Position numbers and translations under genes: made by a program | Assembly (NCBI RefSeq): GCF_963921235.1 | Contig: NC_086097.1 | Coordinates: forward strand, 174,532,001 to 174,596,000 | Origin: Mobula hypostoma | Lineage: Eukaryota | Reading direction: 5' to 3' | DNA length: 64,000 bases | Notes under the pieces: generated by a model | Databases searched by the model: none | What the model saw: the letters and a program-made list of their open reading frames with translations, nothing else | What the model was told of the DNA's origin: nothing | Shown: in pieces, positions 1 to 64,000 of the stretch | Numbering within the stretch: the stretch's first letter is position 1 | How the letters are laid out: each line of letters opens with the position of its first letter

Positions 1-94
1 CTAATCAGATTATGTCTCTACAAATGCTCATAAATCCTGCCTCTCAGGATCTTCTCCAATAACTTGCCCATCACTGAAGACTCACGTTTTTCCA

Positions 95-880
95 CCACTG
101 AAGTATGACATATGGTGGTGTAATGACATATGCCAATTCTGTACTTTTACATATAACCCATAATGAATTATGTAAACAACAATGTTTAAACAATACATTT
201 ACAATATTGCTCAAATTTTGTGGAAATATTGAATACATAGCACTCCTACTTGCCTAGCAGCGTGCGCGCGTACACACACACACACACACACAACTATATA
301 GGCAACCACAACATGGTAAATTTTAAATGGTCCCACTCAGGCCGAAGGATTTAAGATTTAATTGCTGCCTAGGAAGTGGTTTTGACTGCTCTAGATGCCT
401 TTCTTCGCTGACAATTGACTGTGCTCTTCTCAACTGATAGGTTTGTCATCTCCAGATGACATCAAATGCAATCTCCACTGTGTAGGAAAAAGGTCTATTT
501 CTGTCCTTAATCTTAATCTTTCCAAGTACCCACTTTTGGTCACCTCTGTCGTCCCTTGCCAGGACTTCTTGTCCGGGAATGAAACATCAAATCTCCTTAT
601 TTGGGGAGCCTTCAGTTTGTCACAGCTGTTTGTCTCCTTCTGAGTTTGCTTTTGAGAAGATCCAAGTGAGAGTGTAATGGATGACCCATGAACAGCATAG
701 GTGGTGAGTTGTTGATTGTGGAATGTGCTGCATTGCAATATGCAGGAAGGAAATTGCTGATCTTCTGATTCAGTGTTACTGTGGTGTGTTCTGCTGACAT
801 TGCTTGTAATGCATTCTTTGGACTTTGCACAAATGTTTCTGCCAAACCATTTGTAGCTAGGTGGTATGGTGCAGATGTAA
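95..880 (-). mobile_element. Degenerate Gypsy-type LTR retrotransposon: integrase fragment plus partial 3' LTR (~95-242)
   Basis: Minus-strand peptide ITSAPYHLATNGLAETFVQSPKNAL...NAAHSTINNSPPMLFMG...SHLDLL is an integrase C-terminal motif; 95-242 resembles the LTR at 51510-51750. Confidence 0.75.
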
Positions 881-882
881 TA

Positions 883-1522
883 TAGTGCCTATCAAAAGTA
901 GTCACCCCCCCCGCCCCCCCCCGGCAGTGTTCATGTTTTATTGCTTTACAACGTTGAATCACAATGGATTTAATTTGGCCTTTTTGACACCAATCAACAG
1001 AAAACAACATAATACACAAAATAATTGACTCCATAAGTATTCATCCCTTTTAATGTGACACACCAAATCATCATTTGTGCAGCCAATTGGTTTTAGAAGT
1101 CACATAGTTAGTTAAATAGAAATATGTTTTTGGAGACCTGTGTACAGTTGAGGTGTTTCAAATGATTGCAGTAAAAATACACCTCTATCCACACAGACTC
1201 AAGGCTGTAATTGCTGCCAAATACTGATTTGAAGGGGTGAGTAATTATGCACACCTCTATCCACACAGACTCAAGGCTGTAATTGCTGCCAAATACTGAT
1301 TTGAAGGGGTGAGTAATTATGCACACCTCTATCCACACAGACTCAAGGCTGTAATTGCTGCCAAATACTGATTTGAAGGGGTGAGTAATTATGCAATCAG
1401 TTATTTTTCATTTAATAATTGTGATAAATTTAGACCAATTTGTAGAAATCTGTTTTCACTTTGACAAATCAATAAAATATGAAAATATCCGGGGTGGGGG
1501 TGAATTTTTTTTATAGGCACTG
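883..1522 (+). mobile_element. Internally deleted Tc1-like DNA transposon
   Basis: TIRs tagtgcctatcaaaagtagtcacccc (883) and ggggtgaattttttttataggcactg (to 1522); TA dinucleotides at 881-882 and 1523-1524; same TIR as the element ending at 47253. Confidence 0.85.
1179..1394. repeat. Tandem repeat, 3 x 72 bp, apparently identical units
   Basis: Unit acacctctatccacacagactc...gagtaattatgc starts at 1179, 1251 and 1323. Confidence 0.95.
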
Positions 1523-1849
1523 TACTTGTAAAATGAAACCAGGAAGGATATGGATTTCTAATGCAGCGAGTTACAGTAAAAGCTTTATCATCTGGCCGTT
1601 GACTAACTACACAATTCCTTAACTGGCATATTTTTCCAGAAGCCAATTCAAATTCATCCTTCTCTTTCTGGGAAAACTTTTGATTCTCTGCAGCAAACAT
1701 CCCTTTCCACTTCTATCTGGCATGCATCACACATCCAGTATCAGGGCTAGACCATCACCACATGGACAGAAACAGCAAGAAAGAAATGTGGACAAAAATA
1801 ATAGTGACTGGAGAAGGATAAAAGTAAAAATAAATTATTGAAGGCATTT

Positions 1850-2500
1850 GAACCTGGCTCATTGACAATCTGTGATATAAAAGCTTAGAAGGCTCACTTA
1901 CTGAATTTCTTGGCTTTGTTGGAGATGAGCACAGCTATCGAAACATATCATACTCTTCAAAATGCAAAACTAGCCCAGCTGGATGAGGTTTTGTTAATGT
2001 GGTTTGATTTGAAACACTCTGATGGTGTACCGATTTCTGGACCAAAGTCTAAGAACTTTTATAAGAAGATCGAGATTACGGATTTTGCAAATTTTCGGAT
2101 GCTTTGTTGTTGAGCTTCAGACTTCAACGTGGCATATGAAAATTTAATATTTCAGAGCAGAAAAAAAAACTAGCTGGTCAAGAGAGGGCTGAAAAATATT
2201 GGATATTCTTTCTAAAATCCGTAGATAAATATGGTTTGATTTACAGTATTGATAAGACTGGTGTTTGATATTGTTGCTTTCCAGAATCGATATTAGTGGT
2301 TATAAGCCAAGAATATAGCATCTGGCTTTGAGCAAAATAAAGGCTATTTTCCTGTATTCACCCCTGCCAATGCAATAGGACTACACACAAAATTGGTTTT
2401 TAGAGAATTCTGAAGCCAGGAGTTTTCATGTGAAGCTTGCATCTCGCAGTGAAATATATATAAAGCACAATCTTGTACCTGGATTTACAGGGAAATGTTC
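1850..2500 (+). mobile_element. Highly decayed Tigger/pogo (CENP-B/jerky-like) transposase fossil
   Basis: LQNAKLAQLDEVLLMWFDLKHSDGVPISGP resembles a CENP-B-type HTH; IYSIDKTGV near 2240 resembles the IYNADETGL first-D motif; many stops. Confidence 0.6.
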
Positions 2501-2699
2501 TTACATTGTTTCCAAATTGAGACAAGGAAAGTCGATTTCCAAAAGACACTTGATTAGATGCCACATAAGAGGCTAATGTGTGTAAATTAATAGCCAAAGG
2601 TATTGGGGCAGTATGTCACCATGGATTCCAAAATTATCATCAAATGGAAAATAGAGAGTTGGAACAATTGGATCCTTTTTACACTGGGAAGATGTGACT

Positions 2700-3915
2700 A
2701 GTATAACTAGGGATCAATTGTTTAGCTCTCAATTGTTTACTATTTAAATTATTAGCCAGGAAGAGGATCCAAAATGTAAGGGTCTGTGTTTGCAATGATA
2801 CGAAAATAGGTAGTGATGAGGACATTGTGATTTTTCAATGGGAGATACATGGAGTGATGGGGTGAAACCTGTCAAATGCAGCTTAATGTGGGGAATTGTG
2901 GGGCATGCACTTTGGTAAGAGCAATCAAAAGACTTATTTGCAGCTTTTCTCCATTTGTAACAATGAGTAAAGTTCAGAGGGATCTAGAGTAAGAAGACAA
3001 ATGGATTGTTGACCTATAGTACAAAATAGTTGGAATTTAACAAATAGGGGGTTTTATTGCAGTTGAATAGGATGTTGATAAGGTCACATTTGGAGTTTTA
3101 GTCCCTAACTTAAAAAGATGTATTAGCATTTGAGGCTGTTCAAAGGAGGATTACTAGAATAATTACTGTGATGAGAGGGTTGGACAGTTTGAATCTGTGC
3201 TTCTTGCAGTTAGAATTTGAGGGGTGATTTTACTTAAGCATTCACAATCTTAAGGAAACATAACTCTTGATTTTGAGATATTTTCATCAGAGGGAGAGTC
3301 CAGAACAATGGCAGATTGTTACGAATGAGAGGCTGGTCATGTAAATCTGAGGAATAAAGGATCTTGGCCTGAAACGTTGACTATACTGTTTTCTATCGAT
3401 GCTGCCTGGCCTGCTGAGCTCCTCCAGCATTTCCCTTGTGCTGCTTGGATTTCCCGCATCTGCAGATTTTCTTTTGTTTGTGTATAAAGAAAGGTCTTCT
3501 CTCAAAGGGTGGCAAATCTCTGGAATTCTCTGCCCTGAGGGTTGTTGAGTGCCTGTAGATTTTTTTTAATCGTCTTGCTTTTGTAGTCTTTTTCTCGCTC
3601 TTTTCACTCTGTTGTATAATATATATATATATATATGTATGATTTATAAATATTATTTTGTGTGTTGTCTGTATCCACGTGCTGCTACAAGCAAGATTTT
3701 CATTGAAAATGTACCTCACTGTGTTAGTGCACATAACAATAAACTTGACTAGAAATACATAAGGTGGAAATACATGTATATTTAAAAGCTTGAGATTGAT
3801 GGGGAACTGGTATAGAAGAATTGAGACCAACATAGATCAACATTGATCATATTGAACTATGTGGCAAGCTTGTGGGGGTCTCGTGGCCGACTCGTGCTCC
3901 TATTTTCCTATGTTT
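2700..3915 (+). mobile_element. Old CR1 LINE 3' fragment, interrupted by a Penelope pLTR remnant (~3355-3482) and a LINE 3' tail (~3560-3750)
   Basis: Nucleotide similarity to the RT C-terminus and 3' UTR of the CR1 at 31470-34897. Confidence 0.65.
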
Positions 3916-6593
3916 CAGTGTAAAGGAATACTTAAAGCAAGCAGGAAAGCTGGAAAGCACCAAGGTGATTGTTCCTCTTGACAACTTCAGATTCTGAGTT
4001 AGAATATGCAGTTTCATAGTTTTTGTGCCTGCCAGCGTGACAGCTGTTAGGCAGCTGATGGATCAAACATTTTTGTTTTGATTTCTTACAAATTATTTGA
4101 TGATCGCAATCACACATCTTCCAGGCCTTCTCTGTGTTGAAATTTAAACAAATGAAGTGGATAGACTTGTTAGACTATTTAAAAAGAGCCATGATTAATA
4201 TGTTGGCTTAGCATTAATGATTCAGGCAATATGGGTTGTTTCTGTTTTTTTTACACGTCATTGACACACATTCAGTGATTATAATTCCTTTTGGTAGGCT
4301 TTAATATGCTTTTGTAAGTGTACAAATCATTTCAAAATGTATGCTGTAATGTCTAGTTACAGTAATTTTTTTAAGGTTTAAGAGCAATATTTTTGAAGAA
4401 ATTATTACAAAAATGTAACTTTTGCTGAATTTATTGACTTATCCATGTAGCAATACTATTGTTACATTCAGTCCAACAGTGCTAACAATAGAAGTATTTG
4501 ACAATATCTAGAAGCAAAAATATAATATAAAATTATGTCTATTTTAATGGTCCATCCAATTTTAAATGTTGCAAAATGAAAGCACATGTTAGTCTTGTAT
4601 GAAGATAAGTAAAATAGAATGTAAGGGCGTAAGATTTTATTGGGACAGTAATTCTCCCCGCCCCAAGCAAAACTCAAAGTTGATTTGGTAGATCAAATAA
4701 CATTTTGAATTTCAAGCTCAGTACATTGTCTGATTAAATGTTAATTCGTATGAGCAGATGTATATTCTAAAATTATACAGCCTGAATCATTGATTGCATA
4801 TTTAGGACTGCATATTTGCTGTCACATATCTTCTTCAGTTCAAGTTCAGTTTATTGTCATTCAACCATACACATGTATACTGCCAAACGAAACAATGCAC
4901 CTCTGGACTAAAGTGCACAACACAGTACATATAATTCACACATGTAACATATAAAGTAATATTACCACAAATAATAAGGTGCATAGATGATACAAGTTAA
5001 AAATTAAACAGTATAACGCTACTTGCACTTCATATGTGATGAGACCTGGATGGTGGCAGGGAGTTCAGTGGTCTTGCGGCCTGGGGAACAAAGCTGTTTA
5101 ATTAAAAGTTCTTGTCTTAATGCTCCAGTACTTCTTGCCTGAGGGTAGGGGGTCAAAGAGATTGTTAGATAGATGGAAGGGTCACTGATAATGCAGAGTG
5201 TTCCTAATAAATATCTCTAATGGGTGGAGGAAGGACTCTAATAATTCTCTCAGCAGTCCTTGCGCTCCTTTGTGGGGACCTACAGTCAGATGCCTAGCAA
5301 TTCCCATACCAGATGGTGATACAGCTGGTCAGGACATTCTCGATGGTGCTCCTGTAAAAATTGGTTAGAATGGAGGGGATGAAGGAGCCTTGCTCATCTC
5401 AATCTCCTTAGGAAGTGGAGATGCTGCTGTGCTTTCTTGACCAAAGAGGTGGCATTGAGGGACAAGGTAAGATGGTCCATTATGTACTGTACACTCCCAG
5501 AAATTTAGAGTTCCTAACTCTCTCCACAGTGGAGCCATTTACTGGAGTGAGGCTGCACGTTCCTAAAATCCACAATCATCTGGTTGGTCTTGTCCACGTT
5601 GAGACTCAAGTTGTTCTCACACCATTCTACGGCCATCTCATTGTCGTTGATGAGGCCAACCACTGTTTTGTCATCAGCGAACTTGATGAATCCATTTGAA
5701 CTGAATCCAGTAGTACAGTCATGTGTCAGCAGCATGAACAGCAGTGGGCTGAGCATGCAGCCCTGGGGAGTACCGGTGCTCAGGTTGATGGAGCTAGAGA
5801 TATTTCTGCCAACACAGACTGACTGTGGCCTTTCTGTCAAGAAGTCTAGGATCTAGTTACAGAGCGAGGTGTTGAGACCCTACAAAGACAGTTTACCCTC
5901 CAGCTTCTGATTAAACACTGAACTGGATTCCATAAATAACATCCTGGCCTATGAAACACCATTTTCCAGGTAGGACAGGAAGGAGTAGAGCTCAGAGGCT
6001 ATGGCATCATCAGTAGGCCGATTTGAGCGATAAACGAACTGGAAAGGGTCCAATGTAGCAGGAAGATAGAATTTAATATGATCTATGACTAGCTGCTCAA
6101 AGCATTTCATTATTGTTGAGGTCAGTGCCACTGGATGATAGTCACTGAGGCAGGTTATTATCACCCTCATGGGCACTGGGATAATGGTGGCTGCCTTGAA
6201 GCCTGAGGGGACAGTGGATCTTTGTTAGAACCTCTGTTCACTGGGTTGCATAGCGCCTCAACACCCGAGCAGGTACACTATCAGGCCATAGTGCTTTATG
6301 TGGATTGACCTTGGGAAGGGTCTTCATCACATCAGCTGCATCCACATAGAGTGCCTGGTCCTCGAGGGGATGGGGGAGCCTTTCTTGCCAGCATGTTGTT
6401 CCGTGCATCAAACATTCAGTGAAACATTTGGCCTATCAGGAAGAGAAGTGTTACTGACATTGACATGCAAGGTGGACTTGTAGTCTTTGATGGACTGAAT
6501 ACTCTGCCACATGCACCTCATGGAGGGGTGGGGGAGAGAGTGGCTTTGTAAGCACCAAGGATGTTGGTTTAAATCAGTTCTAAAGTGTTCTCA

Positions 6594-7207
6594 CTTTTAG
6601 ATTTTTTTTAGATTATGAGGACACTCAGTCCTCATTTATTGTCATTTAGAAATGCATGCATTAAAAAATGATACAATGTTCCTCAGAAAGATATCACAGA
6701 AACACAGGATAAACCAAGCCTAACTGACAAAACCACATAATTATAACGTATAGTTACAACAGTGCAAAGCAATACTGTAATCTGATAAAGAACAGACCAT
6801 GGGCACGGTAAAAACAAGTCTCAAGTCCCGATAGCCCCATCATCTCACACAGACGGAAGCGCCGCAAACTTGCTGATGCATTGGAAGCACCTGATCCCAG
6901 CCGACTCTGAGTCTGTTCGAAAACTTCAAGCTTCCAACCAGTCCTCCGACACCGAGCACTGAGCACCATCTCTGCCGAGCCGCCAAGCAACAAGCTAAGC
7001 CAAGGACCCGGGGCCTTCCCCTCCGGAGATTCTGGATCACACAATAGCAGCGGTGGTGAAACAGACATTTCAGAAGTTTCACCAGATGTTCCTCCGTGCT
7101 CTCACGTCTGTCTCCATCAAATCAGGATTGTGCACGGCACCCTACTTGACAAATAACAGATATCACCACCGGAGTGGCCGCTGCAAGCTGCGTTGCGCCG
7201 CCATCTT
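6594..7207 (-). mobile_element. Non-coding ~610-bp retroposon nested in the Rex1-type LINE
   Basis: 5' end AAGATGGCGGCGCAACG, 3' end aatgacaataaa...ataatctaaaaaaaatctaaaa; host LINE endonuclease sequence resumes on both sides. Confidence 0.6.
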
Positions 7208-7555
7208 CTCCTCCCTCCTGGTAGCAAAGTCAAAATATTGATAGAATTTTGGTTGAATTTGCCAGCAAGACTAAAGAAACCATAGGGCTGTGTGGTTTGC
7301 AAGTCACTGATGGTGTTGTAGAGCTCATGCAGCGCTTCCCAGTGGGTGATGTCTACAGCCACTATCACAATAGCAGGTAAATAGAAGGGCCTGCGCTTCA
7401 CCATTAAGAACTTTACCATAGGCGAACAGTGGGTCGTTGCTACTAAAGCGTGCACACACCAGTCTTTATTAGTGAAGATACATACATCTCCACTGTGGGT
7501 TTTGCCAGAGACAGCGGAAATTCTGTCGACCTGAAAAGAGATGAAACATTCTAGC

Positions 7556-7635
7556 TTGGGTTCCTAACGTGGGATCCATGGACTCTTTGGTTAATGGTAA
7601 ATGTCCGTGGCTTAAAAAAGGTTTGGAAACTCCTA
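7556..7635. mobile_element. ~80-bp hAT-type MITE (copy 1 of 3)
   Basis: Similar to 26683-26760 and 62271-62350, with degenerate CAGGGGTTCCCAAC...GTTGGGAACCCCT termini. Confidence 0.6.
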
Positions 7636-8403
7636 CTCCTGGATGGATGGCTGCTTCAGACATAGTATCTTGAAGCCACGTTTCCTTCAGAATGAGCACA
7701 CAGCTGTCCTTCACTTCATCACGCTCTGATTCAGTCTCAGTCACAGGTAATCTAGTTTCTGGTGATCAAACATTTGAAAGCTGAATCGGCAGGAGAGATG
7801 GCCTGAAGTGTTTTGCCTTTAGTCTCACAGGATTACCAGCACACCTTACTCACTTTGGTATCCTTCTGCACCACTTAAGATCTAGCAGAAGAATTAAGCC
7901 ATTTGGCCTGTCGAGTCTGCTCTGCTATTCAATCATGGCTGATCCTTTTCCCCCCTCCTCTGCCCCACTCCCCAGCCTTCTCCCCATAACCTTTGATGCT
8001 GTGTCCAAACAAGAGGCTATCAAGCTCTGCCTTAAATACACCCAACAACCTGGCCTCTATGACATTGGAACTGGTTCAGAGGAGATGCAGAATAATGATT
8101 CAGTATTGAAAGGCTTGTCATATGAGGAGCACCTGATGGCTGTGGGCCTCTGGGCTCTGGCCACTTAAGGGATTATCATTGAAAAGTCATCATAAGATTG
8201 GATGTGGAGAGGATGTTTCCTATGGTGTGAGAGCCTAAGACCAGAGGACAGCCTCAGAATAGAGGGATGCCCATTTAGAATGGAGGTGAGGGTGGATTTC
8301 TTTAGCTAGAGAGTGGTAAATCTGTGGAATTCATTGCCACAGGTAGCCGTGGAAGCAAAGTCATTGGGTATATTTAAGGCAGAGGTTGATAGGTTATTCA
8401 TTA

Positions 8404-9648
8404 AACGCAAACAACAGGAATTCTGCAGATGCTGGAAGTTCAAGCAACACACATCAAAGTTGCTGGTGAACGCAGCAGGCCAAGCAGCGTCTGTAGGAAG
8501 AGGTGCAGTCGACGTTTCAGGCCGAGACCCTTCGTCAGGACTAACTGAAGGAAGAGTGAGTAAGGGATTTGAAAGTTGGAGGGGGAGGGGGAGATCCAAA
8601 ATGATAGGAGAAGACAGGAGGGGGAGGGATGGAGCCAAGAGCTGGACAGGTGATTGGCAAAGGGGATACGAGAGGATCATGGGACAGGAGGTCCGGGAAG
8701 AAAGACAAGGGAGGGGGGAACCCAGAGGATGGGCAAGAGGTATATTCAGAGGGACAGAGGGAGAAAAAGGAGAGTGAGAGAAAGAATGTGTGCATAAAAA
8801 TAAGTAACAGATGGGGTACGAGGGGGAGGTGGGGCCTTAGTGGAAGTTAGAGAAGTCGATGTTCATGCCATCAGGTTGGAGGCTACCCAGACGGAATATA
8901 AGGTGTTGTTCCTCCAAACTGAGTGTGGCTTCATCTTTACAGTAGAGGAGGCCGTGGATAGACATGTCAGAATGGGAATGGGATGTGGAATTAAAATGTG
9001 TGGCCACTGGGAGATCCTGCTTTCTCTGGCGGACAGAGCGTAAATGTTCAGCAAAGCGGTCTCCCAGTCTGCGTCGGGTCTCGCCAATATATAAAAGGCC
9101 ACATCGGGAGCACCGGATGCAGTATATCACCCCAGTCGACTCACAGGTGAAGTGTTGCCTCACCTGGAAGGACTGTTTGGGGCCCTGAATGGTGGTAAGG
9201 GAGGAAGTGTAAGGGCATGTGTAGCACTTGTTCCGCTTACACGGATAAGTGCCAGGAGGGAGATCAGTGGGGAGGGATGGGGGGGACGAATGGACAAGGG
9301 AGTTGCGTAGGGAGCGATCCCTGCGGAATGCAGAGAGAGGGGGGGAGGGAAAGATGTGCTTAGTGGTGGGATCCCGTTGGAGGTGGGGAAGGTATGGAGA
9401 ATAATATGTTGGACCCGGAGGCTGGTGGGGTGGTAGGTGAGGACCAGGGGAACCCTATTCCTAGTGGGGTGGCGGGAGGATGGACTGAGAGCAGATGTAT
9501 GTGAAATGGGTGAGATGCGTTTAAGAGCAGAGTTGATAGTGGAGGAAGGGAAGCCCCTTTCTTTAAAAAAGGAAGACATCTCCCTCGTCCTAGAATGAAA
9601 AGCCTCATCCTGAGAGCAGATGCGACGGAGACAGAGGAATTGCGAGAA
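8404..9648 (-). mobile_element. 5'-truncated Penelope-like element (Neptune-type): RT thumb, Cys-rich linker, GIY-YIG endonuclease, 3' pLTR
   Basis: ORF 8837-9163 TCESTGVIYCIRCSRCGLLYIGETRRRLGDRFAEH (GIY-YIG); upstream YPCKRNKCYTCPY; TSD gttattcatta at 8393-8403 and 9649-9659. Confidence 0.92.
8507..8542 (-). ncRNA. Minimal type I hammerhead ribozyme motif in Penelope pLTR (intact)
   Basis: Minus strand reads AGTC CTGACGA AGGGTCTCGGCCT GAAACGTC GACT: stem I AGUC/GACU, core CUGAnGA and GAAA, stem II AGG/CCU, palindromic ACGU, GUC cleavage triplet. Confidence 0.75.
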
Positions 9649-12600
9649 GTTATTCATTATTCATTAGTCAGGGCATGAAGGGATATAGGGAGAAGGCAGA
9701 CGACTGGGACTGGCTGAGAGGGAAATAGATCAGCCATGATGAAATGGCGAAGAAGAATCAGTTTTAATGAGAATGTACAAGGCCAAGTAAGTTTACAGAT
9801 GACACTAAATAGATGGTGTCATTGCCAGTGAAGTTGGTTATCAGAATTTACAGAGGGATCTTGATCAGGTAGGTGCTTGAGCAGAGCACTGGCAAATGGC
9901 ATTGATAAATGTGAGATGTTGCACTTTGGTAAGACAAATGAGGGTACAACTTCCACAGTGAATGGTAGTGCCTTGGAGAGTGGTGTAGAACAGAGGGACT
10001 TTGGAGTATAATTACACGGCTCCCTAAAGTGACATAAAAGGTAGACAGGGTGGTGGAAAAGGCTTTTGGTAGGTTGGCCTTTATCAGTCAGGATACTGAG
10101 TATAGAAGTTAGGAGGTTATGTTGCAGTTTTACAAGAAGTTGGTAAGACTGTAATTGGAATATCTTAGTCAGTTTTGGTAACCCTGCTAAAGGAAAGATG
10201 TCATTATGCTGAAAAGAGTGGAGAGGAGATTTACAAGGATGTTGCCAGAACTTGAAGGATTTAGTTATGGAGAGAGGTTGAGCAGTTTGGGGCTTTTTTC
10301 CTTTGCAGTGTGGGCAAAGGAGGGGTGATCTAATAGAGGTATATAAAATAATGGAAGGGCATAAATAGGGTCAATGTGCATAGTCTTTTTCTCAGGGTAG
10401 GGGAATCAAGAACTAGAGGGCATATGTTTAAGGGGAGAGGGAAGAGATTTAATAGGAATCTGAGAATTCTTTTTCGCCTAGTTGGTATATGGAACAAACT
10501 GCGAGAAAAAGTGGTTGAGGCACGTATTTTAACAACACTTAAAAGGTACTTGAGCAGATGTGGATATGAACAGTTTAGAGGTGTATGGACCAAATGCGGG
10601 CAAGTAGGACCAGTTTAGATGGGAATCTTGGTCAGCTGGACCAGTTAGGCTGAAAGGATCTGTTTCTGTGCTGTTTGACTCCATAACTCTGTGACTCTTT
10701 AACTGTCAAAAAATTGATGCATTTATTACTCCTACCATTGAGCAAATTGGTGCTTTTACTGACGTCTAGGACAGTAGGAGGGCAGCAATTGAAACAACTG
10801 TTGAGCTGCATTCATATACAGAATGCAAATAAGGACTGCACTTTGGCAACTTAAAGCAAAATATGCGAATGTTGAAAATTTGAAAGTGAAACATAAAATG
10901 TTGGAAGCACAGCAGGTCAGCCACTCACCATTTCAGATCAGTAAAGTGAAAATGATGCTATGAACAGCTCTCAGTATTTAGAGGCATAGATAATCAACTA
11001 AATGGGCCTGTGATTGTATGAAGAGTAGGAGTGACTCAGTGATTTGAGTGCTGCCAAGTGAAAAGAAGTGATAAGGAGATAAATAAAATCTGGATTCAGA
11101 GGTGCTGTGAATTGTTGCATGGAGTAGAAGAGGATGAGAAAACTGGAGGATCTAGCATTCTTGGAAATGTGGCCTGTTAAAAAGGCTGTTAAACTCTTGG
11201 AATGAAACACAGCAATAATAAATTTCTGCTCCAAGTAGCAGGTACTGTTTATTTCCAATACCCATGGTCGTTTAGTCCATTATGAACATGTACTTTCTGA
11301 GAAAAAATGTAAGTTGTGATTAAAAATTAAGCATTGCAAAGGACAAACATAATCATTTGATCAGATCATTCTTTGATGTCCAAAAATATCTCCAGTGATT
11401 ATTAGCAATTCTCAATTCTCTTATTGGATTGCAAATTTCTGCAAATTCTGTTTGTAGCTTGATGATATACAGCTGAGGGCTATTGATTTTCATCACTAAA
11501 TTTAAGGTTTTTTCATGTAGTCCAACTAGGACAGGCCTTTCTCTTCCCATTCATTAATAAAAATAGATCCCATATTAGATGTTTGATTAGTCTACTTCTG
11601 AATGAATTTTATGATTGTACATTTGACCATTGTTACCCTAGCTTCATTTATTGCTCTTGTTTCATTGGCCATAATGCCTGCTAGGTTTCGTACAATTTCT
11701 TTATCTAATATGGTTATTTCCTTTATCCCTGACGGTGCTATCCTTTTGCCTTTCAGATAGATGAATATTGAATGCATTCCTGTGGTCCTTCTGATTCCCT
11801 TCTTTGTTTGATTTTAATGCTTTTTCTATTTCTCTAGTCCCTAATATATCATTAGCCTTCTCATTGCACATTTTTTTCTTATGTGAGGAATTTGGGATTT
11901 TACACAACCTTTTTCTCATGGTCCTAGTTTGCTTATCTCTTTAATTCTTTCTGATTGCTGTTTTATCAGCCTGATGTCCCATCCAATTATCTGTCAATAT
12001 TTTCTTACAGCAGCTCTCATTGTAAACTTTTGAATTGTCTGTAATGATTAGTTATAACACTTGTCAAAGACTTTGAGCAAGAAATTTTAATTTCAATTTA
12101 TGTTTTATTTTATTACCTGAGTGCTGTTTAACATTCCTAAGGCAGTCTCAAGCATCTATTGAGGTATTCCCATAACGTTCAAGAATTCGAATTTTTCTAA
12201 TTTTAACATTTTTGTGATACTGCCACTGATACTGTTGCTTTAATATTGCTTTAACTGTGATTTCATTTAATTAGAGTTATTTAGCAATTAAAAGTAATAT
12301 TTGAATTTTCATGGTAACTGAAATGTCAAAATACCTCCAAATAGTTCATATAGTAAATTAATTGTTTAAGTAGCAAATGCACTGTACAAAATGGTTGATA
12401 TGACATTAATAGAATGGTTTTGCTGTAACTTCTTGTGAAATCCTTAGAGAACAAAGCTGGTCTCTTCCATATTGTTTTTATCAGATTCAGGGTAGCTTAT
12501 GGGTCCAATATTTGAGGTGCAAATCTATGGACTCATTGATCAAATGAAGACTTGGCTAAGTTTTTTTTATTACTCTTTTTCACCCTTTCTTTCTTTTTCC

Positions 12601-14039
12601 TTTTTGCCTGACTCATATGACTGTCACACTAGCCAAATTGAAGTGATTTTGACATTGGTCTATATCGTTAACTGAGTCAGAAGCCTTAAAAAGATAAGTA
12701 AAATGCAGTTCTTGGAGTTGCTCTAAATTTTTTTTATAAGATTTGCCTGATCTCAAAGATCACATCAGCAGTTCTTCATTGTACAATGGTTTCATAAAGG
12801 AGGAAGAAGTCAGTACAAAATAATTTTGGCAAGGAATTATTTTGGATTGGTGGATTGGAATAAATGTCACAGCATAGTCAGACTTATTCCCCATCTTGAA
12901 GATATTGCTAATCAAAAAGAGGTTTCTCTTTCCAGATCTTGTTTATCAGGAGGTAGCACCTTATCCAATTTGGAATAATTCTGCAAGAATACTACTTGAG
13001 TTGAGCACCTTGTTTTTCATCAATTTGATTGCGTGATAAAGCTTGTCAAGAGATGAGGCAGTGAGAATGGAGGGCAGGAGAGGAAGGGATATGCAAGGGT
13101 GGAGGGAATGTGGTTGCATCAATCATTTTTGTTTGGCGCAATGCCATGGATTCATTGGTGCTATGAGATTACATTGACTCATTGCTTAGAATCATTCACC
13201 TTTGACAGAGACACTGTCCTTGAGGATTTTGTATTGTTTTGCGAGAATAAGGTAATTTGACCATACTTGAAAATGGATAGGGCGGTAAGTGAACTTAGTA
13301 GAATTGAATCTCCTCATATCATGCTGGGGAAAAACCTGATGGATTTCCCTCATTTTTTATTCCACCTGTTCTTAATTTCTTGAATTTTATTTTGTACATA
13401 TTCCTTTGTTTTTAGTTTAGTTGGACGCTTTGGTGTGTGACAACTCACATTATGTACACGCTACTCTTATAACGTGTTGATAAAAATATAAAGAAATGAA
13501 TTCAGATAGGTTGCATATCAGTAGTGTTTCCTCTTCTTACTGAATAATTTGTTTCCTCAATATAATTGTTATTAGATGTTCTTAGCTATTTAAGAAATGT
13601 AACTGGTAGCTCCAATTCTGAGTATAATGTACAGAAAAATGATATAATGGCAAAATGGCCAAATTCAATACTGTAAAACAGTTTCAAAAATCTGCCAATT
13701 TCAGCATGTTTCCAAATTCTACACTTTAGCTTTGAAAGTGTTCAGTCTCTGGTGAATTCTGAAGATAAGTTAATGAATGTAATTGCAGTAACAGCAGTTC
13801 TGCACTGTTGATAAATTTGCCATTTGTCCTCAACTGTTTTTGGCTGAAATTCTTGGTGAATAATTTTTTAGAATTGTGTTTTTTTTTGCCTCTTCTATGA
13901 ATGAAACAACTGTATACTGATGTTCTGTTTCTGTGATAGAAACCGATTAAACATTTTTTAAAATTTATGAAGTAGTTATTCATTTTAAATGTTTTTCACA
14001 GGAAAGGAATAACTTTATTCTAGGTAAAGTAATCCCTCA

Positions 14040-14140
14040 GTAACACACACAAAATGCTGAAGGAACTCAGCAGGTCATGCAGCATCTATGGTGAAGAATA
14101 AAGAGCTGGCATTTCGGGCTGAGAGCTTTCATCGGACTGA
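14040..14140 (-). mobile_element. Older, degenerate Penelope pLTR fragment
   Basis: acacacaaaatgctgaaggaactcagcaggtcatgcagcatctatgg...tttcgggctgagagctttcatcggact is similar to the pLTR at 8445-8542. Confidence 0.65.
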
Positions 14141-14337
14141 TAATCTGCCTGCTACTCCCAACAAAGGATTGCGAGGACAGCCGAAGGGATTATTGGGATA
14201 TCTCTTCTTTCCATTAAAGATACTTATCAGAAATGCTGCAAATGCACGGCTTTTAACATTACCAATGACCCTTCTTATCCATCCAACAATCTCTTTGACC
14301 CCCTTCCCCCCACTATCAGGTAGGAGGTATCATAGCA

Positions 14338-14427
14338 ACACACATAAAAGTTGCTGGTGAACGCAGCAGGCCAGGCAGCATCTCTAGGAAGAGGTACAGT
14401 CGACGTTTCAGGCCGAGACCCTTCGTC
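14338..14427 (-). mobile_element. 90-bp Penelope pLTR insertion containing the hammerhead core
   Basis: Near identical to 8447-8537; 16-bp TSD aggaggtatc(a/g)tagca at 14322-14337 and 14428-14443. Confidence 0.85.
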
Positions 14428-15391
14428 AGGAGGTATCGTAGCATTAGGATGGGAAACAGCTTCTTCCTAAGGCCATAAGACTACCGAACTCCCTACCACT
14501 ATGTCAGACTCTCATTATACGGACTCAGGATTCAAATATTCAAAGAGCATTTATTATCAAAGAATGTACAAATATTGCATCCTTGAGATTTGTTACAGAG
14601 GTAGAAAAACAACAAAACGTGCAAACAATAGAAGTGAGCAACAGCATTCCAAACCAAATTAAGTCCTTAGATCAGAGTAGGCCCAAAGCCTCGGTATTCG
14701 TTATATTAGCAGGGCAAGTCGGTGCATAGTTTGAAGGCTTGAAGTACAGTAGCTGGGGGCAGTCTCACAGCATCAGTGTGCAGAGAGGGGAGCCCCCAGA
14801 CTGTCTGCGCCAGCATTTAAATTGTCCAAATTGCGCTCTAGGACCTGGGCCCGGCAATAGGGAATTGCACCAGGCTTATATTTTGCTGATGAAGAAGCCA
14901 TCCTCGACCTCTCCAAATCGGCTTGGTGCCCAGACCAATGCAACCTCACCTGACCTCGACACCCTGCCTTTCCAGTCTATGTATGCCGGCATTTAGATTG
15001 TGCAAACAGCAAATTGTACCTCACATTAGGTCCTGAGCCTCACCGTGGTGAATCGCTCTGAGCTTAGAACATGCCGACTAGCAATTCACTTTCGACCTGG
15101 AATTTGCTGCCAAAGAAGCTGTTCTTGACCTCTCCAAATTAGCTCGGCACTTTAAGCGATCTGACCTCACATCCAGGCCAACTGGATAGGCATCAGAAGG
15201 GGCTCTCCTCTGTCCTGTCTTCTCCCCTCCAAATCATTCACTTCAATCAGTACAGCTTAAGGTCCAAATGCATTGATTTTGCGGCACACCAACAGGGCAC
15301 ATCTTTCGAGTTCGTTTTGCCCTTCACTTGCCTGTTTGTTCACTGTTTGCAGTGGTAGTATATTGTAATCTACTTTTAAAAAAGTGTTATT

Positions 15392-17856
15392 GAATGCAAT
15401 TATCAGCTTATATATAAAAAAATTAAGGAAGATATAACAAGATGGAACCTAATTCCTTTTCTTGGTCTCTGTTCAAGGATTGAATCTATTAAAATGAATA
15501 TACTGCCCAGACTACTATATCTCTTTCAGACCCTACCAATAGAGATTAACCAAAATCAATTCAATGAATGGAACAAGATGCTATCAAGATATAAATGGCA
15601 AGGTAAAAGGCCTAGGGTTCATGGCAAAACTTAGCAATTAGCCAAGGAAAAGGGGGGATGGGGCCTACCTTCTCTTAGAGATTACTATTTTGCAGCACAG
15701 TTGAGGCTGTGATATGCTGGTGCAACCCATCATATGACGCTCAGTGGAAAAATAGGAGAGGATACTTTCCATCCCCATACAGGCAATTTTGGCTAATAAC
15801 AACCTACAAAGTTACATAAATAATATTGACAACCCGTGGGTGAAATGGACTCTTAAAATTTTGAAAACTATTATAAAAGAATATAAACTAGAGAGAGACA
15901 TTGCGATTCTTAAATGGTGTGCATATGACTCGGATTTTGCACCAAATAAACTGGATGCTAGATTTAAGGACTGGACAGCTGAAGGAATAACAGCTATTTG
16001 CAATATAATGAAAGAAGGAACACTGTTCAGTTTTGAAATGCTCAAAGAGAAACACTTACTAGAAAAACAAGACTTTTACCTGGATTTACAGATGCGACAG
16101 TGGGTTAATAGGATGGTTAAAAATGTAACCAAGGCAAGTACATGTCTGATAGAGCTATTTAGAAAAGCATATAATTCAAACAATGGTAGTAGAATAATTT
16201 CAAGCGTGTATAAGGGTTTGTCAAATCGTAAAACACATTCAACTTCATACATTAAAACAAAATGGGAGACGGAAGGAGGGATAATAATATCTGAGGAAGA
16301 CTGGACAATAATATGGCGGTATCAATGGAAGTGTACCAGTTCACAGAAATGGAGGGAGTTTGGGTGGAAAAACTTGATAAGATATTTTATTACACCCTCT
16401 CAGAAATCCCATTATGATAGTAACCCCCCCTGTTTGCTGGAGAAATTGTGGAAACCAAAATGCAAACCATTATCATATCTTCTGGGAATGCCCCGTTATC
16501 AAAGACTATTGGAGTGGGATACATAATGCCCTACAAGAAATCTTTAAATGTGAAATACCCTTAGAGAGTAAGACAGTACATTTTGGGTATATACCTCAAG
16601 AATGGCTGAAAAGAGATACATATTTAATGAATGTACTGCTGGTGGCTGGTAAAAAGACCGTTACCAAGAAATGGTTATCACAGGAGAGCCCAACTTTAAA
16701 TGTATGGATGGAAATTACAATGGACATTTACAAAATGGAGAAGATAACAGCATCTGTTAATCATAAGTTGGAACAACTTTATTCATACTGGAAAAAATGG
16801 TTTAACTACATAACACCTCATAGGCCTGATTTTATTCTCACAAGTCAATGAATATGTTGTAAAAAAAAAGATCACTCCCTACTCTGTACATACTTTTCTT
16901 CTTTTGATTGTTCTTTCTTTCCTCTGTGACGCCAAACCAAGTTATCGGACGATTGATGCTGATGAGAGAGATAAGAGAGACAATGGAGAAACGTTCAAAA
17001 TGTTAATGAGAGAGGAGAGAGAGATTAACGGAAAAGAAACACAATTCAGCTATTGACAGACCAGTTACTTTGAACCTGAACTGTTTGAAGTTAGATGGAC
17101 AAGTGATACCCCAGCAGGGGGATAAAAAGAGCAGGTACGCTAGGCACGCAACACCATGAGATAACGAGACCCTGGAAAGAGCGGTGTGCCCCCACAAGTT
17201 GGTGGGAGTTTGGAGGTCCGGTTCACGGGAACCGACCATAGACTCACAGGGTGTAAAGGTACGATCGGTGGGAACCTGATGTGTGTGTCCGCCCTTGCCT
17301 GGGTGCCGGGTTCACCGCGGAAGAACGGTCGTATCCGGAATGGAGGGGTCACAGTCAGTGACCACAGCGGGATAGGAGACATCAAAGGTCTGCCTGAAAC
17401 AAACTGCATCCCCTCCCCTCTCTCTCTCTCTCCAACGGCACAACAGCGATTACTGTGAACTGAACTCTGCGTCACTTAAGACTGATCATTTTACCCCTAG
17501 ACTGCAATAGAGCTTGGTTTGATTCCTATTACTCTAGTTCTGAGTACATGTGTGTATTATCATTGCTAACCTGTTGCATTTATATCCTTACGATTAGAGT
17601 ACTGTGTTACTTATTTCTTTAATAAAACTTTATTAGTTCCTAGTAATCCAGACTCCAACGAGTGGTCCATTTCTGCTGGTTTGGCAACCCAGTTACGGGG
17701 TACGTAACACCTCTCCTTCCTATAAGTGTATACCTCAGATAAATATTATGTGGAGATTTGTGACAAATATGATTATATGATATATATGTACAGTATCTGA
17801 AATACATCTTATGGAAATGTTTGTTTGATGATGAAATTCAATAAAAAATAAATTAC
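15392..17856 (+). mobile_element. 5'-truncated L1-clade LINE (ORF2 C-terminal half, frameshifted)
   Basis: IKMNILPRLLYLFQTLP motif near 15490; CCHC knuckle CWRNCGNQNANHYHIFWECP; A-rich tail; 14-bp TSD aaaaaagtgttatt at 15378-15391 and 17857-17870, at a TTTT/AAAA site. Confidence 0.9.
16925..17709 (+). mobile_element. Solo LTR (785 bp) inserted in the L1 3' UTR
   Basis: Termini TGTGACG...CGTAACA, 4-bp TSD cctc at 16921-16924 and 17710-17713, AATAAA at 17621. Confidence 0.88.
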
Positions 17857-18183
17857 AAAAAAGTGTTATTAATAATGTTCTTAATCGAATTCCTTTGCTT
17901 TTGAACCACCAGTAAGCTATCTCACGTCTTTGGTAGTGCCATCTTAAAATGGACCCATCATTAATGGAGCACCAGTTCATAAATTTTTAACTTGTATATG
18001 CACCTTATAATTTATTAATTTATTTGGTATAATATTATCTTATGTGTTGTGTGTGAGTTATATGTACTATGTTGTGCACCTTGGTCTGGAGGAACGTTGC
18101 TTTGTTTGGTCGTATGCCTGTGTACAGTTAAATGACAATAAACTGAACATGAACTTGAATTCCCCATTTTATACATTTGCCAG

Positions 18184-18367
18184 GATGAAGATGAAGTTGA
18201 TACCTACACCATGGTGAAGACTAGCCATGCAACCACAAGTACAATGAGGGCAACCAGTACCATGAGTGAAGGTGCCCAAACAATGATCGAGCACAACAGT
18301 ACCATGTTGGAATCAGATTTGGGGACCATGGTAATTAACAGTGATGATGAGGATGGAACCATGAAAA
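18184..18367 (+). CDS. STK3: STK3/MST2 internal coding exon (equivalent to human exon 9; regulatory linker)
   Basis: Acceptor ...tttgccag|GAT, donor AAAA|gtaagt; 184 nt, phase 0 to phase 1. Translation DEDEVDTYTMVKTSHATTSTMRATSTMSEGAQTMIEHNSTMLESDLGTMVINSDDEDGTMK closely matches the recalled human MST2 linker (DEDELDSHTMVKTS...TMRATSTMSEGAQTMIEHNSTMLESDLGTMVINS...DGTMK) rather than MST1. Confidence 0.96.
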
Positions 18368-18597
18368 GTAAGTAAAATACATTACTTTTTAACTTTTTAG
18401 CACTTCTAAGTGTTGAATACTACGGATTATCATTTTTTGCAATAATGCACATTTATAATAGTGCTTTTACCAATATTACTACAAATTCTAAGCCCTGAAT
18501 TAAAATGAATGTAAAGTAAATTAAGGGGAACTATTTAGTGAGAAGGGTATAGTGGATGACACAGATGCCATGAATGTCTTGTGAACCTTATAGTTAG

Positions 18598-18720
18598 CAA
18601 GGGTCTTGGCCCGAAACATTGATAATACTCTTTTCCACTGCCTGGCCTGCTGAGTTCCTCCAGCGTTTTGTGTGTGTTACTTGGATTTCTAGCATCTGCA
18701 GATTTTCTCTTGTTTGTAGC
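18598..18720 (+). mobile_element. Degenerate Penelope pLTR fragment
   Basis: aagggtcttggcccgaaacattga...ctgcctggcctgctgagttcctccagc...agcatctgcagatttt. Confidence 0.7.
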
Positions 18721-18845
18721 AAGCATCCTTTGATAGAATTAACATCTATGAGAAAATAATCCTGAAGTTTGCTGATGTCTGAAGTCAGCATTGTTATTCA
18801 TCAATAATCAAAGACAAATGTGTGAGGTAGTGTACAGGATACAGA

Positions 18846-21378
18846 CAGGGGTGGCGCTGAGGTGGTGCTAGCTGGTGCTATAGCCCCAGCAGAAAAATAC
18901 AATAGCACCGCCACAGCCCCACCAAGAAATAAACTGAAATTTGACATACAAATTGCAGCTGCTTTGCTTTCTCTGTATAGTTTTGAATACAGCTTGTTTC
19001 TCCAGTTGATCTGGTGAAACGGCGCCCCCAATTACCACAGCACTCATGCAGCAATAAAGTTATAATCTCTGTCTCTGTGCTGGTCTAAGGTCACATCCAT
19101 TCTACACTTCTGCTTATTAGTTCGTTGTCAATGTCTTGCCATTGCTGTCCTCAGATCAGTTAAGCTGATCTAAGATCTCTTAAGGTGGTGATGTCACTCA
19201 CTCTCACTCACGCGAGAGATTGATAGTATACATCCAGGCGCAGATCCATGGTCTCGCGAGACTAATGGATGGGGCCCCCCCCCCACACACACACACACAT
19301 TGTGCTTTTACAAGCTAGCGTGGGCTTGGCATGTGCATTATTTTGGCCGGCGTGAAAAATGGATCGATTTTTAGTCAGAAAGCGACCTCATCCAGAGGAA
19401 TCAGTTGTGTCTCAGCCTGAGCCTGTCTTAATTGAAAGTGACATGCAGAAAGAAATGTGGGGATGAGGACGACAGCAGTTCATCGAAGGAATGTGAGGGC
19501 GAAGTAGAAGAACAAGAAATGGAGCGGGATTCGGAAGAGAACTTGGATGAAGCTGCTCATAGTGCGAGTGGGGATACTGTTAGCAATGTTAGCCAGCAGC
19601 CTGAGGAAGAACCCGGTCGGCCAGCATTGAAAAACTGCCCTTCGCAGCAGTTTGGCAATCAGCAAAGCAGTTTTATTCGTGGCTGGTTTGACCTGTACTC
19701 CTGGCTGGAATATTGGATCATGAAAGATACTACGTTCTGTTTTGCATGCAGGCATTTCGTGTGCGGAGGACATTGGTTCCATTCTGAGTCTAGCTTCACT
19801 GTCACCAGTTACCGCAACTGGCGGAAAGCTACAACAGCTTTCAAAACCCACCATGTGAGTGCAGCTCATAAGTTTGCTATGGAGGCATGGGCCGAATTCA
19901 GAGTGAGAAAACAAGATGGTTCAAGATTGGGAAATATACGTGACAAAGGACATGCAAAGATTGTCCAAGAAAGTCGTGAGTGTATGTGAGCAGTGGTTGA
20001 GTTTCTACGCTATACTGCATGCCAAGGCATTGTCCAGCGAGGACACCAGGAGGATAATGGATCTGGCAATAGGGGAAACTTTGTTGAGTTGCTCAGTGTA
20101 ATTGGGAAGTTTGATAAGACTGTAGCTAAAAAAAATAAGAGGATAATCCTGGAAATGCAAAGAACACCCATCACGATATCCAAAATGAAATTATGGGTAT
20201 TATGGCAGATATGGTCAGATGTCAAATAAGTGCAGAAATCAAGGAGGCTGGATATTTTGCCATCATGGTGAATGAAAGTAAAGATTTGAGTAAAAGGGAG
20301 CAAATATCAGTGGTGGTGCAGTATTTGAATAACGAAACAGTGCTTGAAGAATTCTTGCACTTCACTCCAGCAGAAGGGTTGGACGCAGAGTCGCTTCTTA
20401 AAAGCATTGAGCAGACACTCGCCCAGTGTGTTATTGATAAGAACGCGTGTATAGGTCAGTGTTATGACGGGGCGGCAGTGATGTCCGGGTGCAATAACGG
20501 GGTACAAGAGAGGTTCAGGAAAGAGGTCCTGCAGCCAGACCCCGGTGTTGTACAGTGAACAGCCGGAGGACCAAGGCACTTGACATCCAGAAAATCATTG
20601 ATGCTTTCACCAACAATCACAACAACAGATGGATTGTGCTTCTCTGAAAACATCAATGGTGAATGCAGTTGATTTTTAAAAAAATTGGGCCAAGACTAAT
20701 GCTGATTATTGTTATTATTTTGTGGTGGATACCCCATAGTCCTTATGTTTCCTGCAAATCCTAAAATATTACATTTACTGCTATTAAGCCTACTGGTTTT
20801 GCTTAGACTTCCAAGCAGTGATTCTGTTGATTTTTGTTTAAATTCAATAGCCGAATTAATTGATGCATGTTAATTAATTAATTGGTGCATGATCAGAGTA
20901 CGATTTGTCCAACTCCTGGTAAAGCCTTGAATCCGTTGTTTGCCTTATTTGACTTTAATAATGGTGTATCTTTTGGCATTGCTGAATATGTAATGCGAAT
21001 AGCAGTGGGTCCATGTTGTGTTTTTCAGTTGAAAAGCATGCATTTGACGCTGATTGCGGGATTCGTGCGTGATTCACGTTGTCCGCTGTTGCTCAGATGC
21101 TCTGTTTCTTTTTTTTGTTTATGCTCCTTGTAGCCCGGGTTGCCTCCGATGCTGTTGACACTGTAACAGTTCACTTCTATATTAGATCTATCAATTGCTG
21201 TTGCTTGTGAATCAACAGAGGCATTTATAGTAGGCACATAATGCTTGAAACTGACTTTTAACGCCATGTGTCTGGCCTTGCAAATACATATTACCATACA
21301 GCGCATCCCTCAGCACCATCACTGAATCATTCTGCCCCTCAGTAGCACAGCAAGAAAAAATCTCTGGCGCCGCCACTG
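18846..21378 (+). mobile_element. hAT DNA transposon (ZMYM1-like/Tip100-type transposase), internally deleted and disabled
   Basis: Imperfect TIRs caggggtggcgc / gcgccgccactg; perfect 8-bp TSD gatacaga at 18838-18845 and 21379-21386. Broken transposase from ATG 19359 to ~20647: TTF-type Zn finger (WFDLYSWLEY...FCFACRHF), RGHQED...GNFVELL, FAIMVNESKD, GQCYDGAAVMSG. Confidence 0.92.
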
Positions 21379-21524
21379 GATACAGAGTTCATATGCCAGT
21401 GGGTTTGGTGGGGGTGGGATCATCTTTGGCAGGCACAGCAGTAAAAACTTGTGCGTTCACATTGGTCCTGGGTAAGGTTCCAAAAAGCATATGTGACTGA
21501 TTTCTTATGGTTCCTTTAGGAATA

Positions 21525-22310
21525 AAGTGGATTCTGGTTAATTGGACTATCAGTTAATTGGGGCAGCCAGTTAATTGGGGCAACTCTTAAAGAACAAAAA
21601 CAAATCCAGAAAATCCAGATACTATGCCGCTTAATTGGGACAGGAGACTATAGCCGAACAGTTTCTAATTAGCGTCAGTCATGTGGCCGTTATGCACTAC
21701 AGCATGCTTAGAATGAAGAGTTTTTAAATAGCATCAGTTGCATGTTTGTGTTAAGAAAGCAGTAATTTTGTCACTGATAGTTGGTTTAAAAAAAAGCAAA
21801 AAGACAATTCAGAGCTGTTTGGCTCACTGCATTTTCAAGCATTCAGGCTCGGTGATGCTAGAAACAGCCAGGAGTGTAAATGAAACAATTTCATGACTTC
21901 AGGAAGTTAGAAACTGTGAAGAATTTGAAGGCATTGACCAGCATCTTGAATGTTACAATGAAAATTAAGATTTGGAAGATGCAGTTGTCGAAAACATTGA
22001 ATGGAGGCAGTCCATTATCTACACGGGTGATGGACTGATTTTGTTCACTACAGTCAAAATCAAAAGAACACTGGATGAATTCCTCCATCAATAACTATCA
22101 AGACCTAATACACAGTTTTATAGCACTGTAGTAGTATTGATAGTGTTCTAATTTGTTCTGTATTTCATTTAAGAACATAATTTGTTACTCAGATAAATGG
22201 TAGTTTGTCTTTTTTTATACCTTTTTAACTATTTCTGTGAAACTTTGGCTAGTTGGGGCAGTGCCAAAATGTACTGCTCCTGATGTGTCCCAATGAGCTG
22301 GAATTTACTG
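21525..22310. mobile_element. Non-autonomous Tigger/pogo-like DNA element
   Basis: Degenerate TIRs aagtggattctggttaattggac / gtcccaatgagctggaatttactg with flanking TA; subterminal ttaattggg repeats. Confidence 0.65.
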
Positions 22311-22524
22311 TATATTCATTTAGTTACCTTAAATTATGATATTGTGAACAATACTTACAAACTGTAAATGTCTGTAGCTTCATCAATCAAAGCTGCAATG
22401 TCATCCTCTCTGAGCCCTGGGATCATGTTTGTTACTTCGAAATGAGACTTTGGTTCTTGAAAATCAGAAAGAAATACACATGTTGAAAATCTGGAATAAA
22501 AACAGAAAATGCAAGAAATATTTG

Positions 22525-22718
22525 GCTCTTAGCCCCATCCCTCCTCCTCTTGTCTTCTCCTATAATTTTGGATCTTCCTCTCCCCCTCCCACTTTCAAAT
22601 CTCTTACTGTCTCTTCTTTCAGTTAGTCCTGATGAAGGGTCTCGGCCCGAAACATCGACTGTACCTCTTCCTATAGATGCTGCCTGGCCTGCTGCGTTCA
22701 CCAGCATTTTTTGTGTGT
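22525..22718 (+). mobile_element. Penelope pLTR fragment with hammerhead motif at 22625-22660
   Basis: AGTC CTGATGA AGGGTCTCGGCCC GAAACATC GACT; the ACGT palindrome is mutated to ACAT. Confidence 0.8.
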
Positions 22719-23719
22719 AATGCTAAATTTGCCTTTTATTGACTCATTTATTTTTCTTATTGTTTGCTTTATTTGTTATTGATAATTGGTAATGAGATAG
22801 TGACTTTTGCTGGGTTTATTCTGTTCCACGGTGATACCTCTCAATTTCTGAAAGGCCTGAAGTTTTTGCATGTTTCTTTTACAGTATTGTTTAGTACTTT
22901 CAGTGTAGGAAGTCATTTAAATGATCTTGCACTGCCTTGGTTGTCAGCTTTTCCCAAGAAAACATCACAGGAGGCAGTAGGTGATTAAGGCCTGTCAGCT
23001 AATGTTGGTTAGTCAGTCTCTGTACTAGTGTTCCAAGTCTGAAGTGAACAAATTCAACTTGAATTTAGTTAAATTGTGATATTCTTGCCACAACAGTGAA
23101 GACCTATAGATATCATGCATCTTCCATACCTTTTACAGTACACCGTACAAGAGTTAAGATTGGATTGAATCTGGCTGGACTTTAATCATCACACTGGCAC
23201 TCTGCTGCTGTTTGTGATTCTTTCCTCAAATTGCCTACTGAGTCTACACTGACCTTATTTACACATGTCAATGCCCTTTGGCTTCTAAATTGTCAGTTAG
23301 GTGGAGTAAGTGATAACACATAGCAGCTGCTAGGATCAACTGATCTGTAAAGGTTCTTCACTCTATTCAACAGAGATTTTCAAAACGGAGTTTACAGAAA
23401 CAATCTTGTAAGCCACATTATGATATGCTGAATTATCTATGTTTTATGTTCAACTCTTGAAGATGTATTCTCTACCTTGCATATATTTTTTGCAGTGCTT
23501 TTCAGATCTAACAAAAAAGGAGCCAGTGTATGTAAGGTTGACCTATAGATATTGAACCAAACTTTTATTTCTGATAAAAAATTAAATTTTTATTAGTTGT
23601 CCACAAGGCCATAATGTTAAAGAGTCTTTCCAAATGTGGGGCTTAATTATCAACAGCTCTATATCACACCTATCTAATAAGTTCTCCCAGAATTCCTAAA
23701 AAAAGAAACAAGATGGAGG

Positions 23720-24940
23720 ACCAACCAGGTTAGGTCTTACACAGTGAGCGTAGGGCACTGAAGAGTGCGATAGAAAAAAAGGATCTGGGAATATAGGTTG
23801 ATAATTCAGTGAAAGTGGCGTCACAGGTAAATAGGGTCATGAAGATTGCTTTTGGCACATTGGCCTTTTTTGATCAAAGTACTGGGTACAAGAGTTGAGA
23901 TGTTATGTTGAAGTTTTATAAGATGTTGGTGATGCCTAATTGGAGTGTTGTGTGCAGTTTTGGTCGCCTAACTACAGGTAAGGTGTGAAGAAGATTGAAA
24001 GGGTACTGAGAAAATTTACAAGGATGTTGCTGGGACCAGAGGATCTGAGTTATAAGGAGAAATTAAATAGGTTAGAATTTTATTCCCTAGTATTAGAAGA
24101 TTGAGGGGAGATTTCATAGAGGTATACAAAAATATGAAGGGTACGGATAGGGTAAATGCAAACAGGCTTTTTCCACTGAGGTTGGGTGAGACTACAACTA
24201 GAGGTTTTGGGTTAAGGGTGAAAGGTGAAATGTTTAAAGGTGAACATGAGGGGAAACTTCTTCACTCAGAAGATGGTCAGAGTGTGGAATGGGCTGTCAG
24301 CATAAGTGATGGATGTGATTTCGATTTCAACATCGAAGGGAAATTTAGATAGATACATGGATGGGAGGAGTAGGGATATCTATGGTCCAGGTGCTGGTCG
24401 ATGGGACCAGGCCGTTTACAAGGTTTGGCATGGGCTAGCTGGGCTGAAGGACCTGTTTCTATGCAGTAGTTTTCTATGACTCTAGGATAACAAATGTTTT
24501 TCTCAGATATACCATATAAAAAGTAAAAGAGAGGCAAGAAGACATATTGGACCAGAGGAAGATAATGCTGGAGAGGTAGTAAAAGGGGACACGGAACTCA
24601 TGAACGAACTAAATAAGTACTTTGCATCCGTCTTCACTGGAAGACTCTATCACTGTGCCGGAAGTTCAGTCCTGCCGCCAGAGAGCAGAAGTAAGTGTAA
24701 TTGCTATTACTTGAGAGAAGTTGCTCAGAAAGCTAAAAAGTCAGAAGATAGATAAATCACCTGGACTAGATGGACTACACTCCAGTGTTCTGAAAGAGGT
24801 AACTGAACAGAGTATGGAGGCATTAGTAATGATCTTTCAAGAATCATTAGATTCTGGCACGGGTCCAGAGGACTGGAAAATTGCAAAAGTCACTCAACTC
24901 TTCAAGAAGGGAGGCAGACTGAAGAAAGGACACTGTAGGC
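23720..24940 (+). mobile_element. Two CR1 fragments: 3' end (~23720-24485) and internal RT-proximal piece (~24520-24940)
   Basis: LRGDFIEVYK...ETTTRG and DKSPGLDGLHSSVLKEV...PEDWKIAKVTQLFKKG. Confidence 0.75.
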
Positions 24941-25025
24941 ATATAATGTATGGCAATAATTATAGAATTGCAGTTATAATTAGCCATATAATTACCAGAT
25001 TAACAGGCTGTACCATTTACTGATA

Positions 25026-26555
25026 TAGGTGCCCCCGCTTTTCGAACGTTTGCTTTACAAAACCTTGCTGTTACCAAAGACCTACATTAGTTACCTGTTT
25101 TCGCTAACAGAAGGTGTTTTCACTGTTACAAAAAAAGGCAGTGCGTGAAAAAAGCAGTGCGTTAAAAGGCAGCACGTGCCCCGAGCAGACAAGCTCCTCC
25201 CCCAGAACTGCATTCTCGCCGGCATTGCTTCAACACATGCCTGTGAGCAGCCGTTAGCAAGATGAGTTCTAAGCCTAAAGGAGCTCATAAGGGTGTTACA
25301 CTTAGCGTAAAACTAGACATAATTAAGCATTTCGATCATGGTAAAAGAAGTAGGGACAAAGCGAGTTTGGCTTGTGGAAGTTGACGAAGATGATGTTGAA
25401 GAGGTTTTAGCATCCCATGACCAAGAACTGATAGATGAAGAGCTGATGCAATTGGAAGAGGAAAGGATAACAATCAAAACTGAATGCAGTAGCGAATGGA
25501 CCGAAAGTGAAGTCGTCCAGGAACTGAACGTGAAGCAACTGTGTGAGATTTTCACTGCAATGATTGCAGAAAAGTGCGACTTTAACTTTGAAAGGGTACG
25601 TCGGTTTAGGGCATATTTGCAGGATGGTTTGAGTGCTTACGAAGAACTGTATGATAGAAAAATGTGCAAGGCTGAGCAGTCAAGCATACTGTCGTTTTTC
25701 AAGCCTCCCACATCAGCCACAGCAGATGACGAACCTCAACCTTTGACATCAAGGCAGGCAGACATAGAAGAAGATGACCTGCCTGCCCTGATGGAAACAG
25801 ACAACATTGAGATGACACCCCAGTGCCCCACCACCCCTACCTCTGGGCCGTGGACCAATACATTGCCACGGAGAATGCAGCGGTAGCCGGGACGCACCCA
25901 ACACATCTTTAAGAAAAAAAGCTGAAATAAACAAGCGAATTAATTAGGTGCCACCTGGCACGTAAATGTCAGCCCAGATCAGAGGCGATTGCCGATTGTG
26001 GTCAGTGGCCCAGAGGTTAGGGACTGCTGCACTGTGTTAGGCTGAGTCGTCACCCCAACCTCTGATGAATCAGCCTAACACACCATCATCAGTGTCTTCC
26101 CGATTCCGATAAGTGATACTACACTGTACATAAGTTATTTCTACTTTATATAGGCTGTGTATTTTTGTGTGTTATTTGGTATGATTTGGCAGCTTCATAG
26201 CTTAAAGGTTACTGGAGAGAGTGTTTCTGCCAAGAGCGCTTGCGCCGAGTGTTTCTGCCAAGAGCGCTTGCATGAGATTTTCGCTACGGAGAACAGTGCG
26301 GCAATGATTGTAGGAAAGCATTTCTACTTTATATAGGCTGTGTATTTGTCATATCATTCCTACTTTTACTATATGTTACTGTTATTTTAGGCTTTATGTG
26401 TTATTTGGCATGATTTGTTGGGTTTTTTTGGGTCTGCGAACGCTCACAAATTTTTCCCATATAAATAAATGGTAATTGCTTCTTCGCTTTACGACATTCC
26501 GGCTTACGAACCGTTTCATAGGAACACTCTACCTTCGGATGGCGGGGGAAACCTG
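25026..26555 (+). mobile_element. Non-autonomous Tigger-like element (transposase N- and C-termini, DDE core deleted)
   Basis: TIRs (t)aggtgcccccgc / gcgggggaaacctg; MSSKPKGAHKGVTLSVKLDIIKHFDHG (CENP-B N-like) from 25262 and acidic C-terminus VEEVLASHDQELIDEELMQL; same family as 43721-45222. Confidence 0.8.
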
Positions 26556-26559
26556 CATC

Positions 26560-27960
26560 TTAATCCTCTCACTTTGGCAGCCTGATGTTCCCACCTGCTT
26601 CAGTCAGGGTTCAACCACACTGGTGCCTGAGAAGCAGGTGGTAACCTGCTTCATTGACTATCTTCTAGTAGCACTTACAATTCAGGGGTTCTCAACGGTG
26701 TCCATGGACCCCTTGCTTACCGGTATTGTAGCATGGCATAAAAAAGATTGGGAACCCCTAACTTACATCCACTGTGGTGAAGTGCTTTGAGAGGCTGGTG
26801 ATGAAATACATCAACTCCTGCCTGAGAAGTGGCTTGGATCACCTCCAGTTCACCTACTGAAGCAACAGGTCCACAGCAGATACCATTTCATAGGTTCTTC
26901 ACTCAATAGCTGGACAACAAAGGTAAATACAATAGGATGCTCTTTATCAAGTACAGCTTGGCATTTAATACTACCATCCCCTCAAAACTAATCAATAAGT
27001 TTCAAGAACTTGACCTCAATTGGATCCTCGATTTCTTTACTTGCAGACCCTAGTCAGTTCAGATTGGCAACATCTTCACCAATCTCTATCAGCACATGTG
27101 CACCAGAAAGCTGTGTGCTTGGGCCCCCTGCTTTATACTTATAACTGTAAGGCTAAGTACAGCTCTAGTGCCTCATTTATGTTTGCTGACAACACCACTG
27201 TCATTGTCCAAATCAAATGTGGTGACGAATCAGCATATAAGAGAAAAGATTAAAAGTCTGGTTGAATGTGCTAAACAACTTCTCACTCAATGTCAGCAAA
27301 ATCAAGAAGCTGATTACTGACTTCAGGAGGAGAAAACCAGAGGTCTATGAGCGAGTCCTCATGAGGAGATCAGAGTTGGAGAGAATCAGCAACTTTAAAT
27401 TCAGTGGTGTTATCCTTTCAGAGGATCTGTCCTGTGCCTAGCATGTAACTGCAATTACGAAGAAAGTACAGCAGTGCCTCTACTTCCTTACAAATTTGCA
27501 AAGATTCAGGACAACAACTAAAACTTTGACAACTTCTATAGACGTGTAGTGGAGAGTGTATTGACTGGTTGCATCACGGCCTGATATGGAAACACTGATG
27601 CCCCGAATGGAAAATCCTACAAAAAGTAGTGGATACGGCCCAATCCATCACAGATAAAGCCCTCCCCACCATTGAGCACATCTATATGGAGCGTGCCACA
27701 GGAAAGCAGCATCCATCATCAAGGACCCCCACCATCCAAGCCATGCTCTCTTCTCACTACTGTCACCAGGAAGGTCCGTGAGCCTCAGAACCACATCACC
27801 AGGTTCAGGAACAGTTATTACCCCTCAACCATTAGGCTCATGAACCAGAGGGCATAACTTCATTCAGCTTCACTTCCCTCATGACCGAACTGTTCTCACA
27901 ACCTATGGACTCACTTTCAAGGACTCTTCATCTCATGTTCGCAATATTTATTGCTTGTTT
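26560..27960 (+). mobile_element. Decayed Rex1/Babar-type LINE RT and 3' end
   Basis: VPTCF...TTLVPEKQVVTCFIDYLLVALT; FMFADNTTVI; TRFRNSYYPSTIRLMN. Confidence 0.75.
26683..26760. mobile_element. ~80-bp hAT-type MITE (copy 2)
   Basis: caggggttctcaac...gattgggaacccct; acttaca is repeated on both flanks. Confidence 0.7.
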
Positions 27961-28104
27961 ATTGATGTTGCACAACAAAGTGCAACATCTCACAAATGCC
28001 TGCATTAAATTCTATCTGCCATTTTTCAGCCCATTTTTTCCAGCTGAACTAGATCCCACTGCAATCTTTGATGGTCTTCCTTGCAGCCTACTACACCCCC
28101 AATC

Positions 28105-28450
28105 GGTGGATGTGGAGAGGACGTTTCCTTTGGTGGGGGTATCTAAGACCAGAGTACACAGCCTCCAAATTGAGAGAAGTCTATTTAGAATGGAGTTGAG
28201 GAATTTCTTTAGCCAGAGATTTCTGAATTTGTGACATTCTTTGCTACAGATATCTGGAGGCTAAATTATTGGGCATATTTAAGGCAAAGGTTGATAGGTT
28301 CTTGATTAGTCAGGGCTGGAAAGGATACAGGGAGAAGGCAGAAGAATGGGGTTGAGGGGGAAACAGATCAGCCATGATGAAATGGTGGAATAGACTCGAT
28401 GGGCTAAATGGTCTAATTCTGTTCCTATATCTTGTGTCTTATGGTCTTAT
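28105..28450 (+). mobile_element. CR1 3' end
   Basis: VDVERTFPLVGVSKTRVHSL...RNFFSQR and ...cctatatcttgtgtcttatggtcttat tail. Confidence 0.75.
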
Positions 28451-30720
28451 AATAATAAAAAAAACTATAAATTACAACAAAAGTACTTGTAAAAAATAAA
28501 TTATGTTAGTTTAAAAAGAAAGCAAAAAAGAAGTGAGTTAGTGTTCATGGGTTCATTGTCCATTGGGAAATCTAATGGCAGAGGGGAACAAGCTGTTTCT
28601 GAATCGTCCAATGAATGTCTTTAGGCTCCTGTACCTTCTCCTTGATGGTAGCAATGAGGTGAGGGAATGTCCTGAGTGATGGGGTCCTTAATGATGGATG
28701 CCACCTTTCTGAGGCATCATGTTTTGAAGGTGTCCTCGATCCAGGTGGAGTCTAGTGCCCATGATGGAACTGGCTGAGTTTACAACTTTCTGCAACTTTT
28801 TCCAATGCTGTGTAGTAGCCCTTCATACCAGATGGTGATACAACTAGTTAAAATACTCTCCATAGAAAATTGTGAGTCTTTGGTGACATACCAAGTCTCC
28901 TCAAACTCTTAATGAAATATAGCCACTGTCGTGCCTTTTTGTAATTGCATCAATATGGTTAGATTTAGCCCAGGTTAGATATTCAGAGTTGTTCCACTGC
29001 TGACCCCTCAATGAGGACTGGTGTGTGTTCCCTTGACTTCCCCTTCCTGAAGTCCACAACCAATTCCTTGGTCTTACTGAGGCTGAGTGCATGGTTGTTA
29101 TTTAGACACCACTAACCACGAATTAATCTATCTTCCTCCTGTATACCTCCTCGTCACCATTGGGAATTCTGCGAACAATAGGTGTGTGATCTTCAAATTT
29201 ATAGAAAGCATTTGAGCTGTGCCTAGCCACACAGTCGTGGGTGTAGAGAGTGTAGTGCAGTGGGCTAAGCATGCATCCTTGAGGTGCACCAGCGTTGATT
29301 CTCAGTGTGGGGATGTTATTTCCTATCAACATAGACAGTGGTCTCCTGATGAAGAAGCCATTTACAGGGGAGGTACAGAGGCTCAGATTTTGGAGCTTGT
29401 TGATTAGTACTGAGTGTATGATTGTGTAGAACACTGAAGTGTAATCAACAAACAGCAGCCTGGCCTGGATATTACAGTTCCCCAGGTGATCCAAGGCCAG
29501 GTGGAGAGCCAGTGAGATCGCATCCAATGTAGACCTGTTGTGGCAATTGGCAAATAGCAGTGGGTCCAGGTCCTTGATTAGGCAGGTGTTGATTCTAGCC
29601 ATGATGAACCTCTAAAAGAACTTCATCACAATAGATGTGAGTGCAACTGGGCGATAGTCATTGAGGCAGCTCACTTTGTTTTTCTTGGGCACTGGTATGA
29701 TTGTCACCCTTTTGAAGCAGATGGGAACCTCCGACTGCAGCAGTGAGAGATTGAAGATGTCTTTGAACACTTCCGCCAATTGGACACAGGTTTTCAGAGC
29801 TCTACCAGGTACATCATCAGGGCCTGATGCCTTGCAAGGGTTCACCCTTTTGAAAGTTGTTGTGACGTTGGCCTCTGAGACAGAGATCACAGGGTCTCCA
29901 GAGGCTGCAGGGATTTGCACAGATGTAGTTTTATTCTCCCTTTCAATATGTTAGATTTTGGTTTATAGGAAGTAATGACTTGCAAATCCAGTCAGAGCTG
30001 ATGTGCATCTGATTCCATCTCAAACCTCAGACTTTTAACCTTAAAATAGCCTTCTGTAGGTCATACCCAGACTTCTTATATAGTCCTGGATCACCGATCC
30101 TGAATGCAACAGATCTAAACCTCAGGAGATTACGAATTTACTGGTTTGTTCCCAGCTTTTGATTTGGGTATGTTCTGTGCACAATCATCTGCACAGGTCC
30201 TGATGAAGTCAATGACAACTGGGGAGTATTCATTCAGATTCAAAGATGAATCCCTGAATATTACCAGTCCACTGACTCAAAGCAGTCCTGTAAGCACTCC
30301 TCTGCCTCCCTTGACCATTCCTTCTTAGTCCTCACTACTGGTGCTGCAGTCTTTGGTTTCTGTTTATATGCTGGGGAGTAGAAGTATAATCAGGTGATTG
30401 GACTTTTCAAAGTATGGGCTTGGGATGGCATGGTTTCGTATATTTGATGGTGTATAACAGTAGTCAAGTGTATTGGCTGCTCTAGTTCAACAGGTGATAT
30501 GTTGGTGGTAGTTGTTCAGAGACTTCTTGAAGTTTGTCTGGTTGAAATCCCCCGCAATGATAGGGAAGGCATCAGGGTGCATTGTTTTGTGCCTGCTGAT
30601 TACAGTGCTCAGCTCCTCCAATGCCTGCCTGACATTGGCCTGAGGAGGAATGTACACTGCTGCCAGGATAATAGCAGGAAACTCACTCGGCAAACAAAAT
30701 GGATGACGTTTTCCTACTAG
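28450..30720 (-). mobile_element. Rex1/Babar-type LINE (EN + RT, disabled)
   Basis: PFCLPSEFPAIILAAVYIPPQAN...[21 protein letters not shown]...[36 protein letters not shown]. Confidence 0.85.
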
Positions 30721-31469
30721 TTGTTGAGTCTTTGTGAACACTGAGGTACAATTATGGAATCTTGGAGAGGGTATGTGGTCCATCTGAGGAGATAATCCAA
30801 TGATGTGGCTTCTTCGACTTCCATCTCTCCTTTTAGAATCATCATTACCTGACATTTTTGACAGTGTGTTCGGAACCTGTTCCAGTACCGTAATATCATA
30901 CCCTGTTCCTTCAGCTGTGGTGTCCTGGCTGTTAATTCTAAATGTTGAATACAACTTGAGTTATTGAGCAAAATTTGTTTGACAATTACGGCCCATCTCT
31001 CAAAACTAGTTTACTTGTCCAAACATTGGATAAACCATAAGGAGTCAACATGCCAGGTTTTGGTTATAATTCCCTCACCTCCAAATCCATCCTTTCAGGG
31101 GATGAAGCATGTGAGTGTGTCTAAAATCAATTTCCTACTTCCATCCCCCTCTTTCATTCCCCTCACCAAAAATGCTGGTCTGGTTATGTGGAAGTGTACT
31201 TTATTTTTAAATTTATCCTTGGTTGTGATGGAAAAATTGACTCTGGCACATTAGCATGTTATATCCAGCTTCCAAAATTCGCTCCCATTGGAGGCAGAAT
31301 CCAAAACACTGATGTTAAAATATATCTTGTTTAGTGCAACTGACTGGAGATGGATTTCTAAACACTTATGTTCTGGCAAGTGTTGTTATTCTATTTGCTT
31401 TTTGCCTGAGAAGTGTAACCAGTAAGCTGAGTGCTTGAGTAATTCATATTTTACTACAAACAACTTTCA

Positions 31470-34400
31470 CTCAGAGGAGGGTGAGCAGCCAGCTGTCATG
31501 GTGCATGTAGGTACTAACAATATAGGAAGAAAGCGGGATGAGGTCCTACGAGCTGAATTTAGGGAGCTAGGAGATAAATTAAAGAGTAGGATCTCAAAGG
31601 TAATAATCTCAGGATTATTACCAGTGCCACCTGCTAGCCAGAGTTGGAATAGCAGGATGGCTAGAATGAATATGGGACTTGAGTGGTGGGGCAGGAGGGA
31701 GGATTTCAGATTCTTGGGGCATTGGATCCACTTCTGGGGGAGGTAGGACCAGTACTATCCGGACAGTCAACATCTGGGCAGGGCCGGGATCAATGTCTTA
31801 GGGAGATTATTTGTTCGTGCTGTTGGGGAGGTTTTAAACTAATATGGCAGGGGGATGGGAACCCACACAGAAAAGAAGAGGGAAGTGATGCAGAGACCAA
31901 AGCTAGAGTTAGTGAAGAAAAAATTAAGAGTAGAATGCATAAAAGTAAAAAGCAAAAATTGCATAGGTCACTAGATTCTAAAAGGACAATGAGTATAAGG
32001 GCACTTTATCTAAATGCCCGTAATATTAGAAACAAGGTTAGTGAACTTGTGGCACAGATCAGTACCAAGGCATATGATTTACTGGCCATTACAGAAACCT
32101 GGTTGCAAGGTGGAGATGACTGGGAATTAAATATCCAAGGGTATCAGGTAATACGGAAAGATAGGCAGGAAGGCAGAGGAGGTGGGGTGGCGCTCTTGAT
32201 TAAGAATGAGATCAGGGCGATTGTGAGAGACGATATAAGATCTACGGAGCAGAATGTTGAGTCCATCTGGGTAGAGATTAAGAATAGTAAAGGGGAAAAA
32301 AAAATCACTGGTGGATGTTGTCTATAGGCCACCTAATAAAAATATTGCAGTGGCAGAGGGGATTAACCAAGAAAGAACTGAGGCTTGTAAGAACGGAACG
32401 GCAGTTGTCATGAGGGATTTTAACTTCCACATATATTGGGTGAATCAGGTTGGTCAAGGAAGTCTTGAGGAGGACTTCATAGAATGCATCCGTGATGGCT
32501 TTCTTGAGCAGCATATTCGTGAACCTGCAAGGGAAAATACTATCTTAGATCTAGTCCTGTGCAATGAGACAGGTAAGATTAATGATCTTGTAGTCAGGGA
32601 TCCTCTTGGAAAGAGTGATCATTGTATGATTGAATTTCGCATACAGATGGAGGATGAAATAGATCTAAAACTAGTGTATTATGCTTGAACAAGGGAGACT
32701 ACAACAGGATGAGGGAGGTGTTGGCTAATGTGAACTGGGAACACAGGCTATTTGGTAGGACAGTTGAGGAACAGTGGAATACTTTCAAAGAGATTTTTCA
32801 CAGTACTCAACAATAGTATATTCCAGTCAAAAGTAAGGACAGTAAGTGTGGGGAGAGCCAGCCTTGGATAACTAAGGAAATAAAAGTTAGCATCAAATTA
32901 AAAGCTCATGTGTACGAAGTCGCAAAGAGTAGTGGGAGACTGGAGGATTGGGAAAACTTTAAAAAGCAACAAAGGACAACTAAACAAGAAATAAGGAAAG
33001 GGAAAATAGAGTATGAAAGTATATTAGCACAAAATATAAAAACAGATAGCAAAAGTTTATATAAATATATAAAGCGGAAGAGGGTGGTTAAAGTCAACAT
33101 AGGTCCCTTGGAAGACGAGAAGGGGAAATTGATATTGAGTGATAAGGAAATGGCTGAGGCATTGAATGACTGTTTTGTGTCGGTCTTCACCGTGGAGGAC
33201 ACATGTAATATGCCAAAGAATGATGTTATGGACGAAATGGGAGGTGAAGACCTCGATAAAATCACTGTCACTAAAGAGATAGTGATGAGCAAACTAGAGG
33301 GCCTGAAGGTAGATAAGTCCCCTCGTCCTGATGGGATGCATCCCAGGGTGCTGAGGGAATTGGCGGAGGTTATAGTAGATGCGTTGGTAATCATTTACCA
33401 AAATTCTGTAGACTCTGGGCAGGTCCCGGCAGATTGGAAGACAGCAAATGTCACACCACTTTTTAAAAAAGCACGTAGGCAAAAGACGGGCGACTATAGG
33501 CCAGTTAGCTTACATCTGTAGTCGGGAAAATGCGTGAAGCTGTCATTAAGGAAGAAATAGCGAAATATTTAGAAAGAAGTGGTTCCATTAGACAGGCATA
33601 GCATGGATTCAGAAAGGGTAGGTCCTGTTTGACAAACTTACTGGAGTTCTTTGAGGACATAATGAGTGCAGTGGATAGAGGGGAACAGGTGGATGTCATG
33701 TACTTGGATTTCCAGAAGGTGTTTGATAAGGTGCCGCACAAGAGACTTATAAATAAGATATGGATGCATTGAGTCGGAGGAAGTGTATTGGCATGGATAG
33801 TGGATTGGTTAACCAACAGAAGGCGAGGAGTTGGTATAAATGGGTGTTTCTCCATTTGGCAGTCAGTGGTGAGTCGGGTGCCGCAGGGGTCGGTAACTGG
33901 GCCCACAGCTGTTTATTGTTTACATTGATGATTTGGAAGAGGGGACTGAGTGTAGCATAGCAAAATCTGATGACACTAAACTGAGTAGAAAAGCAAATTG
34001 TACGGAGGATGTGGAGAGCCTGCCGAGGGATATAGATAGGTTAAGTGAGTGGGCCAAGGTCTGGCAGATGGAATACAACATTGGTAAATGCGAGATCATC
34101 CACTTTGGAAGGAATAATAGAAGAGCAGATTATTATTTAAATGGTGAAAGATTGCAGCATGCTGTTGTGCAGAGAGACTTGGGAGTGCTTGTGCATGAAT
34201 TGCAAAAAGTTAGCTTGCAGGTACAACAGGTTATTAAGAAGGCATACGGAATGTTGGCCTTTATTGCTAGAGGGATTGAATTCAAGCGCAGGGACGCCAT
34301 GCTGCAACTAAACAGGGTACTGGTGAGGCCGCACCTGGAGTGCTGTGTGCAGTTCTGGTCGCCATACTTGAGGAAGGATATACTGGCTCTGGAGGCAGTG

Positions 34401-34897
34401 CAGAGGAGGTTCATCAGGTTGATTCCAGAGATGAAGGGGTTAACCAATGAGGAGAGGTTGTGTTGCCTGGGACTGTACTCTCTGGAATTCAGAAGAATGA
34501 GAAGTAGTATCGTATAGAAATATACAAAATTTTGAAAGGGATCGATAAGATAGAAGTAGGAAAGTTGTTTCCATTGGTAGATGAGACTAGAACTAGGGGA
34601 CATTGCCTCAAGATTCAGGGGAAAAGATTTAGGACGGAGATGAGGAGAAACTGTTTTTCCCAGAGAGTGGTGAATCTGTGGAATTCTCTGCCCAGCGAAG
34701 CAGTTGAGGCTTCTTCACTAAATATATTTAAGATACATTTAGATAGATTTTTACATAGTGAGGGAATTGAAGGTTATGGGGAAAAGGCAGGTAGATGGAG
34801 CTGAGTTTATGGACAGATCAGCATGATCTTATTAAATGGTGGGGCAGGCCCGATGGGCCGGATGGCCTACTCCTGCTCCTATGTCTTATGTTCTTAT
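31470..34897 (+). mobile_element. Near full-length CR1 LINE: ORF1 SGNH-esterase C-terminus, ORF2 (APE endonuclease + RT) with stops and frameshifts, 3' tail
   Basis: VMVHVGTNNIGR...IISGLLPVP; YLNARNIRNK...AITETWL; RDFN; DKSPRPDGMHPRVLREL; DDTKL; LVRPHLECCVQFWSP; tail tatgtcttatgttcttat. Confidence 0.93.
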
Positions 34898-34899
34898 AG

Positions 34900-35170
34900 T
34901 CGCTAATGCAGTTCTGGCCCTTCAAGCAGCACCGCCCCAGCAACCCCCACCAACCCTGATTTAACCCCAACCTAAGCACGGGACAATTTACAGTGACAGT
35001 TTAACCTATCTGGTATGTCTCTGGACTGTGGAAGGAAACTGGAGCACCTGGGAAAAACCTACACATTCCATGGGGAGGACATACAGACTCCATTCAGAGG
35101 AAGTTGGAATTGAAGTCCTAACTCCAATATGCTGAGCTGTAAAATGTCATGCTAATGGCTACATTTTCCC
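34900..35170 (-). mobile_element. tRNA-derived V-SINE (HE1-like) remnant
   Basis: Reverse complement has ...tttcccaggtgctccagtttccttccacagtccagagacatacc...aggttaaactgtcactgtaaattgtccc, typical of the V domain; similar to 43470-43718. Confidence 0.6.
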
Positions 35171-35359
35171 GCCAGTGAATTAGTGACATTGACAACAGGC
35201 ACAAGGTGCGCCATAGATGGCAGACTTTAATATAAGGTTGGGAATTTTAACAGGCACATGAAATGTGTACATTTTATGGGTTTCATGAGTGGGCCTGTAG
35301 TCTTTTGGCTCTGCTTGCCAACGCTGAAGAAGTGTAAAAGTACTGAGCATTGTTTCTTC

Positions 35360-35554
35360 AAAGTTGCTGGTGAACGCCGCAGGCCAGGCAGCATCTCTAG
35401 ATCTCTTACTAACTCTTCCTTCAGTTAATCCTGACGAAGGGTCTCGGCCCGAAACGTCGACTGTACTTCTTCCTAGAGGTGCTGCCTGGCCTGCGTTCAC
35501 CAGCAACTTTGACGTGTGTTGCTTGAATTTCCAGCATCTGCAGAATTCCTCGTG
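35360..35554 (+). mobile_element. Penelope pLTR-only insertion with 5' inverted segment; hammerhead motif 35427-35462
   Basis: 35360-35400 is the reverse complement of ~35473-35510; perfect 16-bp TSD tgagcattgtttcttc at 35344-35359 and 35555-35570. Confidence 0.9.
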
Positions 35555-35639
35555 TGAGCATTGTTTCTTCTTCCTTCTCAACCTTTATGTTCCTGTGTAG
35601 TGAGTGGCAAAGACTTTTGCAGCTATTTTACACCAGAAT

Positions 35640-36015
35640 CTAGATTAGGTTTATTATTACCGACTTATGTCATGAAATTTGTTGTTTTGTGACAAGTGCA
35701 GTGCATAACACAAAAATTACTATAAGTTACAAAATAAATAAAATGTACAAAAGACAATTAATGAGGTAGTGTTCATGGACCGTGCAGAAGTCTGATGGTG
35801 CAGAGAAAGACACTATTCTTAAAATGTTGAGTATGATTCTTCAGACTCCTGTACCTCCTCACCAATGGTAGTAAAAGAAAAGGGCATGTCCAGATGGTGA
35901 GGGTCTTTAATGATGGATGCAAATTTTGTGAGGCACTGCCTCTTGAAGATGTCCTCAGTAGTGAGTTAAATTGTGTCGGTGATGGAACTGGCTGATTCTA
36001 CAACCCTCTGCAGAC
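35640..36015 (-). mobile_element. Rex1-type LINE 3' end
   Basis: Similar to 28450-28800; minus-strand aataaacctaatct tail. Confidence 0.65.
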
Positions 36016-36143
36016 TAATTTCTGTCCCTAGTCTTTTTTTTTCCTGAGCTCAGATCTGTATTTCCTCCAGTTTTGGCTCTTGAGTATAAGGTAAAAACTA
36101 AAAGTATGGTATACTCTTATTTAGTTTTAAAGTGGTGTGTATA

Positions 36144-36903
36144 CAGTGGTGCTAGAAAGCTTGTGAACCCTGTAGAATTTTCTCTATTTCTGCATAAGTA
36201 TGACCTAGAATGTGATCAGATCTTAACCTAAGTCCTAAAACTAGTTAAAGAGAATTCAGTTGAATAAATAACACAAAAACATTATACTTGTTCATTTATT
36301 ATTGAGAAAAATAATCCAATATTACATGTATTTGTTGGGAAAAGCATGTGAACCTTTGCTTTCAGTAACTAGTGTGACCTCCCTGTACAGCAATAACTTC
36401 AACCAAACATTTCTGGTAACTGTTGATCAGTCTTGCACATTGGTTTGGAGAAACGTTTGTTATCCTTTCCTCTTCCAATTGCATTAGCTCTTCATCTGTC
36501 AGTTCTTGGTCATGGGATGCCAAAACCTCTTCAACATCATCTTCGTCAACTTCCAGAAGCCAAACTCACTTTGCCCTTGCTTCGTTCACCACAATCGAAA
36601 CGCTTAATTATGTCTAGTTTTACGCTAAGTGTAACACCCTTATGAGCTCTTTTAGGCTTTTCTGATACATCTTGCTAACGGCTGCTCACAGGCACGTGTT
36701 TAAGCAATGCCGGCTAGAATGCAGTTCCAGGGGAGGAGCTTGGCTGCTCGGGGTGCACGCTGCTTTTTTCGCGTGCTGCCTTTTTTCATATGTTTCTATG
36801 TAACAGTGAAAACACCTTCTGTTAGTGAAAACAGGTAACTAATATAGGTCTTTCGTAACAGTGAGGTTTTGTAAAGCGAACGTTCGAAAAGCGGGGGACA
36901 CCC
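36144..36903. mobile_element. Tc1 left end (36144-~36455) fused to the 5' third of the Tigger-like element (~36456-36903, - strand)
   Basis: ta|cagtggtgctagaaagcttgtgaaccc Tc1-type TIR; the second part is reverse-complement similar to 25026-25475. Confidence 0.7.
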
Positions 36904-37162
36904 ATATAGAAAATAATAGAAATGGGTCAACCACCACTTCTGGCCAGTAAGATTGGAGTCTAGGTCCTTGATCAGAATTTTGAAATTGAGTCTGTACCTT
37001 AACGCACCAAGCTTCTGTATCTCCAGACCTGGCTGTGCATGTTTTGCGGCAGATGCCCATTCGCTTTGGTTATTTTGGAGAAATAAATGTTTGGAAGAAT
37101 TTTTCCATGTAATTTTAACAGGTGTGATTTGACCACTGCTCTGTTATCATGGCGTCTGGTTT

Positions 37163-39250
37163 AATATGGTACTACCGAACCCGTGCGACAGGTTACTGGT
37201 AGTTCGAAAGCAAAGGAGTTTAATTTGGTAAACTATCACCACAATCAATGAAGAGGCTAGCGAAGGCAAAGTAATTTCATGAGATGTGCCCTGCTAGTGT
37301 ACTGCAAAATCGACACATTTGGAGTTGGAGCTGTGCCGGTTGGAGTGGATAATTCGGAGGGGAGAAGACAGGACTGAAGAGTTCTGATGCCCATCCAGCT
37401 GGCCCAGGGGCAGGGTTGGATCGCTCTGAGTGCCAAGCCAATGTGGAGAGGTCGAGAACAGCTTCTTTGGCAGCAAAGTCCAAGTTCAAAGCTAATCGTT
37501 GAGCGGCGTCTTCTAGGCCCAGAGCTATTTGCCGCATCAAGGCCTGGGTCCTAATTCAAAGTACAATCCGCTGTTTGGACAAGCTAAACTGGAAGGGCAG
37601 GGTGTCGAGAGTTGGGCGAGCTTGGATTGCTCTGGGTGCCGAGCCAATTTGGAGAGGTTGAGAACGGCTTCTTTGGCACAAAATGCAGGCCCAAAGTGAT
37701 TCGCTGCAGTGGGACCCAGGTCCTAGTGATCTGCTTTTCAGACAATTTAAATGTTGGCCAGATAGTCTGGGGCCTCCTGTGTCCGTAACACTAAGGTTAT
37801 GAGACTGCCCCTGGCTGCTGTGCTCTGTGTCTGCAAACTTTATGGTGATTTGCCCTGTTAATATGATGAACTGAATACCGAGGCTTTGAGCTTTCTTTGG
37901 GCTGCTCCAGGGATTTGGATCGGAGATCCCAATTTCGTTTGGACTGCTGTTGTTGTTGTTCGCATAATTTGTTTTTTTTTTCCTCTTTCTTTGTGTGCAT
38001 TGGGGTTGGTCTGTTTTTAAAAATTGAGTTCTTTTGGGTTCCCTGCATTGCGACTGCCTGCAAACTAAACAAATTTCAACTCCCCCATTTCACGTACATC
38101 TGCTCTCACTCCATCCTCCCGCCACCCCACTAGGAATAGGGTTCCCCTGGTCCTCACCTACCACCCCACCAGCCTCCGGGTCCAACATATTATTCTCCGT
38201 AACTTCCGCCACCTCCAACGGGATCCCACCACTAAGCACATCTCTCCCCCCCCCCCCGCATTCCGCAGGGATCGCTCCCTACGCAACTCCCTCGTCCACT
38301 CGTCCCCCCCATCCCTCCCCACTGATCTCCCTCCTGGCACTTATCCGTGTAAGCGGAACAAGTGCTACACATGCCCTTACACTTCCTCCCTTACCACCAT
38401 TCAGGGCCCCAAACAGTCCTTCCAGGTGAGGCAACACTTCACCTGTGAGTCAGCTGGGGTGATATACTGCGTCCGGTGCTCCCGATGTGGCCGTTTATAT
38501 ATTGGCGAGATCCGATGCAGACTGGGAGACCGCTTTGCTGAACACCTACGCTCTGTCCGCCAGAGAAAGCAGGATCTCCCAGTGGCCACACATTTTAATT
38601 CCACATCCCATTCCCATTCTGACATGTCTATCCACGGCCTCCTCTACTGTAAAGATGAAGTCACACTCAGGTTGGAGGAACAACACCTTATATTCTGTCT
38701 GGGTAGCCTCCAACCTGATGGCATGAACATCGACTTCTCTAACTTCCGCTAATGCCCCACCTCCCCCTCGTACCCCATCTGTTACTTATTTTTATACACA
38801 CATTCTTTCTCTCACTCTCCTTTTTCTCCCTCTGTCCCTCTGAATATACCCCTTGCCCATCCTCTGGGTTCCCCCCCCCTTGTCTTTCTTCCCGGACCTC
38901 CTGTCCCATGATCCTCTCATATCCCTTTTGCCTATCACCTGTCCAGCTCTTGGCTCCATCCCTCCCCCTCCTGTCTTCTCCTATCATTTTGGATCTCCCC
39001 CTCCCCCTCTAACTTTCAAATCCCTTACTCACTCTTCCTTCAGTTAGTCCTGACGAAGGGTCTCGGCCTGAAACGTTGACTGCACCTCTTCCTGGAGATG
39101 CTGCCTGGCCTGCTGCGTTCACCAGCAACTTTGATGTGTGTTGCTTGAATTTCCAGCATCTGCAGAATTCCTGTTGTTTGCGTTTTTAAATTTCAAGGTT
39201 GTATAATTTATAATTTCTTTGATAGTAAATGTACTTCAAATGAAGATTGA
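37163..39250 (+). mobile_element. Non-coding retroposon (same family as 14527-17945) split by a Penelope insertion
   Basis: 5' aatatggtactacc; internal duplicated block ccaat(g/t)tggagaggt(c/t)gagaac(a/g)gcttctttggca; tail tttgatagtaaatgtacttcaaa after 39197. Confidence 0.65.
38080..39187 (+). mobile_element. 5'-truncated Neptune-type Penelope element with GIY-YIG (ORF stop 38752) and pLTR; hammerhead motif 39046-39081
   Basis: GVIYCVRCSRCGRLYIGE...LGDRFAEH; highly similar to 8404-9648 in opposite orientation; TSD aaatttcaa at 38071-38079 and 39188-39196. Confidence 0.92.
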
Positions 39251-39789
39251 AAGTAATTATGAATAACCATCTGGACCAGGCTAACATGTGCAATATCTGT
39301 GATGGATTTTTTCATTGTAATAATGCTTCTTTTGTTGGCTTAAATTTATATGTTAGATATGCTCCTGATATATAACTGATAACTGGAAAGATGCATTCAT
39401 CCAAAATTGGCAATTCTAGTACTCCCCATTCTAACATTTCAGTATAACACATTTGATGTTGAATTTTTTTAAGCTTTCTTACATATAGAAAATGTTTTAA
39501 ATCTTGCAACTGAGCTTGATTGCAGTCTTGGTTATTGTAAGTTTAAATGATTGAAAAGTCATTGGCTAGAAAAGCAACAATTTTATGCACTGTGCAGAAA
39601 AGTTTGCATTTTCCTAAACTTGTTCCAGATAAACACTTGTATTTGGAGTCTGTTAGATTGTGCACTGAGTTGTGAAGTGACAAGCAAAACATGTTTTGAA
39701 GCCTCTCACACAAAATTCATTAGTGCAGACAAGATGTATGAATGGTACAGATTGTTTATATAGAAATGGACTGTAATTCAGACAGTTAA

Positions 39790-41755
39790 TATTGAATACG
39801 GAACACAGAGCAGTATGGAACAGCCACGAGGTCTGTGCTTACCATGATACTAGTTTAAGTTGCACATGGTTTATATTCTACCATTCCCTGCCCGCTTACG
39901 TTCCAGTCTATATGCCTCTTAAAACTTGTATCAGATCTGCTACCACCACCTCCTCAATTTCTGGCATCTACCACTGTCAACGTGTAAAGAATTTGCCTCA
40001 AATCTGCTTTAAACTTCCTCCTTTCTCAGCTTAAAGTTTGACAATTCTATACGGAGAAAATGACTCTGAGTGTCTAATATATACTGCATTACTAACAAGG
40101 TAACAGCCACTGTAGTTGGTCCCTGGACGTGCTGTCCGAGACATCAGTCTTTAGTCAGCAAGGTTCTCCTTTGCCTTCTTTGAGCATAGCATGTTAAGGT
40201 ACCCTCCTCATCTTTTGTTTAACATGCTTCTTCGGTCCAGGTGCCATGAAATTTTTTAATTCAGGTTTTCATAGCTTTTCTCTGTCTCTGGACTAAGTGA
40301 TTTCTCATCCCAAGAGATTTCACCTCTATCACTATTTATTATGCTCACATTTCCCATTGCTTTCAATCAACCTGCCCTCTCCATGTGAAATCCCCTTACC
40401 ATATTCACGTATTGGCTCCTGGTGTTGCCAGTTCTTGCAACCTTCAGACCAACTCATCTATGCCAACTAAGATGCTTAGCTGAGCTAGTCCTATTTGCCT
40501 GCATTTGGCCTATATCCCTCTAAACCTTTCCTATTTACTTACCTGTCCAAATGACTTTCCAACATTATAACTATACCTGCCTCTACCACTTCCTTTAGGA
40601 GTTGGTTTTACATACCCCTTGTCCTCTGTGTGGAAAAACTTCCCCACCAGATCACCTTTAAATCTTTTATTATTGTCACATTAGCAAGATGCAGTCAGCT
40701 TGTCTTGTATGTTGTTCATGCAGCTAAAATCGTTAGTGCATAGAGCTAGAATAACATAAAACAGAAAAAGAATGCAGAATAAAGGATAATTTAGATCTGA
40801 AAGAGCAGAACGATTATAATAGAAGTCATGAGTGTTTCGATCTAGCACCAGCTTGTCCCCCTTCACTTTAAACCTATGCCCCCTCTCCTGGGAAACTGAT
40901 GTGACCATCCATGTTATCTATTTTATAGACACCTGTAAGTTCATCCCTCAGCCTTCTATGTTCTAAGGAAAACAGACCCAATCTCGGCTCACCATGTAGC
41001 TCAATCCTGGTAACATACTTGTGAATCTTTTCTGCATCCTTTCCAATTCAATGACACCTTTCCTTCTGCTAGGCAATCAGAAATGTGCACAATATGCAAT
41101 CTCACCAATGTCTTGTACAGCTATAACCTGACATCCCATGCTCAGTGGCCTGACTGACGAAGGCAAGCATGCCAAATGGCCCTTCATCATGCTGTCTACC
41201 TGTGTCACCATGTACTTACACCCTCAGGTTTCTCTTTTCTATAACCCAGGGTCCTGCCATTTACTGTATAGGTCCTGTCATAGTTTAACTGAGTAAAATG
41301 AAACACCTCATACTCTTCAGAGTTCACTGTCACTATACAACCAATTTTGATGTCATCCACAACTTACCATACCACTTACCATCCACATCCTTATTGTAGA
41401 TGACAAACGACGGAGGATCCAACACTGATGCCTGTAGCACACCACTGGTCACAGGCCTCCAATCTCAAGACAATTGTCGATTGACTTCTTCCACCAAGCC
41501 AATTTTGTACTCACTTGGAAAGATCACTCTGGATCGCATGTGATCTAACCTTCTGGGCCAGCTGACCATGTGAGACCTTATCAAAAGCCTTGCTAAAGTT
41601 CACATCGATAATATCTATTATGCTGCCTTCATCAATCCTCTTCACCTCTTTAAAAAAGTCTGAGACAAATTTGTGAAATTTGCTTACCCATTCACAAAGT
41701 TACGTTGACTATCCCTATTCAGTTCTTGTCTTTTCAAATGAACATAGAACCTTGC
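39790..41755 (-). mobile_element. Old CR1 fragments (~39790-40080 and ~40430-41755)
   Basis: Minus-strand RGHRFKVKG and CR1 RT-like nucleotide motifs; heavily decayed. Confidence 0.6.
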
Positions 41756-41756
41756 T

Positions 41757-42640
41757 TTGAGAATCAGAATGACGTTTATTATCATTGACCTCTGTTGTGA
41801 AATTTTTTGTATTGTAGCCAAACTCCGTATAAAGTATAACCAACACACATCAAAGTTGCTGGTGAACGCAGCAGGCCAGGCAGCATCTCTAGGAAGAGGA
41901 ACAGTCGACGTTTCAGGCCGAGACCCTTCCACTGTCTTGCCTTCTTTATGACTACATCAATGTTTGGGGACCAGGTTAGATCCTTAGAGATCTTGACACC
42001 CAGGAACTTGAAGCTGCTCACTCTCTCCACTTCTGATCCCTCTATGAGGATTGGTATGTGTTCCTTCATCTTACCCTTCCTGAAGTTCACAATCAGCTCT
42101 TTTGTCTTACTGACATTGAGTGCCAGGTTGTTGCTGCGGCACCATTCCACTAGTTGGCATATCTCACTCCTGTATGCCCTCTCGTCACCACCTGAGATTC
42201 TACCAACAATGGTTGTATCATCAGCAAATTTGTAGATGGTATTTGAGCTATGCCTAGCCACACAGTCATGTGTATACAGAGAGGCTAAGCACACACCCCA
42301 AGCACATTTTTAAAAATCTATTCAATACACGCAATTGATTTACTTGTTTATTATGTTTTATTTTATTTATTATTTTTTTCTCTCTCTCTCTGCTAGATTA
42401 TGTACTGCATTGAACTGCTGCTGCTAAGTTAACAAATTTCACGTCACATGCCAGTGATAATATACCTGATTCTGATATATTGATTTGTCACCACCTTTAA
42501 TCCAGCCAACAACAGTGCTGTCATCAGCAGACTTGAATATGGCATTTTAGCTGTACTTGGCCTCACAGTCATAAATATAAAACGAGTAGAGCAGGGATGT
42601 AAGCACACAGCCTTGTGCTGCACCTGTGCTGATGGTGATT
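41757..42640. mobile_element. Jumbled Rex1-type LINE pieces with a Penelope pLTR fragment (41841-41929, -)
   Basis: SLYTHDCVARHSSNTIYKFADDTTIVGRI...FKFLGV at 41930-42294 (-); LINE tails at ~41757 (-) and ~42470 (+); pLTR truncated within the hammerhead core. Confidence 0.75.
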
Positions 42641-42959
42641 GTTAGTGTTGAACAGGTTAGAACTTGTCTGGGAATTTTTCTGTTTAGTAAAGCACTTTAT
42701 TAGTTTAACTTTCCGTTACTGATACTGATAAATGGCACCTGAAGTACTGATTAATCAAACTGTGGAGTTTTGACTTCATGCCTGAAAATTAAGGTAAATT
42801 GTGGGCAAGGGCTAAGATGCAGTGAGTTGTGTGATTCAAGTGAACTTTTACATGATGGAATAAAATATAGTCATTTGAAACTTCTGATTTTCATATAAGT
42901 TTTCTGGAGGGGTAAACTTTGCACTCACTTTATATTGAGCTGCCTATAATAGGTAAACC

Positions 42960-43425
42960 AGAACAGATGGAAGTAATTATACTACCTCAAAAGAGACCTT
43001 AGAGAATGCACTAGATACTTTAGAAGCACATTTCAACCCACCTAGAAACGAAACATCTGAACATTACCAATTGTTTTCTCAGTCAGGAGGAGCAAAAATC
43101 CTTTGACATTTTCTTAATGGAGCTAAGGCAATTAACAGGTAATTTCAGTTTCACAGGACTCCCTTGTCAGAGATTGGATTGTTCATGGAATCTGGCAGTC
43201 TAGTCTGGGGGACTGACCTCAGTGTTGACAAAGTTAACTCTGGAAAAGTGCTTAGTAATTTGCACAGCTGCAGAGCTATCCAAAGCCAGACTAGAACCAA
43301 TGGACAGTCAACGAAGGTAGTAGATGCTATAAAGTACAATGTAAAAGGAAGAACAAATAAAGCACATCCAAGGCTACATAGGAGGTTCAAGTATTGTGGA
43401 TGGCAACACCAGCAAGGTAAAAAGA
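42960..43425 (+). mobile_element. Decayed Gypsy gag-like fragment
   Basis: LEAHFNPPRNETSEHYQLFS followed by QEEQKSFDIFLMELRQL-like sequence and a KYCGWQH knuckle remnant. Confidence 0.45.
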
Positions 43426-43469
43426 AATGTTTTGTGTGTATGTGCATTAAAGATTGTGAAGCCATTTCT

Positions 43470-43718
43470 TGGTGGTCACGGTTGCGTAGGAGTTACTGTT
43501 GGAGTTCGGAGTTCAATTCCAACATCATCTGTATGGAGTTTCTAGGTCCTCCCCTCAAATATGTGCGTTTCCTCCAGGTATACTGGTTTAATCCCACTGT
43601 TCAAAGATGTACCTGTTAGTAGGTTAATTGGTCATTGTAATTTATCCAGTGATTAAGCTAGAGTTAAATCAGTGGGTGATTCTAGTCAGAAGGGCCTATT
43701 CTGAAGGATATCTCTAAA
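43470..43718 (+). mobile_element. V-SINE remnant
   Basis: B-box-like ggagttcaattcc, then ctgtatggagttt...gtttcctccagg...cccactgttcaaagatgtacc...aggttaattggtcattgtaa. Confidence 0.6.
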
Positions 43719-43720
43719 TA

Positions 43721-45222
43721 CAGGTTTCCCCCGCCATCCGAAGGTAGAGCGTTCCTATGAAATGGTTCGTAAGCCGAAATGCCATAAAGTGAAGAAGCCA
43801 TTACCATTTATTTATATGGGAAAATTTTGTGAGCATTTGCAGACCCAAAAATAACCTACCAAATCATGCCAAACAATACATAAAACCTAAAATAACGGTA
43901 ACATATAGTAAAAGCAGGAATGATATGATAAATACACAGCCTACATAAAGTAGAAATACTTTTCCACAATCATTATTGCATTGCTGTCCATAGCAAAAAT
44001 CGCACGCAAGCGCCGTCGGCAGAAACACGCGCAAGCGCTCTCCAGTAACCTTTAAGCTACGAAGCTGCCAAATCATGCCAAATAACACGTAAAAATACAC
44101 AGCCGATATAAAGTAGAAATAATATATGTACAGTGTAGTATCACTTACGGGAATCGGGAAGACAGCGCCGAGCACACGATGGTGTGTTAGGCTGAGTCGG
44201 AGTTTGGGTGGTGCAGTGGCCTTAACCCTCCGGGCCGCTGAGCAATACATTGCTGCGAAGAACGCAGGGGTCCAGCGGTAGCCAGGAGGTACACAGCACA
44301 TCTTTAGGAAAAAGCCAAAACAAACATGCTAATTAATTAGGTGCCGCCTGTAATTGTCAGCCCAGATCAGTGCCGATTTCCGATTGCGTTGCCTTTGATC
44401 TGGGCCGACAATTACGTGTCGGCAGCACCTAGTTAATTAGCATTTTTATTTAGGCTTTTTTCTTAAAGATGTGCTGTGTGCCTCCCGGCTAGCTTTGCAT
44501 CGTCTGCGAATTGGTATCTGTCCGTGGCCTGGGTGTTGGGGTGTCATCTGGTCACCTGTTTCCATTAGAGCAGGCAGCTCATCTTCTTCTATCTCTGCCT
44601 GCCTCGATGTCGAAGGTCGAGGTTCGTCGTCTGCTGTGGAAGGCTTGCTTGACTGCTGAACCTCGCGCATTTTTCTATCACACAGTTCTTTAATAAGGAC
44701 TCAAACCATCCTGCAAATATCCCCTAAACCAATGTACCCTTTCAAAATTAAAGTCGTACTTTATCATTACTCATTCGGTTTCGATTGTTATCCTTTTTTC
44801 TTCCAATTGCATCAGCTCTTCATCTGTCAGTTCTTGGTGATGGGATGCCAAAACCTCTTCAACATCATGTTTGTCAGCTTCCACAAGCCAAATTCACATT
44901 GTCCTTACTTCATTCACCATAATCAAAACGCTTAATTATGTCTAGTTTTACCGTAAGTGAACACCCTTACAAGCTCTTTCAGGCTTTTCCGATACCATAG
45001 AACTCATCTTGCAAACGGCTGCTCACAGGCACATGTTAAAACAAAGCAGTTCCGAATCCGGGGGAGAGCGGCTGCTTGGGGCGCGCTGCCTTTTATCGCG
45101 CGCTGAATTTTTTTTTCGTAACAATGAAAACACCTTCTGAAAGCGAAAACAGGGTTCTAATGTAGGTCTTTCGTAACAGTGAGGTTTCGTAAAGCGAACG
45201 TTCGAAAAGCGGGGGCCACCTG
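43721..45222 (-). mobile_element. Non-autonomous Tigger-like element, complete with both TIRs
   Basis: ta|caggtttcccccgc...gcgggggccacctg|ta; inverted copy of 25026-26555. Confidence 0.85.
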
Positions 45223-45601
45223 TAAATAAATTGGAAGCCAATGGAGAGGTCATCACAGAACTTTGTACGATGAGATGAATCATGCAGGGACTGAGTCAAA
45301 TTCACAGAGTTATTGAGCTCAAGTTCAATTCTATGTTGATGCAACAGGAACCAGTGATATCTCAATTTGATTCAAGATAAGGCTAACAATCTTGAGCAGT
45401 GAAGTTAAAATGAACGGGTTTTGATGAAACTCATACATTTTAAATTCGTTCAGCCACACAAATCACAGGTGCAAATACAGAACAAGTTTAGAAGGTTCCT
45501 CAATGAAATTCTGAATTTCAAGTGGTATATTTTATAACTCTAATAACTTAAAAGTAATTGAAAGAAAAACATGGAACTGGGAAATGCTGTGCTTAGTTTT
45601 A

Positions 45602-46120
45602 TACATCAAAGTTGCTGGTGAACGCAGCAGGCCAGGCAGCATCTATAGGAAGAGGTACGGTCGACGTTTCAGGCCGAGACCCTTCGTCAGGACTAACTGA
45701 AGGAAGAGTGAGTAAGGGATTTGAAAGTGGGAGGGGGAGGGGGAGATACAAAATGATAGGAGAAGACAGGAGGGGGAGGGATGGAGCCAAGAGTTGGACA
45801 GGTGATTGGCAAAGGGGATATGAGAGGATCATGGGACAGGAGGCCCAGGGAGAAAGACGGGGGGGTGGAACCCAGAGGATGGGCAAGGGGTATAGTCAGA
45901 GGGACAGAGGGAGAAAAAGGAGAGTGAGAGAAAGAATGTGTGTAAAAAAATAAGTAATGGATGGGGTACGAGGGGGAGGTGGGGCATTAGTGGAAGTTAG
46001 AGAAGTCAGTGTCCTCCATCAGGAAAGTCTCAAAGCTCTCCGCTTCTTTTTGGTTTCCAGACCTAATCAGTTTCCCTCTACCACCACTCTGCTCCGTCTA
46101 GCGGAATTAGTCCTTACTCT
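45602..46120. mobile_element. Penelope piece: inverted pLTR (45602-~46008, -) joined to an RT-region fragment (~46009-46120, +); hammerhead motif 45659-45694 (-)
   Basis: pLTR near identical to 8450-8860; + strand HQESLKALRFFL...STTTLLRLAELVLTL resembles Penelope RT. Confidence 0.8.
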
Positions 46121-46124
46121 TTTG

Positions 46125-47253
46125 GTTTTATGCTTGAGGTCCTTTGGTTTTATGCTTGGGGTCATTGTCTTACTGGGAAACAAATCTCCCAAGTCGCAGT
46201 TCTCTTGCAGACTGCATCAGGTTTTTCTCCAGGATTTCCCTGTATTTTGCTGCATTCATTTTACCCTCTATATTCACAAGCCTTCCAGGGCCTGCTGCAG
46301 TGAAGCATCCCAACAGCATGATACAGCCACCACCATGCTTCACAGTGGAGATGGTGTGTTTTTGATGATATGCAGTGTTTGGCTTGCACCAAACATAGTG
46401 TTTAGTCTGATGGCCAAAAAGTTCAATTTTGGTTTCATGAGACCATAGAACCTTCTTCCAGCTGACTTCAGAGTCTCCCTTTTGCCTTCTGGTAAACTCT
46501 AGCTGAGATTTTATGTGAGTTTTTTTTTCAGCAGTGGCTTTCTCTTTGCCACCATTCCATAAAGCTGTGACTGGTGAAGCTCCCGGGCAATAGTGGTTGT
46601 ATGCACAGTCTCCCCCATCTCAGCCACTGAAGCTTGTAACTTCTCCAGTGTTTTCATAGGTCTCTTCGCTAGCCTCCTCACTAGTCCCCTTCTTGCACAG
46701 TCACTCAGTTTTTGAAGATGGCCTGCTCTGGGCAGATTTAAAGCTGTGCCATATCCTTTCCATTTCTTGATGATTGACTTAACTATATATTCAGTGACTT
46801 GGAAACTTTCTTGTATCCATCTCCTGACTTGTGCTTTTCTTATATTCATCTCCAACTTTTTGGTGGCGTTGCTTGGTGTTCTTTTGTCTTCATGGTGTAG
46901 TTTTTGCCAGGATTCTGACTCACAGCAGTTGAACCTTCCAGATACAGGTATATTTTTACTACATTCAATTGAAGCACTTTGACTGCACACAGGTGACATC
47001 TAAAACCAATTTGCTGCACCAGTGATGATTTGGTGTGTCATATTGAAGGGGTTTATGCAATCAATTATTTTGTGTTTTATATTTGTAAAGAATTTAGATA
47101 ATTTTGTAGCGATCTGTTTTTCATTTTGACACGAAAGGGTCTTTTTCTGTTGATCAGTGCGATAAAAGCCAATTTAAATCCACTGTAATTCAGTGTTGTA
47201 AAACAATAAAACATAAAAACTTAAAAGGGTGTGAATACTTTTTATAGGCACTG
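46125..47253 (-). mobile_element. Truncated Tc1 transposon with partial transposase
   Basis: VKSIIKKWKGYGTALNLPRAG...[34 protein letters not shown] downstream; TIR ...tttataggcactg|ta. Confidence 0.85.
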
Positions 47254-48132
47254 TATGTGTGTGTGTATATATATACACACACACACTGTATATCTTATTC
47301 TTGTGGGATAATGTCTTTCCATGCTTGGCATATGGGACTTGGGCTTGTGGCTGTGAAACAATCTCAGGTTCTGGGCATCCTCCATGGTGGTTATAGGAGT
47401 TCATTCCTGGACTGCAGGAAGTCATTCTGATAGCCCTGGGTACCATTCTTCTAGATGTGTTGGCACCCCAATAGTGCATGGCATGCTGCTCAATTTGCTA
47501 ATCTATCCCAGGCCACCAGACAAAGCTTCGAGTGAATGCTTTACCTTTGACCACACCCAGATGACTGACATGTAGATCCTCCAACACTTTCTCAGCTTGG
47601 ATGGTATATATCTTTCAATTCCCACATAAAGCAACCTGCGTCAAGGGCAAGTTCAGATCAATGCTGGTAAAAATTGGGAAACTGGAATTTATGCTTACAT
47701 TCTAGCTATTTTAAGTGGGCATGTAAACCTGAGACATTGTGGGGTCTTTACTACTTTCCCTTTGGATCATCTCTGCTGTAATACGGAGACCTCCGATGTA
47801 CGTTAGGAAGTATACATCAAGAGGAATGTTCTCTTTTGTAAATTTTTCAGGATTTTCCCTTTCTAAGGGTAAACAGGACAATCCATCAGTATTTTTATGA
47901 TTACTTGTTTCCTTGTAGCATCTGGCCCATAGCTTTCTGCTGAAGTGCAGGTACAGATGCTACTCTTATAGCAATAAAGCTCTTTGTGAGTGTTTTTGAT
48001 GAGAAACACTTTGGATTCTTCATCCATCTCCAGCTGTAAGTAGGCCTCAGCAAAGTCCACTTTGCTGAAGTGTTTCCTCCAGAAAGGTTTGAAAAGATAG
48101 CCTCTATCTTGAACAGAGGGTATTGATCTGGA

Positions 48133-50110
48133 CAATAAGACCATAAAATATAGGAGCAGAATTAGGCATTTGGCCCATCGAGTCTGCTCTGCCATTTCAT
48201 CATTGCTGATCCATTTTTCTTCTCAGCCCCACTCTCCTGCTTTCCCCCCTGTATCAATGACTTGGGCTCCATGAGATTCACTACTCTCTGGCGAAAGAAA
48301 TTCCTTCCATCTCCATTCTAAAAGGCTGCCCCTCTGTTCTGAGGCCGAGTCCTAAATCTTAGACTTCCTCAGCTTAGACGTCCTCTCCACATCCACTCTA
48401 TTGATGCCTTTCAACATTCGATAGGTTCAAGTAAGCTAACCCTTCATTCTTCTGAATTCCAGTGAGTAGAGCCCAGAGCCATTTGATGCCTTTCAATCTC
48501 AGAATCATTTTTGTGAACCTCCTTTGACCCTCTCCAATGTCAGCTCATCCTTTCTTAGATTAGGGACCCAAAACTGTTCTCAATACTCCAAGTGAGGCCT
48601 CACCAGTGCTTTATAAAGTTTCAAGATTACATCCTTACTTTTATATTCTAGCCCTCTCAAAATGAATGCTAAGATTGCAGTTGCCTTCCTGAACACCATA
48701 CTCAATCTGCAAATTAATCTCCAGAAATCCTGCACGACGACTCCCAAGTCCCTTTTCACTTCAGATTTTTGAATTTTCTTTCCAATTAGAAAATAGTCTA
48801 CACTTTTATTTCTTTTACCAAAAAGCATGTCCATACATTTCCCCACACTGTATTCCATCTGCCACTTCTTTACCCACTCTCCTAATCTGTCTAAGTTCCT
48901 CAGTAGCCTCTCCATCTCCTCTCCGTACTTGAGGAAGGATATACTGGGTTTGGAGGCGGTGCAGAGGAGGTTCACCAGGTTGATTCCAGAGATGAAGAGA
49001 GATTGAGTCACCTGGGACTGTACTTGCTGGGATTCAGAAGAATGAGAGGAGATCTTGAAGAAAAATATAACATTATGAAAGCAATAGATAACATAGAGGC
49101 AGGAAAGTTGTTTCCTCTGGTAGGTGAGACTAGAACTTTAGGACAGAGATAAGGAGGAACTGCTTTTCCCAAAGAGTGCTAAATCTGTGGAATTCTCTGC
49201 CCAATGAAGCAGTGGAGGCTACCTCAGTAAGTATATTGAGGACAAGGTTGGATATATTTCTGCATAGTAGGAAAGTAGGTGGAGATTACTCTCTGGTCAG
49301 ATCAGCCATGATCTTATTGAATAGCAGAGCAGGCTTGATGGGCCAGATGGCCTACTCCAGCTCCTATTTGTTATGTTCTTAAAACTACCTGCCCCTCTAT
49401 CTATCTTCATAGCATCTGCAAATAGCCACAATGTCATCGATTCTGTCATCTAAATCATTGACACATAATGTAAAAAGAAGTGACCCCAACACAGACCTGT
49501 ATGTGCCAAATGTCTTTGAGCTACAGCTCCAGTTCCTTAATGCATTCTTTGAGGAGCTGCTGCTTGGTGCTTCAGGTGCAGATATGGCTAGCAGTCTCCC
49601 TGAATTCCCACATGACACACAGAACAAAACACTGCCCCAGAGCTATTTTCACTGCACTAACTGTGCCCTAACAGATAAGGAATGAAAAATAAAGAAGAGA
49701 AAAGAAACTTGTCAAATACTTACCTCAGCCAAGCCTGATCTCACCTGAGCACAATGAGGCAAGGCCACTCACACAGTGGCACTCCAAGAATGGCTGTTCT
49801 GCTTGGGCTTACCTTAATTTTTATTCACCCTCTGTAATGAATCCCTATCAGTGATTGGTTGCAGTTTAACTCCCAAAAACTGCCACAAAGCACGGCTTTT
49901 TTAATCTTGAGTGCGAACCTAAGTGAAAATGTAGCTCTCTTGTTGTACTCCCACTCAGTGATCAGTCACAGTCCAAATCTGAAAAACTGCCGCAAAGCAC
50001 TGCTGTTTTAATTTTGAGTGTGATCCTAAGTGAAAGATAGCTCTTTTCTTGCACTCCTGCTTAGTGATTGGTTGCAAAACTGAAACTCCAGAAAACTGCT
50101 CCAAAGCCAT
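48133..50110 (-). mobile_element. Internally deleted CR1 (3' end, RT C-terminus, putative ORF1/5' UTR) with a second CR1 3' end inserted in opposite orientation (~48920-49380, +)
   Basis: LDRLGEWVKKWQMEYSVGKC...LYKALVRPHLEY; SVLGSLLFTLCVNDLD; Cys motif VLFCVSCG; plus-strand CR1 tail ttatgttctt. Confidence 0.7.
49849..50108. repeat. Degenerate tandem repeat, ~107-bp unit x ~2.4
   Basis: (c/t)agtgat(tggtt/cagtc) starts at 49849, 49956 and 50062, each followed by aaaactgc...caaagc. Confidence 0.8.
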
Positions 50111-53100
50111 CCTTGAACTGCTATGGCATCATCCAGTACCTTTCTTAATTCACCCCCAGTTAACTCTATTGCAGGGGATTGGGCATGCAAACTGTGGAGG
50201 GATTTCCAATTGAGTTGTAGTTATCTCAGCTCATCATGTCTCCACAATCCTTGCCCTCCTGTTTTTACCACAGATAAACCCAATTTGTTTATTTGGCTGT
50301 TGTAGTTCACTGTTACAAATGTCATTCCCACAGGAGTCAAATTGTCTCCAGTATAAGTTCTCAGTTGGACACCTGCAGTGTTCAATACAATATCTTTAAA
50401 ATGCCATGTAAACTCATCTTGTGGACTGACTGAAACAGCTGTGCCCAATTCCATTTTAATTAATTTGTCATTCACTTCTGCTGCAAGCCATATTGCTTGT
50501 CTCCTGTTAGTTTTCACACTTTAAACCACAAGGCTACACAGTCATTTGTCACATCATATATTTCATCATATATTTATCATATATTATATATTTAATCAAC
50601 AGCATGCAGATTAGTGCTCTTTTTGACACTGCATCTTGATTTTCTAGCTTTTTCTCTTCTCTGTGCAGTCCATTTACTTTTGTCTGCCCAACGTGCTCTT
50701 GGTATCTGTCTTGCTTTGATACATTTCCACAAGTTTTGCCTTTAAATGTGCATTGGTTTGATGTATGTTAGCCCATGCCACAACAGTAACACAATTTGTT
50801 CTGCCAGGGTGGTTTCTGATTAGATGCTGCAGTTTTGTTCACGGTCGCTTTAATTCCTGACTGCAACTCAGTTGAGTCTCTGTTTCCACCGACACAGTGA
50901 TTTCAACTACTTTTTTACATGTCATTGTCGTTCAGTTCAGAGCCATTTTTGAATGCTTTCTTGTAAGATTTCACACACTAAATGATCTCTCAGTGCATCA
51001 TCAAGCCTATCACTGAACTGACAATGCTCAGACACTCTCTTTCATTCAGTCACTTATGATGAAATGGACTCCCCTTCCTTTTGATTCTGCTTGTGAAACC
51101 TAAAGTGTTCTGCAATCAGCAATGGTTTTAGATCGAAGTTTTCCTGCATTATTTTCACAATATCAGCAGAGCTCATTTTGGCTGGTTTGATTGGAACAGT
51201 CAAACTTCCAAACAAACTGTATGCTCTTCCACCTATTAAACTTAGCAAAACTAGCTCTTGCTTTGTGTTGGCTATTTCATTTGCTACTAACTACTGCTCA
51301 ATTCATTCAGTACACATATTCCAGTTATCTCTTATGCAATCAAATGTGCCCATCTTTCTGATGTAGCCAGCCATGTCTGCTTTTTTAAAAAATTTATGAT
51401 TATTGTCACCCAGTACTCAGTGTTTATGAACCATGAGTTTTGCAATCTTCTTTAAACTCGAATACCTCTCTGCACTTTTGGGATTTGTCTCAAGACTACT
51501 CATCACCACTGTTATGTTTTGTAACTCCAAAGCATAAAACTAATTGAAAGAAAAAGGTGGAGTCAGGAGTTGCGTGTTGACTTCCTTTTTAACTTTAGTG
51601 ATGCATGCACATATGATGTGGTGGCATAATGATGTTTGCCATTCATGTACTTTTGCATTCAATCCCTATGAATTACCAACAAAGAAAACTTAATCAAACA
51701 ATATATTTCCAAAATTATTCAAATATTGTTGAAATATTTAATACACAACACGAAGTATCTGCCAAAGTACAGATATTTTGTATGATTTTCCTTTTTGTTT
51801 CTTAGGAATGTAACATGTATGGCACAAGTCATATTCTACAATGTGATCAACTACTCTGTATGTATGATTATTATATTATTAGTATCAAACTGGTTGGGAC
51901 TAAGAGGCACATACTGTAGAGAAAGAAATGCTTTGTCCATTGCTGCAAGTTTATTTTTTACTTAATGAAACGTTTTGTTATTTTAGCTTATCAGCTGTCC
52001 TCCAGCATAAGCTAAGTATAATTACTTTTATGAAATGTACCAAGGTTGATCTTTGCAAGTATTGGTGTTCAGAGGTTTTAGTCAATGCCTATGGAATGCC
52101 ACCACTGGAAATTTCAGATAACACAATATAAGCATTGTCAACCTCAAAATGTTCCTTTCTTCTTCAATGCTCAGTGTGGGATTTTTCATCTAAAAGTTCA
52201 GAACTTGTTTTTTTTTCAGTTGGACTGTCCAATAACAACATATTACATATGCATGCAAGAAATAGTGGCAGAAACAAAGTGCCCTGTGGTCAACATCAGA
52301 GTAAATTGCACTTAACAAAAAAATGTGTTGCCTTATAAGAGCTCTCCATGCAGGATACGTGTGTATTCAGCAATTTTTATAACATTCTGCACTGAAATAG
52401 AGAAAACCTTTTTTTTTTGTTGTCAGCTTAGATGCTTTGATTTCAGTTAATATGTATTAAAGACATATTGATCCTTGGCTCAGGATATCCATGCCAACCA
52501 TCAAGTACCTGCCTATACCAAGCCTCCATTTCCAGCATTTGCTCTGTAGCTTACTATACCTTGGTTGGATGATGAATGGAAATTTGGTAATGGTATATAA
52601 ATAAGTACTAAAACAGATAAAATAACAAAATTACTCTGTTTAGAGTGTATAGACTTTGGGATGGATTTTGTTGAGTGGTCCTAGGTCCGTCTCTTCCTCC
52701 CCGCCCCCCTCACCGACAGACACACATGCAAAGAAAAAGCTATAAAGCTACTTAAACATGATTATGAGAATTGTAAAATGTGAATATTGGGTGTCTAGCA
52801 ACTAATGTGGGACTACAAACCAATAGCAGGTTCATAAATGTAGGAGTGATGGACAACAGGTTTGGGTGCAAGTGGAAAAAGTTGGTGTACCCCAGTTTGC
52901 AGAGCACCGTGGTTGTCCAGAATTGCAAACTTCTGTCTGGCTGTGATAATTGGATAAATTGTTTCAACAGCATATGAGAGTGAGTTAGGAGTAGTTTGAA
53001 TTTGGAGCCATGGATTTAGTTGATTCCAAGACTGAAATATTCATGGGATTTGCAGTTCAGAAAAAAAGGTATTAAATGGGATGGTAAGGTTTGGAATGGT

Positions 53101-55009
53101 CTAGTTGAAGTTGACTCTATCACCTGTCACTTGCAACCGTGTACTTGAGACAGAAAGGATTACTTCAGTCTTTACAATTTTTGATAAGAGGAAGTTGCAA
53201 CTCATCTACGACTGGATATCAGACAACGAGTCTGATAGCACAGACAATGAGCAAATTGAAAATGAGTGGAGAGCTGGATGCTGTCAGAATACTTGTCATG
53301 TCTATGTCTATGCCTGCTTGATATCTTGATTTAAAAAAACCCATAAAACAGGCAAAACACCTATAGTCAGATGTTTTAGATTTAATAAAATAAGTGTATT
53401 GCATCTAGTTGTGTCATGTGTGTGTAATGTCTTGGTACTGCTGTTCAATGGCCAATAAAAACAAGTTGGCGAGCTTCATATCATGTGGGACACTTATAAC
53501 TGGCAGTGGCTGCAAAACTAGCGTTAAAATATGCCTTGGAGCAAACAGTCATCTGTTTGCCTTTTAAGTTAAGGAAACTGAATGGAAGTAGGAAATGCAG
53601 GAATGTAAAGATGAAATAAATTTTAAAGAAGGCAAATAGTTTTAGCTGTTATACTTCTTGGAATTCAAATTAAATTCAGATATAGAAAAGCTATCATAAA
53701 ATCAAAATGCAGTGATTGAAAAGTGTTCTTAGCATTCACATTTGGTTTGCATTTGATGTTCAGATGTTTAGTAAGCCACTGGTTTGAGTTAGAACATCAG
53801 AGTGTACTTGGTTCATTTAAAAATAATTGATCATCTATTTTTGCTGTTCAGTTCATGAATCCGAAAGCCGTTGATGGTATATGTGAGCCTTGTGATTTTC
53901 CAGTGAAGTATTCATAATATTATTTAATTTGTGATCTATTCCAATAATTAAACAGAATTTAATACAATCATAAAATTTAATAGTTGATGTCTTATAGGCT
54001 AATAAAGATTGATCTAACCTGATTCTACTTCCAGCCCTTGGCATTCAGTCCTGAAGATTGTGTCATTTTGAGTGCATATCCAATTACTTTTCAATGTACT
54101 GAAAGTTTGCCTCCCTACTACCCTTGTAAATGTTCCCATAACTCTACTTTAATTCTTAAACCAATGTTTATCTTTTCTTCCATAATTTATCCTCCCCATC
54201 CACTCCATGAAAGCCTATCATAATTTTTTGCAACTCAGATACATCTCCCCTTCACCTCTTCTGTTCCTAAGAAAGGACTCCAGTCTATCGAGGTAGCATT
54301 TTTTGGAAATAGGAATAGTGTTAACATTTCAGGTTGAAGGGCCTTTTGTCACCCAAGGGTCTTCAACCTGAACTGTTAATTGTTTCTCTTTTCACAGATA
54401 CTACGTGTTCTGCTGAGCATTGTCTGATTTTATTTCAGATTTATACCATCTGTGCTTTTTAAAATTTATTTTCATTTCTCATAGCTAAATTTCAGTAATG
54501 ACTATATCCAATGCTGTATCCATTGCAATCATGTCTTGCTTTCAATGCCTAACGACACCTAAGCCTAACTGTGGAAAAATGTTCATGCCACTGTATTTAG
54601 GGCATTAGCCCTCTACTATCCAACCAGTTCATTTTTATTTTTTTGACTTCATGCTCTCCCCAAATGCATAACTTCATACTTCTCGGCATGAAATTTTCTC
54701 TGCCCATTTTTTACCCACTTTTCTCTGCCCATATTTTACCCACCTGACAGGTCCAGTATAGTCTGCAGCTTTCTTCATATTATCAACCAGGCAGCTACAT
54801 TTTTTTTATTATCAAAAACAAGTGTAATTCCGCTCCCTAAATTTCAGTAGAAAGGAGCCTTCATGGAAGTTGATGGAACTCTAACTGAAATTGTCTTCTG
54901 TCTCTGCAGCTTTGTATGTTGTTACTGTCCCACTTGCCACTTCCCCTTGGACCCCATTGTTTTTACATCATTTACCAGGACACCATGAAACTAATCATCC
55001 CGAGTCTCT

Positions 55010-56845
55010 CTATAACAGATCCTTGCTAGCGTTTTGGTATGTCACCAAAGTCTCAGGAAAGTTTCCACAGATGTACAGCAAAGAGCATTCTGCCTGGTAT
55101 GGAGGCTCCAGTGCACAGGATCGAGAAAAGCTGCAGAGGTTTGTAGACTCAGCCAGCTCTAGCATGGGTATTAGCTGCCCCACCATCAAGGACATCTTCA
55201 AAAGACAATGCCTCAAAAACGCAGCATCCATCATTCAGGACCCCCACCCTGAGAACCTTTTATCAGACTAATGATAAAATAAGTCAAAGTCAACATGGTT
55301 TCTGTAAAGGAAAATCTTGCCTGACATATCTGTTAGAATTCTTCGAGGAAGTAACAAGCAAAGGAGAGATAGTGATTGTCATTTACTTGGATTTTCAGAA
55401 GGAATTTGATAAGGTGCCACACATGAGGCTGCTTAACAAGATAAAATCCCATGGCATTACAGAAAAGATACTGGCGTGAATAGAGGAATGGCTCACTCCA
55501 GGCAGGAGGCAGTGAGCTGGAATAAAAGGGGCCTTTTCTGGTTGGCTGCCAGTGACCAATGGTGTTCCTCAGGGGTCAGTATTGGGATCACTGCCGTTCA
55601 CATTGTTCGTCAATGATTTGGAAATTGGAATTAATGGCTTTGTGGCAAAGTTTGTGAATGATATGAAGATTGGTCGAGGGGTGGGTAGTGCTGAGGAAGC
55701 AATGCGATTGTTTCAGGACTTAGACAAATTGGAAGAATGGGCAAAAAGCGGCAGATGGAATACAGTGTTGGGAAATGCATTTTGGAAAAAGAAACAATAG
55801 TGTGGACTATTATCTAAATGGGGAGAAGGTTCAGACATCAGATCTGCAGAGGGACTTCGGAGTCCTCGTGTAAGACTTGTAATGGTTAAATTTACATGTT
55901 AAGTCTGTGTTAAAGGCAAATGCAATGTTGGCTTTTATTTCAAGGGGAATAGAATATAAAAACCAAGAGATAATGCTGAAGCTTTAATAGACACCAGTCA
56001 GGCTGCACATGGTGTATTGCCAACAGTTTCGGGCCCCATATCTCAGAAAGGATGTGCTGCTATTGGAGAGTCCAGAGGAGGTTCACGAGGATGATTCCAG
56101 GAAAGAAAGGGTTAACATTGGAGGAGCATTTGACCGCTTTGGACCTGTACTCACTGGAATTTAGAAGAATGCAGGTATCTCATTGTATCCTACCTAATGT
56201 TGAAAGGACTAGATAGGATGGATGTGAAGAGGATGTTTCCTATGGTGGGGGTACCCAAAACTAGAGTGCACGGACTCAAAATTGAGGAGTGACCTTTTAA
56301 AACTGAGGTATGGAGGAATTTTTTTAGCCACAGAGCAGTGAATCTGTGGAATGCTCTGCCACAGACTGGTGGAGGCCAAGTCTATGAGTATATTTAAGGG
56401 GGAAGTTTATGGTTTCCTGATCAGTCAGGGCATCAAAGGATATGGCAAGAAGGCAGGTGTATGGTGTTGAGTGGGAATGGGATTAGCCATGATGGATTGA
56501 TAGAGCAGACTCGATGAGCTGAATGGCCTAATTCTGCTCCTATCTCCTGTTGTGTTATGGACATGTCCTCTTTTCATTACTACTATCAGGGATGAGGTAA
56601 AGGAACCTAAAGATGCACACTCAACATCTTACAAACAGCTCTTGTCCCTCTGACATCAGATTTCTGAATGGTCCCTGAACATTACTTCACGATTTTGCTC
56701 TCTTTTTGCACTATTTTAAAAATTTTTTTTAATATATTTCTTATTGTAGCTTATCATAATTTTTGTAATGTATGGCACTACACTGCTGCTGCAAGGCAAC
56801 AGATTCCATGACATATGTCAGTAATAATAAACCTAGTTCTGATCC
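55010..56845 (+). mobile_element. Rex1-type LINE 3' end interrupted by a CR1 RT/3' fragment (~55255-56560)
   Basis: AWYGGSSAQDREKLQRFV...AASIIQDPHP resumes at catgtcctcttttc (~56562); the insert has NGVPQGSVLGSLPFTLFVNDL and a CR1 tail. Confidence 0.8.
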
Positions 56846-59800
56846 ATGCTGCCTTCGATTAATCTAGTGCTTTTCAAATGATGTCTAATATTGCAACCCA
56901 GTATTTTTTGATTTATTTATCTAGCACTGACATCATGCCAAATGACCTGTAATTACTTGGACTATCCTGTTCTCCCTTTTTAAACAGTGGTGCCGAGTTA
57001 GTAGTCCTCCAGTAATACACCAGCAATGGAGTATTGAAAAATGATCTTCAGACTCTGGAATATGTTTGCCTTGATTCTCTTAAGAATCTAGGATATATTT
57101 CTGGACAGACAGTTCAATCTACTTACAAATTTGCTAAGTAACTTAATATTTACTCCATCATTTTTATCCTCTTAAAATTTTACCCAGGTCTTCCTTAGGT
57201 AAATTATTTAAATGATTCCACTCTTCTAAAGATGTGTGAAGCCATACACAAGTCTTCAGTCTCTATTCATGTGATTCTTTGGTATCAAAAAGGCCCAACT
57301 CTTTCCACTGTGATCTCCTTGCTCTTCATGTATTTATAAAATAACTTGCTTTTAATTTTTTAATAACCGCTCTATACTTTCAGTTTTGGGCTTCCTACAG
57401 CATTGAAGTCCGGGTACCTTACATATCCTTCTTTTACCTTTGTTCTGCTCCATTCCAGACATTCATAGGTTTTAAGGTTTAGGGTCTTAACAGTTTTGTA
57501 ATAACATGTTTGCTCTGAATCTCTTTTCTGTAGAACCTGAATGTCTCTCACAGCCCTGACATTGCTGTCTTTCCAACCAGTTTCAGTTTACTTTTGCTAA
57601 ATCATAGGCTACAAAAACTGACACGTATCCAACTGTGATTTTTTTAAACTCCTGGTTAATTTTTCTTTGTATTGACTTATTTGTTAGATTTACACCATGC
57701 AGCACCAAATTAGGAAATGAGCTTTGAAGCAAAGTGAATCTTTTCCTTTGTTTTTGACCCTTAAGAATATTAATTCTCATGGGGTGTATTTCCAGATGTC
57801 TGTTTACGCAGCACTTTTCTGACCACATGTTATTCTGTTCTGTGTTATTACCATGACTCAGTTAGTATTATTTATTTAGCGATACAGTGTGGAACAGGCC
57901 CTTCTGAACCAAAGAGCTGTACCTCTGTGCAAGTAGCTCTCCTGGCTCTTAGCTAATGGATTAAATCAAAATACACAAAGGCTGACACTGTAGTACTGCA
58001 GTGAGTACTGCACTGATGTCTGTCATTTAAAGTTGATAAGATGAGATGATAATTTGTTCCCCTGGATGGACAATATTTTGAAAAGAGCAGGATAGTTGTT
58101 TCTGTTGTTTCACCTGTAATTATTTCTCTCTCAACATAACTAAAAGAGGTAGGAGGTGGAATAAATTATATAGCAGCCCCTTAGAGCTCTGTCATTTTAT
58201 AAGATCATGGTTGATAGAACTTTCTTCATCCACTTTCCCATCCTATACCCATAATGCTTGATTTCCTTACTGATGATAAATCTCCTAGTTTTGAGTATAC
58301 TCAGTGATTCAGCCTGCATTTATTATCCTAGATTGTTCCACAACCATGCACTGAAGAATTCTCATAGCAGTTATCAAGTCACTGAAACCCACATAAACCG
58401 ATATTGTTCAATAAGTTTGTCTCTCATTTTTGTGAATTCCAGTGAATGCAGATCTTCAGCATAAGACAATCCATTTATATTCAGGACCATCCTTGTGAAT
58501 CTCCTCTGAAATACCTCCTGAGGCAACATTGGTGGTATCTGTCCAGTACTCTGCTGTGCTTTCTGTGATAGACGAGCTCTCAGAAGCAAATAGGAGGCCA
58601 AGGAGCACTGCTGCCCAGTGGATCCTAAGTTTTGTTTCAAGTCTAAAGTTTTGATCTTAAAAGATCCTTTTCCTTAATCACCAACAATTATGCTGACACA
58701 TTGAGGACAGCTATGAAATTAATATTAACATTACTCTTTGACAAGAGGTTGCACCCAGGGTACTGGAAGTGGTTTGTGTTTTTTGGGATGTGAGCCATTA
58801 TTGCCAGAGAGCAGTAGGGATTATTACATTCCAGCATAGATAGGTTCAGCAGATATTATTGATTGTAGGGTACTTTGATGTATCATAAAAAGTGCTTAAT
58901 AAAGATATTTATCTTTCTTCAGATTTTAAAATAGTAGTTTGCAGGATACAAGCTACTTATCTTTGAAAACTTTGAGGTGTTATGATTTTGCATCATAGAT
59001 ATCTGCATAGTACTTAAGAAATTGCATATTTTGTGGCTTTTCTGTAACATTTGTTAAATATAGTAAAGGAAGTTTTCATAAACTGATTTATGATTTTGCT
59101 CATGTATCATCCCGATGCTGTTTTCCTTATAACTCAATTCCATCTTCCTGTGTATCTGAAATGTAAATACATAAGTGTACATTAAAAGCATTTTTAAAGA
59201 TCAGAGAAAGTGACAATGTTGACTATCATTGTAATGATAATTAATGTTTCTCCACCTCCAATATAGTTCAACTGCTCTGAACTACCTTCCAATCTCTGAC
59301 TACTCCACTGCAGCCCCATGCAATAAGACTGAAATATCATCTGTGCAAAATACAAACACCGTAATCATTTTCAACAAATATAAGTCATAGGGATACAATG
59401 ACAAAGGGAGGTGAAGATCAAAAATATAAATGTGGAAGGAAAATTTCCCTATTTTCTTAAAGACTGCTTAGCATGGTAGGTGACTCCAATAATTGCCTGC
59501 CACTGGTGTCTGATAATAGCTGATGTTGGAAAAGCATGTCACAGAAACGGCTGTGAATTTTTCATTGAGATTAGTGTGAGCATCATGCCTGCCACAGACC
59601 GCAAAATCTGGGCCATTATTTCCATGGTAATTTTATTAACTCAGTTATCCAGATGTACTTACCGCATTTAGCCACAGGTTGGCTCTATATGGACAACTGA
59701 GTTCTCTTATCGAAAAATGTTGAATAGTGACCAACCAGTAACACAGCAAATACCAACATTTTGGGTAACAAGGGCAATTTACCAAAGTTATAAAGAGCAA

Positions 59801-60659
59801 CAACAACCAAAAATTTCTGACAAAATTAAATTGTTCTTGGACTTCTAAAGAAGGTGATAAACCATTCCAGCTTTTATCTCTCTAACATATGGTGTAACAT
59901 TCAATTATTAGTGATTTGTATGGCTCTCTTGTAATTATGTTGCTGTATTTGCCTTAAAGTTATATAATTTGACCTTGGGATTACAGAAGGATGAGATAAA
60001 ATGGCTGTAAGGCCATATTCATCTATATTGCCAATAAACAGAAAACAATTATGTTAGGCAGACTTGAAAATGAAAGAATTAAGTGCAGTGCTTAGTATTT
60101 GTTTTAGATTCTGCAGCTTGATGCAAGGAAGTTTTTAAAAGACAGTTATATATCTATCTATTTATCTGTCTCTGGGCTTTTGGTTGGGTGAATGGCAGTA
60201 GTGATTAAATGTGTAAACTGAAGAGATATTATTGGCTTAAAAAAAAGATGCTGCCTTCCTGGATGGTAAGTCTGAGCTACTAAATTATTAGGAGCTTACT
60301 GACTGCCGTATCAAGAATTTAGTAGAGTTCTGTCTAACTACCGGCTGCACACTTAAATCTAAGGTCATCAGTATGACTAGCTCTGGACAAGCAAAATAAG
60401 AATGCTGTTCTGAGCTTTATTATGGCAAGAGATTTCTAGGAGGACAGAGAAAATTATGCAGCACCTTCACTGACTCACAGGAATTCTTAGCCTATGATTG
60501 CTCAAAATAGTGAAGGTACTCCCAGGAGGGCATTGAGCACCTCCCAGGTGCATACAAAGACTATACACAGAAGTGGATACTGTTTCAATTTTTTTCAATA
60601 TTTGAAACAAGCACATTATTTCAGTAGCTTTCCATCTGCCCTGCCTGTGCTAAAACTTT

Positions 60660-61050
60660 GAATGGATGTGTGGGATCATTGATAATGCTAAGGGCCCTGT
60701 GCATGGAATGCTCCTGATGGGTAGAAGAAAGACTCCGATGATCCTCTCAGCAGTCCTCAAAATCCTTTATAGGGACTTGAGGTCAGATGCCTTGCAATTC
60801 CCATACCAGACAATACTGTAGCTGGTCAGGACATACTTAGTGATGCTCCTGTAAAAAATGCTTAGAGTGGGTGGGAGGGGACCTTGCACACTTCAGTCTT
60901 CTCAGGAAGTGGAGACACTGCTTTGCTTTCCTGACCGAAGAGGTGGTGTTCAGGGACCAGGTGAGATTGGGCATCAACTGCACTCCCAGAAATTTGGTGC
61001 TGCTAACTCTCTCCCTAGAAAAGCCACTCCAGCAGTGATGAGAGGACTGT
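60660..61050 (-). mobile_element. Rex1-type LINE fragment
   Basis: Clear similarity to 5160-5530. Confidence 0.7.
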
Positions 61051-62270
61051 GTTCCTTTCCTTTTTCCTAAACTACAGTTTAAACTCTGTTCTTTTTAGAC
61101 ATCTTCTGTTTCCAAGCAAACAGCATTCCTCTGGGTCCAATTCCAAACACTTTGCTTGAGTAGGCACTGAAAACGTTCACAATCCTTTACCTGCTTTGTG
61201 ATTTTGTCAGGCAAACTAATGTAAAAGCTGAGAGAAATTAAGGTTGTTCCATCTCTTCTGACATCTCTGTTAAAGGGAGATACAAGCTGTACTTGGCCAA
61301 CCTTCTGAAGAATTTTGTGTCACTCAGTAAGGATAGTAACTCAACTGATTGCAGCTTTCTCCTATGCATGTTCATATGAGTAGACATTTATTGCTGGTTA
61401 ATTACATAATGGTTTTTTTAAAGTTTTTAATAAATATTATTTGCTTTGCACTAAAATACAATTTTGTTTGTCATTTTCAACCATTAAACAGAAACTTAAG
61501 CTGACTGTGTTCTGGCTCATGCCTTTGGCATAATTCACAATTTCAAATGGTAGTTTCATTTAGAGAAGAGTTCAAGTGTTTCCTCTTGAGATTTATGATT
61601 TTACAAGATAACAAATGTGAAGCTATGCCTAAGATTCAACTTGCATTCTGCGGCAGAAATTTCACACATTCACTGTTGATGAGACTTAATGCAGAATTTG
61701 AAGATTACGTAAAAATTTGGAACAAACAGATCCTTCTGTTCCTCAACATTCCTTAGTTCCCTACCACTTACTATATATGCCTCTGTTTGACTTCCCAAAA
61801 TCTATTATCTAGCATTTTTGCCTCGTGTGACTCCATTTATCTTGCGCTTGTCAGGATTAAATTATCTCTGTCAGTGCTCTTCTCAACTTTCCATGTGATT
61901 TATATCCCACTATAGCATAAGGTATCTTTTCTTGCTGCTCACAATATCACCAGTACAGCCCTCATATGGGCAACTGGGATTTGTGTAGGCAGGCATCGTA
62001 GTGGGCATTGACGAGTTGTGCTGACGGGCTTCTTGTTGTACTATGCAAATCTGACTCAATCCAAGTTGTTAGCAAACAACAAGGGTTTCATCACTGATCT
62101 TTGGATCGCACTGTCAGTCATAGATTTCCAATCAGAAAAGAAACCACTACCCTCTGCCTCCCATCATGAAGCCAGTTTTGATTCCAGCTCACTACAGATG
62201 CATGTGGCTCAATTTTCTCAACCAGCATTGAGGGAACCATATCAGCTACTTTACTGAAGTCCTTATAGAC

Positions 62271-62350
62271 CAGGGGTCCCCAATCTGGGCTCCATGAACC
62301 CCTTGCCTAATGGTATTGGCCTATGGCATAGAAGAGGTTGGGAATCCCTA
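62271..62350. mobile_element. ~80-bp hAT-type MITE (copy 3) within decayed minus-strand CR1 sequence
   Basis: caggggtccccaat...gttgggaatcccta; 8-bp flanks ttatagac / gtttagac resemble a Charlie-type TSD. Confidence 0.7.
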
Positions 62351-63256
62351 GTTTAGACAATGTTTACTGCCCTACCTTCATCAGTCTTCTTGTCAACCCG
62401 CTCAAAAACTCATTCAAGTTAGAATTTTCACCACACAGAGCCATGTTGACTACCTTTAATCAGCCCCTGCCAGCCCAAAATTCCTATCCCTTAGGATTTC
62501 CTCCAGTAATTTCCCTACCAATGATGGAAGGCTCACTGTCCTATAGTAATAACAATAATGAGTTCTGTAGTATAATAATAATGAATTTTAAAAGAATGTT
62601 TTAGTTAGTTAAAATTATAATAAACCTACAGCAATAAAAATATCAAGTTTAAAAAGAATGTTTTAATGGCTTTACTGAATTAGTTACAATGCCCTGCCAA
62701 ATAACAGTAAGGTTCTCTTTTTAGTGTGTCGCATTATTTGTGATTAAAAAGAAATTTCAGGGTATAACTTGAAATTCAACTATTTGTGCAGTTTATTTCA
62801 ACGAAATCTTCTCATAAAGTAGGTGCAATAAGAATTCACTATTTCTGCTTAGTTTTCCATGAAAGCAGAAATGGATGAAAAGAATGAAAGTAAATGCAGT
62901 AGAGATGCATTTTCAGATTATAGGATTTCCAAACTGATTTAATTTCATTATTTATCTAGGAATATAATCAAGGCTGTTTGAACAATATTTGGGGTTCTAA
63001 TCAAATTTTTGATACTTCTGCTTCTCTGCTTTATTTGTTTTGCTTTATGCAGTATAGAATGAACTTTAAAAAAGTATAAAATTGTTTTAAAATAGTAGAC
63101 ATTTAAAATCTGAAATAAAAGCAGAAACATTAATGCTGTTCTGCTTTCTATGGATGATGTCTAACCAGCTGAATGTCTGCAACAAATTCTGTTTTATAAT
63201 TATAACCTAGAATGATTCTTAAAACACTTGAAAACAATATGTTTTTATCCTTGTAG

Positions 63257-63432
63257 GGAATGATGCTTCAGAACAATTGCAAAGACCAGCATTTATGGAT
63301 TATTTTGACAAGCAGGAGAAAAGTACTAAGCATCTTGGAAATTGTGACCAAAATCTGCAGGAGCCTTTCCATAAATCAAGAAATCCTTTCCCTGATAACT
63401 GGAAGGTTCCACAAGATGGGGACTTTGATTTT
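63257..63432 (+). CDS. STK3: STK3/MST2 internal coding exon (equivalent to human exon 10; precedes SARAH domain)
   Basis: Acceptor tttttatccttgtag|GG, donor TTT|gtaagt; 176 nt. The split codon A+GG=Arg joins in frame with the previous exon. Translation (R)NDASEQLQRPAFMDYFDKQEKSTKHLGNCDQNLQEPFHKSRNPFPDNWKVPQDGDFDF matches recalled MST2 QRPSFMDYFDKQ...FPDNWKVPQDGDFDF. Confidence 0.96.
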
Positions 63433-64000
63433 GTAAGTAGAGATTTTTCAATTAGTAATATACATTGTCTCCTTCGCTGACAGGCAACATTTGATGTTGG
63501 TGTCTAATGAGTTTGATCATAAAATATTCTGTTAATATGATGCAAATAAATGAGGCCAAAAATAGCAAATGAATTCATATCACTCAAGCCAGGATGTTGT
63601 TAATACTGTGTGTGGTTTGGCAATTATAGCAGTAAAAAATTGTTGTCTTTAGAATTTTGGTTTTCAAACTAACTTGCTACTGCTTTATTCACATTGCAAT
63701 CTCTTTTAACTTAATTTATAGAGTTTGAGTGCCATGATTAGAGAATTAAATCATGCATATCTCAGGCAACTACTGTATCACTAGAAGGCAAACTAAGTGG
63801 GTCTTAATATTTTTAGCTGCAAATTTCTACATTGTTTTCCAATTATATCAGAACTGGCCTTAAAGTTTCATACAGGAACTGTTCTTTTTGATTAGGAAAG
63901 GTGAGAAAGGGAAACCGGGGAATTGTCAATAGTTAGCCGAAGTTCAGTAACTTTATTTTAAATTACAGATTCTAGTAGGTTTTGTAAAACTACCAGAATC

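Follow-up and report, generated by a model that had tools for sequence, protein, structure and literature searches.

Do the hammerhead-like motifs scattered through the introns of STK3 act on the gene that harbors them, on the elements that carried them there, or on neither? Our analysis of a 64-kb window (the whole stretch of DNA analysed) indicates that they are very probably type I hammerheads of the minimal kind, carried in the pLTR of a young, Neptune-type Penelope-like element (PLE), and that the STK3 introns likely harbor them as inert passengers. The location in STK3 proposed in the initial annotation was borne out, the gene lying on the + strand and spanning G000:C1:174284207-174686197. 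A core scan of the window returned six exact matches plus an unrelated one-mismatch match, against a chance mean of 0.62, and seven matches were reached in none of 100 shuffles. The six exact matches agree in coordinate and strand with the six cores that had been annotated, and the four decayed or truncated copies also reported were recovered at 3347 (+), ~14138 (-), 18589 (+), and 41903 (-). The features of the window are as follows.

3357..3491, +, pLTR relic of an older subfamily, 5' half of the core gone
8403..9660, -, 5'-truncated young PLE, Neptune-type by its motifs, inserted in a LINE-like stretch
8507..8542, -, minimal hammerhead, the sole copy in the window without a lesion, antisense to STK3
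14039..14138, -, pLTR relic of an older subfamily, core decayed
14334..14430, -, short stub (+3 to +100) with abutting target duplication, antisense to STK3
18184..18367, +, STK3 coding exon, residues ~316-378, AG/GT boundaries read in the sequence
18599..18716, +, pLTR relic of an older subfamily, 5' half of the core gone
22525..22724, +, pLTR stub with hammerhead 22625-22660, sense to STK3
35358..35550, +, pLTR stub that includes a partial pLTR in inverted orientation (35358-35400) and has a 16-bp target duplication, sense
38077..39185, +, 5'-truncated young PLE (GIY-YIG part, 3' UTR, pLTR, tail), sense
41838..41929, -, stub from +10, 5' half of the hammerhead core absent, antisense
45603..46023, -, 3' UTR and pLTR fragment, antisense
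~63259..63435, +, the following STK3 coding exon, residues ~380-438 (limits from tblastn rather than from exact splice sites)

As it had been written, the motif stands complete at 8507-8542 (-) only, where boxes and pairs are all intact (one of the six window copies), and each of the other five carries a lesion. The hammerhead at 14398 begins at +3 and has lost part of the 5' strand of helix I, with two of four pairs missing; that at 22625 has ACAU for ACGU, CpG decay having broken the palindrome; 35427-35462 keeps an intact core and has one mismatch in helix I (AAUC); 39046-39081 has the cleavage triplet GUU, not GUC; and 45659-45694 has lost the terminal pair of helix I. Since STK3 lies on the + strand, only three of the six young motifs are sense, each with a lesion. 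The proposal that several copies are co-transcribed in one pre-mRNA is only partly supported, the other three being antisense, with the only intact copy among them; in the whole STK3 gene a single strictly intact sense copy was found.

The evidence supports the assignment to type I hammerheads of minimal form, in which an ACGU tetramer takes the place of helix III, carried by the pLTR of a young PLE in a vertebrate. In the family consensus, the palindromic tetramer is ACGU and the CUGANGA and GAAA..UH boxes are intact at hammerhead spacing; helices I and II both have 4 bp, the latter reading GGGU-CUCG-GCCY. Helix II as annotated had taken in an extra A that sits between core positions 9 and 10.1. 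The pair 10.1-11.1 is G-U in 57 and G-C in 19 of 79 young copies, and G-C in the older subfamilies. The hammerhead occurs in both pLTRs of locus L103 and in the 3' pLTR of the window elements. This arrangement is already known, as the class described in Cervera and de la Pena 2014. The family is also young and very abundant, as had been claimed, with ~95% identity to the consensus and 58,406 core matches genome-wide.

An Rfam scan gives no match at gathering score and hence no family-level support. Between subfamilies the stems are invariant except for G-C/G-U, and a covariation count confined to 10 window copies yielded three two-sided changes, which all stem from copies that are truncated or decayed and do not count as evidence. 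For the 36-mers, folding z-scores stay in an ordinary range (-0.1 to -0.9). With a monomer-style helix I, not dimer geometry, the hammerhead-like monomer fold is predicted to lie above the ensemble by 4.4 kcal/mol, a gap that widens to 7 to 9 with upstream sequence; the double-hammerhead dimer, computed separately, has a predicted score of -9.5 versus -20 for two monomers. These energies, which leave out tertiary core contacts, suggest that the core would be trapped in the predicted folds and the active form disfavored.

Across five long genes (1.6 Mb), sense and antisense copies were equally frequent (87:87 of 174), as were those with an intact core (34:34), with 16:14 for strictly intact copies; non-inverted copies gave 31:34 for the young and 51:47 for the old, and STK3 alone gave 20:16. 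Sense copies are depleted neither in STK3 nor in the four other long genes and, strand bias being absent, an effect on the host is unsupported, in a weak test in which the share of intact copies lying in sense has a 95% interval of 0.34-0.72. Two control LINE families were likewise unbiased (64:80 and 85:85), so these introns may tolerate almost anything. Cleavage within a long intron need not lower the mRNA, and absent selection is therefore no proof of absent cleavage. Very unlikely, in our judgment, is that sense copies pair co-transcriptionally and cut the STK3 pre-mRNA, the 39046 core cleaving the GUC of 35427. These two hammerheads do share an intron and the sense orientation, with 3,619 nt (roughly the length of one element) between them, and both have ACGU; one of the two dimer sites would combine a canonical core with a helix I paired in 4/4 positions, and PMC4209133 describes cleavage of PLE minimal hammerhead dimers in vitro as low but detectable. 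However, the predicted energy of this dimer is -5.6 versus -18.8 for both monomers, the strand counts in STK3 and the four other genes reveal no loss of sense copies, and an anole PLE hammerhead required the element's protein (PMC11167929). We retain the reading of the STK3 copies as likely inert passengers.

The identity of the carrier can be read from the fragment at 8403..9660, which consists of the ORF C-terminus (linker CX4CxxC and GIY-YIG), the 3' UTR, and the pLTR with a tail, and has a target duplication of ~10 bp. Its GIY-YIG domain matches PF01541 (E=2.6e-5, above the Pfam cut-off), and its ORF part is 97% identical to the single 1035-aa ORF of locus L101, in which an RT is followed by a C-terminal GIY-YIG endonuclease (RVT_1, E=3.8e-5; GIY-YIG, E=0.0045; both below the Pfam cut-off). 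Translations show a CX4CxxC linker (criterion, CX2-5CxxC), two cysteines between GIY and YIG, and a DKG motif. The hammerhead lies ~300 nt past the stop of the ORF encoding RT plus GIY-YIG and ~170 nt ahead of where the next unit's ORF starts, and the family shows partial tandems, an inverted 5' pLTR, a tail, and target duplications. Under the criteria of Craig et al. 2021 (PMC8557442), features shared with the Neptune clade of EN+ PLEs are the single ORF joining RT and C-terminal GIY-YIG, the two cysteines that lie within the motif GIY-YIG, DKG, the CX4CxxC linker, 5' truncation, the inverted 5' pLTR, and the optional tail of ~35-40 nt. These motif criteria point to a Neptune-type PLE; Nematis, which shares the linker, is set aside by host range alone.

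The ends of the insertions are informative about the template. Downstream-anchor matches number 76,223, with 677 reaching the ORF start. The 3' ends of 89 young pieces form two clusters, at ~+95 to +105 and at +127 to +141, and copies ending ~100 or ~135 nt past the helix I start correspond to the PLE "tail" pattern. The cleavage site is spanned by nearly all copies: 5' ends fall at -2 to +4, the first bases of helix I, in 36 of 183 events and at the cleavage site in 2 of 183, and the pile-up at the helix I start is sixfold in the genome-wide count. Together with an older subfamily that has an A6C core (88 of the 100 copies listed), this pile-up suggests that uncleaved RNA is the template. The 5' pLTRs of 19 ORF-start-bearing copies reach from -42 to beyond -729.

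Three readings of the 5' ends were not upheld. Mimicry by unknown subfamilies is countered by upstream sequences that are heterogeneous and by a cluster that is present in the young family alone too. Cap-copying, seen in the base before +1 (G:A, 1132:1051; background ratio, ~0.7-0.8), might have been taken to prove that the 5' end is capped, but this fails on the control position -9 (~55 G to 45 A among the copies listed, by eye) and on inverted junctions, which make up some of the G cases. Capture of a spliced upstream exon found no support in 32 non-inverted pile-up events, a weak test: the target duplication abuts the start in 4, lies further upstream in 3, and was not detected in 25; in the 3 with an upstream duplication, the intervening sequence reads, by eye, as inverted pLTR pieces. 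No GT-AG joint ending at helix I is among the joints listed (four runs of contigs of guessed or unknown type, with no end or strand information).

The expectation that the core is conserved beyond its flanks holds at one level only. Inserted copies show no such excess, their variation being neutral decay dominated by CpG, whereas between five subfamily consensuses the 36-nt motif has a mean identity of 0.87 versus 0.63-0.65 in the adjacent flanks, with the +55 to +100 segment nearly as conserved (0.81). The canonical CUGAYGA box is kept in four of the five, the stems are constant, and loop 2 varies. All five have a pyrimidine tract and then AG exactly at the helix I start, which we take to resemble an initiator or a 3' splice site.

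Our working proposal is that reverse transcription would begin internally, at either of two tail sites, on an RNA uncleaved (or re-joined) at the hammerhead; an internal start on uncut RNA would leave the motif in every insertion, however short. The ribozyme would be slow, needing a partner and probably the element's protein, and would act, if at all, on the element's own RNA. Inserted copies decay neutrally, mostly at CpG. The model of Cervera and de la Pena 2014, in which an active ribozyme cuts the element RNA at both pLTRs and the ligated circle undergoes rolling-circle reverse transcription, appears doubtful. With its regenerated site, it accounts for the partial tandems, the copies spanning the cleavage site, the far-reaching 5' pLTRs, and the better preservation of the motif than of its flanks between subfamilies; but a circular RNA lacks a 5' end, which leaves the pile-up at -2 to +4 in need of another cause, the A6C subfamily amplified well, and hammerhead mutants left insertion in vitro unaffected (PMC11167929). 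It is also unlikely that the sequence owes its preservation mainly to a signal role without catalysis (as a transcription start, a splice acceptor, or a site for protein binding), ribozyme activity being secondary or lost. The invariable pyrimidine tract and AG would fit such a signal, as would the conserved +55 to +100 segment, a D. virilis intron that ends at the 5' end of helix I (PMC4209133), and the A6C change, which in another hammerhead lowered Mg2+ activity more than 10,000-fold relative to Mn2+ (PMC7151607); the canonical box in most subfamilies and stems that stay constant while loop 2 varies, the pattern expected of a selected ribozyme fold, argue against it.

Within internal priming on uncut RNA, we tentatively suggest that the element RNA might start at the first base of the hammerhead, an RT primed 100-135 nt downstream running off it in the manner of retroviral strong-stop synthesis. 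Run-off at the RNA 5' end would make about one-fifth of insertions hammerhead-to-tail stubs, and longer copies would arise when the RT jumps to the 3' pLTR or copies read-through RNA. In this scheme the ribozyme would serve as a cap-proximal switch that can fold at the RNA 5' end but is sequestered by the upstream pyrimidine tract in the 3' pLTR and in host introns. If this were true, the amplified A6C subfamily would imply that Mg2+-driven cleavage is dispensable for spread, and tens of thousands of copies would form a fossil map of PLE intermediates, making hammerhead function testable.

The motifs themselves add only another host and a copy number ~6 times the largest count in the 2014 survey. 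Our results show that vertebrate introns hold many sense hammerheads that look intact and against which no selection is detectable, that templates appear uncut at the ribozyme site and often end at its first base, and that one subfamily spread despite a change in its catalytic core. Should RNA data confirm it, the insertion-end map would narrow models of PLE replication. A literature search with poor coverage of subscription journals and Repbase found no account of this family in cartilaginous fish, of 5' ends located at helix I, or of an A6C change in a PLE.

Metazoan minimal hammerheads are described as inactive as monomers and weak as dimers in the examined text of Cervera and de la Pena 2014 (PMC4209133). 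By that text, ours share with the PLE members of the class type I topology, the 4-bp helix I, the nucleotide between 9 and 10.1, the palindromic 15.2-16.2 without loop 3, the pLTR position, and occurrence mostly as single dispersed copies of truncated elements, with some close opposite-strand pairs. They differ in helix II (4 bp versus 7-8 bp in S. mansoni), in a G10.1 mostly opposite U, and in number (58,406 versus ~4,000 in coelacanth and ~9,000 in X. tropicalis); A6C is not among the core variants given there (U3-A8 is), and no cartilaginous fish is named in the examined text and two of three supplement files. The non-LTR retrozymes of Li et al. 2026 (10.64898/2026.07.22.740005) are likewise PLE-derived hammerhead repeats, but they form tandem arrays, whereas the window copies are dispersed ends of autonomous-type elements, none with a hammerhead in at least two consecutive tandem units, the retrozyme criterion. 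Elsewhere in the genome, L260 is a 310-bp tandem array of the same PLE family that does show this arrangement. A further related system is PAc, a Poseidon element from Anolis carolinensis (Frangieh et al. 2024, PMC11167929). In the portions of that study considered here, the hammerhead cleaves only with protein, is dispensable for insertion in vitro, and yields no reads ending at the cut site. The PAc ORF starts inside the hammerhead, whereas here the first in-frame ATG lies ~170 nt past the helix I start, and those portions mention no clustering of 5' ends at helix I, unlike what is seen here. Two internal RT start sites bound the PAc tail, matching the two 3' end clusters of our family, and in both systems the apparent template is unprocessed RNA.

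The hammerhead observation in the window is real, since a hammerhead-core pattern recovered exact matches at all six places where the initial annotation had put the motif, plus one unrelated match with one mismatch, whereas shuffled windows gave a mean of 0.62 core matches and none of 100 reached seven. An Rfam scan of the window returned no match at gathering score. The four decayed or truncated relics described near 3360, 14120, 18600 and 41910 are likewise present. Reading of the six copies, numbered from the A opening helix I (+1) with cleavage expected after +32, upheld the intactness claimed for the 8507 copy and the presence of the core in all six, but five of them carry lesions.

Hammerhead copies in the window
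8507-8542, minus strand: the sole complete copy among the six
14398, minus strand: starts at +3
22625, plus strand: ACAU in place of ACGU
35427, plus strand: single helix I mismatch
39046, plus strand: GUU at the cleavage triplet
45659, minus strand: without the last helix I pair

We sampled 1.664 Mb, made up of the region around STK3 plus four genes with CUB domains, whose strand came from exon hits. The initial annotation had proposed conservation of the core beyond its flanks as a check, and the answer depends on the level considered. In a set of 89 young pLTR pieces, each non-CpG core position varies in 0 to 3 copies and each CpG position in 4 to 11; because this core variation resembles that of the flanks, inserted young copies decay neutrally. 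Between the consensuses of the five subfamilies obtained by clustering 204 pieces, in contrast, mean identity is 0.87 over the 36-nt motif and 0.63-0.65 upstream, which points to a motif kept by the master lineages, with loop 2 free to vary. Downstream, identity is 0.63 from +37 to +54 and 0.81 from +55 to +100, a segment nearly as conserved as the motif. A covariation count over ten window copies revealed no true compensatory stem changes. An older subfamily with a CUGCCGA (A6C) core and a UUCG loop 2 has 663 exact genome matches (e.g., C1:13251255-13251287); position 6, read by eye in 100 listed of these, is C in 88, A in 7 and T in 5, and 9 of 11 sampled copies of this subfamily agree with C. 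A6C is described in a phage hammerhead, with strongly lowered Mg2+ activity (PMC7151607).

The 3' ends of insertions form two clusters, one around +95 to +105 and the other around +127 to +141, in agreement with the two internal reverse transcriptase (RT) start sites by which the PLE tail is defined. Hardly any 5' ends coincide with the cleavage site (+33 in 1 of 79 young events, +34 in 1 of 104 old ones), and 11 young and 25 old events begin at -2 to +4, 7-fold (p = 6e-5) and 14-fold (p = 3e-12), respectively, above the level at -59 to -13. Across the genome, 2,183 copies carry a purine where the consensus has T before +1; the counts are 360 before -9 and 372 before +17, from patterns of slightly different degeneracy. 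The helix I start cluster is thus about sixfold over control positions, and window 14334-14430 (-) is an example of such a stub. A target duplication was detected in 7 of 32 non-inverted events and adjoins the start in 4. Longer templates exist: 19 ORF-start-bearing copies selected for their upstream extension have 5' limits ranging from -42 to positions beyond -729. Roughly half of 100 listed of the 677 ORF-start matches, judged by eye, extend at least 30 nt upstream. Together, the scarcity of ends at the cleavage site, their clustering at helix I and these longer templates suggest that the template RNA was uncut or re-joined at the hammerhead, and that the cDNA would often end at helix I, through either an RNA start there or an RT stall. 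In all five subfamilies the helix I start reads as both initiator-like and 3' splice-site-like. Sources for comparison are PMC2377424 and PMC3846280. Cap copying as a sign of an RNA start at helix I was tried, and the test failed its control. That RNA starts at the ribozyme, with strong-stop-like stubs and dispensable cleavage, is a tentative proposal that we consider rather doubtful.

The best matches of a window ORF are cartilaginous-fish STK3 proteins (91% to electric ray, 86-89% to sharks), as would be expected of a ray or shark host. The plus strand of G000:C1 carries ten STK3 coding-exon hits between 174,284,207 and 174,686,197, two of them inside the window. The suggested co-transcription in one pre-mRNA holds in part, in that every hammerhead copy of the window is intronic in STK3, but only the plus-strand copies (22625, 35427, 39046 and two old relics) are ribozyme-sense there. 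The STK3 setting is incidental. At window 39024-39047 (+), and at equivalent pLTR positions, a branch-point-like sequence, a pyrimidine tract and AG stand directly before or at helix I; sense pLTR copies in host introns could, on these sequence features, act as cryptic splice acceptors.

We regard the STK3-intron copies as likely inert passengers that do not cut the host transcript. The 174 hammerhead-bearing pieces within the five genes are split evenly between sense and antisense (87:87), as are intact cores (34:34), and strictly intact ones stand at 16:14. STK3 alone gives 20:16, with one strictly intact sense copy; once inverted pairs are excluded, the ratio is 31:34 for young and 51:47 for old pieces. 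Against inertness count the wide interval for the sense share of intact copies (0.34-0.72) and the equal lack of bias in control LINEs (64:80 and 85:85). So does the placement of 35427 and 39046 in the same intron, 3,619 nt or about one element length apart, where in double-hammerhead geometry the 39046 core and the 35427 GUC are predicted to form one fully paired site. Inertness is favored by a nearest-neighbor model, which puts that dimer at -5.6 kcal/mol versus -18.8 for the separate monomers; by the preferred monomer fold, in which core GACG is predicted to pair with CGUC; and by the predicted cost of a hammerhead-like fold in the young family, about 4-6 kcal/mol, or 7-9 with upstream sequence, all from energy models that take no account of tertiary contacts.

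The window also holds a long frameshifted LINE, probably CR1-type (31683-34900, +), with an endonuclease domain match and RT-like ORFs, which served as a strand-bias control. Three identical 72-bp tandem units occupy 1179-1395, with a short match to a Tc1-like element near 46941-46994, and a decayed fragment with DUF4371 (hAT/ZMYM-like transposase) lies at 19432-20558 (+). Tc1/mariner-like transposase fragments, recognized by eye at 45954-46999 (-), are joined to a PLE fragment at 45603-46023; a Pfam scan of part of this transposase region gave no hit. Elsewhere, G000:C64:52886184-52965208 (-) contains many near-regular CUB-domain exon-pair repeats with identical scores, either an expanded tandem exon array or a gene cluster.

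The carrier has a GIY-YIG-domain ORF whose stop codon lies about 300 nt before the motif, and one PLE copy (L103) carries hammerheads in its two pLTRs and has its first in-frame ATG about 170 nt downstream of +1. Another locus, L260 (G000:C2:157816500-157817800), consists of tandem 310-bp units, each beginning at the hammerhead start and reaching into the ORF start, with at least four hammerheads, and is retrozyme-like. Criteria in PMC8557442 assign the carrier to the Neptune or Nematis type; the vertebrate host range suits Neptune (10.64898/2026.07.22.740005), and the element is probably of the Neptune type, set apart from Nematis by host range. In anole, the PLE hammerhead is reported to undergo cleavage only with the element's protein, and insertion does not need it (PMC11167929). 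A 31-nt pattern tolerating CpG decay matches 58,406 times in the 3.48-Gb M. hypostoma genome, and a downstream anchor 76,223 times, versus only 677 for the ORF-start anchor. Exactly this hammerhead class is already covered by Cervera and de la Pena 2014 (PMC4209133), where the accessible portions of the text and supplement name no cartilaginous fish that we found and report about 4,000 motifs in coelacanth and about 9,000 in Xenopus.
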